Notes: a model not told the origin generated them from the letters alone. A DNA stretch of 64,000 nt from a virus (IMGVR_UViG_3300020045_001640:17083-81082), one strand, 5' to 3'. Counted from the first letter of the stretch, positions 1 through 64,000 are shown. A program made the numbers and translations.

Positions 1-1
1 T

Positions 2-904
2 GCACTAGAACGTGCTGGCATTGTTGTAGACAACTATTACGCTTCTGAGGTAGATAAGCACGCTATCAAGGTGAGCAATGCTAACTACACTGGAATTATT
101 CGTATCGGTGATGTGACTAAAGTTAGCTACAAGGATGGGGTACTGTACACTGAGAGTGGTGAGCTTAACGTTGGCAAGATTGATTTGTTGATTGGTGGCA
201 GTCCTTGCCAAAGCATTTCTAACCTTGGTGACGGCAGTGGGCTTGAGGGTAAGAGTGGACTGTTCTACCACTACTTGCGCATACGAGAAGAAGTGAAGCC
301 AACACACTTCCTTCTTGAGAATGTTGTAGGTAACAAGAAGGCTATTCAGAACATCACAGAAGAAGTTGGTGTTGAGCCTACTCTGATTGACTCTAACCTT
401 GTATCAGCACAAAATCGTAAACGTTACTACTGGACAGATATTGTGGGTGTTGAGCAGCCTAACAACTTAGGTATTGTGCTGAAAGATATACTTGAGCAGT
501 CGCCAGGACAATCTAGCGTTCTTAGCGAAGGGCGCTTACGCTGGCTATTGTCAGAGAAAGGTTAAGCGACAGTGGCGAAACGTTATGCCAACATTGACCC
601 TATCAAGGCGGCTTGTGTTACAGCACGTTCAGATGCTTCTTGGAATAGCAACTACGTCACACGAAACGGTAAGATCACAAAGTTGTCTTGTGTAGAGTAT
701 GAGAGGTTGCAGACAGTGCCTGACAACTACACTTCGTGCGTTGCAGACAGTCAGCGTTACAAGATGCTCAGAAACGGATGGACTGTTGATGTCCTAGTGC
801 ATATCTTCAAAAACCTCAAGACTGAAACAATCTTGGACAATCTCTTGAAGAATTACCAAGGAACGTTGCGGCAATGTGTTGACAGCGCACAAGAAGCGGC
901 TTAG
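2..904 (+). pseudogene. DNA cytosine-5 methyltransferase, 5'-truncated by the window edge and interrupted by one in-frame TAA (563-565)
   Basis: Frame is open from base 2 (ALERAGIVVDNYYASEVDK). Motifs IV (GGSPCQ), VI (LENV), VIII (QNRKRYYW), IX (ERLQT) and X (LRNGW) are present. Track ORFs 71..565 and 572..904 share one frame, separated only by TAA GCG ACA. Confidence 0.85.
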
Positions 905-907
905 AAT
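879..907 (+). promoter_or_regulatory. sigma70-like promoter
   Basis: TTGACA-17bp-TAGAAT. Confidence 0.7.
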
Positions 908-937
908 AGCGTATTGAACAAACACAAGGAGAAACGT

Positions 938-1138
938 ATGGCACGTAATTGGACACCAAACACAGGGAAATGCCCTGTTGTTACTGGTACGCTAGTAGAT
1001 GTAATTCACAGGGACGGAGAGGCGTTTAAGAGTGTAGCTGTGTCAGTACATTGGTCAGTGTGTTCTACAAACTGGCTTCTAGAGGAGTGTATTGGAGACA
1101 TCATTTTCTGGCGTCGTAGCAAGGAGAAGAAACAATGA
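938..1138 (+). CDS. hypothetical phage protein
   Basis: ATG after AGGAG; WTPNTGKCP...VDVIHRDG...DIIFWR; overlaps the next start. Confidence 0.7.
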   Translation: MARNWTPNTGKCPVVTGTLVDVIHRDGEAFKSVAVSVHWSVCSTNWLLEECIGDIIFWRRSKEKKQ

Positions 1139-1848
1139 GCAACGTAGCGATGAAATTCAGAGTGAAGGATGAACAACACTCGAAGGAGATTCAGGAGAAG
1201 CTGTTTAGTTTGGGTTACAAATGGTACTCTGGCGACGACGCACAGTTTACGAAACAACCATTTCTTTACGCGGCAGATGATGAGATGCTAATCACTTACT
1301 CTGATAGCTACGATGAAGACTATTTTAATCTAGAACCTCACACTCTGTGTGTTTTGCTTGACGGAGAATTTGTGCCTGTTGATAGCGTGTCCGAAGAAGT
1401 TGTACAAGTTTCGGACAGCAAGGTAAATCCAAAGCAAGCACTCGGACAAGCCTCCTTGCCACTGAACCTGTTCTCACCCCTGGCGACAGCTTATGGCAGC
1501 ATTGGCAAGCTCAACGGAAAGCTTAAGTACGGTTTAAGCAACTTCGTAGCAACACCTGTAATTGCTTCCATTTATGCTGACGCTATTCGCCGTCATCTTG
1601 ACAAGTGGATGGCAGGACAAGAGTTTGACGAGTCTGATGGTGTGCCTCACTTTGCAGCTATGCTGGCCAACATTGACATTCTGTTGTGCGCTCGTGCTGC
1701 TGGTACGTTGGTTGATGATCGCCCTCTGCTGATCGGCTTTGAAGCTGAGATGGAGAAGCTGACACCAATTGTGAAGGCTTTGCATGAACTTCACAAAGAT
1801 AAGAATCCTCACCATAATTTGTTGTCGGAGAAGGGTAATGCAAAGTAA
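1135..1848 (+). CDS. dATP/dGTP diphosphohydrolase-domain protein (DUF5664-like) with an N-terminal extra domain
   Basis: NPKQALGQASLPLNL...KYGLSNF...AIRRHLDKW...DGVPHFAAMLAN. Confidence 0.75.
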   Translation: MSNVAMKFRVKDEQHSKEIQEKLFSLGYKWYSGDDAQFTKQPFLYAADDEMLITYSDSYDEDYFNLEPHTLCVLLDGEFVPVDSVSEEVVQVSDSKVNPKQALGQASLPLNLFSPLATAYGSIGKLNGKLKYGLSNFVATPVIASIYADAIRRHLDKWMAGQEFDESDGVPHFAAMLANIDILLCARAAGTLVDDRPLLIGFEAEMEKLTPIVKALHELHKDKNPHHNLLSEKGNAK

Positions 1849-2056
1849 ACTACAAAGCTTCTGGGAAGCATGGGTGAATATATTGATAGGATTCTCTATC
1901 AACTTCCTCGCTAACATGCTTATCCTACCTCTGTTTGGCTTCAACATTACCGTAGGTGACAACCTTATTATTGGTGTTATTTATACATTGATTTCTTTGG
2001 CAAGAAGTTATGCGGTACGGAGATGGTTTAACAGAAAAGTGGGTGTGGCTAAATGA
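1838..2056 (+). CDS. small membrane protein
   Basis: MQSKLQSFWEAWVNILIGF..., two hydrophobic helices, coupled to its neighbours. Confidence 0.7.
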   Translation: MQSKLQSFWEAWVNILIGFSINFLANMLILPLFGFNITVGDNLIIGVIYTLISLARSYAVRRWFNRKVGVAK

Positions 2057-2247
2057 ATACAGAAATCCCTTACTCAAGCATCTGGGTTAGCAAGCTCCCA
2101 CCAGAGCACAAGATATTAGTAGGAATGCCCTACCGCTTCTACGACACAGGTACTAAATACTTTACACAGCTAGTTGACGGCGACGGACGTTCTAAGCTAT
2201 TATCTGAAGCATTTATCAAAGAGCACTATCAACAGGAGAAGAAATGA
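2053..2247 (+). CDS. hypothetical protein
   Basis: Start/stop overlaps with both neighbours in the operon. Confidence 0.6.
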   Translation: MNTEIPYSSIWVSKLPPEHKILVGMPYRFYDTGTKYFTQLVDGDGRSKLLSEAFIKEHYQQEKK

Positions 2248-2597
2248 ACGAAAGAATGACATTTAAAGAGAATCTGATTTCTCTGAGAGAATCGGTTATG
2301 TTTGCAGAAGCTAACTTGTTTCAAGCACGGAAGGCATTAACTGCTGCCGAGTGTGATATTCAGAATCATGTGTACACGAGCTTGGAAGAAGCTGAGGAAA
2401 CTCTTTCCAACCTGTTCTGGGATTGGGCACACGAAGACTGTGAAGGTGCTGGTAATTGTGGCTCTCCAGAGTATTCACAAGATTTCATCGTAGATGGTAT
2501 TGAGTACACTGCTACAGAGACTTTCGAGTATAATAGGCATGACCGCACCTACTATTACATTGACGGACACAGCTACTCTTACAAGGAGAAAGCATGA
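2244..2597 (+). CDS. hypothetical protein
   Basis: AGGAG RBS and ATGA overlap. Confidence 0.7.
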   Translation: MNERMTFKENLISLRESVMFAEANLFQARKALTAAECDIQNHVYTSLEEAEETLSNLFWDWAHEDCEGAGNCGSPEYSQDFIVDGIEYTATETFEYNRHDRTYYYIDGHSYSYKEKA

Positions 2598-2761
2598 CAT
2601 TAACGCAGATATTCAATGCCATCCAGCAAGGAGACATTGACATTACATACTTTGAAGCTCTCATCATTGAGCGAGAACGTGGAGCGTATGTTCAAGGCTA
2701 CCAGGACAGCACGATTGATGAGATGAGGGTGAGGGAGCAATTCTTGTCGGAGTGCTCGTAA
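2594..2761 (+). CDS. hypothetical protein (55 aa, not in the ORF track)
   Basis: ATGA overlap and AGGAG RBS; MTLTQIFNAIQQGDID... Confidence 0.55.
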   Translation: MTLTQIFNAIQQGDIDITYFEALIIERERGAYVQGYQDSTIDEMRVREQFLSECS

Positions 2762-2909
2762 ATGAAACCTCACTCGCGGAGTGCCTCTTGATGTGGAACC
2801 TATCACAACTGATGATTTTGTTTGGAATTGGTAAGATTGTAATGAAGGAGTCTCAGGAGAAACTGTGGCGTCCTGAGACGTATTTTCCAATGTTGAAGAA
2901 AGATGAGAA

Positions 2910-3125
2910 ATGAGCATTACTAAAACTGAGAAATACGTTGCACGTGGTATTGGATTTGATCGGCTTGAAGATGCAGAATTCTATGAGGTTTGCCAGCGTG
3001 TCAAAGATCATACTGATACTTATATCAAACAAAATCCTGAAGCTACCAGAGAAGTTGTCGCACAAATTGCAGTGAACGCTGTGTATGGGAGTTGTAAAGT
3101 AATTTTGAAAGGTCGAAATGATTAA
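2910..3125 (+). CDS. hypothetical protein
   Basis: ORF in operon orientation. Confidence 0.6.
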   Translation: MSITKTEKYVARGIGFDRLEDAEFYEVCQRVKDHTDTYIKQNPEATREVVAQIAVNAVYGSCKVILKGRND

Positions 3126-3408
3126 TTTGTTGAAAAACATAGGGCATCTTGTTCTTAGTGCTTTAGCGATAACCTATAACGCCTATGTAATGACAATCTT
3201 GTGGGCTTGGTTTATTGTGGCAACGTTCGGGCTTCCTGTTCTGAGTGTGCCAGTTGCTGTAGGGGTAGTTGCTATTGCTGCGCTGTTTAAGAGTGTCAAC
3301 CGTGACAACGCTGATCGGGAAGACGCTATAGTGTTTGGGCATACGTTCGGGTTTTTGAAGCCTACCGCTTGTTTGGCTGTTGGGTGGGTGGCTTTGAAAT
3401 TTGTGTAA
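3118..3408 (+). CDS. membrane protein
   Basis: Three hydrophobic segments. Confidence 0.7.
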   Translation: MINLLKNIGHLVLSALAITYNAYVMTILWAWFIVATFGLPVLSVPVAVGVVAIAALFKSVNRDNADREDAIVFGHTFGFLKPTACLAVGWVALKFV

Positions 3409-3415
3409 ATAAGTG

Positions 3416-3444
3416 TTGTAAATGTTCTGGGAGTAATCTATAAT
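3416..3444 (+). promoter_or_regulatory. sigma70-like promoter
   Basis: TTGTAA-17bp-TATAAT upstream of the SSB-like gene. Confidence 0.65.
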
Positions 3445-3556
3445 AAGCGTTCTCTTGTGGAGAGTTGAAACTTGAGAGGGAACGAATTGAAGAATTGTCC
3501 GTGTTGGACAACTATGCCGGGCGCGGCTTTGCGCAATTTAAATCAAGGAAAACAAT

Positions 3557-4645
3557 ATGTCTTTTAAACCACAAGCTCCTAAGCAAGATGAAAACGCAGC
3601 AGATCGCAAGCCTTTCGTTGCAATCGTACCAGATGACGGCTTGCAAGCTGTCCAAGTCGGCCTCATCGTCAACCTTGGGCAACACAAGAAGTTGCCTAAG
3701 TATGCGAAGGATAATGCTGGTAAGCGAGAAGTAGATAAAGAAACTGGCGAGGACAAAATCATCTGGCCTAAAGCTGGTAAGGATTTGGAGCAACGTGTTG
3801 GTGTCTACATTGATCTGCTGACACAGACTCATGACTACGAAGGTGATATTGGCGTCAAGAACATTCGTCTGCCTCTGCACCAAGTAAGCCGTGGCATGAG
3901 TGAGGGTCTGAACTTCACCACTGTGGCTCCTCGTGATCCTGATGGCAACTACATCAAAGGTCGTCCTTGGACTCTGGCTCCTGCGAGTGCTTGGTGCAAG
4001 ATTGCTGCTGTTGTGTTGGATTCGGAGGGTAAGAAAGTAAGCGATACAATGCTGAAAGCTGACTACAAGAATCCTAAGCACAATGACATCAATATGCTGC
4101 TTGGTAAGCCGTTCATGTATAACGTAGAAGTTAAGCAGACGGAGAAGGACGGAAACACTTATGTGAACACCAAACTTAAGTCCCCTGTCCCGCTGATGAA
4201 GGGTCTGAAAGTAGATGATGCTTTGGTAAAGGCTATCAGTATCTCCTTTGAAGATGCAGACTTGCTGGAAGCAAAAGAAGAACTTGGTGGTGCTTGCAAG
4301 TTTGATTTGCTCCGTGTTGCTGACATCCGTAAAATCGTGTTGGCAACAGATTACGAGGGTTCTGCTATGCAGACTGCCGTGCAGGAACGAGAAGACGAAA
4401 GTGCTCTGATTGCTAAGGCTAAGGAAATCCAAGAAAAGCTGATTGAGAATGACCGTGATCTGAATGAGATTAAGGATAAGTTCCCGAACGGCCCTGAAGG
4501 TGGTGAAGTTGCCACTACTGAAGCTCCTGCTAAGGCTGTTGCTGCTAAACCGGCGAAGCCTGCACCACGCCCTTCTCCAGCCTTTGCTGACATGGACGAT
4601 GACATTCCATTTGCCCCAATCAGCCGTAAAGCTTGGGCACTGTAA
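3557..4645 (+). CDS. ssDNA-binding / recombination-associated protein (putative)
   Basis: 362 aa; Ala/Pro/Lys linker then acidic DMDDDIPF near the C-terminus; own promoter and terminator; lies near the exonuclease. Confidence 0.55.
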   Translation: MSFKPQAPKQDENAADRKPFVAIVPDDGLQAVQVGLIVNLGQHKKLPKYAKDNAGKREVDKETGEDKIIWPKAGKDLEQRVGVYIDLLTQTHDYEGDIGVKNIRLPLHQVSRGMSEGLNFTTVAPRDPDGNYIKGRPWTLAPASAWCKIAAVVLDSEGKKVSDTMLKADYKNPKHNDINMLLGKPFMYNVEVKQTEKDGNTYVNTKLKSPVPLMKGLKVDDALVKAISISFEDADLLEAKEELGGACKFDLLRVADIRKIVLATDYEGSAMQTAVQEREDESALIAKAKEIQEKLIENDRDLNEIKDKFPNGPEGGEVATTEAPAKAVAAKPAKPAPRPSPAFADMDDDIPFAPISRKAWAL

Positions 4646-4660
4646 TTAAGTAACAACCTT

Positions 4661-4695
4661 GCCCTGCAAACCTACGGGTTTGCAGGGCTTTATTC
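4661..4695 (+). terminator. rho-independent terminator
   Basis: GCCCTGCAAACC-TACG-GGTTTGCAGGGC followed by TTTATT. Confidence 0.85.
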
Positions 4696-4707
4696 TAGGA
4701 GAAAACA

Positions 4708-5442
4708 ATGACACAACACAAAAAAGAACTGAATAGTATTCTTGTAGCAGCATCTCACTTCATGCCGCAAGGTGCAATCATTGCAGGCGGTGCTCTGACG
4801 AGCGCGTTCACCGGCACTAACATCAACGATGTGGATATGTACTTTAAGACTAAAGATGATTTCATCCTTGCTGTAGAACAAGCGTATGATGAAGGTTTGT
4901 GGTGTGTTGCTGCAACTAATCGTGCTGTTACTTTTGTTCAAGGCAGTAGCGTCATTCAGTTAATGCACTTTGACTTCTTTGAAACGGCTGAAGCCATCTT
5001 TGACGCTTTTGATTTCACAGTGTGTATGGCTGCTTACGACTTGGACAGCAAGGAGTTCATCTTCCACACAGACTTCTTCAAGCACGCTTCACAACGTTTT
5101 CTTCGTTTTCACAACGGCACCCGTTACCCTTACGGTTCGTTGATGCGTGTTCTCAAGTATCAACAGCGTGGTTACAAGATTGGTAAGAGTGACATACTTC
5201 GTATTGGTTTGGCTTGCCAACGTGTTGAGATGGAGTCGTGGGACGACTTGGCTTGTGCAATTGGTGGACAGTATGGGGACATTGCTAAGATTGAAACAGA
5301 CACTCCTTTCTCTTTAGACGCTGCTGATGAAATGTTCCGTGATGCGGATTTTACTATCGCTGAGAAGGAAGTCATGCCGGGGAACTTTGAAGATTTGCTA
5401 GACAAGATTGGTGTAGATTATCGGCTGGAGGAAGAAGCATGA
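4708..5442 (+). CDS. nucleotidyltransferase (Pol-beta superfamily, CCA/poly(A) polymerase head-like)
   Basis: IAGGALTS...NDVDMYF (GG..DxD signature) and FDFTVCM. Confidence 0.65.
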   Translation: MTQHKKELNSILVAASHFMPQGAIIAGGALTSAFTGTNINDVDMYFKTKDDFILAVEQAYDEGLWCVAATNRAVTFVQGSSVIQLMHFDFFETAEAIFDAFDFTVCMAAYDLDSKEFIFHTDFFKHASQRFLRFHNGTRYPYGSLMRVLKYQQRGYKIGKSDILRIGLACQRVEMESWDDLACAIGGQYGDIAKIETDTPFSLDAADEMFRDADFTIAEKEVMPGNFEDLLDKIGVDYRLEEEA

Positions 5443-6425
5443 CAAACTTAGTTTGGGACTTCGACTACATCAAGTACTCAGTTGGATCAATCGCAGAGAC
5501 ACGCAGTATTGTGGTAACACATAAGCAGTCCGGTAATCAGAAAGAATTCAAGACACGCACGGATTTCTATGGACATTACAAGAAGAAAGAAGGTGGATGG
5601 CTTGCAGAGCAGAACAAATCTCGTACAACGCCTTGGACAGCCGAAGACTTCACGATTGAAGACAAACAAGTAGCTCAACCTGTAGAATACGCGCTTAACG
5701 CTGTGAAGTCTCATATTGACAGTGTTGTGTACAAGACAGGCGCGAAGCAGTATTATGGATACATCGGCAAAGGCGATAGCTGGCGTGTAGATGCTTCCAC
5801 TATCCTCAAGTACAAAGGTTCGCGTACAAATGCAATGCGGCCTATCCATCTTGAAGCAATTGAAGAGTACTTGAAGAAGTTTCACGCAGCAGAAGAAATT
5901 CGTGTGCTGGAAGCCGATGACAAAGTTGTTATGGATTGCACAGCCGACCCAAGTTTGGTGTTAGTTGGTGTAGACAAGGACTACCGTGGATGTGCTCTCA
6001 CTTTGTTCAATCCTGACAAGATGGGCGAGCCTGAGAAGATTTCTGGCTTTGGTAAGCTTTATATCGGTTCTGATAAGAAGGTGCGGGGAGAAGGGCGTAT
6101 CTTCTTGGCCCATCAAATTCTAAGTGGCGACTCTAGTGATGACTATTGTGCAAACTCCGCTTGTGACACTCGTTGGGGTGACAAGAATAGTTATGCCATC
6201 TTGAGCAAGTGCAGCGATGACAAGCAAGCTTGGCAAGGGATTGTGGAGGCTTACAAGTCGCTCTACCCTGAGAAAAAGGAAATCATAGGTTGGAGAGGTG
6301 ATAAAATTGAAGTGGATTGGTTGTACTGCCTTCAAGAAAATGCTACAATGGCGCACATGCTTCGCTGGGAAGGTGACAGCATCAATGTCAAATCAGTTCT
6401 CGACAAACTTAAAGTAGCCTACTAA
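5439..6425 (+). CDS. 5'-3' exonuclease (FEN / T7 gp6-like)
   Basis: DFDY, YKGSR, EADD, DKDY and GDSSDDY acidic motifs. Confidence 0.85.
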   Translation: MTNLVWDFDYIKYSVGSIAETRSIVVTHKQSGNQKEFKTRTDFYGHYKKKEGGWLAEQNKSRTTPWTAEDFTIEDKQVAQPVEYALNAVKSHIDSVVYKTGAKQYYGYIGKGDSWRVDASTILKYKGSRTNAMRPIHLEAIEEYLKKFHAAEEIRVLEADDKVVMDCTADPSLVLVGVDKDYRGCALTLFNPDKMGEPEKISGFGKLYIGSDKKVRGEGRIFLAHQILSGDSSDDYCANSACDTRWGDKNSYAILSKCSDDKQAWQGIVEAYKSLYPEKKEIIGWRGDKIEVDWLYCLQENATMAHMLRWEGDSINVKSVLDKLKVAY

Positions 6426-6445
6426 ATCATAACAAGGAGAACAAC

Positions 6446-6871
6446 ATGCAACAAACAATGCCTCTAGGGGAGTCTTTCAGGTTTTCATGTGGGCCTGACG
6501 AATACACGTTCGTAAGCGGCAAGGGGTACACTTCTGAGAAGATGGATGGCAAATACATACAAGTCTCTGTTGAGCTTGCTCGCAATGCCATTCTACAAGG
6601 AGGTTGGAAGCTTCTCCCATCAGCCACACTCTCGGACGAGGAATCCTTCACGTTAGCTGAGAAGGCTGTTAATGCTGCGTTAGCGCCCGTGAAGGAAGTA
6701 AGTTTGTATGACGTTGCGGAGGAGTTTTTACACAATTTCAGAGGTGAGTTCTCCCGCAAGTGTAAATCTCATGGGGTAATTTACACTGTAACCTTTAAGA
6801 TGCAAGATGAACAGAAGCTGAAGAAGATGCTGGTGGCTTTGAACAGTTTGGAGAGCACTCTTGGTGACTAA
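6446..6871 (+). CDS. hypothetical protein
   Basis: AGGAG RBS, 141 aa. Confidence 0.7.
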   Translation: MQQTMPLGESFRFSCGPDEYTFVSGKGYTSEKMDGKYIQVSVELARNAILQGGWKLLPSATLSDEESFTLAEKAVNAALAPVKEVSLYDVAEEFLHNFRGEFSRKCKSHGVIYTVTFKMQDEQKLKKMLVALNSLESTLGD

Positions 6872-6893
6872 GAAATAGACAGTCTACTGCCAC

Positions 6894-6922
6894 TTGACAG
6901 AACTCAATGAATAGTATATAAT
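6894..6922 (+). promoter_or_regulatory. perfect-consensus sigma70 promoter
   Basis: TTGACA-17bp-TATAAT. Confidence 0.85.
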
Positions 6923-6949
6923 CCTATACTTATCAACAAGGAGGTGTAC

Positions 6950-7639
6950 ATGGCAGTAGACAAAGTATTGGCAACAAAGCTACGTGAAGATGGTTTAGGT
7001 TACAAAGAGATTGCACAACAACTTGGTTGTTCGGAAGCATGGTGTAAGATTTACCTTAAACACGTAAAGAAGAATACAGCCGAAAAGGCAGCAATCAAAC
7101 ACTGTATTGAGTTGGCACGGTCTGAGGATGCAATTACAAACTCAGGCATCAAACAAGGCATTCGTTCTGTCTACCCTTTTGAGGACAGTAAAGAGTGTGC
7201 GTTATTGGAGAAGAAGGCAATGACTCGGTTTAAGAACGCAATTAATAAAGCTCCAAACACAGTGATTCGTCCCTACTGGATGCAACCACAGAATGCACAA
7301 CTTAGTTTGGATGGTGTTCTTGAAGCTGTAAATGATATCAGTATGCGTATGGATGACGAGGTTGATGCTTTCCGTAAGAAGTTCAACTTAAACCAAAGCT
7401 ACGATAAGAGCCTTCGGTACACAATAATCAAGATGCTGTATTGTAGTAATTTGTTACCTGAAGGTATTGAGAATTATTGTGACTACTTAAGTAAAGTGGT
7501 TAGTAAGTTGAATGGTGACTATACTCCTTCTAACACTATAAGTAATAGTGCTGACATGGATATCCCTTTTGACATCGCTGTTTATTCGGGCTACTCTGAT
7601 GAGTACGAGTGCAATCTTGTAAGTCTTGACGACATTTAA
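6950..7639 (+). CDS. N-terminal HTH DNA-binding protein
   Basis: LREDGLGYKEIAQQLGCSEAWC; AGGAGG RBS before ATG 6950. Confidence 0.7.
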   Translation: MAVDKVLATKLREDGLGYKEIAQQLGCSEAWCKIYLKHVKKNTAEKAAIKHCIELARSEDAITNSGIKQGIRSVYPFEDSKECALLEKKAMTRFKNAINKAPNTVIRPYWMQPQNAQLSLDGVLEAVNDISMRMDDEVDAFRKKFNLNQSYDKSLRYTIIKMLYCSNLLPEGIENYCDYLSKVVSKLNGDYTPSNTISNSADMDIPFDIAVYSGYSDEYECNLVSLDDI

Positions 7640-7647
7640 GGGTTAAT

Positions 7648-8361
7648 ATGAAATACATGGGCAGTAAGGCTAGACATGCTAAGGAGTTGTTACCAATCAT
7701 TCTTGCTAATCGCACAGAAGGGCAGTGGTATGTAGAACCCTTTGTTGGTGGGGCTAATATGATTGACAAGGTTGAGGGTAATCGTATTGGTGCTGATGTC
7801 AACGAGTACCTTATCTCATTCCTAAGTGCGCTGCAGAAAGGGTATGCTCCTCCAGAGAACATGAACTTGGCACTGTATGAAGACATCCGAGATAACAAAG
7901 ATAAATACTCTAAAGCTACTGTGGGTTGTGTAGGCTTCTGTTTCACTTACGCAGCAAAGTGGTTCGGAGGGTTTATAGGCAACTCTAAAGATGTTGTGTG
8001 CGTTGGTAGAGATAGGATGGGTGAAAGCTACAGAAGTGTGGAGAAAGCTCGCAAGCAAGTGGAAGGTGTTCATCTCTTAGTGTGTGTATACAATGAGCTT
8101 CCAATTCCTAACAACTCTGTCATCTATTGTGATCCACCTTACAAGGACACTACTAAGTACAAAGACAGTTTTGACCATAAGCCCTTCTACGAGTGGTGCC
8201 GTAACATGCACAAACAAGGGCATCAAGTGTTTGTGTCGGAATATCAGATGCCGGATGACTTTATCTGTGTCTGGTCTAAAGAGGTGAACAGCAGTCTTAC
8301 TAAAGAGACAGGCAGTAAGAAGGGTGTTGAGAAGTTATTTACGTTGAAAGGAAACCTGTGA
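7648..8361 (+). CDS. DNA adenine methyltransferase (Dam/D12 class)
   Basis: YMGSK, YVEPFVGG and YCDPPY motifs. Confidence 0.9.
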   Translation: MKYMGSKARHAKELLPIILANRTEGQWYVEPFVGGANMIDKVEGNRIGADVNEYLISFLSALQKGYAPPENMNLALYEDIRDNKDKYSKATVGCVGFCFTYAAKWFGGFIGNSKDVVCVGRDRMGESYRSVEKARKQVEGVHLLVCVYNELPIPNNSVIYCDPPYKDTTKYKDSFDHKPFYEWCRNMHKQGHQVFVSEYQMPDDFICVWSKEVNSSLTKETGSKKGVEKLFTLKGNL

Positions 8362-8540
8362 AACAAATCAGCATTGTCATGCGCTCCACATGGGGCGGAA
8401 GCAATTACTCACAAGAATCTGTAGAAGCTTTCTACGATTACTCTAACGCTGTGTTGGCAAGGGATAGCTTGCAAGGCAGGCAAGATAAGGCTGATGTGGA
8501 ATATTATATTGAGACGCTTGAGATAGGGGATAGTTTATGA
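8358..8540 (+). CDS. hypothetical protein
   Basis: Coupled ORF. Confidence 0.55.
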   Translation: MKQISIVMRSTWGGSNYSQESVEAFYDYSNAVLARDSLQGRQDKADVEYYIETLEIGDSL

Positions 8541-8812
8541 CAGAAGATTGGACTAAAGAATTTGAAGAGGCTCAAGCCAATCTTCCTGTAACTCTCGCTA
8601 AGATTGATGCTGTGATTGCACGGATTAAAGAGGAACTGGCAACTTACGAAACACCAAAGACTTTCAGTTTTGTCGTTAAGCTGGAACACTACAGAAAGTG
8701 GATGACACTATTTCACTTCAAGTCAAAGCGTCAATGGCGAGAGGCTAGGAAAGCTTTTGGGGGGGATAAGGCTAAGTGGATTGCTTGGAAGGAGTCTGCT
8801 GGTGACCGCTAA
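8537..8812 (+). CDS. hypothetical protein
   Basis: Coupled ORF. Confidence 0.6.
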   Translation: MTEDWTKEFEEAQANLPVTLAKIDAVIARIKEELATYETPKTFSFVVKLEHYRKWMTLFHFKSKRQWREARKAFGGDKAKWIAWKESAGDR

Positions 8813-9347
8813 GAAAACTAAAGCACCACTCGTGCGTTGCAATGGCACAATGACAGAATCACAATACCTCTCATGGATTCGATCAGCACTACGTAGCAAG
8901 TCTCTAAGTTGGAAACCTCGCCAGAAAGCACTTGAAATGGCAAGACGACCTTACAAGGGGCCGAACAAGCTTCAGAAATGGGAGTACGCTTGTGCCATTT
9001 GTGGGGAGTGGCATAAGGCTAAAGATGTGATAGTTGACCACTGGCCTATTGCTGCGGGTAGTATTCTTCACACAGACGACATTGGCCCTTTCGCTAACAA
9101 CTTGTACTGTGAGGTGGAGAATCTTAGAGTGTTGGATAAGGTGTGCCACGACATACACACCCTTTCAGAAGCTCATAGTATTAGTTGGGAACAAGCCACG
9201 GTACTGAAGAAAGTGATCGAAGTAGAGAAGACTCACAAGCCTGATAAAATCATTGCAATGCTGAAAGAAGCAAACTATAATGATGTGAGCAACAAGGATA
9301 AGAGGCGAGTAGCCTTGACAGAGATGTTTACAAAGGAGAGTAAGTGA
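8802..9347 (+). CDS. HNH endonuclease (phage core type)
   Basis: WIRSALRS...CAICGEW...VDH...NLRVLDKVCHDIH; GTG start after AAGGAG. Confidence 0.8.
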   Translation: MTAKKTKAPLVRCNGTMTESQYLSWIRSALRSKSLSWKPRQKALEMARRPYKGPNKLQKWEYACAICGEWHKAKDVIVDHWPIAAGSILHTDDIGPFANNLYCEVENLRVLDKVCHDIHTLSEAHSISWEQATVLKKVIEVEKTHKPDKIIAMLKEANYNDVSNKDKRRVALTEMFTKESK

Positions 9348-9538
9348 CTAAGAAGCCCACAGCAAGACAACAAGCTCGTCAAACAATTAAAGACGAGCTT
9401 GAAAAGAGCCTGCTCATTGCCAAGCAGGATTTGCGTACTAACCGTTTCCAGTTTCAGAAGCTGCATGAACGACAGGAAGTGTTGAAGCGTAAAGTGGCAG
9501 AGATGGCTCTGTTGATTAAGACTTTGGAGAGTGTATGA
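9344..9538 (+). CDS. hypothetical coiled-coil protein
   Basis: GTGA overlap and AGGAG RBS. Confidence 0.6.
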   Translation: MTKKPTARQQARQTIKDELEKSLLIAKQDLRTNRFQFQKLHERQEVLKRKVAEMALLIKTLESV

Positions 9539-9744
9539 CGGACAACAAGACAAGAGTTGTGAATTATGCAGGAGATATTGCTGAGGTGTTTGCAGAAGTG
9601 GTGAAGCTACAGAAGCGTGTAGAAGCACTTGAGCAAGCGGAGTACTTTAGGAAGTACAACACGTATGGCCCTATAGCTTATGTCGATAACAGTTTCCCGA
9701 AGTTGTTTGATAGCTTTCAATTACCAAAGATGGAGAGTAAATGA
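9535..9744 (+). CDS. hypothetical protein
   Basis: Coupled ORF. Confidence 0.6.
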   Translation: MTDNKTRVVNYAGDIAEVFAEVVKLQKRVEALEQAEYFRKYNTYGPIAYVDNSFPKLFDSFQLPKMESK

Positions 9745-10586
9745 ATATTGTAGATGATTGGCAGGACAAAGCTTTGCGGCTCAACGAGACAGGTGTTATG
9801 TCTAAGCGAGCAATAGCAAGACAACTCAAGGTTCCTAAAAGTTCCGTATCGGACTTCCTTCGTAGGTACTCTGAGTTCAAGGCTGAAGAAGTCGCGGAAG
9901 TGTCCACACCAGAACATGACAACTCCCGCATCCTTGTAATTTCAGATTTACATTGTCCTTATAACGACCCAGATGCTTTGCAGTTTTTGCAGATGCTGAA
10001 AGATCGCTACGACTTCACGCGAGTGATTTCAGTTGGGGATGAGCAGGATGTTTGTAGCGCGAGCTTCCATGACGTTGACGTAGATATGCTTAGTGCTGGG
10101 CATGAACTGAAAGCTGCACAGAAGGTGTTGCAAGAGTTGGAGCGCATTTACCCTAAGATGGATATCATGAGTAGCAACCACGGCGACCTTTTCTATAGGC
10201 GCGCCAAGCATCATGGTATTCCTTTGCATGTCATCAAGAGCTATAACGATGTGTTGGGTGTGGGAGAAGGCTGGAAGTGGCATCCTGACCTGATTGTACG
10301 ATTGCCCACTGATGAGGATGTGTACTTTTGTCATGGTAAGTCGCAGAACGGTTTGAAGCTGTCTCAGAACCTTTCGATGAACTGTGTCCAGGGGCACTAC
10401 CACAACTCTTTCAATATTCAATATTGGAGCAGCCCACGAGCACTGCATTGGAGTATGCAAGTGGGGTGTCTGATTGATGATAAGAGTTTGGCTATGAGCT
10501 ACAACAAGCTGACAGTGAATCGTCCGATCTTGGGCTGTGGTGTGATTATTGATGGGATTCCTTCACTAGAGGTTATGCCAAAATGA
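9741..10586 (+). CDS. calcineurin-like metallophosphoesterase with N-terminal HTH
   Basis: ISDLH, VGDE, SNHGD, CHG and GHYH motifs; KRAIARQLKVPKSSVSDFL HTH. Confidence 0.85.
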   Translation: MNIVDDWQDKALRLNETGVMSKRAIARQLKVPKSSVSDFLRRYSEFKAEEVAEVSTPEHDNSRILVISDLHCPYNDPDALQFLQMLKDRYDFTRVISVGDEQDVCSASFHDVDVDMLSAGHELKAAQKVLQELERIYPKMDIMSSNHGDLFYRRAKHHGIPLHVIKSYNDVLGVGEGWKWHPDLIVRLPTDEDVYFCHGKSQNGLKLSQNLSMNCVQGHYHNSFNIQYWSSPRALHWSMQVGCLIDDKSLAMSYNKLTVNRPILGCGVIIDGIPSLEVMPK

Positions 10587-10834
10587 TGCAAGCTCAAGTA
10601 CAACTGTCATCCTTACCAATAACTCTTGTCCTTCTGAGTAACGGACAAGTAGCCTTCTCGCTGCATCAGAAGATGGCTACAATTCTTGATACAAGCCCTG
10701 CGGGGCAGAGAATTGTTATTAGTACAGAAGGAATCCTTGTGGGTGATGTGAATTACGTGTACAATGTTCCCTACTCGCTGACAGAAGATATGAAGGGTTG
10801 GCTGAGAAGTTTTGAGATGGTGAATCCTTTTTAG
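10583..10834 (+). CDS. hypothetical protein
   Basis: Coupled ORF. Confidence 0.5.
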   Translation: MMQAQVQLSSLPITLVLLSNGQVAFSLHQKMATILDTSPAGQRIVISTEGILVGDVNYVYNVPYSLTEDMKGWLRSFEMVNPF

Positions 10835-10847
10835 TATTGGAGTAGGT

Positions 10848-11321
10848 ATGATTCTGAGTAAATTGACAAAAGCGTATGTAGCAGTAGAACAGTTCAACGA
10901 AATCTGTGGTAATCTTCCAGAGGTGAACGAAGCAAGCCTTGACCTTCAAATCAGCCTTTGCTATGAAGAAATGGTAGAAGTGATTGATGCTTTCGAGCAA
11001 CGTGACATGAAAGAACTTGCTAAAGAAGTGGCGGACTTGTGGATTGTTGTAGCAGGACTTGTCCAGAAGATGCGTCACACTGGTGTGGATATGGGGAGTG
11101 TTATCGAAGCCGTGTGCGAGGATAACCTTGACAAGTTTATTCCTCAAGGACAGCCTTTGCAGTATGACTCTGCATTCACAGCAAGTTTGAATCAGAAATT
11201 TGGCAGGTGGGTGATTAAGGATAGTAACGGTAAGGTGCGGAAGGCAAGTACATACAAGAAGGCTGATGTTAGCCAGTATGTGTTGAAGGATTTGTTTAAA
11301 GAGGCTTCTCATGCCCTCTAA
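10848..11321 (+). CDS. MazG-like NTP pyrophosphohydrolase
   Basis: EEMVE...KEVADL...NLDK and KDSNGKVRK pattern. Confidence 0.75.
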   Translation: MILSKLTKAYVAVEQFNEICGNLPEVNEASLDLQISLCYEEMVEVIDAFEQRDMKELAKEVADLWIVVAGLVQKMRHTGVDMGSVIEAVCEDNLDKFIPQGQPLQYDSAFTASLNQKFGRWVIKDSNGKVRKASTYKKADVSQYVLKDLFKEASHAL

Positions 11322-11868
11322 AGTGCTGTCCCTTCGGGATGTACGAAAGGCTTCTTGGCTTGCTCAATACAACGAAGTGAGTTTGTTATCAATTGATCGT
11401 GATGAAGAAGTGTGGCGAGTGCTATCTGAAGTGGGGTTTGACCCAGATTATGGCTATGAGTACTTTGCTTGTAACCATCGTGACATGTCGGGCTTAGTAG
11501 GTATCGGGTATGTTGTGGCTGGCAGCATGAGCCTCAACCGTAAGCACCTTTCCAGTGTTTACGCAGACCTAACCGACATTATGATAGCCGCAAGTTATCA
11601 AGACCCATCTCTTGCACGAGAGCTGGGAGAGCTTAGTGGGAAACAGAGGAGTTACGATCACTCGCACAGTTTGGAGGAAGAATCGGAGAAGCTTGCTAAA
11701 GAGTTGATTGAACCTACATGGGGAAGTGTTGAGTATCAGATTAAGGAGTTAAATGATTTGTGCTTTCATATTCGAGGGAGTGCTTTCAATTCTGCCGGGA
11801 GTTTAAAGACAATGAATGAGTACAAGCAGTTTGCACAAGAACAAGTCTCACAGAAAGGAAAACAGTGA
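11311..11868 (+). CDS. hypothetical protein
   Basis: 185-aa coupled ORF. Confidence 0.7.
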   Translation: MPSKVLSLRDVRKASWLAQYNEVSLLSIDRDEEVWRVLSEVGFDPDYGYEYFACNHRDMSGLVGIGYVVAGSMSLNRKHLSSVYADLTDIMIAASYQDPSLARELGELSGKQRSYDHSHSLEEESEKLAKELIEPTWGSVEYQIKELNDLCFHIRGSAFNSAGSLKTMNEYKQFAQEQVSQKGKQ

Positions 11869-12467
11869 GTGTTGTAGAGGATTACAAAGGTGCAAATGGG
11901 AAATGGGTAGGCGCTAAAAGGATTGCAGAGGGAATTGTCCAAACAAGGTCTTATGTCCGGTGGGGCAATATGCGACTACGGTGTAAAGTTGGTGGAGCGG
12001 AGCAACAGCGTCGTCCCACTTATGTAGGCTGTACAATGTCCTCCCTTTTCTCTGATTTTCAGACCTTCACGGATTGGCACGTAACTCAAGTAGGCTACGG
12101 TTTACCTTGTTACGATATGGATAAAGATATTCTTGTGCATGGAAACAAGGAGTACAACGAAAAGGTTTGTGTGCTTGTGCCGAAGGCGTTAAATGCGTTT
12201 CTAACATCTCACGATGCTGCCAGAGGAGACTACCCACAAGGAGTGAACTTTCATAAGCGGGTGCAGAAGTTTGCTGCAATGGTCAGTAGTGACAGCCATA
12301 GAATACACTTAGGATACTTCACAACACCGGAAGCAGCTTCAGTCGCATACAAAGAGGCAAAAGAAGTTGAATCGCACAAATGGTATGAACGTCTTAAAGC
12401 TGGTGAATTCGCAGTTGACCCTCGTGTAATCGAGCGTATGCGTACTTGGACTTTTGAAAACAATTAA
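11865..12467 (+). CDS. free-standing HNH-like/AP2 homing endonuclease
   Basis: WGNMRLRC...DKDILVHGNKEY...CVLVPKALN plus AP2-like HLGYFTTPEAA. Confidence 0.75.
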   Translation: MSVVEDYKGANGKWVGAKRIAEGIVQTRSYVRWGNMRLRCKVGGAEQQRRPTYVGCTMSSLFSDFQTFTDWHVTQVGYGLPCYDMDKDILVHGNKEYNEKVCVLVPKALNAFLTSHDAARGDYPQGVNFHKRVQKFAAMVSSDSHRIHLGYFTTPEAASVAYKEAKEVESHKWYERLKAGEFAVDPRVIERMRTWTFENN

Positions 12468-12478
12468 CAGGGAACAGA

Positions 12479-14945
12479 ATGAAAGATATCAGCGCAAGTA
12501 AATTAATGTCGGATGTGAAGTTTTACGGTGACTACTCTCGTTACGACGATACTTCCCATCAGTACGAGACATGGGAGCAATCAGTTGAGCGAGTAATGCA
12601 AATGCACTACACAAAGTACGCGGCTCAGATGACACCGGCACTTCAAGTGTTCATGGGAGATATTCAGACTGCTTACTCACAGAAACAACTATTAGGTGCA
12701 CAGCGAGCACTACAGTTTGGTGGAGCACAGTTGCTTAAGAAACATGCAAAGATGTACAATTGTGTTTCCAGTTATGTAGATCGTCCTGAGTTCTTTGGGG
12801 AGTATATGTGGCTAATGCTTTGTGGCTGCGGTGCAGGCTTCAGTGTACAGAAGCAACACATTGCCAAGTTGCCTAATGTCCAGCAACGCACCAAGGCAGC
12901 GAAGAAGTTTGTAGTTCCTGATTCAATTGAAGGTTGGGCACAAGCGTTCGATGTACTCTTTAGTTCTTTCTTTGTTGGTGGCGGCAAACATCCAGAGTAT
13001 GAGAAACACCCTGTTTGGTTTGACTTGAGTCAAGTACGACCAAAAGGCTCTGAAATCTCTGGTGGCTTCAAGGCTCCTGGGCCTGAACCATTGCAGTATG
13101 CTCTGGCTAAGGTGGAGAAATTGTTGAGCAAGGCAGGAAGCCGCCTCAAATCAATTGACGTGTATGATGCTTGTATGTATCAAGCAGATGCAGTAATCTC
13201 TGGTGGTGTCCGTCGAAGTGCCACTATCTGCCTCTTCTCAAAAGATGATGAGGAAATGATTAAGGCTAAGACGGGTAATTGGTTCCAAGAGAATCCTCAA
13301 CGAGGTCGTAGCAATAACAGTGTGATGTTGAAGCGAGATGAATTGACAGCAGCGGAGTTTGCTGCCATTATGAAGTCTGTTGAGCAATGTGGTGAGCCAG
13401 GATTTATCTTCACAGATAATTTGGAGTTTACATTTAATCCGTTGACAATACTAGCGGCCTAAGAGAGGAATCTCTTTTGAATAATCCGAATTTCGGGGGA
13501 AGCGTAGAACACGTAATCCCGACGCAACACTGACTTGAAAGAGTTATAGAGGCGCGAGAGACTGACAAGGAAGCAGAGAACCTGCTGTGATACAGTCCGT
13601 TCTGTATGGGGACATACAGAGATTGGCAGAAATGACCAATCCCCGCACAATGCGGAGTAACAATAAAGGTGTAGAAATCGGGATGTTGCCTGTTACGGCT
13701 GATGGTCGTAGTGGCTGGCAGGGCTGTAACTTGGCAGAGATTAATGGTGGGAAGTGTACGACACCAGAGTTGTTCTACGAGGCTTGCCGTGTAGCTTCAG
13801 CACTGTGTACGTTGCAAGCTGGATATACAGACTTTGAGTTTCTTAGTGCAGCTTCTAAGGAAATCTTTGATCGTGAAGCATTGATTGGTGTGTCGATTAC
13901 AGGTTGGATGAACAATCCTCAAGTGCTGTTTGATGAGGAAGTGCTGCGCAAGGGTGCTCAGATTGTCAAGGATGTGAACAAGGAAGTTGCTGCCATTATA
14001 GGTATTAACCAGGCTGCTCGCACGACTTGCGCAAAGCCAAGTGGCAACGCTTCTGTATTGCTTGGGACAGCTTCAGGTATTCATGGAGAGCATTCACCAC
14101 GTTACTTGCGCCATGTGCAGATGAACAATGAAGTGGAAGTGCTGAACACTTTCAAGAGTATGTATCCAGAGATGGTAGAAGACTCTGTGTGGAGCACGAA
14201 CGGGACAGACAGTGTTATCGCTTTCCCGATCATCACTAAGGAAGGCTCTGTTTACAAGGCTGACTTGTTAGGTGTGAAGCAACTTGAGTATGTGAAGAAG
14301 GCACAGCAAGTGTGGGTAGAGGAAGGTACTAACGTTGAGCTTTGTGCTGACCCTAAGCTGCGACACAATATCAGTAATACGATTAGTGTTGATAGCTGGC
14401 CTGATGTGACAAACTATCTGTACGAGAATCGTCAATGGTTCTGTGGTGTGTCGCTCATGGCTGCTTCAGGAGACAAAGCTTTTCCACAAGCTCCGTTCAC
14501 GGAAGTCTTGACAGAGAAGCAGATTGTGAAGAAGTATGGTGCAGCAGCATTGTTTGCAGCAGGATTGGTTACTCGTGCCCTAGATGCTTTCGGTGACTTG
14601 TGGAAGGCTACTTCTTGTGCAATGGGCTACGGTGAAGACATTTCTAAAGAGTGTCATGAAACTGTAGCGAAGCGTGATTGGGTGCGACAGTTTAAGAAGT
14701 TTGCCAAGAATCACTTCCCGCAGGATTGTAACAAGAACTCTGCCGAGTTGCTTGGTATGGAAGCTGGGGATTTGAACAAGACAGGTGACTGCTTGAAAGA
14801 TGTGTATAATCTACACAAGTGGACTAAGATTGCTAACAACATGCCAAACATTGACATTCGTGAGCATCTGAAGCGTAAGCAGTTTGTAGATGTGGGAACA
14901 CTGGCAGGGGCCGCATGTGCCGGTGGACAATGCGAAATCTTCTAA
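12479..14945 (+). CDS. ribonucleotide reductase large subunit, spliced join(12479..13442,13669..14945), 746 aa; resembles monomeric class II
   Basis: YNC, GGVRRSA, SNNSV, GEPG; splicing restores NPCVEI; TCAKPSG; C-terminal CAGGQC. No small-subunit gene is adjacent. Confidence 0.9.
13443..13668 (+). ncRNA. group I intron (226 nt, no ORF)
   Basis: 5' exon CCGU pairs with IGS GCGG (U.G at the splice site); P2 AAGAGA/UCUCUU; P4 UCGGG/CCCGA; P7 GACUG/CAGUC; P8; P9 UCUGUAUG-GGGA-CAUACAGA; terminal G13668. Confidence 0.92.
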
Positions 14946-14952
14946 TAAGTAA

Positions 14953-14992
14953 TTGACAGCAACAGACAAGGGCTTGTAAAATAGCTCTTGTC
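14953..14992 (+). promoter_or_regulatory. sigma70-like promoter with an inverted repeat over the -10
   Basis: TTGACA-18bp-TAAAAT; GACAAG-N16-CTTGTC. Confidence 0.55.
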
Positions 14993-15010
14993 TTAACAAA
15001 GGAGAAATTA

Positions 15011-15292
15011 ATGTGGAACCACCGAGTATGGCGTCACACCCACCACGGAGCCGACGAAGAAGAGAGCTTCCAAGTAAAGGAAACCTACCACAACAAAGCT
15101 GGTGAAATCTGTGCCTGTACAGAAGACGCAGCAGAAGCTTACGGTTATACGCTGGAAGAACTGAAAGAGAACCTTCAACGTATGCTCAAGGCTACTGAAC
15201 AGCCAGCATTGGACGAAGAAGGCTTTGTGTTTGCACAATGGGACTTGTCCGACACGGACGACGAAGAGGAATTTAATGCTGACAATTTATAG
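15011..15292 (+). CDS. hypothetical acidic protein
   Basis: AGGAG RBS; MWNHRVW... Confidence 0.75.
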   Translation: MWNHRVWRHTHHGADEEESFQVKETYHNKAGEICACTEDAAEAYGYTLEELKENLQRMLKATEQPALDEEGFVFAQWDLSDTDDEEEFNADNL

Positions 15293-15545
15293 CAAGAACA
15301 ACTGTGCGGCCTGCCTATCAGCAGCCAATCTACTAGACAGCTACAACATTCTGTACAACACCATCAAGATTGACGAAGACCCTGCTGCTAAGGAATTCAT
15401 TCTGAGTCAGTGTCACAGAACAGTACCTCAAATCTACTGTGGAGATTCCCTCTTTGTAGAAGGAGGCTTCCCAGCACTTATGAAGCTCTCCAAAGAGGAG
15501 ATTGTTGTGCGAATGGCTCAGTACAAATTTGGCTCAACAAATTAA
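15276..15545 (+). CDS. glutaredoxin / NrdH-like redoxin
   Basis: IYSKNNCAAC (CxxC), RTVPQIY, GGF; downstream of the RNR. Confidence 0.9.
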   Translation: MLTIYSKNNCAACLSAANLLDSYNILYNTIKIDEDPAAKEFILSQCHRTVPQIYCGDSLFVEGGFPALMKLSKEEIVVRMAQYKFGSTN

Positions 15546-15585
15546 TTGACAGAAACGACAAGAGCCACTTACAATGTCCCTTGTC
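15546..15585 (+). promoter_or_regulatory. sigma70-like promoter with an inverted repeat over the -10
   Basis: TTGACA-18bp-TACAAT; GACAAG-N17-CTTGTC. Confidence 0.55.
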
Positions 15586-15616
15586 AATTTAATGAAGCAC
15601 CTTAAAGGAGAAATAA

Positions 15617-16063
15617 ATGGAATATGGAACAATTGCATCAGACTTCAGCCCTCTCGTCATCAAGCTTTCCACACAAGCTGAAATTGACTTCTTCTATAGC
15701 CTTGTAGCACAAACTCCAGATGCTCTCGTGGGCGACTACGTTATGCACGAGGAATTGAGCGAGCTTGAAGATTTCTTGTTTGAGAACATCTCGAATGAAT
15801 TGCTTGTAGAGCAAATGGAAGAGGATGCTGTGTTTGTAGAGGGTTGTTGTGGGTGTGAAGAATGCGCCTCAGACTACAAGCACCATGCAGAGCGTCTTGA
15901 GCAACCTTTGCAGCATGAGCATTCTTGTAAAGGTGGTTGTGAGGCTTGTGTTGGCTGCAATGCTACTGACAGCAATTATGAAGCAGAGCCTGTTCCACGT
16001 AATCTAAAAGAGATGTTCGAGCAATTCTTTGCAGCACAAGATAAACAACAAGGAAATAAATAA
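15617..16063 (+). CDS. acidic Cys/His-rich hypothetical protein
   Basis: AGGAG RBS; GCCGCEEC...HEHSCKGGCEACVGC. Confidence 0.7.
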   Translation: MEYGTIASDFSPLVIKLSTQAEIDFFYSLVAQTPDALVGDYVMHEELSELEDFLFENISNELLVEQMEEDAVFVEGCCGCEECASDYKHHAERLEQPLQHEHSCKGGCEACVGCNATDSNYEAEPVPRNLKEMFEQFFAAQDKQQGNK

Positions 16064-16064
16064 T

Positions 16065-16439
16065 ATGACGACTAATAAACTGCAAGCCTACAACCAAGAA
16101 ATCCAACCTCTACTGCGTACTATTAACGGCTTCAAAGAAGATTTGAAGGAATTTAAAGAGACAGACGAAAAGGCTCTCAAACTGGCTGAAGCTATCAAAG
16201 ATGCACAAGAAGAACTTAAGCTCTACCTTGAGGACAACACAACCTCAAAAGATATTCTTGAGAACATCAAAGAGCACTCTAAGGAGTTCGGTCTTGCTGT
16301 GAAGGGTGCTGCCAAGGGAACGGCTTACAAAGTCAAAGACTTGAAGCCTTACTTTGTCGCTAGAAGCAAAGAGGACGCCGTGGAGAAAGCTGTAGATAAA
16401 GGCCAACTTTTCGAGGAATTGAACAAAGAGATTGCATAA
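16065..16439 (+). CDS. hypothetical coiled-coil protein
   Basis: AAGGA RBS, followed by a terminator. Confidence 0.75.
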   Translation: MTTNKLQAYNQEIQPLLRTINGFKEDLKEFKETDEKALKLAEAIKDAQEELKLYLEDNTTSKDILENIKEHSKEFGLAVKGAAKGTAYKVKDLKPYFVARSKEDAVEKAVDKGQLFEELNKEIA

Positions 16440-16457
16440 TAGATAGTTATCAAGAGC

Positions 16458-16482
16458 AAAGGGCACTCAGTGCCCTTTCTTA
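16458..16482 (+). terminator. rho-independent terminator
   Basis: AAAGGGCAC-TCA-GTGCCCTTT followed by CTT. Confidence 0.7.
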
Positions 16483-16503
16483 GATTGTACGTAAAGGAAA
16501 GAT

Positions 16504-17076
16504 ATGGTGAATTTTGTGGATCATTTCTACTATGATCCGTCTAGTCCGAGTTGTATTCGTCGCAAGTTACCTGTTCTGGTAGGAAGGCTTAAAACGAGCG
16601 TGAAATACGCAGCAAACACTGAAGTAGGACACTTATCCTCAGACGGGTACTGGGTGACTAGTTTGAATTGGGAGGATTTCGATGTACACAACATCGTGTA
16701 CTTACTACACAACCCTACAATCCCTTCAAATTGGGAAGTAGATCACATAGATGGTAATAATTCTAACAACCTTATAGAAAATCTTCGGTGTGTCCCGCAC
16801 GACATCAACTGTCGTAATCGCTCAATGTACTCCACGAACTCCACAGGTGTGACAGGTGTTTGTTGGATCGAAAAGGTTAACATTGGACATCCACTGAAGA
16901 TGCTGTATGCCGTTGCACAATGTCGGAGTTTGGAAGGTAAAGTTGTTGGTCGTTGTTTCTCTGTAAAGAAGTACGGGCTTATGCCAGCTTTTAAGAGGGC
17001 TTGCGACTGTAGGGCTGACATGATTGCCTCGCTAAACGCACAAGGGGCTGACTACACAGACCGTCATGGCAAGTAG
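16504..17076 (+). CDS. HNH homing endonuclease with AP2-like C-terminus
   Basis: EVDHIDGNNSNNLIENLRCV...N; NSTGVTGV. Confidence 0.85.
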   Translation: MVNFVDHFYYDPSSPSCIRRKLPVLVGRLKTSVKYAANTEVGHLSSDGYWVTSLNWEDFDVHNIVYLLHNPTIPSNWEVDHIDGNNSNNLIENLRCVPHDINCRNRSMYSTNSTGVTGVCWIEKVNIGHPLKMLYAVAQCRSLEGKVVGRCFSVKKYGLMPAFKRACDCRADMIASLNAQGADYTDRHGK

Positions 17077-17152
17077 ACGTAAAAATACCCAGAGTCCTTT
17101 ACGGATATCTGGGCCAACATCACCACTGATGGAAACTTACAAGGTAAACTTG

Positions 17153-17437
17153 TTACTTCTTATTCTTTACCGCGTTAATCAATGCTGTATGTCTATCTGA
17201 GCAATCGTGATAGATTGCAGCATTTTCTGTCATATTAACCAGTATATCTTTGCCTGTCATTCCTTCAAGGGCTTGTAACGGTTTGCACTGCTGCATCAAG
17301 CTTGCTGGAATCTGTACTCCCTGAGAGGGCTTCGTTTGCCAACTGCAACCCTGAATTGTCAATACAGACGTTGTGATAAACGTCACGAGTAACAATTTTC
17401 TGCACCACTTTAGTGATGACTTCTGCTGACTTTTCAC
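17153..17437 (-). CDS. outer-membrane spanin (Rz1-like lipoprotein)
   Basis: Signal peptide with lipobox-like IQGC; overlaps the i-spanin. Confidence 0.75.
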   Translation of the reverse strand: MKSQQKSSLKWCRKLLLVTFITTSVLTIQGCSWQTKPSQGVQIPASLMQQCKPLQALEGMTGKDILVNMTENAAIYHDCSDRHTALINAVKNKK

Positions 17438-17636
17438 GTTTGCCTTTCAATGTCTCATACTGTTCTGCCACAAGGTTATACTTAGCTTGTGCCTCGTTGT
17501 TAGCTACGACTTGCTCTGCTGTAGACTTCTTACGCTCGTGAGAAACCCCTTGGTTATACACCCACCAATAAGCCCCTCCTAGCACAGCAAACACTACAGC
17601 AATCTCAATTAGTTTTGATTTCCACAGAAGCCACAT
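17265..17636 (-). CDS. inner-membrane spanin (Rz-like)
   Basis: N-terminal TM helix (MWLLWKSKLIEIAVVFAVLGG) then coiled coil. Confidence 0.75.
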   Translation of the reverse strand: MWLLWKSKLIEIAVVFAVLGGAYWWVYNQGVSHERKKSTAEQVVANNEAQAKYNLVAEQYETLKGKREKSAEVITKVVQKIVTRDVYHNVCIDNSGLQLANEALSGSTDSSKLDAAVQTVTSP

Positions 17637-17862
17637 CTTTAGCCTCCTTTTCTTCAGCGACACGTTTAGGCTGGCTTACAAGCCGAGCAATGATGATGGC
17701 AATGGCAATGTAAGTGACAACATTCGGGGGCATGTACTGTTGAATAATAGGAAGCATCTCAAAGGCTTGCGAGCCTATAGCGAGCAATGCTGCCAATTGA
17801 ACAGAGACATACTTCCAGCCACTCTTCCAGTTTGCAATCAAACTTAGTTTCCAAGAGTTCAT
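17605..17862 (-). CDS. putative holin
   Basis: 85 aa, two TM helices, charged C-terminus, in the lysis cassette. Confidence 0.65.
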   Translation of the reverse strand: MNSWKLSLIANWKSGWKYVSVQLAALLAIGSQAFEMLPIIQQYMPPNVVTYIAIAIIIARLVSQPKRVAEEKEAKDVASVEIKTN

Positions 17863-17863
17863 A

Positions 17864-18472
17864 TTAATTTGCTTTCATAAATGATTGAATAAGGAATAGC
17901 ACCATGCCACCAGCAAATGTAGATAGCAGCATAATCAGAGGGACAGACATTCCACTCCTACCTTGTTGAACAAACTCTGCTCGCTCAAGTTCTGCAATCC
18001 TATCTAGAATAGCTGGTGGAATACCCGATAAGCCTGTCTTCTCGTATTGAGCCTTCTCCAACAAACTGATTCTCTCAGCCAATTGGTTCTGCAACTGAGC
18101 AAGCTGACTAGCCACCGTATTCGCTGTCGTTGCTACCAAAGCCCTCAATGTTTCAGCAGAAGTACTTACTTGTTGTGCCAACACAGCAGCTTGGTCAGAA
18201 GCCCTATCACTAGCTACAGCAACAGCGCCAACATCTACCGCACGAATAGCATTAATACGGTTACTCTCTGCTTGCATGAGAGACATGATGTGCTCAACGT
18301 GAATTTTGAGATGGCCTTCAAGGCGTTCCTTCAAGGCTTCACGTAAGCTCTCTTGACGGTTACTCTCTGCAATGCGCAAGTCGTCTAAGCGGCTTACGGC
18401 TTGATTGACGATTAACATAACATTGTCGGTAGGGTCTTTAAAACGCCTATCGTCCGCGCTTGAGGGTTCCAT
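17864..18472 (-). CDS. coiled-coil membrane protein in the lysis cassette
   Basis: Long helical region plus a C-terminal TM helix; AAGGA RBS. Confidence 0.6.
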   Translation of the reverse strand: MEPSSADDRRFKDPTDNVMLIVNQAVSRLDDLRIAESNRQESLREALKERLEGHLKIHVEHIMSLMQAESNRINAIRAVDVGAVAVASDRASDQAAVLAQQVSTSAETLRALVATTANTVASQLAQLQNQLAERISLLEKAQYEKTGLSGIPPAILDRIAELERAEFVQQGRSGMSVPLIMLLSTFAGGMVLFLIQSFMKAN

Positions 18473-18548
18473 GCTGATTCCTTCTGTATTGCACCGAATG
18501 GTGCTTGTTACCCTCTGCGAAATGCAGAGGTGATATTCACTTCAATTG

Positions 18549-19202
18549 TTATGCTTTAACGCTGAGGAACAAAGCCCTCTCTTGATGCCTACGCTTATCC
18601 AACCCCGGCACAACAGCCAACGGCTTGCCGCCTTTATTCCACATTAGGAAAGCATTACCAGCAGCTTCCCAATCACCCACAGCAATCTTCTTAGCTACTG
18701 TGCTGTTAGCAAAGGCTGTGTTACCAATATTGAAAGCAAGGCTGATACATGCTGCAACAGCTTCGTCTGATGCCTTCCAGAGATTAGGAGCAGAGTTCAT
18801 CACAGAGCCCATAACTTCTTTCACCTCTTCAAACAGGTCGTTTTCAGCCTCTACAAGCGTGCAAGTATCACCCTGTTTAACACCTTTGGTAATTCCGTAA
18901 CCTTTCGTCCAAGGTTCTCCAGAAAGCTCTTGCAAGTACGGAGGAAGCTCAAGCTTACCGTCCATAAACTTACGAAGAATGCCATGCTTAGAGAGTTCTT
19001 TGTACAGAGGGGAAAGTGGGTCTGGGTATGCTCTTTCCTCAAACTTCTCAAATGGACGCAAGATTTTCATAGCAATTTTAACAGCACCATCTCGTGTTTC
19101 AACTACTCTTGCAGGAGCCTTATCCTCCCTCTGCTCAGCAGCCTTCTTATTCAACCTAGCTACCCACGCGAGAGCACGCTCTTTAGTTTCATTATCAATC
19201 AT
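18549..19202 (-). CDS. endolysin (GH24 lysozyme)
   Basis: E...AYPD...WTKGYG; SLAFNIG; WNKGG; GLDKRRHQE. Confidence 0.9.
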   Translation of the reverse strand: MIDNETKERALAWVARLNKKAAEQREDKAPARVVETRDGAVKIAMKILRPFEKFEERAYPDPLSPLYKELSKHGILRKFMDGKLELPPYLQELSGEPWTKGYGITKGVKQGDTCTLVEAENDLFEEVKEVMGSVMNSAPNLWKASDEAVAACISLAFNIGNTAFANSTVAKKIAVGDWEAAGNAFLMWNKGGKPLAVVPGLDKRRHQERALFLSVKA

Positions 19203-19626
19203 GTCGTCCCTTTAATACGCTGTAAAGAATAGCAGGAGAATATCGCCAAGCCTCTGTATAACCTAAAGCTGCTGCAATACTCTCTGCACAAGAGTATTTA
19301 TCAGAGCCGTCTCGGAAGAACCCTATTACGAATCCAAGATTGCCCATGAGGTCATAGCGCGATCCTTGGTGAGCCATAAACCACTCTCTTACGGCTCTCT
19401 CGTCAGCAGCCTCGACAGATGCTATTTCAAGGAAGTCCCAATGGTCAGGGTCGTATTCAATAAGCTTAAATCGAACACCCCCGTCAAGATACGACGAGGA
19501 TGCTGACAGACCATCAGAGAAGATGATTTCACAATGGCTGTAAGGGCTTCTTGTCCAAGCTCTTACGCCTCTGTTATAAACGCCTTGCAGCTTCGGGCGT
19601 GTGCCCTTGTAGAAAGCTACTCTCAT
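19195..19626 (-). CDS. permuted papain-like (NlpC/P60-like) protein
   Basis: YSHCE...YD..G...YSCAE, His before Cys. Confidence 0.55.
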   Translation of the reverse strand: MRVAFYKGTRPKLQGVYNRGVRAWTRSPYSHCEIIFSDGLSASSSYLDGGVRFKLIEYDPDHWDFLEIASVEAADERAVREWFMAHQGSRYDLMGNLGFVIGFFRDGSDKYSCAESIAAALGYTEAWRYSPAILYSVLKGRHD

Positions 19627-20163
19627 TTACACACCCTCAGAAGGGATCACAGGCCATCCCGCCATCCAGTCATACACTACAATATCCTGCACAGCAGCGC
19701 ATGCCTCAATCGCATCGCAGTGTTTGCCGCGTATGCCGTCGATATACGCTTCCGCATGTAGAAATGGCTCAGATTGAGCGATGACGCGCCCAGCCATCTC
19801 GGCTATAGTCATGCCTCTTATCTGGCAGATCATCGCCAGTGTCGGCGCCTGCAGCGGATCGGCACTGTGCACAAAAGCGCGCGCCTCTGCCAACTTGATC
19901 GACCAACTCACCATTTCACCAACACTGCGCCCGCGCACCACGACATTACGCAAGCCGGCAGCATAGGCATTAATCTCGGACTGGCGCTTGAGCTTGGCAT
20001 CCGCCAAGGAGTCCTGACCGACGCTATCGGGCGGCAGCGGCGTATTGCCAGCCGTGAGCCATGCTTGGTAGGCCTGCCATGCGGCACTGGAACGGTCGGG
20101 CGGAACGACGGTTCGCGTCTCGAAATCGAACACGCCGCCGGATAGGAGAACTTGGTACATCAC
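19627..20163 (-). CDS. tail fibre assembly-like protein
   Basis: WQAYQAWLTAGNTP motif and a helical C-terminal domain. Confidence 0.6.
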   Translation of the reverse strand: MMYQVLLSGGVFDFETRTVVPPDRSSAAWQAYQAWLTAGNTPLPPDSVGQDSLADAKLKRQSEINAYAAGLRNVVVRGRSVGEMVSWSIKLAEARAFVHSADPLQAPTLAMICQIRGMTIAEMAGRVIAQSEPFLHAEAYIDGIRGKHCDAIEACAAVQDIVVYDWMAGWPVIPSEGV

Positions 20164-20504
20164 GCTGGCACCTCAGTCACGAGGATTTGGGCTTTTACAG
20201 TCGAATTCGAACCTGCGGAGTACGAAATTGTTTGGCCTGCACCGAGGTATATTGTTAAGGGAGGTCCAGCGGCAATTTCAAGGGTGGTAGAGTCAGCTAC
20301 CCCACCTCCTTGATAGACAACATTAGCACCCGATGAGCCGGATGAAGAGTACGAAACAACGCCGATGTTTAGCGAGGCAAAGGGTCCTTTGACCTGCATC
20401 CCGGTAATTTGCACCTTTGCGATAGTGCTGGCTGGGACGGAGTAGAGGGTGGTGGCCGCTACGGCGGTCACACTGACCGCGAATGCCTTGTGTACTTGTG
20501 CCAT
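20160..20504 (-). CDS. tail-associated beta-rich protein
   Basis: Position in the tail-tip cluster and composition. Confidence 0.5.
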   Translation of the reverse strand: MAQVHKAFAVSVTAVAATTLYSVPASTIAKVQITGMQVKGPFASLNIGVVSYSSSGSSGANVVYQGGGVADSTTLEIAAGPPLTIYLGAGQTISYSAGSNSTVKAQILVTEVPA

Positions 20505-20513
20505 GGTGATCCC

Positions 20514-20792
20514 TTAAAAGTTTCCAAATCCGTTTAATAGCTCATTGAGTTTCGTCTCGATGCTGATGGTCTTTGTCTCGATGCTGGTGGCTTTTGTCTC
20601 GATAGTGTCAAGCTTGGCAGCGCGAGTCGAAGTCCATGTTGCGGTTGACAGCGCCGTAGACGAGGGCGCTCGCGTACTGATAGCAGCGTCCAAGTTGTCT
20701 ACCTTGGCGGCGCGGGCAATCGTCCAGTTGACGGTTAAAAAATCGCTGATGGTTTTGAGTTTTCCGGGCACGCCGAGTAAAAAGTCAATCAT
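20514..20792 (-). CDS. short fibre-like/coiled-coil tail protein
   Basis: RAAKVDNLD / RAAKLDTIE repeats and ETK heptads. Confidence 0.5.
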   Translation of the reverse strand: MIDFLLGVPGKLKTISDFLTVNWTIARAAKVDNLDAAISTRAPSSTALSTATWTSTRAAKLDTIETKATSIETKTISIETKLNELLNGFGNF

Positions 20793-20795
20793 GTT

Positions 20796-21146
20796 TTAGC
20801 TCCAGGTGGTATTGGTGACGTTTTGCGCGCCGTCGTAAGTGATGGTTTTTGTTCCGATTGCATCGTAGCTCGTGCCGCTGTTTGCGCTGTAGGCGTAGGC
20901 GGCTACGCTCACATTGCCGGATGACCATGTGAGTGTTGCGCTCACGCGCTCTGTGCCCTTTGAGTACGTCAGCGCGGCGGGCTCCGAAGCCGTGCCGCCA
21001 GTCGCTGCCATGTTGAAGCCGGGGAAACCCCCGCCCATGATGCAGGCATCGCGTAGAGCGTTAAGGTTTTGCCGGGTCGAATTGGCAAATGCGGTGCCGG
21101 TCTGCGTGCTGGCCGGTGTTGCGGGGTCGTGCGGGGTATAAGCCAT
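20796..21146 (-). CDS. tail-associated protein
   Basis: AGGAG RBS; Thr/Ser/Gly-rich. Confidence 0.55.
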   Translation of the reverse strand: MAYTPHDPATPASTQTGTAFANSTRQNLNALRDACIMGGGFPGFNMAATGGTASEPAALTYSKGTERVSATLTWSSGNVSVAAYAYSANSGTSYDAIGTKTITYDGAQNVTNTTWS

Positions 21147-21149
21147 GTG

Positions 21150-23702
21150 TCAAACTCCTTGAAATTGATACTGGAAATCCGATGCAATTCTTGCCCCGGC
21201 GTCGTTAAAAATGTACACATCAAAACTGCAGCTCGTGCCCAATATCACGTTGTCGAAAGACACGCTTCGAGCTGTAGTTCCCTTGGGCGTAATGGTCAGT
21301 TTTTTGACGAACACATAATCACCTTCAAGTGTGACCGTCACAGGGCCGCTCGCACTGCTTGTGCCACTGCCGACTTCTTCACGCGGGATGGCGTCAAGCC
21401 GGATAGTCTGGTCCGGGATTGTGACCAACAGCGTGCTGGTGGTCAGCGCCTCGTGCTTGAGCCGAATAAACCGGGCGTTTCGCTTTTGGCTCAGTCCGGC
21501 GCTATAGACCCATGTGCCGGGCGCGGCTGCCATGGCGGTACCTATGTAGCTGATGTGACTCCCAGACAGGTCTGCGATGGTAGCTGTGCCTGTGAATTGC
21601 CCCCCTAAGTCAAGGCCCAAATCGTCCGACTCTCCCAGCCATGTGCTGGTCTGGCTGGCGTGGTAGGTTGCCAGCGGATTAACGTAGGTGCTGATTGCTG
21701 CACTGAACTTGGTGCCGAAAGCCACGTTATCCTCTGTGACAAAATAGCGGGCTGGGTCAGTAGGGTGCAGACTGTATTCAGCCATACCTGTGAGTGTTGG
21801 CGAACTCTGCGTGAATGTGTCAATCAGGAACGCACTGGCGTCGCTTGATACCGTCACGACCGTGCTGGCGGGGCTGGTGCTGTAACCGCCCACGCTGTCC
21901 AGACACTTTACCTGCAATGACCATGTACCTGCCGGCAATTGATCGACTTGCAATCGCAGTGCGTCAACGCGGTCGAGCAGGACTGCATCCTCCCAGCTCA
22001 CTCCGACCACGCCCCACCGGATTTCGTATCGCCACACGTCAATGTCAATTGCTGGTAGCCATGTGATATACACCCTCCCACCAGCCTCGAACGCCGACAC
22101 GCTCGGGACGTTCCCCGGAAGCATCTGCTTGCCTATTGCGGTGGCACTCTGGATGGCGTAGTCGCTGGACGCCCCGATGATGGACACCGTTGAAATCTTC
22201 GCGGTATAGACCACCCCCTCTTGCACGGCAGGTGTAGGCCATTGCACGCCGTCCGTGACAATGGCAGAGTGGATCAGGGTGGCCCCTGCCCACAGATCGG
22301 CTCGGTAATGAGCTGTGTACGTGTAGTCCGTGTCTGCCACCCACACCACTCGCCAGCGGCTCGAATAGGTGCCGTTTTGTTGTTGGAAAACTTCCTCCGT
22401 CATCGTCACGCCCGTTACCACTGGTGGCTCTGCTGGATTGGATAGCGTAGTGTCAACATACGTCGGTGCATCTGTGACGGCGCTGCTATACACAGACGGA
22501 TCATGCTCGATTAGGTCAAGAGCATAACGTCCATACTCCCCCGTAATGTTCATTACGCGCATCAGCTTGTCGGTCAAGCCAATAGGGTGCGTAACAGATA
22601 CGATGTCCCCAACTTCCAGCGACAGAGCTTCATCAAAGACCGTCAAGGTGAATGACAAGTCGTTGAGCAACAGTTTGTTCAATCGCTCGGTGGACTCCCG
22701 GTAGGCTTGGCTGTAGCGAGTGACGCCGGGGAGTGACACTGTGCTTTCGCGGCGAGGCGTGGTGCCCGCTATCACGCCGGGGGCACGTACAATTGCCGTA
22801 CCATCACGATGTGGTAAGGAGCTGATGTCACGGTAGCTCATCGTCATTACAGTAGGTGTCTGTTGCACACCACGCTTTTTGAGAGCACTAATCGACAGGA
22901 TTTTCCCGCTGGCATGATCGAATGTGGCTACGCTGGCGCCGTCCTTATCGCTGACCAGCTTGAGTCCGTTTGCCGATGGCACGACCCAGCATCCAGCGTA
23001 GGTGCGCAAGGTGTCGAGCCACTTGTCAACCTGCTGTACGGTGTCCAGCGCCAGATTGAGCGTGCGCATTTTTTCTACGCCGCCTGCCATCACATCATTA
23101 TCAAATGCGACTGACCCAACGCTTAGGTAATCAACGGTTTTGCCCATGCCGTAAGTGGTATTGGTCACAAAATCGGCAAGGCACAAGGCTGGGTTATCGC
23201 TCCACGCGGTCAGCGTAGATCGCGGGTCATACACCTTGCGCCCACTGATCGTCGCTGTAAAGCGTGGAAAGCCACCGCTGTCACTGTTGGACAGTTTGAC
23301 GACGCTGTAGCAGATGCCGGGTAACGTATCAGTGTAGGTAATGGCAGGTTTTTGAGTTGCGAATGCAGCCACCATCACAGGGTTGATGCCTTGCCCCGTA
23401 GTGCCTGTGTAGTGTGTGAAGGTTACGCCCGCTGGTAACACTTTATCGTCCAGCATCAGATCGGTAATGGCATCGACCTCGCCATGCCCCCACACCAGCA
23501 GCAAGACCGTCTGACCATAGTAGTTCAGCACACTAGCGATTTGCGGGCCGATGGTGACAGTTCCGTACAGCACCCGTAGCGGGGCGTTTTCAGCAGCCAC
23601 ACTGAGGAGTTGATCCTTGGCATTGGAGGCGCTGCCGTTGAGCGTGTCACGTGCAGTCACTGGCGTGGTCGCCCATGCGCCGGGGTTGGGGAGATAAAGC
23701 AT
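21150..23702 (-). CDS. tail tip / central hub protein (lambda gpJ-like, Fn3-containing)
   Basis: PLRVLYG, GHGEVDAI, GRKVYDPR, WSDNPALCL; ATG 23702 overlaps the upstream TGA. Confidence 0.8.
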   Translation of the reverse strand: MLYLPNPGAWATTPVTARDTLNGSASNAKDQLLSVAAENAPLRVLYGTVTIGPQIASVLNYYGQTVLLLVWGHGEVDAITDLMLDDKVLPAGVTFTHYTGTTGQGINPVMVAAFATQKPAITYTDTLPGICYSVVKLSNSDSGGFPRFTATISGRKVYDPRSTLTAWSDNPALCLADFVTNTTYGMGKTVDYLSVGSVAFDNDVMAGGVEKMRTLNLALDTVQQVDKWLDTLRTYAGCWVVPSANGLKLVSDKDGASVATFDHASGKILSISALKKRGVQQTPTVMTMSYRDISSLPHRDGTAIVRAPGVIAGTTPRRESTVSLPGVTRYSQAYRESTERLNKLLLNDLSFTLTVFDEALSLEVGDIVSVTHPIGLTDKLMRVMNITGEYGRYALDLIEHDPSVYSSAVTDAPTYVDTTLSNPAEPPVVTGVTMTEEVFQQQNGTYSSRWRVVWVADTDYTYTAHYRADLWAGATLIHSAIVTDGVQWPTPAVQEGVVYTAKISTVSIIGASSDYAIQSATAIGKQMLPGNVPSVSAFEAGGRVYITWLPAIDIDVWRYEIRWGVVGVSWEDAVLLDRVDALRLQVDQLPAGTWSLQVKCLDSVGGYSTSPASTVVTVSSDASAFLIDTFTQSSPTLTGMAEYSLHPTDPARYFVTEDNVAFGTKFSAAISTYVNPLATYHASQTSTWLGESDDLGLDLGGQFTGTATIADLSGSHISYIGTAMAAAPGTWVYSAGLSQKRNARFIRLKHEALTTSTLLVTIPDQTIRLDAIPREEVGSGTSSASGPVTVTLEGDYVFVKKLTITPKGTTARSVSFDNVILGTSCSFDVYIFNDAGARIASDFQYQFQGV

Positions 23703-24037
23703 CAGACTTGTTCCATTTGTGTAGTTACAGTCCAACGAGAGCTTGGGCCAATGGTAATATTCGGAGGCGCGGTGAAAATACAGGTGTAATTGGTTCCGTC
23801 CGCCACCCATAGAAAATCAATCTCTAACAGGCGATTGGTGGTATAGAAACTCATTAACACTACTTTCTCATCGGCGGTCAGGAAGTCGTGCACAACTGTA
23901 AATTTCTGCTTTGGTGCGGTGTAGAATGCTCTGCCCTTGGCTGCTCCGTTGCTGGCGCGGTCAATCTGCACATCATCCAACACCTCTTGTGTGCTAGACT
24001 GAGAGGGATTGTATGTAAAAGTGGGATACGCGTTCAT
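23702..24037 (-). CDS. minor tail protein (distal tail-like)
   Basis: Position; FTVVH...FY...F.W pattern. Confidence 0.6.
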   Translation of the reverse strand: MNAYPTFTYNPSQSSTQEVLDDVQIDRASNGAAKGRAFYTAPKQKFTVVHDFLTADEKVVLMSFYTTNRLLEIDFLWVADGTNYTCIFTAPPNITIGPSSRWTVTTQMEQV

Positions 24038-24543
24038 AGTGCTCTATCCAACGAAAAACGCTCACCGTTGTACATGATAATGGTTCCCTCTGGCTGTAGA
24101 AAGTTGAATACAGGTGTTGATATGAAAACTCTTGGGCAAAACAGCGTTTTGTTCGCTTGTGCTACCAATGTCATTGTTACATTGTCGGTGGCAATCTCGG
24201 CACCATCGGCAACACCTGAGAACACTTGTACCGCATCACCATGTGCTCCGGCATAGACGGCATAAATGCTCACAGGTATATCGGATGCACCCTCGTTGAG
24301 GATCAGCGCACTATAGAAATTGTCAGTATTACCTAGCGTCAGGCTGGCACTGTTGTTACCCTTACCATCTTGCTTGATACCAGATACCTTGGCGTCCGCG
24401 CTTGTCCAGTTGTATGTGGCGTAACTGACGCTACCTATAGTGGACAGACGTATTGGCGTACTATAGCCAAGCTCGATCAAGTAACCGGGGCGCGTGATGG
24501 TAAGGGCCAACTCTGCGAGTAGTTCAGGGGTCAGTGTAATCAT
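24034..24543 (-). CDS. minor tail protein
   Basis: Immediately downstream of the tape measure gene. Confidence 0.6.
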   Translation of the reverse strand: MITLTPELLAELALTITRPGYLIELGYSTPIRLSTIGSVSYATYNWTSADAKVSGIKQDGKGNNSASLTLGNTDNFYSALILNEGASDIPVSIYAVYAGAHGDAVQVFSGVADGAEIATDNVTMTLVAQANKTLFCPRVFISTPVFNFLQPEGTIIMYNGERFSLDRAL

Positions 24544-27500
24544 GCTACCGATACCTCCGAGCCGACAGGTGCTGTCACAGATACACTGATATTCGCTTGC
24601 GCTGGAGTGTTGGCAGCTACTTTCACATCGGCGGCAGCGGCCTTCACATCAGCAGCAGCTTTAGACAGTGCTGATGTCGGGTCAGCCATTGCCTCTGCAA
24701 TAGCAGTTTTTACTGCTTCAGCTATTGCCCTTGCGGTTTCTGCGTTCTGTGCCTTGGCGAGGGCCACTGGATCAGCACCGTTTTGCATCACATAACTATT
24801 GATTTCGTTAAGCTTGGCCTCAAACGGCAGGATTTGTGCCTTTTGCTGCTCAGGGTCCAACAACCCCCATGCCTGATTAATCAGGGCGATTTGCTCTTGT
24901 GCGATTGACGCGATTGAGTAAATGTCGCCGCTGCTGTGCATCTGGTCATTGAGACGAGCACCCCTAACATCCAACATTCCATATTTACCCGCGTTACCCT
25001 CCATGCCAAATTTCATGCCAAAGATGCTATCGGAAACTGAGTTGCTGATACCACTCACAAGGCTCTTGATTTTTGTGGCGATATCATGAACACTGTTGTA
25101 ACTTGCCACCACAGCGTCTGATGCTGTCGCTTGTGCATTAAGTGCGTTAATCATTCGCTGCAACGGTCGCAACGTCGCGTCCATAGCATCCATTTCGATC
25201 TTACGACTAGCTGCGAGTGCGCCTGACTTATCACCTTGCAACTGCATAATCTGGATTTCCATGTTGACACGTTTGGTCGCCAACTCCGTCGCAGCAGCCA
25301 ATGCTTTTGCCTCATCATCGAGCGCGTAGATGCGTGACTGCAACGGCCGCAGGGACTCATCCATAGCACTGAGTTCGGCATTACGCTGACGTGTTAAGGC
25401 TTCCGCCTTCGTGTGCGTCATATCGTAAATCTTTTCTTCCAGCGATGCCCTTGCCTCAGATATTACTGAGAGTGCTTCTGCTGCTGTAGCTTCATCTTGC
25501 AACGCAAACACACGAGATTGCAGAGGGCGCAGTGATTCATCTAAGGCTTCCAACTCCAGATTACGTTGACGTGTCAGAGCTTCAACAGCCGTGTGCGTCA
25601 TGTCATAGATTGTGCCCTCAATTTCAGCACGTTGACCTGCAAGTTCTTTTGCGGCATCAGCAACAATCTTAAATGCCGGTGCAACGTTCATCAAAGCTAC
25701 ATACATTTCTTGTCCAGCTAACGTACTCAAATCCTGGCTTTGTACCAATGCTGCATATTGCTCAGTTGTTGTGATAGACGATTGCTCTAAACGAGCCATC
25801 TCTTTAGATACAGCAGCAGACACAGGCGCAAGCCTCTGAGCATCTGTCAAGAAATTATCTTTGAAGAAGTCTGTCTTAGATGTAAACTCTTCCAAGCCAC
25901 CCATCATATCGATGAAGCCCATGCGAGCTTTCATGCTCTCAGTGCCAACAGCACCAAAGGTCATTCCAACAGATTGCAATTCCAAATCAATCACACGGAA
26001 AGAGTTAGAAACACGTACAGCGGTCTCTAACAAGCCTTCACCCATCTGTTGAAATGGCTTAACGATTTGAAGAGTAATACCTGTGATTCGATCCATCTCA
26101 GCAGAGAATACAGAAGTAACAGCTTCTTCCAGTTCTTTACCCTTAAGGCCACGAGTTTCAATTGCGAGGTTGACAGGGATTTCATTCAACGTGTTAGCCA
26201 AATCAGCCGCAGACAAACCTAACGAGCTACCAATCTCTAACAAGCCTGTACGCACATTAACAAACGATTGAGCTAAAGAGTCGCTGAATTCTTCAGTGAG
26301 GTCTGAGAAGTTCTTTGTTGTCCACTCTTTGTCACGTCTAAACAATCCACCATTCTTCTTGTGCAACACTTCTTCATATTGCTGTGTACGGCCTTCACCG
26401 GCTGCAAGTGAGCCTACAGAGCCTTGAATTTCAAGGCCTGCGCCGATGATGTTTGTGGAAGTGTTACCACCAAAGATAGACCCACCAAACTTAGTAGTGT
26501 TGCCCTCTTTAGTGCCAAAGGCTGTACCTGTCATCAAACCTTGTGTCAGCACTAAGCTCTTGGAAACACCTGTCAAGCTTGCTGCAATGTTCTGCATAGC
26601 TGTCAGCATTTTATTGCTGTACTCAAGCTCGGAGAAAGCATACTCGGAGAGAAGCTTTAAGGAGTTGACAATGGATTCACTCTTGGCTTCGCTGTCACCA
26701 AGTACAGTACCAGAGCCTTGTGTTTCGATGCGTTTCTTTTGGGCGGCTTCTGCACCACCTGATCCACTAGCAGCGCCTCCCCCTAGAACAGCAGCAATTG
26801 CTACAGCTGCCGCAGCCCATCCCCACGGCCCCATCGTTGACATGAACGACATAATCACGCCAGGAATCTTAGCAATGTTCTTAGCACCTTCTGTAATCAC
26901 GGTCATGTTGACCGATGCTAACATACCAGCCAACTCTACTGCGCGGAAGCCTTGCTCTGCGAGGGAAAGGAGTTTGTAGCCAGATGAGCCTTCGTTGAAG
27001 AACATCTTAGCTGCACCTGCCATATCACCATAAGCGTGGATACGAGCTTGACTAGAAGCTTTGTCAAAGTCTGCATTAACTTTACTGAGAGCGAGTTCTT
27101 TCTGCTTGCCAAGTAACTCCGATTTGTTAATCTTCTCAATAGCTGTTGCACGGTTGCTAGTAAGTTTCTCTTGTGTGTTACCATATTGCTGAGAGATGAT
27201 GAATAACTTGCCAGCAGCTTTGCCAGCACTGCCGAAAGCGTCGCCAAGTGACTTGGAAATACTCTCGCCAACAGATGCCCACATTGTTTTCTGGTTGTTG
27301 GCAAGCTGCTGCATCTCCGACAAAGCTTTGTTATAGTTCTTTGCTGCATCGTCACTCTTAGGGTCAGCATCCATTAACACTTTCAGTGCTAACAGTTTTT
27401 CTTGCAAGTCTGGGAGCTTTGTAGCAAACTCTTCGGAAGCTGCTTGTGCTGCTGAGAATACACCAGCAATGCCTAAGCCTTCATTATCTGCTATAACACC

Positions 27501-30311
27501 TTTGAACAGGTTAGAAGCAGCACCACGCAATACTTCAAAAGCAGAGTAGGCTTCTTTGACTTTAGCTGTGTCCATTGCGGCATCTTGTGTAGCCTTGAGG
27601 CGTTTCTGGTACTCGATCAATTCTGGAAACTTGTCACCATACTTTTCAACGGCCTTGGATACAGCGTCGTACATGGCCTTAGTGTCGCCCTCGTATCGCA
27701 ACTGTTCGGCTTTGACCCATTGACCTTTTTCTTCAAGCTCTTTGATTTCCAGCTTTGCCGATGCTTGACGAATCTCTTTCAAGTACACGTCATTGTCACG
27801 AGCGACTTGCTCAACCCTTGCACCTTGGTCTGTAATCTCTTGAATACGTTTATTATGGAAGCCTTGCGCGTCACTCTTACCGTCTTTACGCTTATTGGCA
27901 GCATCCTCTTGGGCTTGCAAAGCGTTGACAGTTTTCATTGAGGCTGCGATTTGAGCGATGCTGATATTCTCAATCATTTCAAGCTTACTAATCATGCCAG
28001 CTTTGAACATTGATTGTTGCTGTTTGTCGTAAGCAGCTTGAGCATGTGATGCTTCTGTCAGGTAGCCTTCTTGAAGTTTGATAGCTTCGTGGTAGGCATC
28101 GTTAATACCTTTGGTGTCTGTCTTGCCACCTAACGTGGCTGTCGGTATACGATCACCTGTGTCGCGCGACTTATCGGCATTGGCTTTAGCTAAGTCAGCA
28201 TTCTCTTTAGCTTTGGCAAACAACGTAGCTTCTGCCGCAGCAGCAAGCTTGGTGTTATTAGCCGCATTCTCACGAGCCTTGTTCAATGCTGATTGTGCTT
28301 CTTTTTGATCTTGCAACTGTTTTGTGCGATTGAAGCTAAACTTGGATGTCACTTCATAGAGGTTCTTTTCAGCCTCAGCAATCGCTTTCTGGTCTAACCC
28401 AACCATCTTCTGGCGTGATTCATCCCTCTCTACTTCTGCGTTAGCATCAAGTAAGCTCTTTTTCTGACGCATCTTGGCATTAACTTTATCGAGAGTCTCA
28501 GCCTCTTTCGTCAACCCGCTAATATACCCTGAAGCGTATGCTTGAGCATCCTTAGCTTGCTTCTGCAAGTCTTCGCCCTTGGCAAGATTGTACGCTGTCC
28601 AAGCAACTGCCACGACACCCAACACAACTGCCAATGCTGGAAGTGCTGCTGTGAGTGTAAGAGTACCTGCCATCAAACCTGTGATAGCTGTGCCAATAGA
28701 GGCAATACCTGCCGCAGCAGCTTGCCATACAGATGCACCAATCATTGCAGCTTTGACAGCGATTAATCCTACAGCAAGCTTTGTGAGTAAAGGGATGTTC
28801 TCAGCAATAGCCATAGCCAACTTTGCGAACCAGCGTGCCAGTTCTGCAATTGCATCTTTGAAATCTTTAGAACCAAACACCGCTTTCATACGTGACGAGA
28901 AAGCAATCACTTCTGGCTGAATACTTGTGAAAGTCTCAGCAAAGGATGTCTTCAATGTGTTAAACATAGAGTCAACTTGGCTCTTAGCTGTAAGGGCCAT
29001 CTGTACAGCACCCTTGGCAGCAAAGCCGTAGCTGTTCTCTACGTTGCGACGGAATCGTGCCAAAGCATTATCACTGTCCCCCAGCTTAGTGTTATACTCT
29101 CCCAACAACTGCGTCATCAATCTTTGGCCACGCTCATTACTCAGACGACCTTGAGCAAGCTTGGACTCACCTTTACTAAGTTTATTCAAGCCCTCATCTA
29201 GTAATGTAACAACTTCAAGCAGCGGTTTAAAGTTACCATCGGCATCTTTAAAGGCTGCTTGTGACAAATTCATTTTGTGTAGCGTGCTGCCAACTTTATC
29301 TGATTCTGCTGCCAACTCTTTGTAGAAGTTCTTCAAGGCTGTACCAGCAGCACTACCTTGAATGCCGAGATTGGACAAGACACCCAAGCTTGTACCAATG
29401 TCTTCCAGAGAAATACCGTACAAACGGTTCACAGAAGATGCAGACTTAAAAGCTTGCGACAAGGTTTCTACGGAGGACATGGACAGGGCTGCTGTCTTAG
29501 CGATCACGTCGCCAACGCGTCCAAATCCCTCAGCAGTGAAGCCGATAGCTGTACCAACGGATACAAGTGTTGTAGCAGCCTTCTCAATAGACACACCACC
29601 AACTGTAGCGAGGTTGAGTGCTGCGCTAATGGACGAGATAGCTTGATCTGCTTTCAGACCCGCTAATACTAATGTCTCGAAAGCTTTAGCGACTTCTTGG
29701 GGGCCATACACCCCTTGTCCCAAGTCCATTACAGACTTACGAATATTGTCAATAGATTCTGTTGTCTCGTTACCGCGTACACGGATACCTTCAAGGGTGT
29801 GCTCAACGTCTTTACCGACTGAGACAATGCCTTTAAGGGACGCACCAATGGCGACTCCGACCGCCATGCCGGTAAATGCTCCATAAGTCATCCATAAGGC
29901 ACCAAGTGAACCCGAAAGTCCGCGAGCCAATGCCCTCCCCTCTAACATCGAGTTGTTGTGCCTCCGTTGATGAACTTCTGCCTGTTGCAGATTTTGGTTC
30001 ATCAAGTTAAGTGATGTTGAGAGTAGTGTCATAGCTGCTGCCAGAGCTTGAGTACCTCCCGCAGCAACGCGAGAGTTAGCTGCCATCCCTTGCATGAGGG
30101 ATGCCTGTTCTCTCAATTTAGTTATGTAGGAGTCCGCTGCTGTCGTCGCCATGCGATTAGCAGCGTTAATTTTGCCCATAGCCGCGTCTAGTGAGGCAAC
30201 GCGTTTCTCGGCTGTACTTGCTGTGTTAGAGAGATTACCCAAGCTAGTATTAGCTTCACGAATACCATCACTGGACACTTTGATAACTAAACTTGTAATA
30301 TCTTGGGCCAT
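24540..30311 (-). CDS. tail tape measure protein
   Basis: 1923 aa, Ala-rich and helical, N-terminal LVIKVSSDG, follows the tail chaperones. Confidence 0.95.
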   Translation of the reverse strand: MAQDITSLVIKVSSDGIREANTSLGNLSNTASTAEKRVASLDAAMGKINAANRMATTAADSYITKLREQASLMQGMAANSRVAAGGTQALAAAMTLLSTSLNLMNQNLQQAEVHQRRHNNSMLEGRALARGLSGSLGALWMTYGAFTGMAVGVAIGASLKGIVSVGKDVEHTLEGIRVRGNETTESIDNIRKSVMDLGQGVYGPQEVAKAFETLVLAGLKADQAISSISAALNLATVGGVSIEKAATTLVSVGTAIGFTAEGFGRVGDVIAKTAALSMSSVETLSQAFKSASSVNRLYGISLEDIGTSLGVLSNLGIQGSAAGTALKNFYKELAAESDKVGSTLHKMNLSQAAFKDADGNFKPLLEVVTLLDEGLNKLSKGESKLAQGRLSNERGQRLMTQLLGEYNTKLGDSDNALARFRRNVENSYGFAAKGAVQMALTAKSQVDSMFNTLKTSFAETFTSIQPEVIAFSSRMKAVFGSKDFKDAIAELARWFAKLAMAIAENIPLLTKLAVGLIAVKAAMIGASVWQAAAAGIASIGTAITGLMAGTLTLTAALPALAVVLGVVAVAWTAYNLAKGEDLQKQAKDAQAYASGYISGLTKEAETLDKVNAKMRQKKSLLDANAEVERDESRQKMVGLDQKAIAEAEKNLYEVTSKFSFNRTKQLQDQKEAQSALNKARENAANNTKLAAAAEATLFAKAKENADLAKANADKSRDTGDRIPTATLGGKTDTKGINDAYHEAIKLQEGYLTEASHAQAAYDKQQQSMFKAGMISKLEMIENISIAQIAASMKTVNALQAQEDAANKRKDGKSDAQGFHNKRIQEITDQGARVEQVARDNDVYLKEIRQASAKLEIKELEEKGQWVKAEQLRYEGDTKAMYDAVSKAVEKYGDKFPELIEYQKRLKATQDAAMDTAKVKEAYSAFEVLRGAASNLFKGVIADNEGLGIAGVFSAAQAASEEFATKLPDLQEKLLALKVLMDADPKSDDAAKNYNKALSEMQQLANNQKTMWASVGESISKSLGDAFGSAGKAAGKLFIISQQYGNTQEKLTSNRATAIEKINKSELLGKQKELALSKVNADFDKASSQARIHAYGDMAGAAKMFFNEGSSGYKLLSLAEQGFRAVELAGMLASVNMTVITEGAKNIAKIPGVIMSFMSTMGPWGWAAAAVAIAAVLGGGAASGSGGAEAAQKKRIETQGSGTVLGDSEAKSESIVNSLKLLSEYAFSELEYSNKMLTAMQNIAASLTGVSKSLVLTQGLMTGTAFGTKEGNTTKFGGSIFGGNTSTNIIGAGLEIQGSVGSLAAGEGRTQQYEEVLHKKNGGLFRRDKEWTTKNFSDLTEEFSDSLAQSFVNVRTGLLEIGSSLGLSAADLANTLNEIPVNLAIETRGLKGKELEEAVTSVFSAEMDRITGITLQIVKPFQQMGEGLLETAVRVSNSFRVIDLELQSVGMTFGAVGTESMKARMGFIDMMGGLEEFTSKTDFFKDNFLTDAQRLAPVSAAVSKEMARLEQSSITTTEQYAALVQSQDLSTLAGQEMYVALMNVAPAFKIVADAAKELAGQRAEIEGTIYDMTHTAVEALTRQRNLELEALDESLRPLQSRVFALQDEATAAEALSVISEARASLEEKIYDMTHTKAEALTRQRNAELSAMDESLRPLQSRIYALDDEAKALAAATELATKRVNMEIQIMQLQGDKSGALAASRKIEMDAMDATLRPLQRMINALNAQATASDAVVASYNSVHDIATKIKSLVSGISNSVSDSIFGMKFGMEGNAGKYGMLDVRGARLNDQMHSSGDIYSIASIAQEQIALINQAWGLLDPEQQKAQILPFEAKLNEINSYVMQNGADPVALAKAQNAETARAIAEAVKTAIAEAMADPTSALSKAAADVKAAAADVKVAANTPAQANISVSVTAPVGSEVSVA
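25095..25635 (-). repeat. three ~60-aa (180-nt) tandem repeats in the tape measure protein
   Basis: IYDMTHT.EALTRQRN.EL.A.DESLRPLQSR twice plus a degenerate third copy; TTACG anchors at 25201, 25381 and 25561. Confidence 0.8.
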
Positions 30312-30320
30312 CTTTTGTCC

Positions 30321-31259
30321 TTATTGTTTTGATATAGGCATTACAAAGTCTAGAAGATCCTCTAGCACAACATCTGTAAAGCACTCAGTAAATCCGTCAA
30401 ACACCTGCTCAACTCCGTTATAGTTACTTCTTAGCCAAGACAGTGTGGCCTTTTCAATACGTTGTATCTTAGCGCCATCTGTAGAGAAAATTTCAGTGTG
30501 TACTTTGAAATCTAAACCAGATGTTCTACTAATACTCCTGAGTCTTTTACTAACTGTCCGATTGGTTATTCCCACCTTGGTGATATTGTCAACTAGTAGT
30601 ATATAGAATACGCCAGCTTTAGTCTTACAATATCCCGCACCAGCACAGTCGGGGCAACCATGTCCTCGCATATGGTTACTGGGGGATACAGGAAAATCTC
30701 CATGATCTTTACACGTAACGTTGACAAGACACCTTCCATTGTCCCCCATTATCACATTCGTATAAGTATACTTATAGTTGTGCGCTATGTTTGATCTCTC
30801 TATAAACTCAGGTAAAGTCGTCCTCCTAAGTGCTGCAACAGTCTCAATACCACAATCTCTACAACCATCTCCGCACTTGTGCTTTGACGCCACTAAAGTA
30901 AACTTACCATGTTTTCGGCAGATAACATCCACAGGGATCTCATCCTTAATGTAGACAGTCTCTGAATAGTCGTACTTGTCTCCATGCACAGCAGTACAAC
31001 CAATAATAAACTGTTCTTGTGTCAGTGTTCTGGACTTTGCCCTCTTGACAAATCCGCAAAACTTACAGCCTTGACCAGACCTATGTTTACCTGCCATAAT
31101 ATTAAAGACGCCGTGTTCAGGGCAAGTAACATCTATAAACCCTTCAGTAGTCTCGTACTTCGTGTGCTCGTAAGTGTAGTAGCCCTTGTGGATTTCCGTA
31201 ACTTCTGCAATGTACTGCTCTGGAGACTTCCTGCGGTTCAATCTAATTTCTTTTACCAT
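30321..31259 (-). CDS. DUF723/CapR-like Zn-ribbon repeats (x3) + T5orf172/GIY-YIG-like nuclease
   Basis: Y.Y....Y...V.C..HG.F...H..G.GC..C repeats; KVGITNR...FDGFTECF. Confidence 0.8.
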   Translation of the reverse strand: MVKEIRLNRRKSPEQYIAEVTEIHKGYYTYEHTKYETTEGFIDVTCPEHGVFNIMAGKHRSGQGCKFCGFVKRAKSRTLTQEQFIIGCTAVHGDKYDYSETVYIKDEIPVDVICRKHGKFTLVASKHKCGDGCRDCGIETVAALRRTTLPEFIERSNIAHNYKYTYTNVIMGDNGRCLVNVTCKDHGDFPVSPSNHMRGHGCPDCAGAGYCKTKAGVFYILLVDNITKVGITNRTVSKRLRSISRTSGLDFKVHTEIFSTDGAKIQRIEKATLSWLRSNYNGVEQVFDGFTECFTDVVLEDLLDFVMPISKQ

Positions 31260-31340
31260 TTACACCCTTCGTATATCCAACATTGTGAATACACTAGGTG
31301 GACTGTCGCTAACATGGCAGACAGTCCGTAGTGTTCTTTA

Positions 31341-32248
31341 CTATTCCTTCTTACCAAACATCTCTAACAATGATTCTTTCAGTCGCATACTCTCTGCGTA
31401 GGCTTCATCCTTACTAATATCTTCAAGAATAATCTCTTTAGGGCATGGACGATTCGGAGCGTTCTCTGAAGCCTCTGAGCAATACTCTGAGCTTAGGAAG
31501 CGTATAGTTTGGAGTTCCCAATCACTCAACGTCGTGTGTGTCATCACAACAGGCATCCAGCGATTCGTGGGAGACTTAACCCACTCTATGTATTCTTCTT
31601 TGAAGAACAACTCAGCCCAAGCTTTAATCTCTTCCCATGAGATAGCTGTGATACCCATACCTCCTGATCCCACTGTTCCTACTTCATGCCAGATTTCAGC
31701 AAGCCATCTTTCGTAGGTTGACAGCGGAGCCATTTCGAGGTATGGTGAGCCTTCTAGATAACACTCTCTGCGTGGCTTGTCACCCTTGTCTGGCGTAGTG
31801 TTGAGCCAAGCAGTGTGACGAGCGTACGCAGAGAGGGAGGTTCTTACTTCTGCAAAAAACTAGCATCGACCTCAAGGAAGGCGCTTACTTGATCTTTTAC
31901 CCAATACAGAGTAGGATCGCTGAACAGTTCAACAAACTTGTCAGTGTTGTTAATTGGTACACCGTCGCCAAGGTCAAAGTTAAAAGCCTCTTGACAGACG
32001 GTTGCGAGCAGCTTATTATTAGCTTCAACGTTCTGTTCAAAAGTGGCTTTGCCGTTACGACCAGCTTGTTTGCGCGAGAGTTCTGAAACAGCGTTGCGAT
32101 AGGCTTTAGAAGCTTTACCGGCTACGAGGATTTCAAGGGGAAGCTTCTCCTTGTCGTCAGCGTACAGAGCAACGTCTGTTTCTGGATCACGCAAGTGCAG
32201 ACGTGCGGTTTCTTGGATTTGTTTTGCTTTGATGTTAAAAACTGCCAT
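31341..32248 (-). CDS. tail assembly chaperones G (31844..32248) and G-T fusion made by -1 frameshift
   Basis: Slippery T TTT TTG (31853-31859) just before the G stop; the -1 frame is open (FAEVRTSLSAYARHTAWL...) into ORF 31341..31733. Confidence 0.85.
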
Positions 32249-32392
32249 GATTTTGATTCCTTTAGTGTGGTGAATTAATGTACGTCCTGCTTATGCAGAA
32301 TCTGTAGTGAAGAATGGCTAACACTTGTTAGCCATTTATTGCAAGCTAGAAGAGTGGCAGATATAAGGTCTGCTCACTCGTAGCACAACTAT

Positions 32393-32836
32393 TTAAGCCA
32401 GAATAATGTTACCAGACAGTTCCACAGTGGCGTCAAAGCCGGTGATAGAGCCGGCACCACCAACAGCCGTTTGATATCCCATGACCAAGCCTTGTACATA
32501 CATCTTGGTAGCGTCAGCCAGAGTAATCAAGATCGAGTAAGGTGCTTGCGAATCCGAAGCAGCGATGAAAATCGTTTGGCCTGGATCACTCGGCGCGCGC
32601 GCGCCTTTTACGCTTAAATTCCCAGAATTTGCGATACCCTTGAGCTTATATGTGGTAGGATCGTTCACAGGGGTATGCGTAATCAGGCCGAAGGTTTTAC
32701 CCAAAGTACCGATTTCTGTTACTTCTTTAACCACTGTGTAAGTCAGCGCGCCGAAGCCTGCTGCGTCGTAGGTTGCTGGTACGCCAGCGGAGATGGAGAG
32801 TGAACTTCCGGCAGAACTGAAGGCAAGAGTAGCCAT
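32393..32836 (-). CDS. major tail tube protein
   Basis: 147 aa beta-rich; EVTEIGTLG, YKLKG..NSG; upstream of the chaperones. Confidence 0.8.
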   Translation of the reverse strand: MATLAFSSAGSSLSISAGVPATYDAAGFGALTYTVVKEVTEIGTLGKTFGLITHTPVNDPTTYKLKGIANSGNLSVKGARAPSDPGQTIFIAASDSQAPYSILITLADATKMYVQGLVMGYQTAVGGAGSITGFDATVELSGNIILA

Positions 32837-32859
32837 ATTGTGTTTCCTTTAAGTTTAAA

Positions 32860-33216
32860 TTAGATCAAGATGAAAGCATCTACAACAGCACCTGTAGCTG
32901 CGGAGATGGAGACGCTGCCCACTAAATAGGCTGGCACTGTATCAAGACGAACGACTGCATACGCGTTAGCAGCTACAGTAATCGCATAACCTGCTGCCAC
33001 GGACAGAGTTGCCCCGCCACAGCCCGGAACAGTGACAGTAGTGCCAGAGGCACCGTCAAGGGTTACTACAACACTGGACGCACTAGTATTAGCAAGAATA
33101 AGTTCTTGCCCGCCGTTGGGTGTGTAGACCAGAGTATCGCCTGATGTTGCTAGTGCGACCTTAGTAGGGGTGAAAGAACCTAGTACGTTCTTCAGAGTAT
33201 TTGTAACAACAGCCAT
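32860..33216 (-). CDS. putative virion structural protein
   Basis: Ala/Thr/Val/Gly-rich; AAGGA RBS; next to the tube gene. Confidence 0.6.
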   Translation of the reverse strand: MAVVTNTLKNVLGSFTPTKVALATSGDTLVYTPNGGQELILANTSASSVVVTLDGASGTTVTVPGCGGATLSVAAGYAITVAANAYAVVRLDTVPAYLVGSVSISAATGAVVDAFILI

Positions 33217-33219
33217 GAT

Positions 33220-34155
33220 TTATTCCTTATTGGTTAGAATTGTGCAGCACGCCTCAGACACGTTTAGTAACAGAGCGTTAATTTCGACAGCCTTAAAACA
33301 CTCGGTATGGCCGTCATGCTTGTCGTCAGTTTTAAAGCATTCCTCTGACAACTGTTTTAGTACGATCTCCTCAAGCTTTTTAGCTACTTCGCCATCTTGA
33401 AACTTAATGAAGAACGATACAGTAAAATCTTTACCGCTACTGTCGGCAATTTCTTTGGCCCGCACACCCACTTTTCGGTTAGTGATACCTACCTTAGTTG
33501 TACCATCCGACGATTGAAGTACATAAAACACACCGGGCTTGTTAGTACGATACCCTGTCTTCATGCACTTCTGACACCCCTTCCCTACAGAGTGCGCTCT
33601 AGATGATTGTGAGAACATCCCGTGTTCTTTGCAAACTATATTAACAAGGTCGTCCATAGTGCGGTACACAGTTCCAGAGTAGTCATACTTATCCCCGTGT
33701 TGCTGCTTACACATACTGATAAACTCTTGCTGCGTAAGTCGGGGCCGTCTTACGATATTCTTAGCACAAGATGGACACCCTCGACCACTCAGATGTTCGT
33801 TTGGGGTTTGCCAGAAACTACTATGCTCTTTGCAAACTACTTCAACTTTAACCTTTGCAGAAATGTACTCAACTAGTGAATAATCGTAAGTATGTTGATG
33901 TAACACCTCTGCCTTACTGATAAATTCTTGAGTGTTTCCAGTGCTTGCCAAGCCCCTCTTTACAGAGGCACAAGTTGGGCATCCTTGTCCCGATAAATGC
34001 TTTGATGGAGATTGACGGAAGATTCCGTGAACCTTGCACTCGATATCAACGTGTTGCTTGTTACCTACATACTCTACATTAGAGTAGTTATAAAGGTCGC
34101 CATGTAGCAGAACTGACTTGTCCATGAAGTCTTTTGTAGTCAGTCGTCTAGACAC
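33220..34155 (-). CDS. DUF723/CapR-like repeats (x3) + T5orf172-like nuclease
   Basis: Same repeats; KVGITNR...HDGHTECF. Confidence 0.8.
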   Translation of the reverse strand: MSRRLTTKDFMDKSVLLHGDLYNYSNVEYVGNKQHVDIECKVHGIFRQSPSKHLSGQGCPTCASVKRGLASTGNTQEFISKAEVLHQHTYDYSLVEYISAKVKVEVVCKEHSSFWQTPNEHLSGRGCPSCAKNIVRRPRLTQQEFISMCKQQHGDKYDYSGTVYRTMDDLVNIVCKEHGMFSQSSRAHSVGKGCQKCMKTGYRTNKPGVFYVLQSSDGTTKVGITNRKVGVRAKEIADSSGKDFTVSFFIKFQDGEVAKKLEEIVLKQLSEECFKTDDKHDGHTECFKAVEINALLLNVSEACCTILTNKE

Positions 34156-34167
34156 TTTTACCTCTTA

Positions 34168-34566
34168 TTAAGATTGTTGTTCTAACCTGTAGCTAATAAC
34201 AACAGGTGTAATACGATACCCGCTAGGGTCTAAGATTGCTTGCTTCTCACTCGGAGTGTTCTCAATACTCACACTACCCTGTTTCGGCACAAGCGGGAAA
34301 CTTGTCTTGATTGCTGCAACAATATCGTCTGTCTGTTTTGTGCCATTTCCCACAGGACACCACACATTAATCTGCATGATTCCTACTTGGCGCTGTCTAG
34401 TACCGTCAACAGTGACATCTATTGTCGCTGCTGGCATGATAAACATTTCAAGGAATGGTGCATTACCTAGAGGCTTTGTGAACTTAGTATTCTCAAGACA
34501 CAGAGGCAACGATAAAGAGGTTGCGAGGGTGGCAAGTCTATTGCTCAATTCTGATCTCACACTCAC
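34168..34566 (-). CDS. tail terminator protein
   Basis: G.MQINVWCPVGNG pattern and position. Confidence 0.7.
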   Translation of the reverse strand: MSVRSELSNRLATLATSLSLPLCLENTKFTKPLGNAPFLEMFIMPAATIDVTVDGTRQRQVGIMQINVWCPVGNGTKQTDDIVAAIKTSFPLVPKQGSVSIENTPSEKQAILDPSGYRITPVVISYRLEQQS

Positions 34567-35009
34567 ATGTATTTACCTTTCGTAGCAGCTACACTTAAAG
34601 CCACCATACGGTAGGGCTTCACATCATTTGACCAGACCCACCCGTTCGTACCCTCACCGGGCTTCCATCCCAAGACTTCAGCGTAATACGCCTGCTCAGT
34701 GTTGTTAGCAAGGGTCAGAATATTGTCCTTGCCAAAGAACGGCTTCTGTGCAATACTAGCTTTAATCCGAGCAAGGCTATCAGCACCAGAGTCGCTTGTA
34801 GCCGCTGTGATAGCAGTGCTTGGTGTTGGCCCTACAGCAGCGTACCATTGATTCTTTAGCTGGCCTTGAGAGTACTTTGCACCAAGAGCATGAGTAGGGC
34901 TAAGCTCTACAGCAGAAGTAGAGAGTTCTTCAAACACCTTACATGTGGCAGCATTCGCTGCAAGGAGAGCCTTCTGCTCCCACTTCTTAACGTCGTCAGC
35001 AAAGCTCAT
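34563..35009 (-). CDS. neck / tail completion protein (HK97 gp10-like)
   Basis: MSFADDVKKW...GQLKNQW...LANNTEQAYYAE...GMV-like end. Confidence 0.7.
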   Translation of the reverse strand: MSFADDVKKWEQKALLAANAATCKVFEELSTSAVELSPTHALGAKYSQGQLKNQWYAAVGPTPSTAITAATSDSGADSLARIKASIAQKPFFGKDNILTLANNTEQAYYAEVLGWKPGEGTNGWVWSNDVKPYRMVALSVAATKGKYM

Positions 35010-35032
35010 TGTTGTCTTTCTTCTTGGTGCGC

Positions 35033-35061
35033 ATTATAGCCTATTGAGTGCTTCTTGTCAA
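35033..35061 (-). promoter_or_regulatory. consensus sigma70 promoter for the tail genes
   Basis: TTGACA-17bp-TATAAT followed by GCGC. Confidence 0.8.
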
Positions 35062-35074
35062 GAGGGACACTGCG

Positions 35075-35353
35075 TCAATGACGTTTACAAGAAAGCACAA
35101 GTGTCAGTGTTGTAATCCTTGGAGGCACTGTACTGGTAGTAATCGTGTTTGCAAGATAGTATATCGTGTTGGCAACACCCCCTGTAGCAAACACAGAAGT
35201 TTTACCTCCCTCAATCTGCCCGTTAGACAATGTAAGCCCTCCTACATCTGCCCAGACACTATCCACAATCGTCTCACCAGTAGCTAACCACTTGGAGTAG
35301 TCAAAGCCGTAGTCTAGCGATGCTCCCGGTGAGTGTTCAAATTCATTATTCAT
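35075..35353 (-). CDS. fibre adaptor-like virion protein
   Basis: P.ASLDYGFDYSKWL..GETI...GG....Y...NTITT pattern. Confidence 0.6.
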   Translation of the reverse strand: MNNEFEHSPGASLDYGFDYSKWLATGETIVDSVWADVGGLTLSNGQIEGGKTSVFATGGVANTIYYLANTITTSTVPPRITTLTLVLSCKRH

Positions 35354-35361
35354 ATTTTCCT

Positions 35362-35778
35362 TTAGCGCCTCACTACTACGAAGCTTTGACGTGGTGGGAC
35401 ACTTATAGAGCGCCTTATTTCCAGTGTGTACGATATAATTGCACCATCAACTGAATATGTGCAGACAAGGTTGCTTGACACAACACTCTGATCGAATACT
35501 GAATAGCTTCCAGTGATGTCTGAATAAACTTCCACATTGACGCTGTACGAAGCTACCAAGTCTGCCAACACACTTGACATTGCGCTGTCAATGTTATAAC
35601 TACTTAATAGGTCAGAGCTTACTGAAGTCAATACCAAATAGTTTGCAACAAGGTCTGCGGATACGAGTGAATGTACGCCATAGGAGCAGACCATATCTGC
35701 GCTTACCGGAGCTGACCCGGCAAATTCGGCAGCACTCGCTGATATCGGCGCGCTGCCCAGTGGCGAAACGCCGAGCAT
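35362..35778 (-). CDS. virion fibre-associated protein
   Basis: MLGVSPLGSAPIS N-terminus; internal S.DL...Y repeats. Confidence 0.55.
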   Translation of the reverse strand: MLGVSPLGSAPISASAAEFAGSAPVSADMVCSYGVHSLVSADLVANYLVLTSVSSDLLSSYNIDSAMSSVLADLVASYSVNVEVYSDITGSYSVFDQSVVSSNLVCTYSVDGAIISYTLEIRRSISVPPRQSFVVVRR

Positions 35779-38307
35779 TTAGTTTGCCCCCGCGCCGACG
35801 ACGACCTTGTAGCAGTTCACGTTATTGGTGACGAAATTAGTGTCATCAATGCCGACATGGCTTTTCACGACCGTTGCCTGCAAAATCGCCACCTTGCGAG
35901 TCGTGGTGCCGCCGTAGTGATTGATATCGCTGTTGAAGTCGAACCAATTTCCATCGGTATTGTGTTCCGTGCTGTAGCAGCCAATTGCCAGCGCGTGATT
36001 GCCATTGATCGCAATCGAGTTCTTCGAGCACTCGACCAGCAAGTGCCCGATGTACGAACCGTGCATCGCCGCTGGCAGGTTGATAGCGTTGACGCAGCCC
36101 AGCGCGATGATCGACTTCGCGCACGTATGTTCACCGAACACCACGCCGTCCGTGTAGCCAGCAACCAGAATCGTTCCGATGTTGAATTGCGCATGGTTGT
36201 TGATCGGAGGAATATGTACACCCTTGCTGTTGACCGCGCTAGGATTCGGGCAGCTAATGATCGGCATGTTTACGTCAACCCGAATATTATCCAGCTCCAC
36301 GATCTGGCTGAAATAATCCAGACCCAGTGCGCTCATCGGGTTGGCACCGCTATCGACCTTGGTGCGGAAGCCCATATTGCGGAAACCTATGTTCGTATAG
36401 TTCCAGCGCATGCCGCTCGGGTCAGATGCGGAGCCAATCTCGCCGCGCAGGAGATACGACCCGGCATTCCCGACGATGGTAGACTCGAAAATGGTCCCAT
36501 TGGTCGTGACAGGCATCGACAGCAGCCCCTGCATTTCAAGATTCGGGGGCGCGGCACCTTCAAACATAATCGTCCGGTTCGGTGCCGTCGAGAGTGTGTT
36601 GGGGATATACAGTTGTGCGTTACTGACACCACGCGCACCCGCGATCTTGAACCTGCCGTCAGGGCATTTGATGCGTGAAATGTTCTTGTCGTAAGCCTTG
36701 ATGATTGCCGCCTGAATGCCAGCGGTCGAATCGGCGGTAAAGGTAGGGTCAACATCGAAGTCCCTCAAGTCGATGTAATCCTTGACAGCGAAGGCGGCAA
36801 CGGCACGCGCAGGCACCGTGCAGAATACATTCTTCGCGCCGGTCGAGAATGACACCTTGGCACCCGCGCTGCTGCTGCTGAACACTACGTCGCGCGAGAG
36901 CGTGGTTGCAGTTAAGAGGGTTCCTTCACCGGATTCCCACTCAGAACCAATCGCATTTTCGATGCAATAAGGAATCTTCTTTGTACCAGTCGCATAGGCG
37001 CTGGCGAAGGTGCGGACCGAAGCGTTTGAAAGCGTCATTGTCCCTATCCCCTCGGTTGTCGTGGTGTCCTTCACGCGATCCGCGAACTGTAGTGACCTTT
37101 CAGATGAATAGGTCTGTGGCACCGCAGCAGTAGTGGTCAGTGTGGCCGACAGATGTGTAGATCGGTTTGCCGCCTCGTCAAAGGCGCGAACGCGGACGGG
37201 GTAGCTCGTGGATGCGGTCAGCCCCGTCACTGTGATCGTCAGCACATTTCCGGCGCTGGTATAGGTCGATCCATCGTTCAGGCTGTATTCATACCCTGTC
37301 ACGGCAACATCATCGGAAGCTGTCGGCCACGTAAGAACCCCGCTGCCGCTAGTCTGGCCGGATACCGTTACCGTTCCAGTGAACGTAGGGGCGGTGATAT
37401 CGGCGCCCGATGCCGGCGTCACGCTGTTCGATGCTGCCGATGCGGCGCTGGCGCCGATTGCATTGGTCGCCGTCACGCTGAAAGTGTAAGGCGTCCCGTT
37501 CGTCAATCCGGCCACGGCAATCGGGCTGCTTGCGCCCGTGCCAGTCAGCGCGCCCGGTGACGATGTTGCGGTATAGCCCGTAATCGCGCTGCCGCCGTCC
37601 GACGATGGCGCCGTAAATGTGACGGTTGCCGCGCCGTTGCCAGCGGTCGCCGTGCCGATTACAGGAGCGCCGGGGGCGGTGGCCGCGTCAACCGCATCAC
37701 CGGCTGAAAAGCTTCCGATAAAGTGCTGCGTTGCTACAGCGTTGGTTTTGAACCAGACGCCGGGATAACCGGCTGCTACGACGCGTGATGCTGAAGTGTC
37801 ATCTGCTGTTGCAACAGTCACCCCATTGACTTTAAGGGCAAGCGTAACCGTAGCGCCGGAGCCGACCACGGTTAGCTCGCACGAATAGTACGTTGCTGTT
37901 GTTAGTGTGTAGGTGGAGGATGCCGCGAGCAACGTGGTCGCCAAGGCAGCGCCAAGGCGGTACAACTCCCATTTGCTTGTGGTTTGCTGGTACACCGCCA
38001 TATAGCCGGCGTTTCCTGCTGCGTTCAGGCGCGCAGCAGCACCGATGGACGAAAGTGCTGCGATGGAGTCTACATACTGCGTCCAGCTAATCTTTACGTC
38101 TGCTGCCGGCGCAATTGTTGATGCTTTCCACAGTTGCGATGCGCCAGACCCGGAACATATCACGCCGCCGTGCGCTGTGTACACTCCAGGAGAGGTGGCA
38201 TTTCCACCCCAAACGGCCCAAGTGCCGCCACTATCGGAGGTGTGCGACGTGAGCAGTGTGTTGTTGACCGCTTCTGTAAAGGTATCGTTGAAAAACGTAG
38301 TCATCAT
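35779..38307 (-). CDS. mosaic fibre/spike: beta-sandwich + 2x Fn3 + DRVKDTT fibre domain + pectin-lyase-like beta-helix
   Basis: APGAPVIGTATAGNG and TWPTASDDVAVTGYEY (Fn3); DFDVDPT..ADSTAGIQAAI...PDGRFKI (tailspike helix start). Confidence 0.75.
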   Translation of the reverse strand: MMTTFFNDTFTEAVNNTLLTSHTSDSGGTWAVWGGNATSPGVYTAHGGVICSGSGASQLWKASTIAPAADVKISWTQYVDSIAALSSIGAAARLNAAGNAGYMAVYQQTTSKWELYRLGAALATTLLAASSTYTLTTATYYSCELTVVGSGATVTLALKVNGVTVATADDTSASRVVAAGYPGVWFKTNAVATQHFIGSFSAGDAVDAATAPGAPVIGTATAGNGAATVTFTAPSSDGGSAITGYTATSSPGALTGTGASSPIAVAGLTNGTPYTFSVTATNAIGASAASAASNSVTPASGADITAPTFTGTVTVSGQTSGSGVLTWPTASDDVAVTGYEYSLNDGSTYTSAGNVLTITVTGLTASTSYPVRVRAFDEAANRSTHLSATLTTTAAVPQTYSSERSLQFADRVKDTTTTEGIGTMTLSNASVRTFASAYATGTKKIPYCIENAIGSEWESGEGTLLTATTLSRDVVFSSSSAGAKVSFSTGAKNVFCTVPARAVAAFAVKDYIDLRDFDVDPTFTADSTAGIQAAIIKAYDKNISRIKCPDGRFKIAGARGVSNAQLYIPNTLSTAPNRTIMFEGAAPPNLEMQGLLSMPVTTNGTIFESTIVGNAGSYLLRGEIGSASDPSGMRWNYTNIGFRNMGFRTKVDSGANPMSALGLDYFSQIVELDNIRVDVNMPIISCPNPSAVNSKGVHIPPINNHAQFNIGTILVAGYTDGVVFGEHTCAKSIIALGCVNAINLPAAMHGSYIGHLLVECSKNSIAINGNHALAIGCYSTEHNTDGNWFDFNSDINHYGGTTTRKVAILQATVVKSHVGIDDTNFVTNNVNCYKVVVGAGAN

Positions 38308-38341
38308 GCCCCTCGGCTATTCGTGTGTGTGGACAACTTGC

Positions 38342-38836
38342 TTAAGCGGTTGTATTGCCAGTTGCGCGCAGGGTAAAGCCATCGGCAAATGCCGTAGCCC
38401 CTGCAAGGGTAGTGCGGCGCAGCCACACGGAACGGCCTTGACCGGCAGGAATGTCGCCCAAAGCCACGCCAGCACCTTGAGTTGCGGCAGAGGCAAAGGT
38501 GACCCCAGCCGGTGCAGCATTTTCATCTACAACGGTCTGTTCAGTTGCATTGATGGCAGCGGTGCCGACACCCACATCGACGGAGGTGGATACCGATGGG
38601 GTGTCGGCCGGGAGCCACAAGACTGCGCCAGTGAGGGTCAAGGTTGCATGGGCGTTATGCACGTAGATGCAGCGATACTCAACGTCTCCAGCGGTTGATT
38701 CGGCGGAGCTAACATCATCAAAGATGGACGCAGAAGCAGCAGTGCTAGACTTAGCCCCACCAAGGGATGCTGCTTGTACAGCATTGGATGCACCACCAGA
38801 GAGGCGGAAAATGATGTCAGTAGTGAGGATTGCCAT
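38342..38836 (-). CDS. putative virion structural protein
   Basis: AAGGA RBS; LSGG.SN...SLGG, YRCIYVHN. Confidence 0.65.
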   Translation of the reverse strand: MAILTTDIIFRLSGGASNAVQAASLGGAKSSTAASASIFDDVSSAESTAGDVEYRCIYVHNAHATLTLTGAVLWLPADTPSVSTSVDVGVGTAAINATEQTVVDENAAPAGVTFASAATQGAGVALGDIPAGQGRSVWLRRTTLAGATAFADGFTLRATGNTTA

Positions 38837-38848
38837 TTGTGTATTTCC

Positions 38849-39028
38849 TTATTGTTTAGTTCGTTCGATTAACATTTGAATCAAGTCTTCATCAGACTCA
38901 CAACTATTTATTTGTTCTCTGTCTAGTGCCACATTCTTCTTATTTACTGTTACAATAAGGAAGATTTCTCCATTGTCCTCTTTAGCCCATTCACGGATAT
39001 CTAGTAATATTGTTTGTAGTAATGTCAT
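38849..39028 (-). CDS. hypothetical protein
   Basis: Short ORF in the operon. Confidence 0.5.
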   Translation of the reverse strand: MTLLQTILLDIREWAKEDNGEIFLIVTVNKKNVALDREQINSCESDEDLIQMLIERTKQ

Positions 39029-39029
39029 A

Positions 39030-39428
39030 CTAACGCCTAAGCATGAAGTTGTAGACAATGGCAGAAGCACCGTTAGGGTTCAATTCTGTCATTGCCACAA
39101 CTGTATAGGTGACACTCCCTACAACAATCTTGTCAGTTCCTGGTGTAATGACTAGAGGTGTCTCGTAAGAGTCTTCTCGTTCAGGTGGAAGGATATAAGC
39201 CTCCTTATCACCCTGTGACACTAGGCTTCCGAACTTTGTAGAGAAGCCTGAAGAGTTACGTATCAAGTCAAGCATAATGGCTTGGCAAGGCGTCTCTACA
39301 GTTGTTGGTACGTATTCACCAGAGGAGTAGTTCTGAGTGCCACCAGTAGTTTGTACGTATGTTACAGTTAGGGGATCGTCCCTGAAGAACTCTAGGATTG
39401 ATCCTCCGAAGTCGTCCCATGCGCTCAT
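39030..39428 (-). CDS. head closure / head-tail joining protein
   Basis: Position; TAATG overlap; Y..GE...LV..GDK pattern. Confidence 0.65.
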   Translation of the reverse strand: MSAWDDFGGSILEFFRDDPLTVTYVQTTGGTQNYSSGEYVPTTVETPCQAIMLDLIRNSSGFSTKFGSLVSQGDKEAYILPPEREDSYETPLVITPGTDKIVVGSVTYTVVAMTELNPNGASAIVYNFMLRR

Positions 39429-39868
39429 TAGAAGCCCCAACCAGTGCGTGAGTTATCATTAGGGGAGGTGTCTGCCATGCGTGCTAGGGATTGACTCTCT
39501 GTGCCATTTGTATAAGCAGCATTCCAGTTTGCTTGGAAGTCAAGGATTGGGGAAAAGTCTGCTGTAGCTGCGTATGGTAGAGGGCTAACATCCATGAAGG
39601 CTGGATTTGTGTAAGCCAACAACAAGAAGGCACGATAGGCTGTTGCCGCATCGCTCCCATATACTTCAAGCTGGTTCATACGCCTACGAGTCTTGTGTGA
39701 GAGCATCCCCAACACATACATTGCACAACTCTTAGCAGCCTTTGGGAGATTACCTCCACAGTCGTCTAGTGTTGCTTGGATTACGCTATCAGCTAGGTAA
39801 GGGATGTCACTAACGTCTGCAATTCTCAAACGGATACGACCGATATCTGAGGTGGGATCAATTACCAT
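39428..39868 (-). CDS. head-tail adaptor protein
   Basis: IGRIRLRIADV...LADS pattern; downstream of the MCP. Confidence 0.7.
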   Translation of the reverse strand: MVIDPTSDIGRIRLRIADVSDIPYLADSVIQATLDDCGGNLPKAAKSCAMYVLGMLSHKTRRRMNQLEVYGSDAATAYRAFLLLAYTNPAFMDVSPLPYAATADFSPILDFQANWNAAYTNGTESQSLARMADTSPNDNSRTGWGF

Positions 39869-39944
39869 TGAGTTTCCTTTATATTCTATTTATGTACTCG
39901 GAGGAATACATAAGTGGAATAGGCCCGCGTTAGCGGGCCGTAGT

Positions 39945-40670
39945 CTAAGCGTAGCCTCTTAGAATCTCTTGATGTACAAACTTCTTAAAGTCGTCTAGAT
40001 TGACGTTGATGAAACACTCAGAGTATCCGTCGAACTTTGCGTCAGGTTGTACATGAGTTTTTCTCAAGGCTCTCAAGACTCTTTGCTCAATTTCATGAGC
40101 TTCTTTGCCGTTGTAGAACAGCCAGTCTGCCACTACTGCAAAATCCTCACCAGAGCTTTTAGAGATGGATTTGGCACGATCTTTAGGCTTACGATTTGTG
40201 ATACCTACCTTAACTATGCTGTCGCTTGCGAGAACGTATAAATGGCCCTCTTTACCCGAGTTGTAGCCAGTCTTGGCGCAACAAGGACAACCTGCTCCAC
40301 CCAAGTGGGCATTAGGGGTTTGATTGAAAGTGGTCTGGCAAGTGTTACAACTGATTCTAACTTTACACATTGCACGCTCGTAGACAACATCAGAGTAGTT
40401 GTAGGCAACTCCATTCAAATCTTCTGCTGCCTTACAGAAGCTTGCTGTATCACCAGCCAGCTTGTTCACTGTGCGACTTGTGCCACACTTCTTGCAACCA
40501 CCCATACTAAAATGCGAATTAGGAGTCTGTTCAAACATGCCGTGTACAGGGCAGATAATCTTTAATTTAGTCTTTGCATCTACGTATAGCGACAGACTAT
40601 AATCATAGAAGTTGTTATACTTCTTAGAACCTTTAATCTCGAAACCCTCTTGTGTCAGCTTCTTAGGCAC
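39945..40670 (-). CDS. DUF723/CapR-like repeats (x2) + T5orf172-like nuclease
   Basis: KVGITNR...FDGYSECF; AAGGAG RBS and GTG start. Confidence 0.8.
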   Translation of the reverse strand: MPKKLTQEGFEIKGSKKYNNFYDYSLSLYVDAKTKLKIICPVHGMFEQTPNSHFSMGGCKKCGTSRTVNKLAGDTASFCKAAEDLNGVAYNYSDVVYERAMCKVRISCNTCQTTFNQTPNAHLGGAGCPCCAKTGYNSGKEGHLYVLASDSIVKVGITNRKPKDRAKSISKSSGEDFAVVADWLFYNGKEAHEIEQRVLRALRKTHVQPDAKFDGYSECFINVNLDDFKKFVHQEILRGYA

Positions 40671-40686
40671 TGAATCTCCTTATTAG

Positions 40687-40726
40687 TGTAGCCACCAAGT
40701 ATAACACCGAGTAGCTACAATGTAAA
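40687..40726 (-). promoter_or_regulatory. promoter of the nuclease gene with a 9-bp inverted repeat around the -10
   Basis: TTTACA-17bp-TATACT; TGTAGCTAC...GTGGCTACA. Confidence 0.6.
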
Positions 40727-40728
40727 GA

Positions 40729-40756
40729 GACTAGCCGGTAGTTACCCGGCAAAGTC
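40729..40756 (-). terminator. hairpin after the major capsid gene (putative terminator)
   Basis: GACTTTGCCGG-GTAACTA-CCGGCTAGTC then TCTTT. Confidence 0.55.
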
Positions 40757-40768
40757 TTCTTAACTTAC

Positions 40769-41803
40769 TTAGTTGGACGAGAACACACGAACCACAGCTT
40801 GAGGGCGCAGGAGGGCGCTGATGCTATTGCACTCCGTCTCAATCGTGATCTTCGTGCCGTTCGATTCAGCTTGCTCAAAGGCGTACATCTTCTCGCCTTG
40901 AGTGTTGACCAGACCAAAGCGTTCTGCTGGAGCGAAGTAGGTGCGGAACATGTCCGAACCCGTAGGAACTGCAACACCTTCCGAAGCAGTAACAATCTTC
41001 GTGCCGTTGTAGCTATCACGAACTTCACGGAAAGTGACGCCACCGAAGTAGAACTCACGACCCATTGGCAGTGGCGAACCGTTAGCAGCCAAGCGACCAC
41101 GCATTGGATCAGTACCTTGTTGCAGGTTCTGTGCGTATGTGTATGCCGCTTTTACTGCCGCGTGTTGAATCAGTTTCTGGAACAGTGCCGTATCGCAAGG
41201 GATAACAATACCGTTGAATACACCGTTACCCCCCATACCGTTTTGCACAGCAACGATGATGTCTTCAATCTTAGCCAAAACCTCAGTGGTGGATGTGCCC
41301 AACACCAGATCGACCTCTGGACGAGTCACATTGAACTCCGTGTTCCAGTTTTGTACGACAGTACCGTTTGGGGCGTAGACAGTTGCCGAGAACAGTGCTT
41401 GAGCGCGAGCTTTGTTAAGCGTCCAATCGTGATTCTGGCGCAGACGGATCAGCTTGCGTTGACGCACTGCATCCAGTTGCTCAACTTCGTTGAAGTTGTC
41501 ATAGGCCGACTTTGCAACCAAGTCTTTTGGCGAAATGAAGTCGTCCAAAGGGAAATGTGGCACTGCAAAAGTGTGCAGCTTGCGGCTACCCTCTTTGCTA
41601 ACAGTGTTCTTCTCACCGCGAACACGGTCAACGATCAGAGCACCGTCTTGCGTGGTTTCTTCAAACATCACCGAGTCACTGGCAACGCCTTCTTCAGAGA
41701 AGATACCCATTTGATTGAAAGTACCCCATTGGATAGGGATGTTACGTACAGCCGATGTCAGATCAACTACATCGAAGTTATTACTTGGGCTACGAATAAG
41801 CAT
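40769..41803 (-). CDS. major capsid protein (lambda gpE-like family)
   Basis: 344 aa between decoration and adaptor genes; FAVPHFPLDD, YFAPAE. Confidence 0.9.
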   Translation of the reverse strand: MLIRSPSNNFDVVDLTSAVRNIPIQWGTFNQMGIFSEEGVASDSVMFEETTQDGALIVDRVRGEKNTVSKEGSRKLHTFAVPHFPLDDFISPKDLVAKSAYDNFNEVEQLDAVRQRKLIRLRQNHDWTLNKARAQALFSATVYAPNGTVVQNWNTEFNVTRPEVDLVLGTSTTEVLAKIEDIIVAVQNGMGGNGVFNGIVIPCDTALFQKLIQHAAVKAAYTYAQNLQQGTDPMRGRLAANGSPLPMGREFYFGGVTFREVRDSYNGTKIVTASEGVAVPTGSDMFRTYFAPAERFGLVNTQGEKMYAFEQAESNGTKITIETECNSISALLRPQAVVRVFSSN

Positions 41804-41818
41804 TGTATTTCCTTAAAA

Positions 41819-42235
41819 TTAGATAGTGGTCAGAACGTCGATACCGGCAGCAGCCAGTTGACCTTGTGCGGTAGTCGTCAGAGCACCGGCAGTAATCGAA
41901 GCGCCATACGTCAGGGACGTATCAGCAACACCGACAGGGCCACGGTAGATAACCAAGAACTTAGTGTCCGTGGTAGCAGCCATAACGGTCGAGTTAGGCT
42001 TGCCAGTAGCATCACCAACAACTACGACAGCAGCAACTTGCGAGCCATCAACAGCCGAAGTTTCCACAACTTTGTACTTACCAGTGGCAGTCACCAGACC
42101 GAGAACCGTGCCGATTGGCAGAGTAGCGGCAGGGCCATTGACAGTAACCATCTTCTTGCAGAAGCCCTTTTCGGCCCACAGTTCGTACTTGACTACGTTA
42201 GAGTAGTGCTGGGTTTCTGTAGCGATAACAGTCAT
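41819..42235 (-). CDS. head decoration protein
   Basis: LPIGTVLG...TGKY...DGSQVAA motif. Confidence 0.85.
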   Translation of the reverse strand: MTVIATETQHYSNVVKYELWAEKGFCKKMVTVNGPAATLPIGTVLGLVTATGKYKVVETSAVDGSQVAAVVVVGDATGKPNSTVMAATTDTKFLVIYRGPVGVADTSLTYGASITAGALTTTAQGQLAAAGIDVLTTI

Positions 42236-42246
42236 TTTATTTCCTT

Positions 42247-42765
42247 TTATTTAACGTTAAATTGTGCGGCAAGCGATGCTGCCAGTTTTTGTACAGCGTC
42301 TTGCTCTACAGGTGCTACTTCAGCCGATACACCAGCCTCTTTAAACATTGCGCTATTAGCCTCAGCTTCATAACTAGCAGCATACGTACCAAGAACTGTC
42401 TCGAATGTTGCGTCATCAAGGTTTTCCAGAGCAGCGGCTACGCCGGGAGCTTTAGTCGTGCCCATGATTGCTTCCAGCTTCTCTTGACGAGTTGCTAGCA
42501 CTTTAGCTTTAGCAGTTGCTTGCAAAGCAGCCTTATCAGCTTCAATTGCGGAGAGTTGAGATTGTGCTTCGGCATACTTTGTAGTAAGCTCTGCGAGTTG
42601 CGCTTCAACAGCACTAAAGGCTTCAGTTTGGGAAGCCATTTGAGCTACCAATGCCGAAAACTCTGCTGTGTTAGGGACAGCAAGCGTTTCGGCCTGCTCT
42701 TGTGGTTCTACCATCGTTACTACCTCTTGTGGTGCGTTGAAAAATCGTTGCAAGCTCTTAAGCAT
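42247..42765 (-). CDS. capsid scaffolding protein
   Basis: Ala/Glu coiled coil between the protease and decoration genes; AAGGA RBS. Confidence 0.7.
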   Translation of the reverse strand: MLKSLQRFFNAPQEVVTMVEPQEQAETLAVPNTAEFSALVAQMASQTEAFSAVEAQLAELTTKYAEAQSQLSAIEADKAALQATAKAKVLATRQEKLEAIMGTTKAPGVAAALENLDDATFETVLGTYAASYEAEANSAMFKEAGVSAEVAPVEQDAVQKLAASLAAQFNVK

Positions 42766-43600
42766 GTTTCTTTCCTTTACCCATCTCAGCCAAATGTTTG
42801 GCGAATTGTTTGTGATCTTGAATACTGTTGACCAGCCCTGCTTCAAGTGCAGCCTCTGCGTGGTACATCTTTGCATTCATAGCGAGGATGTCTTCAACAG
42901 GAAGTCCTGTATATTTACTGACATGCTCTGCGAATTGCGCACCAAGCCTTGTAACGTCTGCTTGAATACCTTCTAAGAAGTCCTTGGAAAATGCACCACT
43001 AGCTTCAAAAGGAGTCTTACCTTCTGAGCTTGCTATATAGATTGGCTTCAAACCAGCATTATCTAGTGCTTTGCTTTGATCCATCAGGCATACAACGCAA
43101 CCTATGCTGCCAGTAGAAGCACTAGGGTGAATAACTACCTCGTCGGCTGCAATACCAATTGCAAGTGAAGCGGAAGCGGAATAAGTGTCAATGTAAGATA
43201 CCCACGTAACACCTGCTTCGTCACACATCTCTCGCAGATCGGATGCTGTTGCAAAACAATGTGCTGCCTCACCACCACCACTAGAATGTACTGTAACGAG
43301 TGTGGAGATTCCTTCGTCAATAAGCATCTGAGCTTGCTCTAGGATGCCTTTGTAGCTTGTACCAACGTCGCCACAGATGCCGTCAACGGGTTGGTAAGTA
43401 AGAGCACCATCAATCTTAATCTCGCCAATACTGCCCATCTTCGTAGGCTTTACAGCCTCTTTAGAGCCAGCCACAACTGTGCTTGACAGTTGTGTATTAC
43501 GGTTGTGGAGATAATCTAAGATTGGTGACAGCGCTTCTTGTGTGATAAGGTGAGGGACTGAATACAGCCGTGATGTGAAGCGTAGTAGGTTATGTGCCAT
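42758..43600 (-). CDS. prohead protease (S49/SppA family)
   Basis: HSSGGGEA, SASASLA, TGSIG. Confidence 0.9.
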   Translation of the reverse strand: MAHNLLRFTSRLYSVPHLITQEALSPILDYLHNRNTQLSSTVVAGSKEAVKPTKMGSIGEIKIDGALTYQPVDGICGDVGTSYKGILEQAQMLIDEGISTLVTVHSSGGGEAAHCFATASDLREMCDEAGVTWVSYIDTYSASASLAIGIAADEVVIHPSASTGSIGCVVCLMDQSKALDNAGLKPIYIASSEGKTPFEASGAFSKDFLEGIQADVTRLGAQFAEHVSKYTGLPVEDILAMNAKMYHAEAALEAGLVNSIQDHKQFAKHLAEMGKGKKHA

Positions 43601-43608
43601 GTGTTCCT

Positions 43609-45132
43609 TTATGCTGTGTTGTCCGCGTTTCGCGCACTATTATCTTGACCACCGGGCTTTTTAGCAGTACCATCACCTGTAACGCCTACTGCCATACCTT
43701 CACCAGCACTAGAAGATTTACCGGCAAGCGTTGTGGACAGATTATCTTGGTCAATCGGATCATCTTCAGGTTTCAACTCAAAGCCACCAACTTCACGAAT
43801 CTTGTTCATGACGCCACGATCCATTTCCAGACCACCAACAGACATGACACGCTGAATGTATTTTGAGAATTCTTCCAAGCTGACAGAACTAACGTCCTTA
43901 AACTTTATCTTCGGAAGTCGTTCAGTATTCCAGCCATTCAAGCGCCACAAAAGTGGAACCAATTCTTGATTGAGGGTACTGGCAATCTCAGACAAGCGAT
44001 AAGCCACTTGCAAAGCCAACAGGTTTGTGCCAGAGTCTTGCAATGACAAAGAACCACCGTCTGTACCCATTGAGATTGAATCACAAGAGAGTACGCTGAG
44101 AATATTTGCTTGGAGCATTTTGACAATAGCTGGCAAGTCGTATGCTTTACCTTGCTTTTGTTCCAATAAAGAGAAATGGAATAAGTCTTGCTTCGTATTT
44201 TCATCAACCATCTTGGGGAAGATGATACCGCGAGAAGTGCCGTCTGCTACACTGTTCAGAATTGTCTGAGTAGCTGTGTAAACTGCTTTGTCCTCTGGGC
44301 TTGCATTAGAATCGAGATATCTAGGGGGCAACTGAGCAAAAGGAATTCCAGAGGTGTCCTTAGCCACGCCCATCATCATATGTTCGTTCAGAAGCGTTAG
44401 CATCTTGTGTGCGAGATACGCAGAACGAAGAATACTTGTACCTTCTGGATTGTCATTTGCGGGGTCACAACGGAACAAGACGAACTTATCACGAGGAATA
44501 ACGATCAAGCCGTTCTCGTCTGTCAGGTTCTTAAAGCGATAGTTGTTCTCTACATTTACGATTGATTGCGAGATACTTACAAGTGTTCTACCATCCTCAC
44601 TAAAGTTCCACTTGGCAATAGAGTTCTGAGGACGATTCTTAAGTCCTACCAAACCGATCAGGCCGTCATTCCACTTGGAGCCGTTCTTTGTGAGACGACG
44701 ACGAAACACCATCTCGTGAACACTATGACCATATTCTTTGTATGTGCTGATAGACTGCATCGTGGCTTGCCATGAGTTATCCATGTCAGCTAGTACAGAT
44801 GTCAAGTAGTCTCTGCGGGATTTCTCTGTCTCAGTCTCACCGTTGACAGGTTCTACGTACACATCAGCGCGGTTCATCAGAACGTTAATTGCTTGCAGGC
44901 CAATTGCCACTGGAGGTGAGTACTTCATCTCCGCAACAACTTTAAGCATGTTCGGGTAGGTGAAAGCAGAGTTGGACTCTTCAAGCATCTTACCAGAGCG
45001 TGTCTTCAGTACTGCAAAGCCCACCTCCCCAAGCCGCATACGCGGGACACTTGTGCCTTCGTCTGGTGCAGTATTATCAACAGGAGCGTTCGCTTGCGAA
45101 GCACCTTCCGGCGCAGTCTTTTTCCTTGCCAT
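43609..45132 (-). CDS. portal protein
   Basis: 507 aa after TerL; RLGEVG, NPEGTSILR, LNQELVPLL..LNG. Confidence 0.9.
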   Translation of the reverse strand: MARKKTAPEGASQANAPVDNTAPDEGTSVPRMRLGEVGFAVLKTRSGKMLEESNSAFTYPNMLKVVAEMKYSPPVAIGLQAINVLMNRADVYVEPVNGETETEKSRRDYLTSVLADMDNSWQATMQSISTYKEYGHSVHEMVFRRRLTKNGSKWNDGLIGLVGLKNRPQNSIAKWNFSEDGRTLVSISQSIVNVENNYRFKNLTDENGLIVIPRDKFVLFRCDPANDNPEGTSILRSAYLAHKMLTLLNEHMMMGVAKDTSGIPFAQLPPRYLDSNASPEDKAVYTATQTILNSVADGTSRGIIFPKMVDENTKQDLFHFSLLEQKQGKAYDLPAIVKMLQANILSVLSCDSISMGTDGGSLSLQDSGTNLLALQVAYRLSEIASTLNQELVPLLWRLNGWNTERLPKIKFKDVSSVSLEEFSKYIQRVMSVGGLEMDRGVMNKIREVGGFELKPEDDPIDQDNLSTTLAGKSSSAGEGMAVGVTGDGTAKKPGGQDNSARNADNTA

Positions 45133-45171
45133 AAAGGGCTTCCTTGTGTTAGAATGCCTTGAGGCATAATT

Positions 45172-45211
45172 TAATGTTGCGCATTATAACCTACTGATGG
45201 TTGTTTGTCAA
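45172..45211 (-). promoter_or_regulatory. consensus promoter of the portal operon
   Basis: TTGACA-17bp-TATAAT then GCGCAACATTA. Confidence 0.8.
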
Positions 45212-45219
45212 TAGGCTAT

Positions 45220-46668
45220 TTAGATGCGGGGAATTGGTGAGGATTGTGTGATTACTGGGATGGAGAATGTGGGTATATTCACACTGCGACAAAGGTAATT
45301 GAAAGCACAACCTGTTGCGTCCACCATGTCGTCATGATCGTTCCTACTGCCTGTGAAACCTTCAAGCTCTGTAAGGAAAGGCTCAATCCACTCATCTCGT
45401 TGGTCGCCGTATCGTACAATAGAGACTGCCCTTGCTTCAACCATCTGTGCGAAAGGAAGAATACGATTGATCTTGCTACTGTGACCACTCATTTGTGTAG
45501 ATCGGACAATACAACCTTGCTCAGAGAGATACTTGGTAAAGTAGGTGTTGGCAATCTTTCCACCCGCACCTGTATCCCGTTCCAACAACACTGGCACATC
45601 TAAACCGTCTGCGAAGGCTGTATTAGTTATTTCTCTCAACACACCGTCAGTTAGTTTACGGAATGTGTTACAATCTTCAATATAGTAGTGTCCCATCTTA
45701 TCACGAGACATAAGCACACCAGCAGAAGCATCACAATGAGGGTTAGACTCAGATACAACAGATGCAGCAGTATCCCAACCCCTAGCCCTACCAGTCACCT
45801 CTGAGGGTGGGCAAGGTACGAAGTTGAACCATTCTCTACGTATATAGGAATTTCCTTCAGTCACTGCTGTCCAACTACCTTTTAAGAATCTTAACTGGTT
45901 GACACGGCTTTGTGCCATCAAGTCGGCTAAGTACGCTGGGTTGTTCTTGAGAAGAATAGGGTTTGAGTAGATATCCATCGGGATGAAGCGGAAGCTCAGT
46001 GGTCTGAAATCTTCACCAAGCTTGTAACCTTGTCCGTGCTTCTCAAATAACTCTTCTCTTGTATTGCCCCAAAAGATTTTACCAGAGAGGATCACGAACC
46101 AGCGTGTGATATCTTCTGTTCCGGGAAGCGGTACGCCCTCTTCATCAAGGGAAAAGGAAACGAAGTCAAAGAGCCACGATTTACGGGATGGATTACAGGT
46201 ACACATCATGTTCAGCTTACCCTTGAAGCGAACAGCCCGTAAACGGGCGCGCAAGGCAAGGATATCTGCAAGTGTGAACTCTGCGGCCTCATCGACAATG
46301 ATGTTGCTGTATTGTTGGCCCTGGAGTTCTGTCAAGTCTTGAGGCATTGCGTAGAACTTAATCAAAGCGCCATTCGGAAAATGCCACTCCAGTTTTTGTT
46401 CTTTCCACACTGCACCGAAGTGAGAGTAGATGTGCTTGGACTCAGAAACAAGCCCACCCGCACTCTTAAGAAGCGGGTAGGTGAGCCTCACGATCAACAC
46501 GACTGCTGCACTATCTTGAACGTATTTCAACGCCTTGACAAGAGCCATGTGGGACTTACCTCCCCCATTCCCACCCCCTACAACGAGAAGGTCAGTGTCG
46601 AAATCTTGCAAAACCTTTTGTTGTTTTATACTACAAGGGCCAAATGAAAGTCTGTCCTCTTTACTCAT
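45220..46668 (-). CDS. terL: terminase large subunit
   Basis: Walker A GGGNGGGKS, Walker B IIVDEA, TCNP, nuclease GWD...HDDMVDA. Confidence 0.95.
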   Translation of the reverse strand: MSKEDRLSFGPCSIKQQKVLQDFDTDLLVVGGGNGGGKSHMALVKALKYVQDSAAVVLIVRLTYPLLKSAGGLVSESKHIYSHFGAVWKEQKLEWHFPNGALIKFYAMPQDLTELQGQQYSNIIVDEAAEFTLADILALRARLRAVRFKGKLNMMCTCNPSRKSWLFDFVSFSLDEEGVPLPGTEDITRWFVILSGKIFWGNTREELFEKHGQGYKLGEDFRPLSFRFIPMDIYSNPILLKNNPAYLADLMAQSRVNQLRFLKGSWTAVTEGNSYIRREWFNFVPCPPSEVTGRARGWDTAASVVSESNPHCDASAGVLMSRDKMGHYYIEDCNTFRKLTDGVLREITNTAFADGLDVPVLLERDTGAGGKIANTYFTKYLSEQGCIVRSTQMSGHSSKINRILPFAQMVEARAVSIVRYGDQRDEWIEPFLTELEGFTGSRNDHDDMVDATGCAFNYLCRSVNIPTFSIPVITQSSPIPRI

Positions 46669-46679
46669 TTACTCTCCAA

Positions 46680-47843
46680 CTATTTGTACACCTCGGCCTC
46701 AACTATAGAAAACAGTGTGTGGTTATCTGCCTCTACAAAGCACTCTGTGCTTCCGTTGTACTTCATAGAGGGGTTATCATATAAGCTGCGCAGCTTTTGC
46801 AATATCAGTGTTTCAGCGTCAGAACAATCTTTACCGTTTGAAAAGTCGTAAGTTTTTACCACCTCGAAATGAAACCCAGAATCCTTATTAATCTCTTTGA
46901 TTCTGACAGAAGGCTCTCGGTTAGTGATCCCTACTTTTGTAATGCTCCCGCAGCTTAAAACATACAACATTGCAGGCTTCTCAAAATTAAAGCCGTACTC
47001 GGCGCAATAAGAACACCCATGACCTGCTAAGTGTTTAGAAGCTTTTACACTCCAGTAATTCCCACAAGACGCACAGCCAATATCTACTCTACCCAGTGCC
47101 TTAGTGTATTCAACCCTGTCATAGAGAAATTTACCATCTCCGTGTTTAGCCTTACTCGACTTGATAAAGTCTTCTGTACTGTTTCTGAGGTTAAATCCAC
47201 GTTGGTTACTGGCACAAATTGCGCACCCAAAGCCGGACTTGTGCCCAGATGGTGTCTGCTTAAAGTCTACACCACAGGTACGGCAACCAATTACTACGTA
47301 CTCCGTGGACAACGTGTATTTAACTTTGGAGTAGTCATACTTATCTCCGTGTATGGCTACACTCTCTGCAATGAAATCTGAAGCGGCTCGGCTTTGTTTA
47401 GCTTTACCTCTTGTATCTCCAAAACACAAAGGACAACCTGCCCCTCGGAAGTGCTCTGCTGGAGTTTGTGTAAACTCTCCGTGTTTCTCACATATAATTG
47501 TGACCTTCTGGTTAGTCGTTGTGTATTTCGATAAGCTATAATCGTAACGATCCCCATGTGCCGCAGCACATCTTGCCAAGAAAGATTCAGCAGAATGCTT
47601 TCTATACTGTCCTTGGCGCTTCTTCCCGCAAGAGGGACAACCTCTACCCGTCAAGTTGTGGTTCGGCTTCTGCTTAAACCAAGCACCGCATACTAGACAA
47701 CCGATATCTACATGCAGTTTAGAGTGTATATAGTCTACTTTAGAATAGTCTAGAATACCTTCTCCATGTAGTGCAATCGACTTTTGGATAAAGGCTTCTG
47801 TGTTACAGGAATTTCCATTAATACCGTGAACAACATCATGCAT
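46680..47843 (-). CDS. DUF723/CapR-like repeats (x4) + T5orf172-like nuclease
   Basis: Four Zn-ribbon repeats; KVGITNR...YNGSTECF; ATG 47843 after GGGAGG. Confidence 0.8.
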   Translation of the reverse strand: MHDVVHGINGNSCNTEAFIQKSIALHGEGILDYSKVDYIHSKLHVDIGCLVCGAWFKQKPNHNLTGRGCPSCGKKRQGQYRKHSAESFLARCAAAHGDRYDYSLSKYTTTNQKVTIICEKHGEFTQTPAEHFRGAGCPLCFGDTRGKAKQSRAASDFIAESVAIHGDKYDYSKVKYTLSTEYVVIGCRTCGVDFKQTPSGHKSGFGCAICASNQRGFNLRNSTEDFIKSSKAKHGDGKFLYDRVEYTKALGRVDIGCASCGNYWSVKASKHLAGHGCSYCAEYGFNFEKPAMLYVLSCGSITKVGITNREPSVRIKEINKDSGFHFEVVKTYDFSNGKDCSDAETLILQKLRSLYDNPSMKYNGSTECFVEADNHTLFSIVEAEVYK

Positions 47844-47850
47844 TGCAAAC

Positions 47851-47931
47851 CCTCCCAAGGGCTGTTAATAAATCTTCTTACGGCAAAGCACAAGACGCCT
47901 TGGGAGGTGCCCATCCTGTACCTTGCCGTAA
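47851..47931 (-). promoter_or_regulatory. putative RBS-sequestering pseudoknot
   Basis: Crossing perfect pairings 47851-60/47898-907 (10 bp, includes the SD) and 47878-86/47923-31 (9 bp). Confidence 0.55.
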
Positions 47932-48221
47932 ACAGACTTCAAATTGCATCCCCGGCACGCTTCCTCCAAGATGCTGTGACTCCAACCTCTGAGTCCTCTC
48001 TCCACTTGTGACACCCTTACGAGTGCCCTTCAACAACCCTTATCGTCGGCATTATCGCCATTACAAGGGATTGTGCTGAATACTTACATTGTTTCTATAC
48101 CTTGTTTCATAGCTTCCCCTTTGTTATACTACAAATAAAACTCTTAGAGGACTCACCTCAACCTAAGCTTAATATAGGAGAGGATACGCTACAAAGGGAG
48201 GGAGTCTTCTAAGAATTCTAA

Positions 48222-48297
48222 TGGTGCCGTTGAGAGAAATCGAATCCCTGACATCCAGATTACAAATCTGGCGCTCTACCAACTGAGCTACAACGGC
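48222..48297 (-). tRNA. trnT: tRNA-Thr (UGU), 76 nt, CCA encoded
   Basis: GCCGTTG/CAACGGC acceptor stem, GCTC/GAGC D stem, CCAGA-TTTGTAA-TCTGG anticodon arm, TTCGATT T loop, ACCA end. Confidence 0.95.
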
Positions 48298-48552
48298 AAT
48301 AATGCTGTCTTTCCAGCCGTCACACAATACACTCCAAGCATTGCACTTGAGCTATTGTGACGGGCAACTATGTAAGTCGCCTTCTAGTACACCTGTAAGT
48401 GCTGTTAGACCTCCAGTACAGGGTACTATCCAACATGTCTCGCAGATCGTGTCTGCTAGGGGAGGATTCTTGCTTTGCAGCTCCCTGCACCATAATTTCT
48501 CTGTTCAAGCTCAACAGATGGCTGGTCACTTGGTAGCGAACTTCAGTGATCT

Positions 48553-48888
48553 TTATGACACATCCTGAATCGTAGAGAAGTCCACAAGCGGCATATTACT
48601 CCCACCACCCTCATTCGGCCTCACACCCTGCAACTTCACAGCAGCAATCTTCCGAGTAATCTCATCTCTATCACGCATCTCAGCAGCTTGCAACAGAGCC
48701 TTCATAGCAGCCTCACAAGCAGCCAATGCAAGCTTATCGTCAGTGCTCTCAATAATCTTCTCCAGTCTTGCTAACATCTTTGGAGAGAGGTCTTTGAGTC
48801 CCTTGATAATTTTTGTTAAATCGTGCTGATTGTTGCGGTTAAAGCTAGTCTCTACTGTAGGCTTGTCTTTCTTGACGATGGCTCCCAT
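48553..48888 (-). CDS. putative terminase small subunit
   Basis: 111 aa helical protein upstream of terL with its own promoter; AGGAG RBS. Confidence 0.6.
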   Translation of the reverse strand: MGAIVKKDKPTVETSFNRNNQHDLTKIIKGLKDLSPKMLARLEKIIESTDDKLALAACEAAMKALLQAAEMRDRDEITRKIAAVKLQGVRPNEGGGSNMPLVDFSTIQDVS

Positions 48889-48910
48889 GTGTTGCTCTCC
48901 TGCTTTCTTC

Positions 48911-48950
48911 TAATGTTGCGCAGTATAACCTCTTAGAAGAGTTTTGTCAA
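48911..48950 (-). promoter_or_regulatory. promoter of the terS-tRNA-terL unit
   Basis: TTGACA-17bp-TATACT then GCGCAACATTA. Confidence 0.8.
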
Positions 48951-49210
48951 GAGGGCTACAATTTGCACTAAGCCATGCAACACTCAAACAAGAAGTCTCG
49001 CACAATTCAAGATGAAGTGTTTGAGGCTCTTTAACAGCCTTGTTGAAGTTGTTCCAGTAATCTTTTAGGTTGTCATTCATTTCTGTCACAAGTTCTCTAT
49101 AGAAAAGTTATCCACAGGCAGACAAGCCTGTAGCCCTTGGTTGCACAAATAACGGGCAACATAAGATACACCAAAATAGTTTTAGCATATCTATAAGAGG
49201 ATATTATAAG

Positions 49211-49756
49211 TTATTTCTCAACCTCTGTATCAAATGCTGTAGACAATACACGCAAGTAATGAGCTAGTCTGTAACAATGTGCTTCACTGTGTCCAGTGTA
49301 TTCCCGAATAGTATGCACGTTAATCTCATCTAAGTCACGTAACATACAGAACAACACACCTTTGTTGATGAAATTCTTACCACCTTCACCAAGAGACGTT
49401 GTACCTGTCATCAAGTCTTCTAAGATAGGATGTTCTTCAATAGCATCACTGTACATCATAAAATCCTTCAAGTAAACGTTATTCGGATTGCTTTTGTTCT
49501 TCCATGACTTCGTACCGGCATTCTCAGAGCCACCATAAACAGGTGCTGGAATTCTCATCCATGATGGTTCTTCTGACACAATACCATTAGTTTCACCTAC
49601 TGGCAACGCCTTAGCTTTTGTCATAGGCTTCACGACAGGATACTTATGTGGCTTAATCTCACCTATAGCAACACAAATACGTGCATCAACAATCTCACCA
49701 CTATCCAATTTCATCTGTGTACGGATGTACTTCTTAGGTTTTATAACTTGCCCCAT
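49211..49756 (-). CDS. hypothetical protein (possible C-terminal HTH)
   Basis: 181 aa; GAGG RBS. Confidence 0.65.
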   Translation of the reverse strand: MGQVIKPKKYIRTQMKLDSGEIVDARICVAIGEIKPHKYPVVKPMTKAKALPVGETNGIVSEEPSWMRIPAPVYGGSENAGTKSWKNKSNPNNVYLKDFMMYSDAIEEHPILEDLMTGTTSLGEGGKNFINKGVLFCMLRDLDEINVHTIREYTGHSEAHCYRLAHYLRVLSTAFDTEVEK

Positions 49757-49950
49757 TAATATTCCTCTACTCTGTAATCTGTCAACCATTCTTGTTCACA
49801 CTGCTCAAGCACAGCCCAGTCAGGGCGTCTGTTAGCAAACAAATGTGCAAAGCTCAACAGCTTCTCTATAGACATACGTTCTTCAGGGCAATTCTCTGTT
49901 GCATCCATGTAGCGATCTACAACTTCTTGTTGGGTCTTAGTGAGTAGCAT
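49756..49950 (-). CDS. hypothetical protein
   Basis: TAATG overlap with the next gene. Confidence 0.6.
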   Translation of the reverse strand: MLLTKTQQEVVDRYMDATENCPEERMSIEKLLSFAHLFANRRPDWAVLEQCEQEWLTDYRVEEY

Positions 49951-50197
49951 AATTTATCCTGTATTCAAGTAACTCATATCTTAGCACACAAACTTGAGAA
50001 GCACAAGAGGTCTTGTTAAGACTGTGCAGAACACCTACCCGTAGGGTAAAACCTTGCACAATAACCAACAAGCTACAGAACCAATTCAAGAACAACATCT
50101 TGTTCTCGCTTTCGCTCACCCATATTATTTAAGGTCAAGGGCATCTTGCCAATCCTTGTGCAAGCCCTCTGTGTACACAAGAAAATTGCACAGAAGC

Positions 50198-50226
50198 TTG
50201 ACAGCAACCAACACATGAGCTATTAT
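50198..50226 (+). promoter_or_regulatory. sigma70-like promoter
   Basis: TTGACA-17bp-TATTAT at the strand switch. Confidence 0.7.
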
Positions 50227-50269
50227 CCGTCTTGTGCTGCAACAATGTACACAAACAATTGGAGAAAAC

Positions 50270-50503
50270 ATGAAAGTAGAAATCAACCTAGACGAACACC
50301 AGAAGACACAAGTTGTGCTCACAACATTACAACAAGACTTAGAGATTGTGCAGGAAGCTTATGAAGATTACAGTTGTAACGTTGACTGCAACCTAGATGT
50401 AGAATACAACAACCAGCAAGTAAAGCAATGTAAGAAAGACATTAAGATGCTGAAGAAAGCCATCAACTTTTACTCTGTGAGTCCACCTTATGACAATGTT
50501 TAG
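50270..50503 (+). CDS. hypothetical protein
   Basis: GGAG RBS. Confidence 0.65.
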   Translation: MKVEINLDEHQKTQVVLTTLQQDLEIVQEAYEDYSCNVDCNLDVEYNNQQVKQCKKDIKMLKKAINFYSVSPPYDNV

Positions 50504-50635
50504 AGCAGCATTGCAGACTGTCAAGTATTCTGCTATCATTCTTTACAGCACTATCCGTTGTAAGACTTGTGTAGACTTCTTCGGATCGAGCTACGTTGTG
50601 TATGGAAATGTGGTTCATAAAGTGAGAGGAAAGAA

Positions 50636-51160
50636 ATGACAGCAGGACGCTGTGTAAACTCACAAAGTGTGTCTTGGGGAACTCCTAAGAAACTGGTAGA
50701 GTCTGTTAAAGCTGTGCTTAATAGTATTACTCTTGACCCTTGCTCAAACGAATGGTCTATTGTTGATGCAGATGTGCGATACATTCTACCTGTAGACGGA
50801 CTTACAGAAACTTGGGATTATGCAACAGTGTTTGTGAATCCACCTTACGGTAGAGATAAAGAAAGAGGAACAACAATAAAAGATTGGATACGCAAATGTG
50901 CTGAGGCTTCACTTAAAGGGAGTGAAGTTGTTGCTCTTATACCTGTAGCTACAAATACAACACACTGGAAGGACATTATATTCAAGACAGCTACATCCAT
51001 CTGCTTTCTTTCAGACTCTCGTGTGAAGTTTCTTGAGAATGGCGTTGAAGGTGGGAAAGGTAGTCCAATGGCTTGCTGTGTGGTATATTGGGGAAGTAAC
51101 ATCAGCGGATTTTCCGAAGAGTTCAAACAACACGGCTTTATAATGGAGATTAATAAATGA
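50636..51160 (+). CDS. phage DNA N6-adenine methyltransferase
   Basis: WGTP, LDPC, FVNPPY, LIPVATNT.HW. Confidence 0.85.
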   Translation: MTAGRCVNSQSVSWGTPKKLVESVKAVLNSITLDPCSNEWSIVDADVRYILPVDGLTETWDYATVFVNPPYGRDKERGTTIKDWIRKCAEASLKGSEVVALIPVATNTTHWKDIIFKTATSICFLSDSRVKFLENGVEGGKGSPMACCVVYWGSNISGFSEEFKQHGFIMEINK

Positions 51161-51384
51161 TGGGAACCAACTATTTCATGAACACAAAAGATAAACCCTC
51201 CCACACTAACGTCTTCTACAAAGACCCTGAAGGAAACCTCAACGTAATACGTGCAGACACACTAGACGCCTTGGAAGCTCGCTCCACAGTGATTGATGTG
51301 CTGTCTGAAATGAGCATTCGTAAGAATGGATATGCAGAGCCTATCACGCCTGTGCTGGCATTGATTGTTGGAGGGAAGGGATGA
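51157..51384 (+). CDS. hypothetical protein
   Basis: Coupled ORF with GGAG RBS. Confidence 0.6.
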   Translation: MMGTNYFMNTKDKPSHTNVFYKDPEGNLNVIRADTLDALEARSTVIDVLSEMSIRKNGYAEPITPVLALIVGGKG

Positions 51385-51587
51385 CTGACCTTGATGATTT
51401 TCCTACTGTGGGACTAGCACCATTTGACTTGTGGATGAGTCAACTGTCAATCTATATGATTATTTCAAAGTTTATTGACATACAGGAATTTGGCAGCCTT
51501 GATCGGGAACACTGGAAACAGTATCATGATAATGGGTACACTGTGCGAGAAGCTTTCGAGGAAGACCTTACAGCGTATGGAGACTAA
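51381..51587 (+). CDS. hypothetical protein
   Basis: ATGA overlap. Confidence 0.6.
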   Translation: MTDLDDFPTVGLAPFDLWMSQLSIYMIISKFIDIQEFGSLDREHWKQYHDNGYTVREAFEEDLTAYGD

Positions 51588-51843
51588 ATGACAGATATTC
51601 TTGAACAATTCCTAACAGACCTCTACCGTCGAGAAGAGTATGCAGAATACCTGCCAACAAATAATGAAGGAGAAATTGAATGAAGACATTTTGGAATATT
51701 GTGAAGCTGAATCTTGTGTTTGTGCTGATTGGGCATCTTGTTGGACTTGTCTATAACTTTACAGACTGGCAACTGTACGTGTATATTGTATCTGCTGTAT
51801 TACTTGTGCAGCTACGTGAAGTGACTTTGTTTGAGGAGAAATA

Positions 51844-52083
51844 ATGGCTGAGTATCGAGATATTGTAAATCCGTCATTCCCTGTCTTTTGCTTAGAACTG
51901 GAAGAAGCTTTGAAGGAAGGCTTTGAGATTGATGGATGCAATCTTCCTCATGCGAGCTTTACGTTTTATGAGGCTCACTTGACTAAGAAGGGTGCTAAAG
52001 TTGGTGTTGTGATTAATGTTGTAACAGATCAAGTGGTGCCTAGAGAAGCTGTAAAGCGTGTCGGGAGACAGGCTAAGGTGTAA
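51844..52083 (+). CDS. hypothetical protein
   Basis: GAGGAG RBS. Confidence 0.65.
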   Translation: MAEYRDIVNPSFPVFCLELEEALKEGFEIDGCNLPHASFTFYEAHLTKKGAKVGVVINVVTDQVVPREAVKRVGRQAKV

Positions 52084-52129
52084 GTTGTAAATCGTAGGTA
52101 ATTGTAGTTTAACTTGAAGGAATAAAAAG

Positions 52130-52870
52130 ATGAAACGTAAGCCTCGTGTTGCGCCATACAAGGATGAAGCTGTTGAACGTCGAATCAAAGGCAAGTTTTT
52201 GGAGGAACGTGTTGAGCGCATACAGCAGAAGCCTCTTGTAGCGATGAATGAGCGTCAAGCAGAATATATTGACTCAATCATGAAGAATGACCTCACCATA
52301 GCGACTGGGTATGCGGGTTCCAGCAAGACGTATATCCCCTCAATCATTGCGGCTGATGCTCTGCTGAAAGGTGAAATCTCTAAGATTTATCTGTGTCGCC
52401 CAAACGTTTCCAACTCGCAGAGTCTTGGCTTCTTTAGTGGTGATGCTGACACCAAACTTATGAACTGGCTTCTGCCACTTATTAGTGTGATTCGTAGTCG
52501 CATGGGCACTGTGGAGTTTGAGCTTGCTTTGAAGGAAAAGAATATCGAGCTTGTTCCGTTGGAAACGATCAAGGGAATGAGTTTTGGTAAGGGGAGTATG
52601 GTACTCGTTGATGAGGCAGAAGACCTTACGATTGACGAGGTTAAATGTGTGACTACTCGTGCTGGTGGTGCGAAAATGGTGCTGATGGGCGACACTCGAC
52701 AAAGTATGCTTCACGAAGATAGTGGTCTTGCAATCTTCTACAGTATTGTGCAGAACTCTCCACGCCTCCGTGACCAGATTGGGCACATTTGTTTTGACGA
52801 GTATTCTCACATTGTTCGTAGTGCCTTGTGCAAGAATCTGATTATTGAATTTGATCGTGCGGGGTACTGA
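52130..52870 (+). CDS. phoH: PhoH-like ATPase
   Basis: GYAGSSKT, RPNV, LGFFSGD, KGMSF, VDEAED, GDTRQ, IVRS. Confidence 0.9.
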   Translation: MKRKPRVAPYKDEAVERRIKGKFLEERVERIQQKPLVAMNERQAEYIDSIMKNDLTIATGYAGSSKTYIPSIIAADALLKGEISKIYLCRPNVSNSQSLGFFSGDADTKLMNWLLPLISVIRSRMGTVEFELALKEKNIELVPLETIKGMSFGKGSMVLVDEAEDLTIDEVKCVTTRAGGAKMVLMGDTRQSMLHEDSGLAIFYSIVQNSPRLRDQIGHICFDEYSHIVRSALCKNLIIEFDRAGY

Positions 52871-53598
52871 TGGGCACATATAAAGATATTACAGGAGAAA
52901 GCTTTGGTAGGTTGACCGCTATTCGGGATGTTGGCTCAGACAAGGGTAAGAATCGTTTGTGGTTATTCAATTGTAGTTGCGGAGGTTCAGTTGAAGTACA
53001 GTCTAGGAGTGTACGAAACGGGAATACAAAATCTTGTGGGTGTTTAAAAAGAGAAGTTACCAGTCAGCGTATGACTACTCATGGACTCACAAAAGACAAA
53101 CTCAGTAAGAAAGTCTACATTGCATGGAATGACATTAAGCGACGCTGTTACGACGAGAATCACAATGAGTACAAGCGGTATGGTGCTTTAGGGATAACTC
53201 TGCAAGACTCATGGCTTGATGATCCTGTGGCATTTCGGGATTACGTTTCTGCACTACCAAACTTCTCTTCAAAGATGAGTATTGATCGTGTTGATAATGA
53301 TCTTGGTTACAAGGAAGGGAATCTTCGGTGGGCTACCGATGCTCAACAGACTCGTAATCAAGGCAAGCAAGAGAACAATACTTCAGGCTTCTCTGGCGTA
53401 ACTTGGTATGAGAATGCCACCGGAGGTACTCGTGCAATTGCTTGGTGGTATGTTGGAGAGAAAGCTAAAAGTAAGTCATTCTCTGAAAAGAAACACGGGC
53501 TTCTGCCAGCCTTCGCTAAAGCTTGTGAATACCGGACGAAGATGATTGCAGAATTGAATGCAAGTGGTTACGACTACTCTGACAAACACGGTAAATAA
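52870..53598 (+). CDS. HNH homing endonuclease with AP2-like C-terminus
   Basis: WLFNCSCG, KSCGC, SIDRVDNDLGY..GNLRWAT. Confidence 0.85.
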   Translation: MGTYKDITGESFGRLTAIRDVGSDKGKNRLWLFNCSCGGSVEVQSRSVRNGNTKSCGCLKREVTSQRMTTHGLTKDKLSKKVYIAWNDIKRRCYDENHNEYKRYGALGITLQDSWLDDPVAFRDYVSALPNFSSKMSIDRVDNDLGYKEGNLRWATDAQQTRNQGKQENNTSGFSGVTWYENATGGTRAIAWWYVGEKAKSKSFSEKKHGLLPAFAKACEYRTKMIAELNASGYDYSDKHGK

Positions 53599-53606
53599 GG
53601 AGCAAC

Positions 53607-54335
53607 ATGAAACAAGTACAACAAACCAAGAAGCAAGTAGAGTCCTACATGGACATGTTCTCCGATGAGATACAAGTTCAGTATTTTCCCGCTAAACACG
53701 GAACGTATAAAGCAAATCTGTTCGGGCCTATCACATCACCTTCGCAGTTCTCGCAGATTGTGACTGTTCTAGAAATTATGAAGGAAGATGACGACCTCGT
53801 TTTGTATTTGTCTTCTGGGGGTGGAAGCCTTGGAGCAGTAGATTCATTGCTGCACGCTATGCGTAAGACAGAAGGTACAATTCATTGCGTGTGTACTGGC
53901 GACGTATCGAGTGCTGCCACTTTTGTGCTCCTTGAATCGGATAGCTTCGAGTTGTCTGATGGTTTTGAGGCAACACTGCATTGCGGATCGCTTGGGTACG
54001 GGGGTAACTACAACGAGGTGGCTACAAGCGCACCGTTCCAGCTTCAGCATATGCAAAGTTTCCTTCGTCGGGCGTATGAAGGCTTCATTGATGAAGAACG
54101 CTTGGAAGCCCTTTTCAAAGGCCAGGATATTCTTCTGAACGCGGAACAATGGATGGAGTGTGCAGACGCTCGGCAGAAGTACTTTCAGGCTAAGTATGAA
54201 GCACAACAGGCAGCAGAACAAGCCGCTTTGGAAGCCATGCAGCAGGAGCACACATCTAAGCCACGCCCTCAGAAGCGTCCTCTCAGCCTTGGCAAATTGA
54301 ATGCTGTACAGGGGCCACAAAATGTTGTAGAATAG
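53607..54335 (+). CDS. ClpP-like serine protease
   Basis: LYLSSGGG, VSSAAT (Ser), TLHC (His). Confidence 0.8.
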   Translation: MKQVQQTKKQVESYMDMFSDEIQVQYFPAKHGTYKANLFGPITSPSQFSQIVTVLEIMKEDDDLVLYLSSGGGSLGAVDSLLHAMRKTEGTIHCVCTGDVSSAATFVLLESDSFELSDGFEATLHCGSLGYGGNYNEVATSAPFQLQHMQSFLRRAYEGFIDEERLEALFKGQDILLNAEQWMECADARQKYFQAKYEAQQAAEQAALEAMQQEHTSKPRPQKRPLSLGKLNAVQGPQNVVE

Positions 54336-54345
54336 AAGCTAGACA

Positions 54346-54378
54346 TGGCCCTCCCAACGTGTTGTTGGGAGGGCTTAT
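54346..54378 (+). terminator. rho-independent terminator
   Basis: GCCCTCCCAAC-GTGTT-GTTGGGAGGGC then TTATT. Confidence 0.8.
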
Positions 54379-54395
54379 TAGTTTAAGGGGAATGT

Positions 54396-54602
54396 ATGAG
54401 AGCACCAGAACAAATTGAAATAGCACGAGAAGCACTGCTACAGCTTGCACGTAATACAATTCAAAACAATCAAGACTGCTTCGTTGCAAATTGGGTGATG
54501 CAGAATCCTACAGAACTGCTCTCAGACTACAAACTGTGCCACAAGACAGATTGGTGCGCTGAAGGTAGCCCGACAGAGTTCTGGATTGAGAAGAAGCTAT
54601 GA
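54396..54602 (+). CDS. hypothetical protein
   Basis: Coupled ORF. Confidence 0.6.
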   Translation: MRAPEQIEIAREALLQLARNTIQNNQDCFVANWVMQNPTELLSDYKLCHKTDWCAEGSPTEFWIEKKL

Positions 54603-54793
54603 AGGAAATCTTCCTAGTAATCTCCACAACACCAAGTGGAGAGAAGAATATTGTATCAACATATCTTGACGACATTGACCTTCGTGTTGATGTGTTCTTT
54701 ACGTTGGAGAGTGCTATGCAATTGCAGAAGGAGATGTATGAATTTTATAAGAGGGATGGGATGCATTATGATGTTAAGAGGGTGGAGCTATGA
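54599..54793 (+). CDS. hypothetical protein
   Basis: ATGA overlap. Confidence 0.6.
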   Translation: MKEIFLVISTTPSGEKNIVSTYLDDIDLRVDVFFTLESAMQLQKEMYEFYKRDGMHYDVKRVEL

Positions 54794-54975
54794 GCTTTCC
54801 TAAAGATCGTATGAACAAGGAAATCACTCTTGGCTGCAAAGTGCTCCGTGCCGTCGCACGAGACAGCAGCGCGCATCTCTACCTCTGTACAGTGACTAAG
54901 GTGGAAGGTGACAAAGTATGGCTTGACAATAGCAAGACAGCTATCATTTATAATGAAAGGTTGGTGGTTGTGTGA
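54790..54975 (+). CDS. hypothetical protein
   Basis: ATGA overlap. Confidence 0.6.
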   Translation: MSFPKDRMNKEITLGCKVLRAVARDSSAHLYLCTVTKVEGDKVWLDNSKTAIIYNERLVVV

Positions 54976-55145
54976 AACAACGCTGTGAATGCCATTTAAA
55001 CACGCTCTAAGGCACCTACAAGGCGTTTAAATTGTCTGGATGTCAAAGCATACCAACTATGTAGTAGAAACGCTTAGAAGCCCGCTCTTGAGAATACTTG
55101 AGAAGCGGGCTTTGTTACGTCTGGAGGTGAGTGTTGTTAGAAGTC

Positions 55146-55174
55146 TTGACAGAACACACATAAGAGTGTATAAT
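55146..55174 (+). promoter_or_regulatory. perfect-consensus sigma70 promoter
   Basis: TTGACA-17bp-TATAAT, preceded by a terminator hairpin AAGCCCGCT...AGCGGGCTT. Confidence 0.85.
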
Positions 55175-55199
55175 GCACACTCCACAACAGAGGAGTAAT

Positions 55200-55409
55200 A
55201 TGGTAGACAAGACAGTAGCACTAGAACTAAGAGCACAAGGCTTGACGTACAAGCAGATTGCAGCACAACTAGGGTGCAGTGAAACTTGGTGCCGGCATAA
55301 CCTACGGGGAGGTTTGAAGGGCGAGGTGAAGCCTACAGATGGTTTGTCTGTAAAGCTAAGTGCTATTGCTATTTTGGAAGAAGCGTTAATGAAGATTCGG
55401 GAGTTATAA
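55200..55409 (+). CDS. HTH protein, paralogous to the N-terminus of 6950..7639
   Basis: LRAQGLTYKQIAAQLGCSETWC; GAGGAG RBS. Confidence 0.75.
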   Translation: MVDKTVALELRAQGLTYKQIAAQLGCSETWCRHNLRGGLKGEVKPTDGLSVKLSAIAILEEALMKIREL

Positions 55410-55410
55410 A

Positions 55411-56025
55411 TTGTATATCTACGTTACTAAGTTCAGTAATCATCCGAACATGATTAAGATAGGTAAGAGTACTACACCAGTAGCAAGGACAGCTTGGTTA
55501 GTGAGGTCACATGGTGAAGTGATCAGCACAGATGTTTACAATGTTGGAGAAGGGTATTCAGAAGTAGAAAAGGATTTACACAAGAAATACGAAGCTTATA
55601 AAGCAAGTGGAGTTGTTGGTGACGGCTACACTGAGTTCTTCTTAGACTCCATTTCTGATAGCGTGTGCAAAGATTTAGAGGGATACTTAGGTGGTACATT
55701 CTTCAGTGGAGGTCAACTAAAGTCGTTAGCAAAGAAAGAGGAGATAAGATATTACCGACTGATGGCAAGGCTGTTTGGTTGTCGCTACTACAATGACTAT
55801 AACGGTGAAGAATATAAGCTCCCTGTAGGGCATATGGACGGTATTAGAATCATGCAATGTTTGGAACTTGGGTTTTCTAAAGATGAGGTAGCAAGGAAAT
55901 TTGTTGAGAGTAAAGTAACGCCTTGCTACACGACAGTAGGGCGTGTCAAAGCTGGCTACGAGTTATTCTTGAATGGAAGCACTCAATATAGGCTCCTTCA
56001 CCAACTGGTAAAAGAGTCTGCTTAG
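55411..56025 (+). CDS. T5orf172/GIY-YIG-like domain protein
   Basis: YIYV...IKIGKS...E..LH...DGYTEFF. Confidence 0.75.
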   Translation: MYIYVTKFSNHPNMIKIGKSTTPVARTAWLVRSHGEVISTDVYNVGEGYSEVEKDLHKKYEAYKASGVVGDGYTEFFLDSISDSVCKDLEGYLGGTFFSGGQLKSLAKKEEIRYYRLMARLFGCRYYNDYNGEEYKLPVGHMDGIRIMQCLELGFSKDEVARKFVESKVTPCYTTVGRVKAGYELFLNGSTQYRLLHQLVKESA

Positions 56026-56032
56026 AACATGG

Positions 56033-56058
56033 GCCACTGGAAGGTGGCCCTTTCTTTA
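56033..56058. terminator. terminator between convergent genes
   Basis: GGGCCAC-TGGAAG-GTGGCCC then TTTCTTT. Confidence 0.65.
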
Positions 56059-56700
56059 TGCGGCATTCTTTTGGTATTGCACTTGACGAGTGTTCCACTC
56101 AGACTCGTACCCTGTGAGGTTGCTTCCCCATTTCTTGATGTTGCGATGAATTGTGTTGCGATCATATTTGTGTTGGTCACTGAGGGCATCCAATGTCAAG
56201 CCCTTATTACGACCTTCGCACATTTGTTTGAGTTGGCTTGGCGGAATGCGGAGCTTTGCTCCCAGGACAGTGCCTTGCTTCTTTGTCCTATTAAGTCCGT
56301 TCAAGGTGCGCTCCACGATTGAGAGACGTTCGTCCTCAGCAAAGACAGCAAAGATTCCTAACATCATCTTACCTTTGGGTTGGCTCACAGGGTCTTTACC
56401 TATTTGGAGAATGTACACCTCTATCCCACGTTTAGTGAGGTCTTCCACGGTAGCCAAGCAATCTGACGCCCTTCTCGAAATACGGTCAACACGGCTGAAA
56501 ACCAAGGTATCACCCGCCACAGCTTCAGACACCATCTTAGAGAAGAATGGGCGGTCATTCGCCTTGATGGTGCCACTGGTTGCATGATCTTCATACCAGA
56601 CATCTACAGGCATACCAAGCTGCTGTTCAATAAGCTGTCGCTGATTCTCAGAGGTCTGACTGTCTCGGCTAACGCGCCCGTATCCGTAAGTGGTAGACAT
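56056..56700 (-). CDS. small serine recombinase (resolvase/invertase)
   Basis: YGRVS (catalytic Ser), SRVDRISR, C-terminal HTH; promoter TTGATC-17bp-TATGAT at 56762-56734. Confidence 0.9.
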   Translation of the reverse strand: MSTTYGYGRVSRDSQTSENQRQLIEQQLGMPVDVWYEDHATSGTIKANDRPFFSKMVSEAVAGDTLVFSRVDRISRRASDCLATVEDLTKRGIEVYILQIGKDPVSQPKGKMMLGIFAVFAEDERLSIVERTLNGLNRTKKQGTVLGAKLRIPPSQLKQMCEGRNKGLTLDALSDQHKYDRNTIHRNIKKWGSNLTGYESEWNTRQVQYQKNAA

Positions 56701-57374
56701 TTCTGTGCTCCTAAATTCGTTATCAATGAAAGTATCATAGACGTATTAGCTGCCGAGATCAACTATTTTGGGCAAAATTCTTGAAATTATTTTTCAGAGG
56801 TCACTCTATTGAGAATTGTCATGTGGTTGCAGGTTGGAAGTATTGAAGAGGGCTGTCATGGAAACTGGTAAATGACGCAAGTGTGGTTTAACGTGTGCCA
56901 CCACTGTATAAACGTACAGTACTTTGCCCTGTAAATATCTGTGACGACCGTCTATGAGACGCCTTCGCCCTCGTTATCGTCATACGTTCCCATGATAACT
57001 CTATCATTTCCCTCTGAATCCCTGCCCATTACCCTATCCGCTGCCCTATTCCATGCCATTCCTAGCCCTGTAACGCATTGCCAGTCCATTCCTATAGCTT
57101 ATGTTAGACCGCATCGAGCCTGTATTAGTTCCCTATCTGGCACTGATATGACACCCTATCATGTTGCCACAGTGCAATGGAATGATGCTTGACAGTGCTG
57201 TATAGGCGTACAGTCGCGGCGCTTGATAGTCGGCCTGTAGGTTGCTTTATGGAATGATCTGATTGTGCGCTAAGAAGAGACGCGTTGAGAAACTTAACCG
57301 TTAGGATACAGATAGGGATACTGACAATGGCACTACCAGCATACTATAGCCACAATAGATTAGCCACTGTATAG

Positions 57375-57449
57375 TTATCCACAGCTTATCCCCAGGCCAC
57401 TACAAGAGTTATCCACAGGACATAACACTTATCCACAGGGTTATCCACA
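57375..57449 (+). repeat. cluster of five co-oriented DnaA boxes
   Basis: TTATCCACA at 57375, 57409, 57429 and 57441; TTATCCCCA at 57386. Confidence 0.85.
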
Positions 57450-57700
57450 GGCGTACACATACGTCTATATACTCAAATGAATATAAAGAACTAACAATAC
57501 TGTGTGATATACGTATAAAGGAATGTAACAGGTGTACGGATAGCGGCCCTGTAAGGCGCTCGCTGTTGTTCTTGATGGCGTCATGCCAGTGTACTACATG
57601 CCCGCTGTATAGCATACCCCTGTTAAGCCTATAGAGACTCCCTAGCATGCTGCCCGTACGCCATGCAATAGGCTTGTATAAAGCGTCTCTATAATAGCGA

Positions 57701-57723
57701 AAGCCCTCGAATAGAGGGCTTCA
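57701..57723. terminator. bidirectional terminator ending the early leftward operon
   Basis: AAAGCCCTC-GAATA-GAGGGCTTT. Confidence 0.75.
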
Positions 57724-57741
57724 TTGTGTTGTTCTGTGTTG

Positions 57742-57927
57742 CTATGTATTGTGTACTTGCAAGTCTTTCATACCTTGCCAATAGTCTTGGAATGATGATT
57801 CTTGCCAGCTACAAACAAATGACTCATCTTTATTTTGTGGCGGCAAATTGCTATTGTGCCAGCCGTGCAAGGTTGCCGCGTATGTGGCCCATGATGCCCT
57901 TGCGAGTTGCTCCGATATTGTTTTCAT
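57742..57927 (-). CDS. hypothetical early protein
   Basis: TAATG overlap. Confidence 0.55.
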   Translation of the reverse strand: MKTISEQLARASWATYAATLHGWHNSNLPPQNKDESFVCSWQESSFQDYWQGMKDLQVHNT

Positions 57928-58112
57928 TATTCGCTCAGTTCTTTGATTGCTTGATGGTAAGCATTTTCTGCCTTTGCCAATTTATCCCTTGCTTGGAGCC
58001 ATTCGACACTATCCACACTGTACACACTGTACAGATTGTTTGCTTTGTCAAAAGCTTTCTGTGATGCTTTCTGGGCTTTTGCTGCTTTGTCCAGGTTGTT
58101 GAAGTTTTCCAT
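57927..58112 (-). CDS. hypothetical early protein
   Basis: AAGGGG RBS. Confidence 0.6.
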   Translation of the reverse strand: MENFNNLDKAAKAQKASQKAFDKANNLYSVYSVDSVEWLQARDKLAKAENAYHQAIKELSE

Positions 58113-58200
58113 TTTGTGCCCCTTGTTTGTATGTCTTAATTATAGCAGACACTTAGAACAATACAAGGATTATTTTTACTCTTTCTTTTGTTTGTGTACT

Positions 58201-58422
58201 TCATACTCTGTGCGCAGTATTGCCCCATATGTGCCGAGACGATATAAAAGAATCATCGTAAATCTCATTAATGCTTAACTCATCAATTGCTTCCCGTATA
58301 ATCTCTGATCGCTTATCGCCGTCACGATACATCTGTTGTTCTAACTCGATTAGTCGCAAGATGGCGAAACTATCAATGCCAAGTGTATCGCCTTCTGGTA
58401 ATACTACTTTATTCCTAGCCAT
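58201..58422 (-). CDS. possible ribbon-helix-helix DNA-binding protein
   Basis: ...KRSEIIREAIDEL. Confidence 0.45.
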   Translation of the reverse strand: MARNKVVLPEGDTLGIDSFAILRLIELEQQMYRDGDKRSEIIREAIDELSINEIYDDSFISSRHIWGNTAHRV

Positions 58423-58425
58423 GAT

Positions 58426-58653
58426 CTATTTCCCTTCAATGTTATCAAACGGCATCCGAAAGAACTCCTCTACGCCTTCTTTCCTAAGCTCTTCCGGCAT
58501 CCTTTCGATATGCTGCCGTACAGAATACCGAATAGCGCCAAGCGCATCGAAAGAGACGCTATCAAGCTTATTAGCTGCCCTGCTCGCTGATTTGAGTGTC
58601 TTATACAGCCTTGCTAATGGCTTGCCTGTTTTGATGTCGATGATTTTATACAT
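58426..58653 (-). CDS. hypothetical protein
   Basis: AAGGA RBS. Confidence 0.6.
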   Translation of the reverse strand: MYKIIDIKTGKPLARLYKTLKSASRAANKLDSVSFDALGAIRYSVRQHIERMPEELRKEGVEEFFRMPFDNIEGK

Positions 58654-58667
58654 GGCTTATTCCTTGC

Positions 58668-59189
58668 TCAAAAGTCTAGTGTACCGTGTCCGCCTTCGGA
58701 TGCCCTGGCAAGCTTAACAATTAATTGTATATCCCTTCCCGCTTGCATGTCCACTTCAGCCATCCAGCAATCATCAAGATTATGCAATTCTGAAGCATTG
58801 CCTAACCCTGTATGAATTTCATAAGGATCGTTGCCATCGGCTATGCATTCGGCAATGTCCTCTTCAGGCATCAAGAAACACTCCAGCATATTAGCATCAC
58901 AAGCATTATCTAACGCTTCCTGCTCGTGTGATGCCCAAATTGCACATACAGGGCCATGACAATGACCAATAAGCCAAAGGCGTACATTGTACGGATTGAC
59001 GCCGCAGCACTCACACCAATCATTTCCAGAACTCTCAGTAATTTCTTCCATCTTATGTTGAGCTTCTTTTGCAGAGGTTGCTTGCACAAGGACATACTGT
59101 GCTACTGCGGCGTCTACGTAGAAGTGTCCACCAGAGTTGTTCTGATGTGTTTCGTACCATTTCAGGTCAAGCGTTACTGTTTGTTTCAT
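58668..59189 (-). CDS. hypothetical two-domain early protein
   Basis: AGGAG RBS; QNNSGG...CECCG then NPYNVRLWLIG...; own promoter at 59244-59216. Confidence 0.7.
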   Translation of the reverse strand: MKQTVTLDLKWYETHQNNSGGHFYVDAAVAQYVLVQATSAKEAQHKMEEITESSGNDWCECCGVNPYNVRLWLIGHCHGPVCAIWASHEQEALDNACDANMLECFLMPEEDIAECIADGNDPYEIHTGLGNASELHNLDDCWMAEVDMQAGRDIQLIVKLARASEGGHGTLDF

Positions 59190-59215
59190 ATTATTCTCCT
59201 GTTGAATTAGAGTCT

Positions 59216-59244
59216 ATTGTAGGGAGGATGTTGAGGGCTGTCAA
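59216..59244 (-). promoter_or_regulatory. sigma70-like early promoter
   Basis: TTGACA-17bp-TACAAT. Confidence 0.75.
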
Positions 59245-59687
59245 GCATTACTTAGACTTTCCAGATAACGTATCGCCATGTGTAGACCTTGTATATCTGT
59301 ATTCTCAGAACTGTAGCACTCTTCCTCTGGAGGCATTCTGGAAAGGCGTACGTATAAAATGTCGTACTCAGCTTGAAGAACAGCAATTGCAACGCCGTAA
59401 TTCTTACCTTTTGGCTTCTTACTGTCACCGATAGCTCTGTTCTTGTTGTATAATGGTTTGTGCAGGTCTTGTATGAGCTGCTCATGTATCAAAGAATCAG
59501 CTTTGCTCAGACTCTCGAACACCTTCTCAACCACGAACGGTGCGGTAGTCAACACGTACCTATTCAAATCTGGGTTGTGCGAGTGCCCACTGTTTACATG
59601 GTCGATTCTAGCACCCTTACCACTTCCTACATACACTACTTTGTCATCAACGTCTTTTGCTACATACACATAATATTCTGAACTCAT
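59241..59687 (-). CDS. GIY-YIG endonuclease-like protein
   Basis: YYVY...VVYVGSGKGARI...E..LI....P.YN. Confidence 0.75.
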   Translation of the reverse strand: MSSEYYVYVAKDVDDKVVYVGSGKGARIDHVNSGHSHNPDLNRYVLTTAPFVVEKVFESLSKADSLIHEQLIQDLHKPLYNKNRAIGDSKKPKGKNYGVAIAVLQAEYDILYVRLSRMPPEEECYSSENTDIQGLHMAIRYLESLSNA

Positions 59688-59753
59688 ACATACCTTGTAA
59701 ATGATCTATACCCACTCGTGGTGGGTTTCTTTGTTTCTGTAAGTGATTTAATG

Positions 59754-60302
59754 CTAGAAGGGCTGGTCTAGAGCGTTCACTTCTTCAGTGTGTTTCCTCT
59801 TTGCTTCCTTGTAATCATCGTGACAGTAACAACGAGTGCCTAAGTGGAAGGTCTGAGAGCCATCAGGATTTATCTTAGGGATATCTTCCTGAAGCTCCTT
59901 AACTTCTACAACTGGCAGGATTTTAGCAGGTGGGGCATCAATCAGATTCTCTTTAGCTGGAGGCTCCACATACTCTTTCTTGATGCACTTGTAAATCTTT
60001 TCCAGTTTCAGTGTGTACGAGTTAGGCTTCCGTAATTTACCAATCATTCCACCTTTCTCGTACTCAATATAACCTTTCTCAACAAGCACATTGATAGCTG
60101 CGTCAACTGTACGCTCACTCATACAGCACCGATTAGCAATCGTAGCCTTAGAGGGATTGCACACCATCGTCGTAGAGTTAAGATGCCCACTCAGGCATAG
60201 CAACACAACATATTCTCTTGTGTCCAGATCACTGTTATCACCGTTTACATTTTCAAGTATGTACTTCGTCAACTCGAATTGACTTATCTTCTTCTGCGTC
60301 AT
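59754..60302 (-). CDS. winged-HTH replication initiator-like protein (HTH_36 type)
   Basis: VLLCL...CNPSKATIANRCCMSERTVDAAINVLVEKGYI. Confidence 0.65.
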   Translation of the reverse strand: MTQKKISQFELTKYILENVNGDNSDLDTREYVVLLCLSGHLNSTTMVCNPSKATIANRCCMSERTVDAAINVLVEKGYIEYEKGGMIGKLRKPNSYTLKLEKIYKCIKKEYVEPPAKENLIDAPPAKILPVVEVKELQEDIPKINPDGSQTFHLGTRCYCHDDYKEAKRKHTEEVNALDQPF

Positions 60303-60432
60303 TCATTTTCCCTTTTAGGAACTCTAAGTGTGCTTTCACACACAATGCTGCAAATGCACCTACACTTGCTGCCCCTTTTACGTTGTTGAACAAATCCGAT
60401 GTACCGGAATCCAGGTTGATTACAATTCTCAA

Positions 60433-60639
60433 TTAAAGCTCCTGTAATGCTTTGGTTAGTTTACGTCGCTTCACGATTTTACGAGCTTCCAATATCTTCT
60501 CCACCATCACAGTATGGCCTTGTTTCCGGTAGTGACTGAGTTGTTGAGTGATACGTGAGCATGGGCTTTCTTCCACAAAGTCAGCCAATTCTTCTACTGT
60601 ACACAGTTTATAGTCCATATTACTCCTATTAAAGACCAC
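60433..60639 (-). CDS. hypothetical protein (likely start ATG 60618)
   Basis: AGGAG RBS before MDYK; promoter at 60668-60640. Confidence 0.6.
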   Translation of the reverse strand: MVFNRSNMDYKLCTVEELADFVEESPCSRITQQLSHYRKQGHTVMVEKILEARKIVKRRKLTKALQEL

Positions 60640-60668
60640 ATTATAGCACTCATGTGAAGTCTTGTCAA
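60640..60668 (-). promoter_or_regulatory. perfect-consensus sigma70 promoter
   Basis: TTGACA-17bp-TATAAT. Confidence 0.85.
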
Positions 60669-60718
60669 TAGGGTTATGAACAAATAGTTGTATAAAGATA
60701 TGAAGTGTTGTTACATAC

Positions 60719-60810
60719 CGCAGAATACGTAGTGCTCTTTGTACGCAGATTATGTAGTCGTCTTTGTGCGCAGAATACGTAAGCTGCTTTGGGCGCAGAT
60801 GTTGCGTACA
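60719..60810. repeat. 25-bp-period direct repeats (iteron-like, 3 full copies + 1 partial)
   Basis: CGCAGA at 60719, 60744, 60769 and 60794; consensus CGCAGAwTAyGTA..(N)..CTTTG; AT-rich tract follows. Confidence 0.8.
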
Positions 60811-61252
60811 AACAGATAGGTGAATAAATAAAAGAATAGATATTGAAAAGAGCAGTCAACAACGCAAGTCAAGAACAACACATTCTTTCGTTGTTTGTAC
60901 TACGTACTATAATTTCTTCTGTGGACAACGGCGCTACGCTTGTTGTGTAAGTGCGTCTGTTCTCTAACATCTAAACCAAAGTCAAGAGCATGCGAACCTT
61001 TCGCTACGCTCAAGGCTGCGTCAGGCTACGCCTTCCTTGCACTGCGAGCCAGCTAACGCTGTCTCTTGTGTTCTTACATGTTGTGTGCCAAAGCTCTTGA
61101 CTCACCCATATTTTGTGCAAAGAAGCAAAGCTTCCTCACAGCATGGCCCAGCGGCCACGGAGCGTACATGAGCGCAGCGAATAACAAACAACAAAGCCAG
61201 CTTCAAGCTCCTGTCAAGGAACTATCCACTGGCTTAAGAATGATTCTTGACA

Positions 61253-61504
61253 CTATCCCTTGACATTACATCTATTCGGTCTCTTCCAAATTCCCCAGCC
61301 ATACGCAAACGTGCTGTCCCCATGCTTCTTACATTCTGGCACATTTGTCTTCCAGCGGAAATGTTTGCCCTGTGCCTTGCCGAGATAGTGACCCTCTCGT
61401 TTATTCCTACTCACACAACCTCCAATAAATAATCCTATCATGCCCCACGCTATCCCAAGAATACAATCCAGCATCCACCTTATAAGCAACTCCTCCATCT
61501 GCAA
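61253..61504 (-). CDS. membrane-anchored hypothetical protein
   Basis: One TM segment; CxxH/C motif. Confidence 0.5.
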   Translation of the reverse strand: MQMEELLIRWMLDCILGIAWGMIGLFIGGCVSRNKREGHYLGKAQGKHFRWKTNVPECKKHGDSTFAYGWGIWKRPNRCNVKG

Positions 61505-61564
61505 ACACCAAATCTACGAGTGTGCCATCAGGGACAGGCTGTATGCCGTTGTTGAGATTGTATT

Positions 61565-61864
61565 TCATTTAAAATACTCCCCACCAACACATTTCAGATA
61601 AACCATCTGACGAGCAACAGTAGGCTCAAAGCGCATTGTGTACACGTAACGAACAATACTTACAGTGTCACGCCTCACCATCGCATTGCTGTTTTCCTCA
61701 GCACGAGCTACAGCGGCTTCCTCACTAGCCCCATTGTGCATAGCTTCAGCAGTGGCTTGAGCAATACGCCCGATAATCATGCAGATATCATCTCGCTCGC
61801 CTGCAAAGACATTCGTGGAAGCAGCTAAGAGCAAGCCTGCGAAGATTGTTTTCATTGTGTTCAT
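61565..61864 (-). CDS. secreted/periplasmic protein with signal peptide
   Basis: MKTIFAGLLLAASTNVFA; two Cys. Confidence 0.65.
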   Translation of the reverse strand: MNTMKTIFAGLLLAASTNVFAGERDDICMIIGRIAQATAEAMHNGASEEAAVARAEENSNAMVRRDTVSIVRYVYTMRFEPTVARQMVYLKCVGGEYFK

Positions 61865-62136
61865 TTTGTTTCTCCTTGAGTCATTTCATCAATCTTAGCA
61901 AAGACAGCTTTCAGTGTCTCAGCATCACCAAACAACATGTATTGATCTTCTGCAAAGAATTTGTCAGTGATATCTTGGTCGTCACTGTCATTGTACACAC
62001 GGATGTCGCTACGTGAGAAGTTTGCAAGCACACCGCAAGAGTCATCCATTGCAATAGAGATTTCATAGCCCCTATAAGGAATCTTGCAGCAGGCCGATTT
62101 GTACATAGCTTTAGGTGCCCAAATTGGTGCGTTCAT
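61861..62136 (-). CDS. hypothetical protein
   Basis: AGGAG RBS before MNAP. Confidence 0.65.
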   Translation of the reverse strand: MNAPIWAPKAMYKSACCKIPYRGYEISIAMDDSCGVLANFSRSDIRVYNDSDDQDITDKFFAEDQYMLFGDAETLKAVFAKIDEMTQGETK

Positions 62137-62137
62137 T

Positions 62138-62323
62138 CTATTCTCCTTTGAGTACAAAGTTTGTATCAACCTGTGTAGCATTACAAACAGCACCATCCGT
62201 GAGTTCGTACAGAAAGCTCCCCGAGTCTACATCGTAGAGACGCCGAGCAATTTCATATTCCTCACTAGGATAGTCTTTGTTTTGTATGTTGTCGCCAACT
62301 TTAAATTTGAATTGTTCGCTCAT
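62138..62323 (-). CDS. hypothetical SH3-like protein
   Basis: FKFKVGD pattern; GAGGAG RBS. Confidence 0.6.
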   Translation of the reverse strand: MSEQFKFKVGDNIQNKDYPSEEYEIARRLYDVDSGSFLYELTDGAVCNATQVDTNFVLKGE

Positions 62324-62561
62324 TTGTTTCTCCTCAGAATGTGGCACAGAATACAATGACGAAGAATACGAATTTTGCGAAGGTTTCCATGTTAGGCTCC
62401 AAAGGTAGGCCAATAGCCTGTAATAATCTTGTATCGCTGTCTAGCTGTACGCTCTACAATGTAGTGAAAGCCTCCTACCTTAATCAACGTAGGGTATGTG
62501 AGGCTCTTACCCGCGTACAATTGCCGCTCAATGATGCCGAGTTCAGATATACGCAAGCTTG

Positions 62562-62747
62562 TCATTTCACCTCCGTTACACGAATCTCGCTGTCATCGAA
62601 AGGAGCATCATAAATGTTGCAAGCTTCGTGGTAGTCGAAGTACCCAGCATCACGAGCCATAGCATCTAAGGCTTCTTTCTCGTTCTCACCTTCGTAGACA
62701 CCCAACACAGTGCCGCTGTCAAGATTTACAATTTGGAATTTCTTCAT
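62562..62747 (-). CDS. hypothetical early protein
   Basis: AGGAG RBS; LGVYEG...EALDAMARDAGY. Confidence 0.65.
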   Translation of the reverse strand: MKKFQIVNLDSGTVLGVYEGENEKEALDAMARDAGYFDYHEACNIYDAPFDDSEIRVTEVK

Positions 62748-62801
62748 GGTGTTCTCCTGTTGTGTCACCTCTTGCGAGGCTGTTTGTGTTCCAATGAAGC
62801 C

Positions 62802-62830
62802 ATTCTCACACCCTTCTCAGCGCCTGTCAA
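62802..62830 (-). promoter_or_regulatory. sigma70-like promoter
   Basis: TTGACA-17bp-GAGAAT. Confidence 0.6.
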
Positions 62831-62971
62831 CACATATCTGCAAGAAAGCCTTCAGGAAGCCACAGAAAGGGCATCTTTGTTAGGGTCTGTGAGGTGTTTG
62901 GCTAGAGATATGGGCTAGGATGTGAAAACAGATGAGTGATTGTCAGGAAGGCTTAGAGGGGCTAGAACACG

Positions 62972-63007
62972 TAAGAAAGCCAGCGTTCCCGTTAAGGAGG
63001 CTGGCTG
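62972..63007 (-). terminator. rho-independent terminator
   Basis: AGCCAGC...GCTGGCT then TTCTT on the minus strand. Confidence 0.65.
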
Positions 63008-63010
63008 TTG

Positions 63011-63190
63011 TTAATACACTTCAATACTGTCTACACAATATCCGACATACTTACCAGCATGTAACGAGAGACTTTGTGCAGACTTTACGGCGTCAGCTTT
63101 GTTAGTGTAATGTGCCACAGGCTTTAGGTGGCTATATTCTGACTTACCTTCAAGTACACGCCATACAACATTTGGTTTAGGCTTATTCAT
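63011..63190 (-). CDS. hypothetical protein (59 aa, not in the ORF track)
   Basis: GAGG RBS; MNKPKPNVVWRVLEG... Confidence 0.5.
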   Translation of the reverse strand: MNKPKPNVVWRVLEGKSEYSHLKPVAHYTNKADAVKSAQSLSLHAGKYVGYCVDSIEVY

Positions 63191-63381
63191 TTCTTCCTCT
63201 TAATATCTATCACAGCAAACACAACACCAATAATTGCTACAACGAACACGATAGCAGACACAACCATAATAGCATGTGCAATGTTGTCAGATGTTGCAGC
63301 ACTCAAAGCAGCAGTATTTCCTGCTGCGCCACTAACGTGTCCACGAGAGGTTGTGAGCAAGAGAATTGTTGAGCCTATCAT
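63187..63381 (-). CDS. small membrane protein
   Basis: C-terminal TM helix with a basic tail. Confidence 0.55.
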   Translation of the reverse strand: MIGSTILLLTTSRGHVSGAAGNTAALSAATSDNIAHAIMVVSAIVFVVAIIGVVFAVIDIKRKK

Positions 63382-63815
63382 AATTTAAGTTCCTCCAAAA
63401 CAACCCCAGCAACCTGCTCAAGATCATTCAGTGAACAGTATTGACAGTCTGCTATGTCCTGAACAAATTGTGTAAGTCGCTCCAGCGTGTACGCAAGCTT
63501 CTTCTCACGTTCAATGGCGTCTTTCTTAAACTCTTGAAGAGAGTTTATTTGAACCTTTGTCAGAGCAAGATCTGTAGCATCATCTACAGGCTTCTGGTGG
63601 GAGGCCCATGTGTCATAGTCTTCAAACCTACTGGGCACATACGCATTGTCAGAAGCATCTTCTTTAAGATAGAGGTTGAAGGAATTCTGAGGCCATTTGT
63701 AAGAGACAATTGCTCGCACAGTGTAGCATCGAAGCAAATCTAGGCCACAGCCTACGTTATCCTTACAAACTACCAGTTGGCCTACGTGGAAGCGGCATTT
63801 GGCATCGTCCATCAT
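63378..63815 (-). CDS. hypothetical protein
   Basis: FHVGQLVVC SH3-like N-terminus then coiled coil. Confidence 0.65.
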   Translation of the reverse strand: MMDDAKCRFHVGQLVVCKDNVGCGLDLLRCYTVRAIVSYKWPQNSFNLYLKEDASDNAYVPSRFEDYDTWASHQKPVDDATDLALTKVQINSLQEFKKDAIEREKKLAYTLERLTQFVQDIADCQYCSLNDLEQVAGVVLEELKL

Positions 63816-63994
63816 CCCTTCTCCTTAATAACAACACAATGCGTCTTAGCACATTCCTCACAAATACATTTCATGCTCCCCACACCCTCTAAATAATAGC
63901 CTCCACGCATTGTGTCATGTTCGTAGGTCATGTTAGCGTCGTAGAACGTCTTCGCTCCGCATACGTCGCAGGGACAATAGTCGCAGCCTGCCAT
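63812..63994 (-). CDS. Zn-finger-like hypothetical protein
   Basis: CDVCG...CEEC. Confidence 0.65.
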   Translation of the reverse strand: MAGCDYCPCDVCGAKTFYDANMTYEHDTMRGGYYLEGVGSMKCICEECAKTHCVVIKEKG

Positions 63995-64000
63995 TATGCA

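What the first reader, a model, noticed from the sequence alone, without database searches (positions are those of the whole stretch)
30321..47843. Four paralogous Zn-ribbon-array nucleases (2, 3, 3 and 4 repeats) interleaved in the virion morphogenesis operon
Seen: ORFs at 30321, 33220, 39945 and 46680 all carry tandem YDYS..Y...C..HG.F...H..G.GC..C repeats and a C-terminal KVGITNR...(F/H/Y)(D/N)G..ECF domain. They sit just before the tape measure gene, between two tail genes, after the capsid gene and before terL, and they interrupt no gene. Repeat number and repeat sequences differ between copies. Known: this DUF723/T5orf172 architecture resembles Vibrio phage ICP1 homing-endonuclease genes, and related domains were domesticated as the PLE capsid-operon repressor CapR and the anti-satellite nuclease Odn/Gp88. 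Inference: these may be a modular family of sequence-specific nucleases or DNA binders used against competing phages or satellites, or to tune late genes, rather than simple selfish elements.
Basis: partly seen in the sequence, partly recalled or inferred. Interest (0 to 1): 0.75.

Follow-up and report, generated by a model that had tools for sequence, protein, structure and literature searches.

The report
Four homing endonuclease genes in phage
Four related genes sitting between the head and tail genes of an 81-kb phage are ordinary free-standing homing endonuclease genes of a known phage family (zinc-finger array plus T5orf172 nuclease), so this is a clear example of a known thing, not a new system.

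Summary
Four minus-strand ORFs (30321-31259, 33220-34155, 39945-40670, 46680-47843) each carry 3, 3, 2 and 4 tandem ~62-aa zinc-finger units plus a C-terminal T5orf172 nuclease domain. They sit in intergenic junctions before the tape-measure gene, after the tail terminator, after the capsid gene and before terL.

All four match phrog_681 'endonuclease' (E 1e-52 to 1e-74). The modelled nuclease domain best matches GIY-YIG nucleases, and the conserved Tyr/Arg/Glu positions are intact.

In about 65 related phage loci the same junctions are either empty (0-130 nt) or occupied (0.5-3 kb). Occupants are this family, HNH, GIY-YIG/NUMOD or endonuclease VII genes, and some copies are decayed. The HEG-2 site is empty in 34 of 35 clade loci and in the closest metagenome relative. 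The four copies share no more than 48% identity in the nuclease domain, and HEG-2 has no homolog above 49% identity in the large protein database.

This architecture and placement are already described (Barth, Dunham & Seed 2023). Verdict: a new member of a known kind, of low interest.

The parts
30321..31259 (-). HEG-1, 312 aa. Three Zn-finger units (30633-31232) plus a T5orf172-type nuclease domain (30324-30632). Sits between the p130 gene (probably a tail assembly chaperone) and the tape measure gene.
   Evidence: phrog_681 E 2.7e-52; MUG113 23.6 bits, cutoff 22.3.
33220..34155 (-). HEG-2, 311 aa, GTG start. Three Zn-finger units (33553-34146) plus the nuclease domain (33223-33552). Sits between the tail terminator and p118. 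This junction is empty in 34 of 35 clade loci and in L088.
   Evidence: (E 8.8e-64).
39945..40670 (-). HEG-3, 241 aa, GTG start. Two Zn-finger units (40266-40661) plus the nuclease domain (39948-40265). Sits between the major head protein and p146.
   Evidence: T5orf172 25.6 bits, cutoff 20; E 2.1e-52. AF2 model pLDDT 93. Residues 138-241 match GIY-YIG nucleases at Z 7.1, 6.6 and 6.0.
46680..47843 (-). HEG-4, 387 aa from the ATG (392 aa from the TTG at 47858). Four Zn-finger units (46992-47804) plus the nuclease domain (46683-46991). Ends 11 nt upstream of terL.
   Evidence: T5orf172 24.1 bits, DUF4379 40.1 bits; E 1.4e-74.
40673..40732 (-). RNA hairpin in front of HEG-3. It pairs the Shine-Dalgarno AAGGAGA (40675-40681) with UCUCUUU. 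A promoter-like TTTACA-17-TATACT (40726-40698) lies inside the hairpin.
   Evidence: z = -3.9, 0 of 200 shuffles fold as well; promoter-like site, 10 of 12; low SD accessibility. The regulatory reading is inference.
40734..40750 (-). Terminator-like hairpin directly after the major head protein gene and upstream of HEG-3.
   Evidence: (5 G-C pairs followed by a T-rich tail).
39922..39939 (-). G+C-rich stem-loop (GGCCCGC-TAAC-GCGGGCC) just after the HEG-3 stop codon.
   Evidence: Read directly from the sequence. The scan did not call it a terminator because there is no T run.
47848..47935 (-). Structured 5' region of HEG-4: a long hairpin (47876-47935) and a small hairpin that includes the GGGAGG Shine-Dalgarno (47848-47863).
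   Evidence: (z = -4.0, 0 of 200 shuffles).

Best explanation
These are four free-standing homing endonuclease genes (HEGs) of the T5orf172 class. Each protein is a string of independently folded zinc-finger units, which read a long DNA target, followed by a C-terminal GIY-YIG-superfamily nuclease.

The inferred mechanism is homing. During mixed infection with a related phage that lacks the gene, the enzyme cuts the empty allele near its own insertion junction. Recombinational repair then copies the HEG and flanking markers into the cut genome.

Each copy sits in an intergenic junction next to a conserved structural gene, so it interrupts nothing. Expression is probably kept low by RNA structure over the ribosome-binding site.

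Shown here: the domain architecture, the fold, the conserved catalytic positions, the sporadic site occupancy and the reuse of sites by other HEG classes. Inferred: cleavage, target identity and actual homing.
For: Family: phrog_681 E 1e-52 to 1e-74. T5orf172 or MUG113 score above the Pfam cutoff in three of the four. A clade profile hits the terL-adjacent ICP1 T5orf172 HEG at E 2.8e-29.

Fold: in the HEG-3 model (pLDDT 93), residues 138-241 best match the GIY-YIG nucleases At-HIGLE (Z 7.1, rmsd 2.1 A over 81 residues) and Slx1 (Z 6.6 and 6.0). I-TevI and UvrC GIY-YIG domains rank lower in the list.

Catalytic positions: Y145, R165 and E195 (HEG-3 numbering) are invariant in 25 clade members. 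Arg and Glu are the catalytic residues shown for the T5orf172 nuclease Odn, where E180A kills activity.

Population pattern in about 65 related loci: junction gaps are bimodal, empty at 0-130 nt or occupied at 0.5-3 kb. This family occurs upstream of terL in 10 loci, at MTP|p134 in 6, at MCP|p146 in 5, at p118|MTP in 2 and at p130|TMP in 1. The Tterm|p118 junction is empty in 34 of 35 and in the nearest relative L088.

Other occupied gaps hold GIY-YIG/NUMOD (15 of 45 ORFs), HNH (about 11) and endonuclease VII (4) genes. Truncated copies of 72, 160 and 208 aa occur in relatives.

Insertion site is clustered on the nuclease-domain tree (12 changes against 16.9 for shuffled labels, 0 of 200 shuffles as low). 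The nearest relative of HEG-3 sits at the same site in another phage.

The HEGs are more AT-rich (GC 41.5-43.5%) than their neighbours (44-52%). Their Shine-Dalgarno sites rank 2nd, 3rd, 4th and 7th least accessible of 23 genes (rank-sum p = 0.003).

The literature already describes this architecture and placement.
Against: No T5orf172 HEG has been shown experimentally to home; Barth 2023 says so.

No near-identical copy was found elsewhere. HEG-2 is at most 49% identical to any of 5,252 homologs. All four are at most 48% identical to clade copies in the nuclease domain. So recent mobility is not shown.

The terL gene shared at 90% aa with G001 has synonymous divergence as saturated as its neighbours, so it gives no sign of recent HEG-driven conversion.

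The fold match is moderate (Z about 7), and the mapping of catalytic residues is by alignment only.

Many related loci are near-duplicate contigs, so the occupancy counts are not independent lineages.
Confidence: 0.8

Rival explanations
1. One or more copies has been domesticated or has a second job. Candidates are a regulator of late or structural genes (like CapR, or like I-TevI autorepression), or a sequence-specific weapon against satellites or unrelated competitors (like Odn).
For: The family has produced both kinds of derivative. HEG-3 carries its own promoter-like site inside an RBS-masking hairpin next to the capsid gene. Four intact copies with invariant catalytic residues suggest selection is maintaining them. 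The window has more copies of this family (4 in 17.5 kb) than any related locus, where the range is 0-2.
Against: No copy is conserved in position among relatives, and the sites are mostly empty or hold unrelated HEG classes. All four keep the nuclease domain, unlike CapR. None has a RepA_N or other borrowed specificity domain, unlike Odn. Intact ORFs are equally expected for HEGs that still home in a polymorphic population.
Confidence: 0.1
2. HEG-4, immediately upstream of terL, is an accessory nuclease for genome packaging, as proposed for the HNH protein upstream of the HK97 terminase.
For: Its position is 11 nt upstream of terL. Barth 2023 notes that the two readings are not mutually exclusive for HK97-like phages.
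Against: Among roughly 47 relatives with terL, only 10 carry this family upstream. Others carry HNH or HNH-AP2 genes or small unrelated ORFs. G001, whose terL is 90% identical, has HNH-AP2 there instead. An accessory needed for packaging should co-vary with terL.
Confidence: 0.03
3. The four genes are old, fixed, no-longer-mobile passengers: HEGs that have lost their empty target alleles and are drifting toward decay.
For: No close homologs were found. The copies and their units are deeply diverged from one another, at 20-47% between units.
Against: All four ORFs are full length with every invariant catalytic and zinc-ligand position intact. Empty alleles are abundant in the clade, so targets still exist.
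Confidence: 0.07

Closest known systems
ICP1-type T5orf172 homing endonuclease genes (e.g. ICP1 ORF130/gp131 next to terL; Barth, Dunham & Seed 2023, PMC10448857)
   Same: N-terminal tandem CapR/DUF723/DUF4379-type zinc fingers ('beads on a string') plus a C-terminal T5orf172 nuclease. Free-standing genes next to terL, capsid and tape-measure genes. Variable repeat number, variable presence, and site sharing with other HEG classes. The clade profile hits ICP1 gp131 at E 2.8e-29 over the full architecture.
   Different: The host phage is unrelated: an uncultured 81-kb virus whose terL is only about 37% identical to any GenBank phage. ICP1 copies share high nucleotide similarity with each other, whereas these four are no more than 48% identical in the nuclease domain. 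The second ligand pair here is C-x2-C, and the first is often C-x2-H. No intron is associated with terL here.
CapR, the PLE satellite repressor of the ICP1 capsid operon (PMC8096241)
   Same: A related zinc-finger DNA-binding module. Pfam CapR gives weak sub-threshold hits to 2 of the 12 units.
   Different: CapR matches only the DNA-binding part of the ICP1 HEGs and acts as a repressor encoded by a satellite. All four proteins here keep a nuclease domain with intact catalytic positions and are encoded by the phage.
Odn (ICP1 Gp88), the origin-directed anti-satellite nuclease (PMC8263062)
   Same: A T5orf172 nuclease domain with conserved catalytic Arg and Glu.
   Different: Odn's specificity domain is a RepA_N domain resembling the satellite's RepA. 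The proteins here have zinc-finger arrays and no RepA_N match.
T4 free-standing GIY-YIG HEGs (Seg proteins) and I-TevI
   Same: A GIY-YIG-superfamily catalytic domain joined to a modular DNA-binding region. Intergenic location beside conserved genes. From my own knowledge, not tested here: in T4, translation from read-through transcripts is masked by hairpins that contain a late promoter, which resembles the arrangement in front of HEG-3.
   Different: Domain order is reversed (the nuclease is C-terminal here). The DNA-binding modules differ. The structural match to I-TevI is only weak (Z 3.6).

Membership tests
T5orf172 / GIY-YIG-superfamily nuclease | Sequence match to Pfam T5orf172 (PF10544) or its sibling MUG113 (PF13455) above the curated cutoff | tested here: met
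   HEG-3: T5orf172 25.6 bits and MUG113 26.8. HEG-4: 24.1 and 34.8. HEG-1: MUG113 23.6 (cutoffs 20 and 22.3). HEG-2 has no Pfam hit for this domain but aligns column for column with the others.
T5orf172 / GIY-YIG-superfamily nuclease | GIY-YIG-type fold of the domain | tested here: met
   The top three matches for residues 138-241 are GIY-YIG nucleases (7wme Z 7.1, 6seh Z 6.6, 7cq2 Z 6.0), with 2lwf, 1ln0 and 1ycz lower. Z is moderate. Foldseek on the whole model found nothing at E<=0.001.
T5orf172 / GIY-YIG-superfamily nuclease | Conserved catalytic Arg and Glu (plus the Tyr of the GIY motif) | tested here: met
   Y145, R165 and E195 (HEG-3 numbering) are invariant in 25 sequences, including all four window copies. 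The mapping to catalytic roles is by spacing and by analogy with Odn E180, not by residue-level superposition.
T5orf172 / GIY-YIG-superfamily nuclease | Endonuclease activity | not testable with these tools
   Needs purified protein and a cleavage assay.
CapR / DUF723 / DUF4379 zinc-finger DNA-binding repeats | Four zinc ligands in two pairs about 15-20 residues apart, within a beta-hairpin plus helix unit | tested here: met
   C-x2-(H/C) ... C-x2-C is present in 12 of 12 units. The model shows helix, beta-hairpin and short helices per unit.
CapR / DUF723 / DUF4379 zinc-finger DNA-binding repeats | Pfam match above the curated cutoff | tested here: inconclusive
   HEG-4 scores 40.1 bits for DUF4379 over the whole protein (cutoff 24.5), but no single stretch passes on its own. 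Single units give only sub-threshold hits: DUF4379 5 of 12, CapR 2 of 12, DUF723 1 of 12. The database's precomputed Pfam lists PF05265 for HEG-2. phrog_4605 matches are strong.
CapR / DUF723 / DUF4379 zinc-finger DNA-binding repeats | Sequence-specific DNA binding | not testable with these tools
   Needs EMSA or DAP-seq.
Free-standing homing endonuclease gene (functional class) | Sporadic presence or absence at a fixed intergenic site among related genomes | tested here: met
   Junction gaps are bimodal. The HEG-1 and HEG-2 sites are empty in G001. Tterm|p118 is empty in 34 of 35 loci and in L088.
Free-standing homing endonuclease gene (functional class) | Same sites used by unrelated HEG classes, and decayed copies present | tested here: met
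Free-standing homing endonuclease gene (functional class) | Signs of recent mobility: near-identical copies in otherwise different genomes, or co-conversion tracts | tested here: not met
   Best identity is 49% or less (HEG-2 only) and 48% or less within the clade. Synonymous divergence of terL equals that of its neighbours.
Free-standing homing endonuclease gene (functional class) | Cleavage of the HEG-less allele and biased inheritance in crosses | not testable with these tools
   Not yet shown for any T5orf172 HEG.
Domesticated derivatives (CapR-type repressor, Odn-type anti-satellite nuclease) | CapR type: DNA-binding module without a nuclease domain | tested here: not met
   All four keep the nuclease domain.
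Domesticated derivatives (CapR-type repressor, Odn-type anti-satellite nuclease) | Odn type: specificity domain borrowed from the target element (RepA_N) | tested here: not met
   No RepA_N or other foreign DNA-binding domain was found in Pfam at E<=0.01.

The most novel reading that the evidence does not exclude
At least one copy does more than home. The likeliest candidates are HEG-3, with its own promoter-like site inside an RBS-masking hairpin right after the capsid gene, and HEG-4 upstream of terL. Possible extra roles are binding late or structural promoters, as I-TevI autorepression or CapR do, or excluding co-infecting relatives or satellites. Four intact copies in one operon would then be kept by selection on the phage and not only by selfish drive.
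Probability: 0.1. Interest if true: 0.5.

Novelty: new member of a known kind. Interest (0 to 1): 0.18.

Why it matters
As it stands this is a textbook-quality natural example, not a discovery. One uncultured phage clade shows the same structural-gene junctions empty, filled by T5orf172 HEGs with 1-5 zinc-finger units, or filled by HNH, GIY-YIG/NUMOD or endonuclease VII genes.

That makes the clade a convenient system for two open practical questions. Homing by T5orf172 HEGs has never been demonstrated. How a zinc-finger array of variable length sets target specificity is also unknown. The natural empty alleles found here are ready-made candidate substrates for both.

Tried and rejected
1. Megablast of the 18-kb region against GenBank phages found no match. 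The phage has no cultured close relative.

2. I tested whether the terL gene shared at 90% aa with G001 is a recently transferred 'HEG island'. Four-fold-site divergence is 0.60, the same as portal (0.61) and MCP (0.52), so recent exchange is not supported.

3. I tested for intragenomic duplication. The four copies do not form a clade, units are 20-47% identical, and no array shows recent internal duplication.

4. A profile search against PDB sequences gave no hit. Foldseek on the whole model gave nothing at E<=0.001.

5. A single repeat unit folded alone (pLDDT 84) has no convincing solved relative. The best is Z 4.1, to a trypanosome mitoribosome assembly protein.

6. DNA alignment of the empty (L088) and occupied (window) Tterm|p118 junctions was too diverged to define insertion boundaries or a target site.

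7. The nuclease-domain tree backbone is unresolved (3 of 24 inner branches supported), so no donor or order of acquisition can be given.

8. The promoter and terminator scans as a whole are not enriched over shuffles: 26 against 23 promoter-like sites, and 16 against 16 terminator-like sites. Only individual sites are cited.

9. I considered the spurious-ORF and non-coding readings and rejected them because of the HMM scores.


Full report
WHAT IS THERE

The window is bases 17083-81082 of a complete 81,082-bp uncultured virus genome with direct terminal repeats. On the minus strand lies a head-to-tail morphogenesis operon. In order it holds:
- terL (45220-46668), portal, protease, a scaffold-like gene, a decoration protein and the major head protein (40769-41803);
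- connector genes and a G+C-rich four-gene block;
- the tail terminator (34168-34566), p118, the major tail protein (32393-32836), two small genes in the position of tail assembly chaperones, and a 1923-aa tape measure gene (24540-30311).

Four extra ORFs are interleaved: HEG-4 (46680-47843), HEG-3 (39945-40670), HEG-2 (33220-34155) and HEG-1 (30321-31259). These are the only copies in the genome.

The twelve repeat units (3, 3, 2 and 4 in coordinate order) align to one ~62-aa module. Its two ligand pairs are invariant, C-x2-(H/C) and C-x2-C. All four proteins end in the same ~110-aa domain.

All four match phrog_681 'endonuclease' at E 1e-52 to 1e-74. Three reach the Pfam cutoffs for T5orf172 or its sibling MUG113. 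The zinc-finger units give only weak Pfam matches to DUF4379, CapR and DUF723.

No flanking gene is interrupted. Each aligns end to end with its ortholog in a related phage.

ANATOMY AND LIKELY CHEMISTRY

An AlphaFold model of HEG-3, built on 25 clade sequences, is confident (pLDDT 93). Each unit is a helix, a beta-hairpin and short helices.

The best solved matches for the C-terminal domain (residues 138-241) are all GIY-YIG nucleases: At-HIGLE (Z 7.1, rmsd 2.1 A over 81 residues) and Slx1 (Z 6.6 and 6.0). AtGRXS16, I-TevI and UvrC domains rank lower. Z values near 7 are moderate, but the agreement among the hits is what counts.

Y145, R165 and E195 (HEG-3 numbering) are invariant across the clade. 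In the one biochemically tested T5orf172 nuclease, Odn, the Arg and Glu are conserved and E180A abolishes cleavage. So all four proteins look like active nucleases. That is an inference.

The unit fold has no convincing solved relative.

THE POPULATION PICTURE DECIDES THE READING

GenBank has no close relative. IMG/VR holds a clade of roughly 75-95-kb phages with the same gene order: 61 loci found through the capsid protein and more through the tail protein.

Mapping the core genes shows that gap lengths at each junction are bimodal: 0-130 nt or 0.5-3 kb. Members of this family occur at these junctions:
- upstream of terL: 10 loci;
- MTP|p134: 6 loci;
- MCP|p146: 5 loci (4 distinct phages);
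- p118|MTP: 2 loci;
- p130|TMP: 1 locus.

They carry 1-5 zinc-finger units, and several are truncated.

The complete relative G001 has one copy, after its capsid gene. That copy is closer to HEG-1 (38%) than to HEG-3 (32%). G001's HEG-1 and HEG-2 sites are empty, and its terL is flanked instead by two HNH genes and a GIY-YIG/NUMOD3 gene.

Of 45 other gap-filling ORFs in the clade, 15 match GIY-YIG/NUMOD homing endonucleases, about 11 match HNH families and 4 match endonuclease VII.

The HEG-2 junction is empty in 34 of 35 clade loci. It is also empty in L088, the closest metagenome relative of that region (MTP 78% identical). There, protein identity steps from 39% to 64-78% across the site.

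Many loci are near-duplicate contigs, so these are counts of loci and not of independent events.

SUPPORTING DETAILS

Insertion site is clustered on the nuclease-domain tree (12 changes against 16.9 shuffled; 0 of 200 shuffles as low). HEG-3's nearest relative sits at the same site in another phage. The backbone is unresolved, and the four window copies are not a clade.

The HEGs are more AT-rich than their neighbours.

Three of the four 5' regions fold much better than shuffles, at z -3.5 to -4.0. The Shine-Dalgarno sites of the four rank 2nd, 3rd, 4th and 7th least accessible of 23 operon genes (p = 0.003).

In front of HEG-3, the Shine-Dalgarno is paired in a hairpin that encloses a promoter-like TTTACA-17-TATACT. 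Read-through from the capsid gene would mask the site, and internal initiation would free it. From my own knowledge, the same logic is known for T4 HEGs. It is untested here.

WHAT DOES NOT FIT, OR IS MISSING

No recent mobility is visible. HEG-2 is at most 49% identical to any of 5,252 homologs, and clade copies are at most 48% identical in the nuclease domain.

The terL shared at 90% aa with G001 looked like a 'HEG island'. Its four-fold sites, however, are as diverged (0.60) as those of portal and capsid (0.61 and 0.52), so it is not evidence of recent conversion.

Homing has not been shown experimentally for any T5orf172 HEG.

COMPARISON WITH WHAT IS KNOWN

Barth, Dunham & Seed 2023 (PMC10448857) describe exactly this. 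T5orf172 HEGs carry repeated CapR/DUF723/DUF4379 zinc fingers ('beads on a string'). They are enriched next to terminase (35%), capsid (31%) and tape-measure genes. Their content is unstable, and cognate sites hold HEGs of other classes.

A profile of the clade's proteins hits ICP1 ORF130/gp131, the T5orf172 HEG next to ICP1 terL, at E 2.8e-29.

CapR matches only the DNA-binding part of the ICP1 HEGs and acts as a repressor. Odn has a RepA_N specificity domain. Neither feature is present here.

VERDICT

The proposal of a role beyond selfish homing is unsupported. This is a new member of a known kind, and interest is low. The residual novel reading, a second regulatory or exclusion role for one copy, has a probability of about 0.1.

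Noticed in passing
window 48222-48297 (-): tRNA-Thr (anticodon UGU) in the ~700-nt ORF-free stretch between the 111-aa gene (48553-48888) and HEG-4. ARAGORN and Rfam agree (72.5 bits).
   Followed up: yes
window 35075-38836 (-): A G+C-rich block (57% against about 45%) of four genes: 164 aa, 842 aa with two FN3 domains, 138 aa and 92 aa. It lies between the head-closure gene and p148. It is absent from relative G001. The Hc1|p148 junction varies from 0 to 6.8 kb across the clade, and parts of the 842-aa and 92-aa proteins recur in some relatives.
   Followed up: partly
window 45220-46668 vs L001:10001-11449: terL is 90% identical in protein to relative G001, while portal, protease, capsid and tail genes are 35-55%. 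Synonymous sites are equally saturated. Across the clade, terL and capsid identities are uncoupled (for example L008 has MCP 84% and terL 41%), which indicates old modular reassortment.
   Followed up: partly
L001:7964-8764, 9310-10008, 11520-12323 (relative G001): terL of the relative is bracketed by three HEGs of other classes: HNH, HNH-AP2 (overlapping the terL start) and GIY-YIG/NUMOD3 (between terL and portal).
   Followed up: yes
L057:11572-12525 and L058:11577-12536: Two relatives carry, downstream of p146, proteins with three of the same zinc-finger units but a clearly different C-terminal domain. They form a separate, fully supported branch on a long stem. L030:3235-4044 has one unit joined to a 206-aa C-terminal part that does not align with the T5orf172 domain. 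Both fit nuclease-domain swapping.
   Followed up: no
window 45211-45183, 35061-35033, 48950-48922 (-): Perfect or near-perfect sigma-70 consensus promoters (TTGACA-17-TATAAT) lie between terL and portal, before p148, and before the 111-aa gene upstream of the tRNA.
   Followed up: no
models m8ea48550a002 and m0675fd1f860d: The weak best structural matches of the zinc-finger unit are repeatedly trypanosomatid mitoribosome assembly or small-subunit proteins (6sga_Fd Z 4.1 at 20% identity; also 6hiv_DS, 7aor_at, 6yxx_E2). This may be only a shared small zinc-binding motif.
   Followed up: no
window 33216-33235 (-): The Shine-Dalgarno (AAGGAA) of p118 lies inside the last codons of HEG-2. HEG-2 starts 12 nt after the tail-terminator stop. 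The insertion is therefore packed tightly enough to supply the downstream gene's ribosome-binding site.
   Followed up: no
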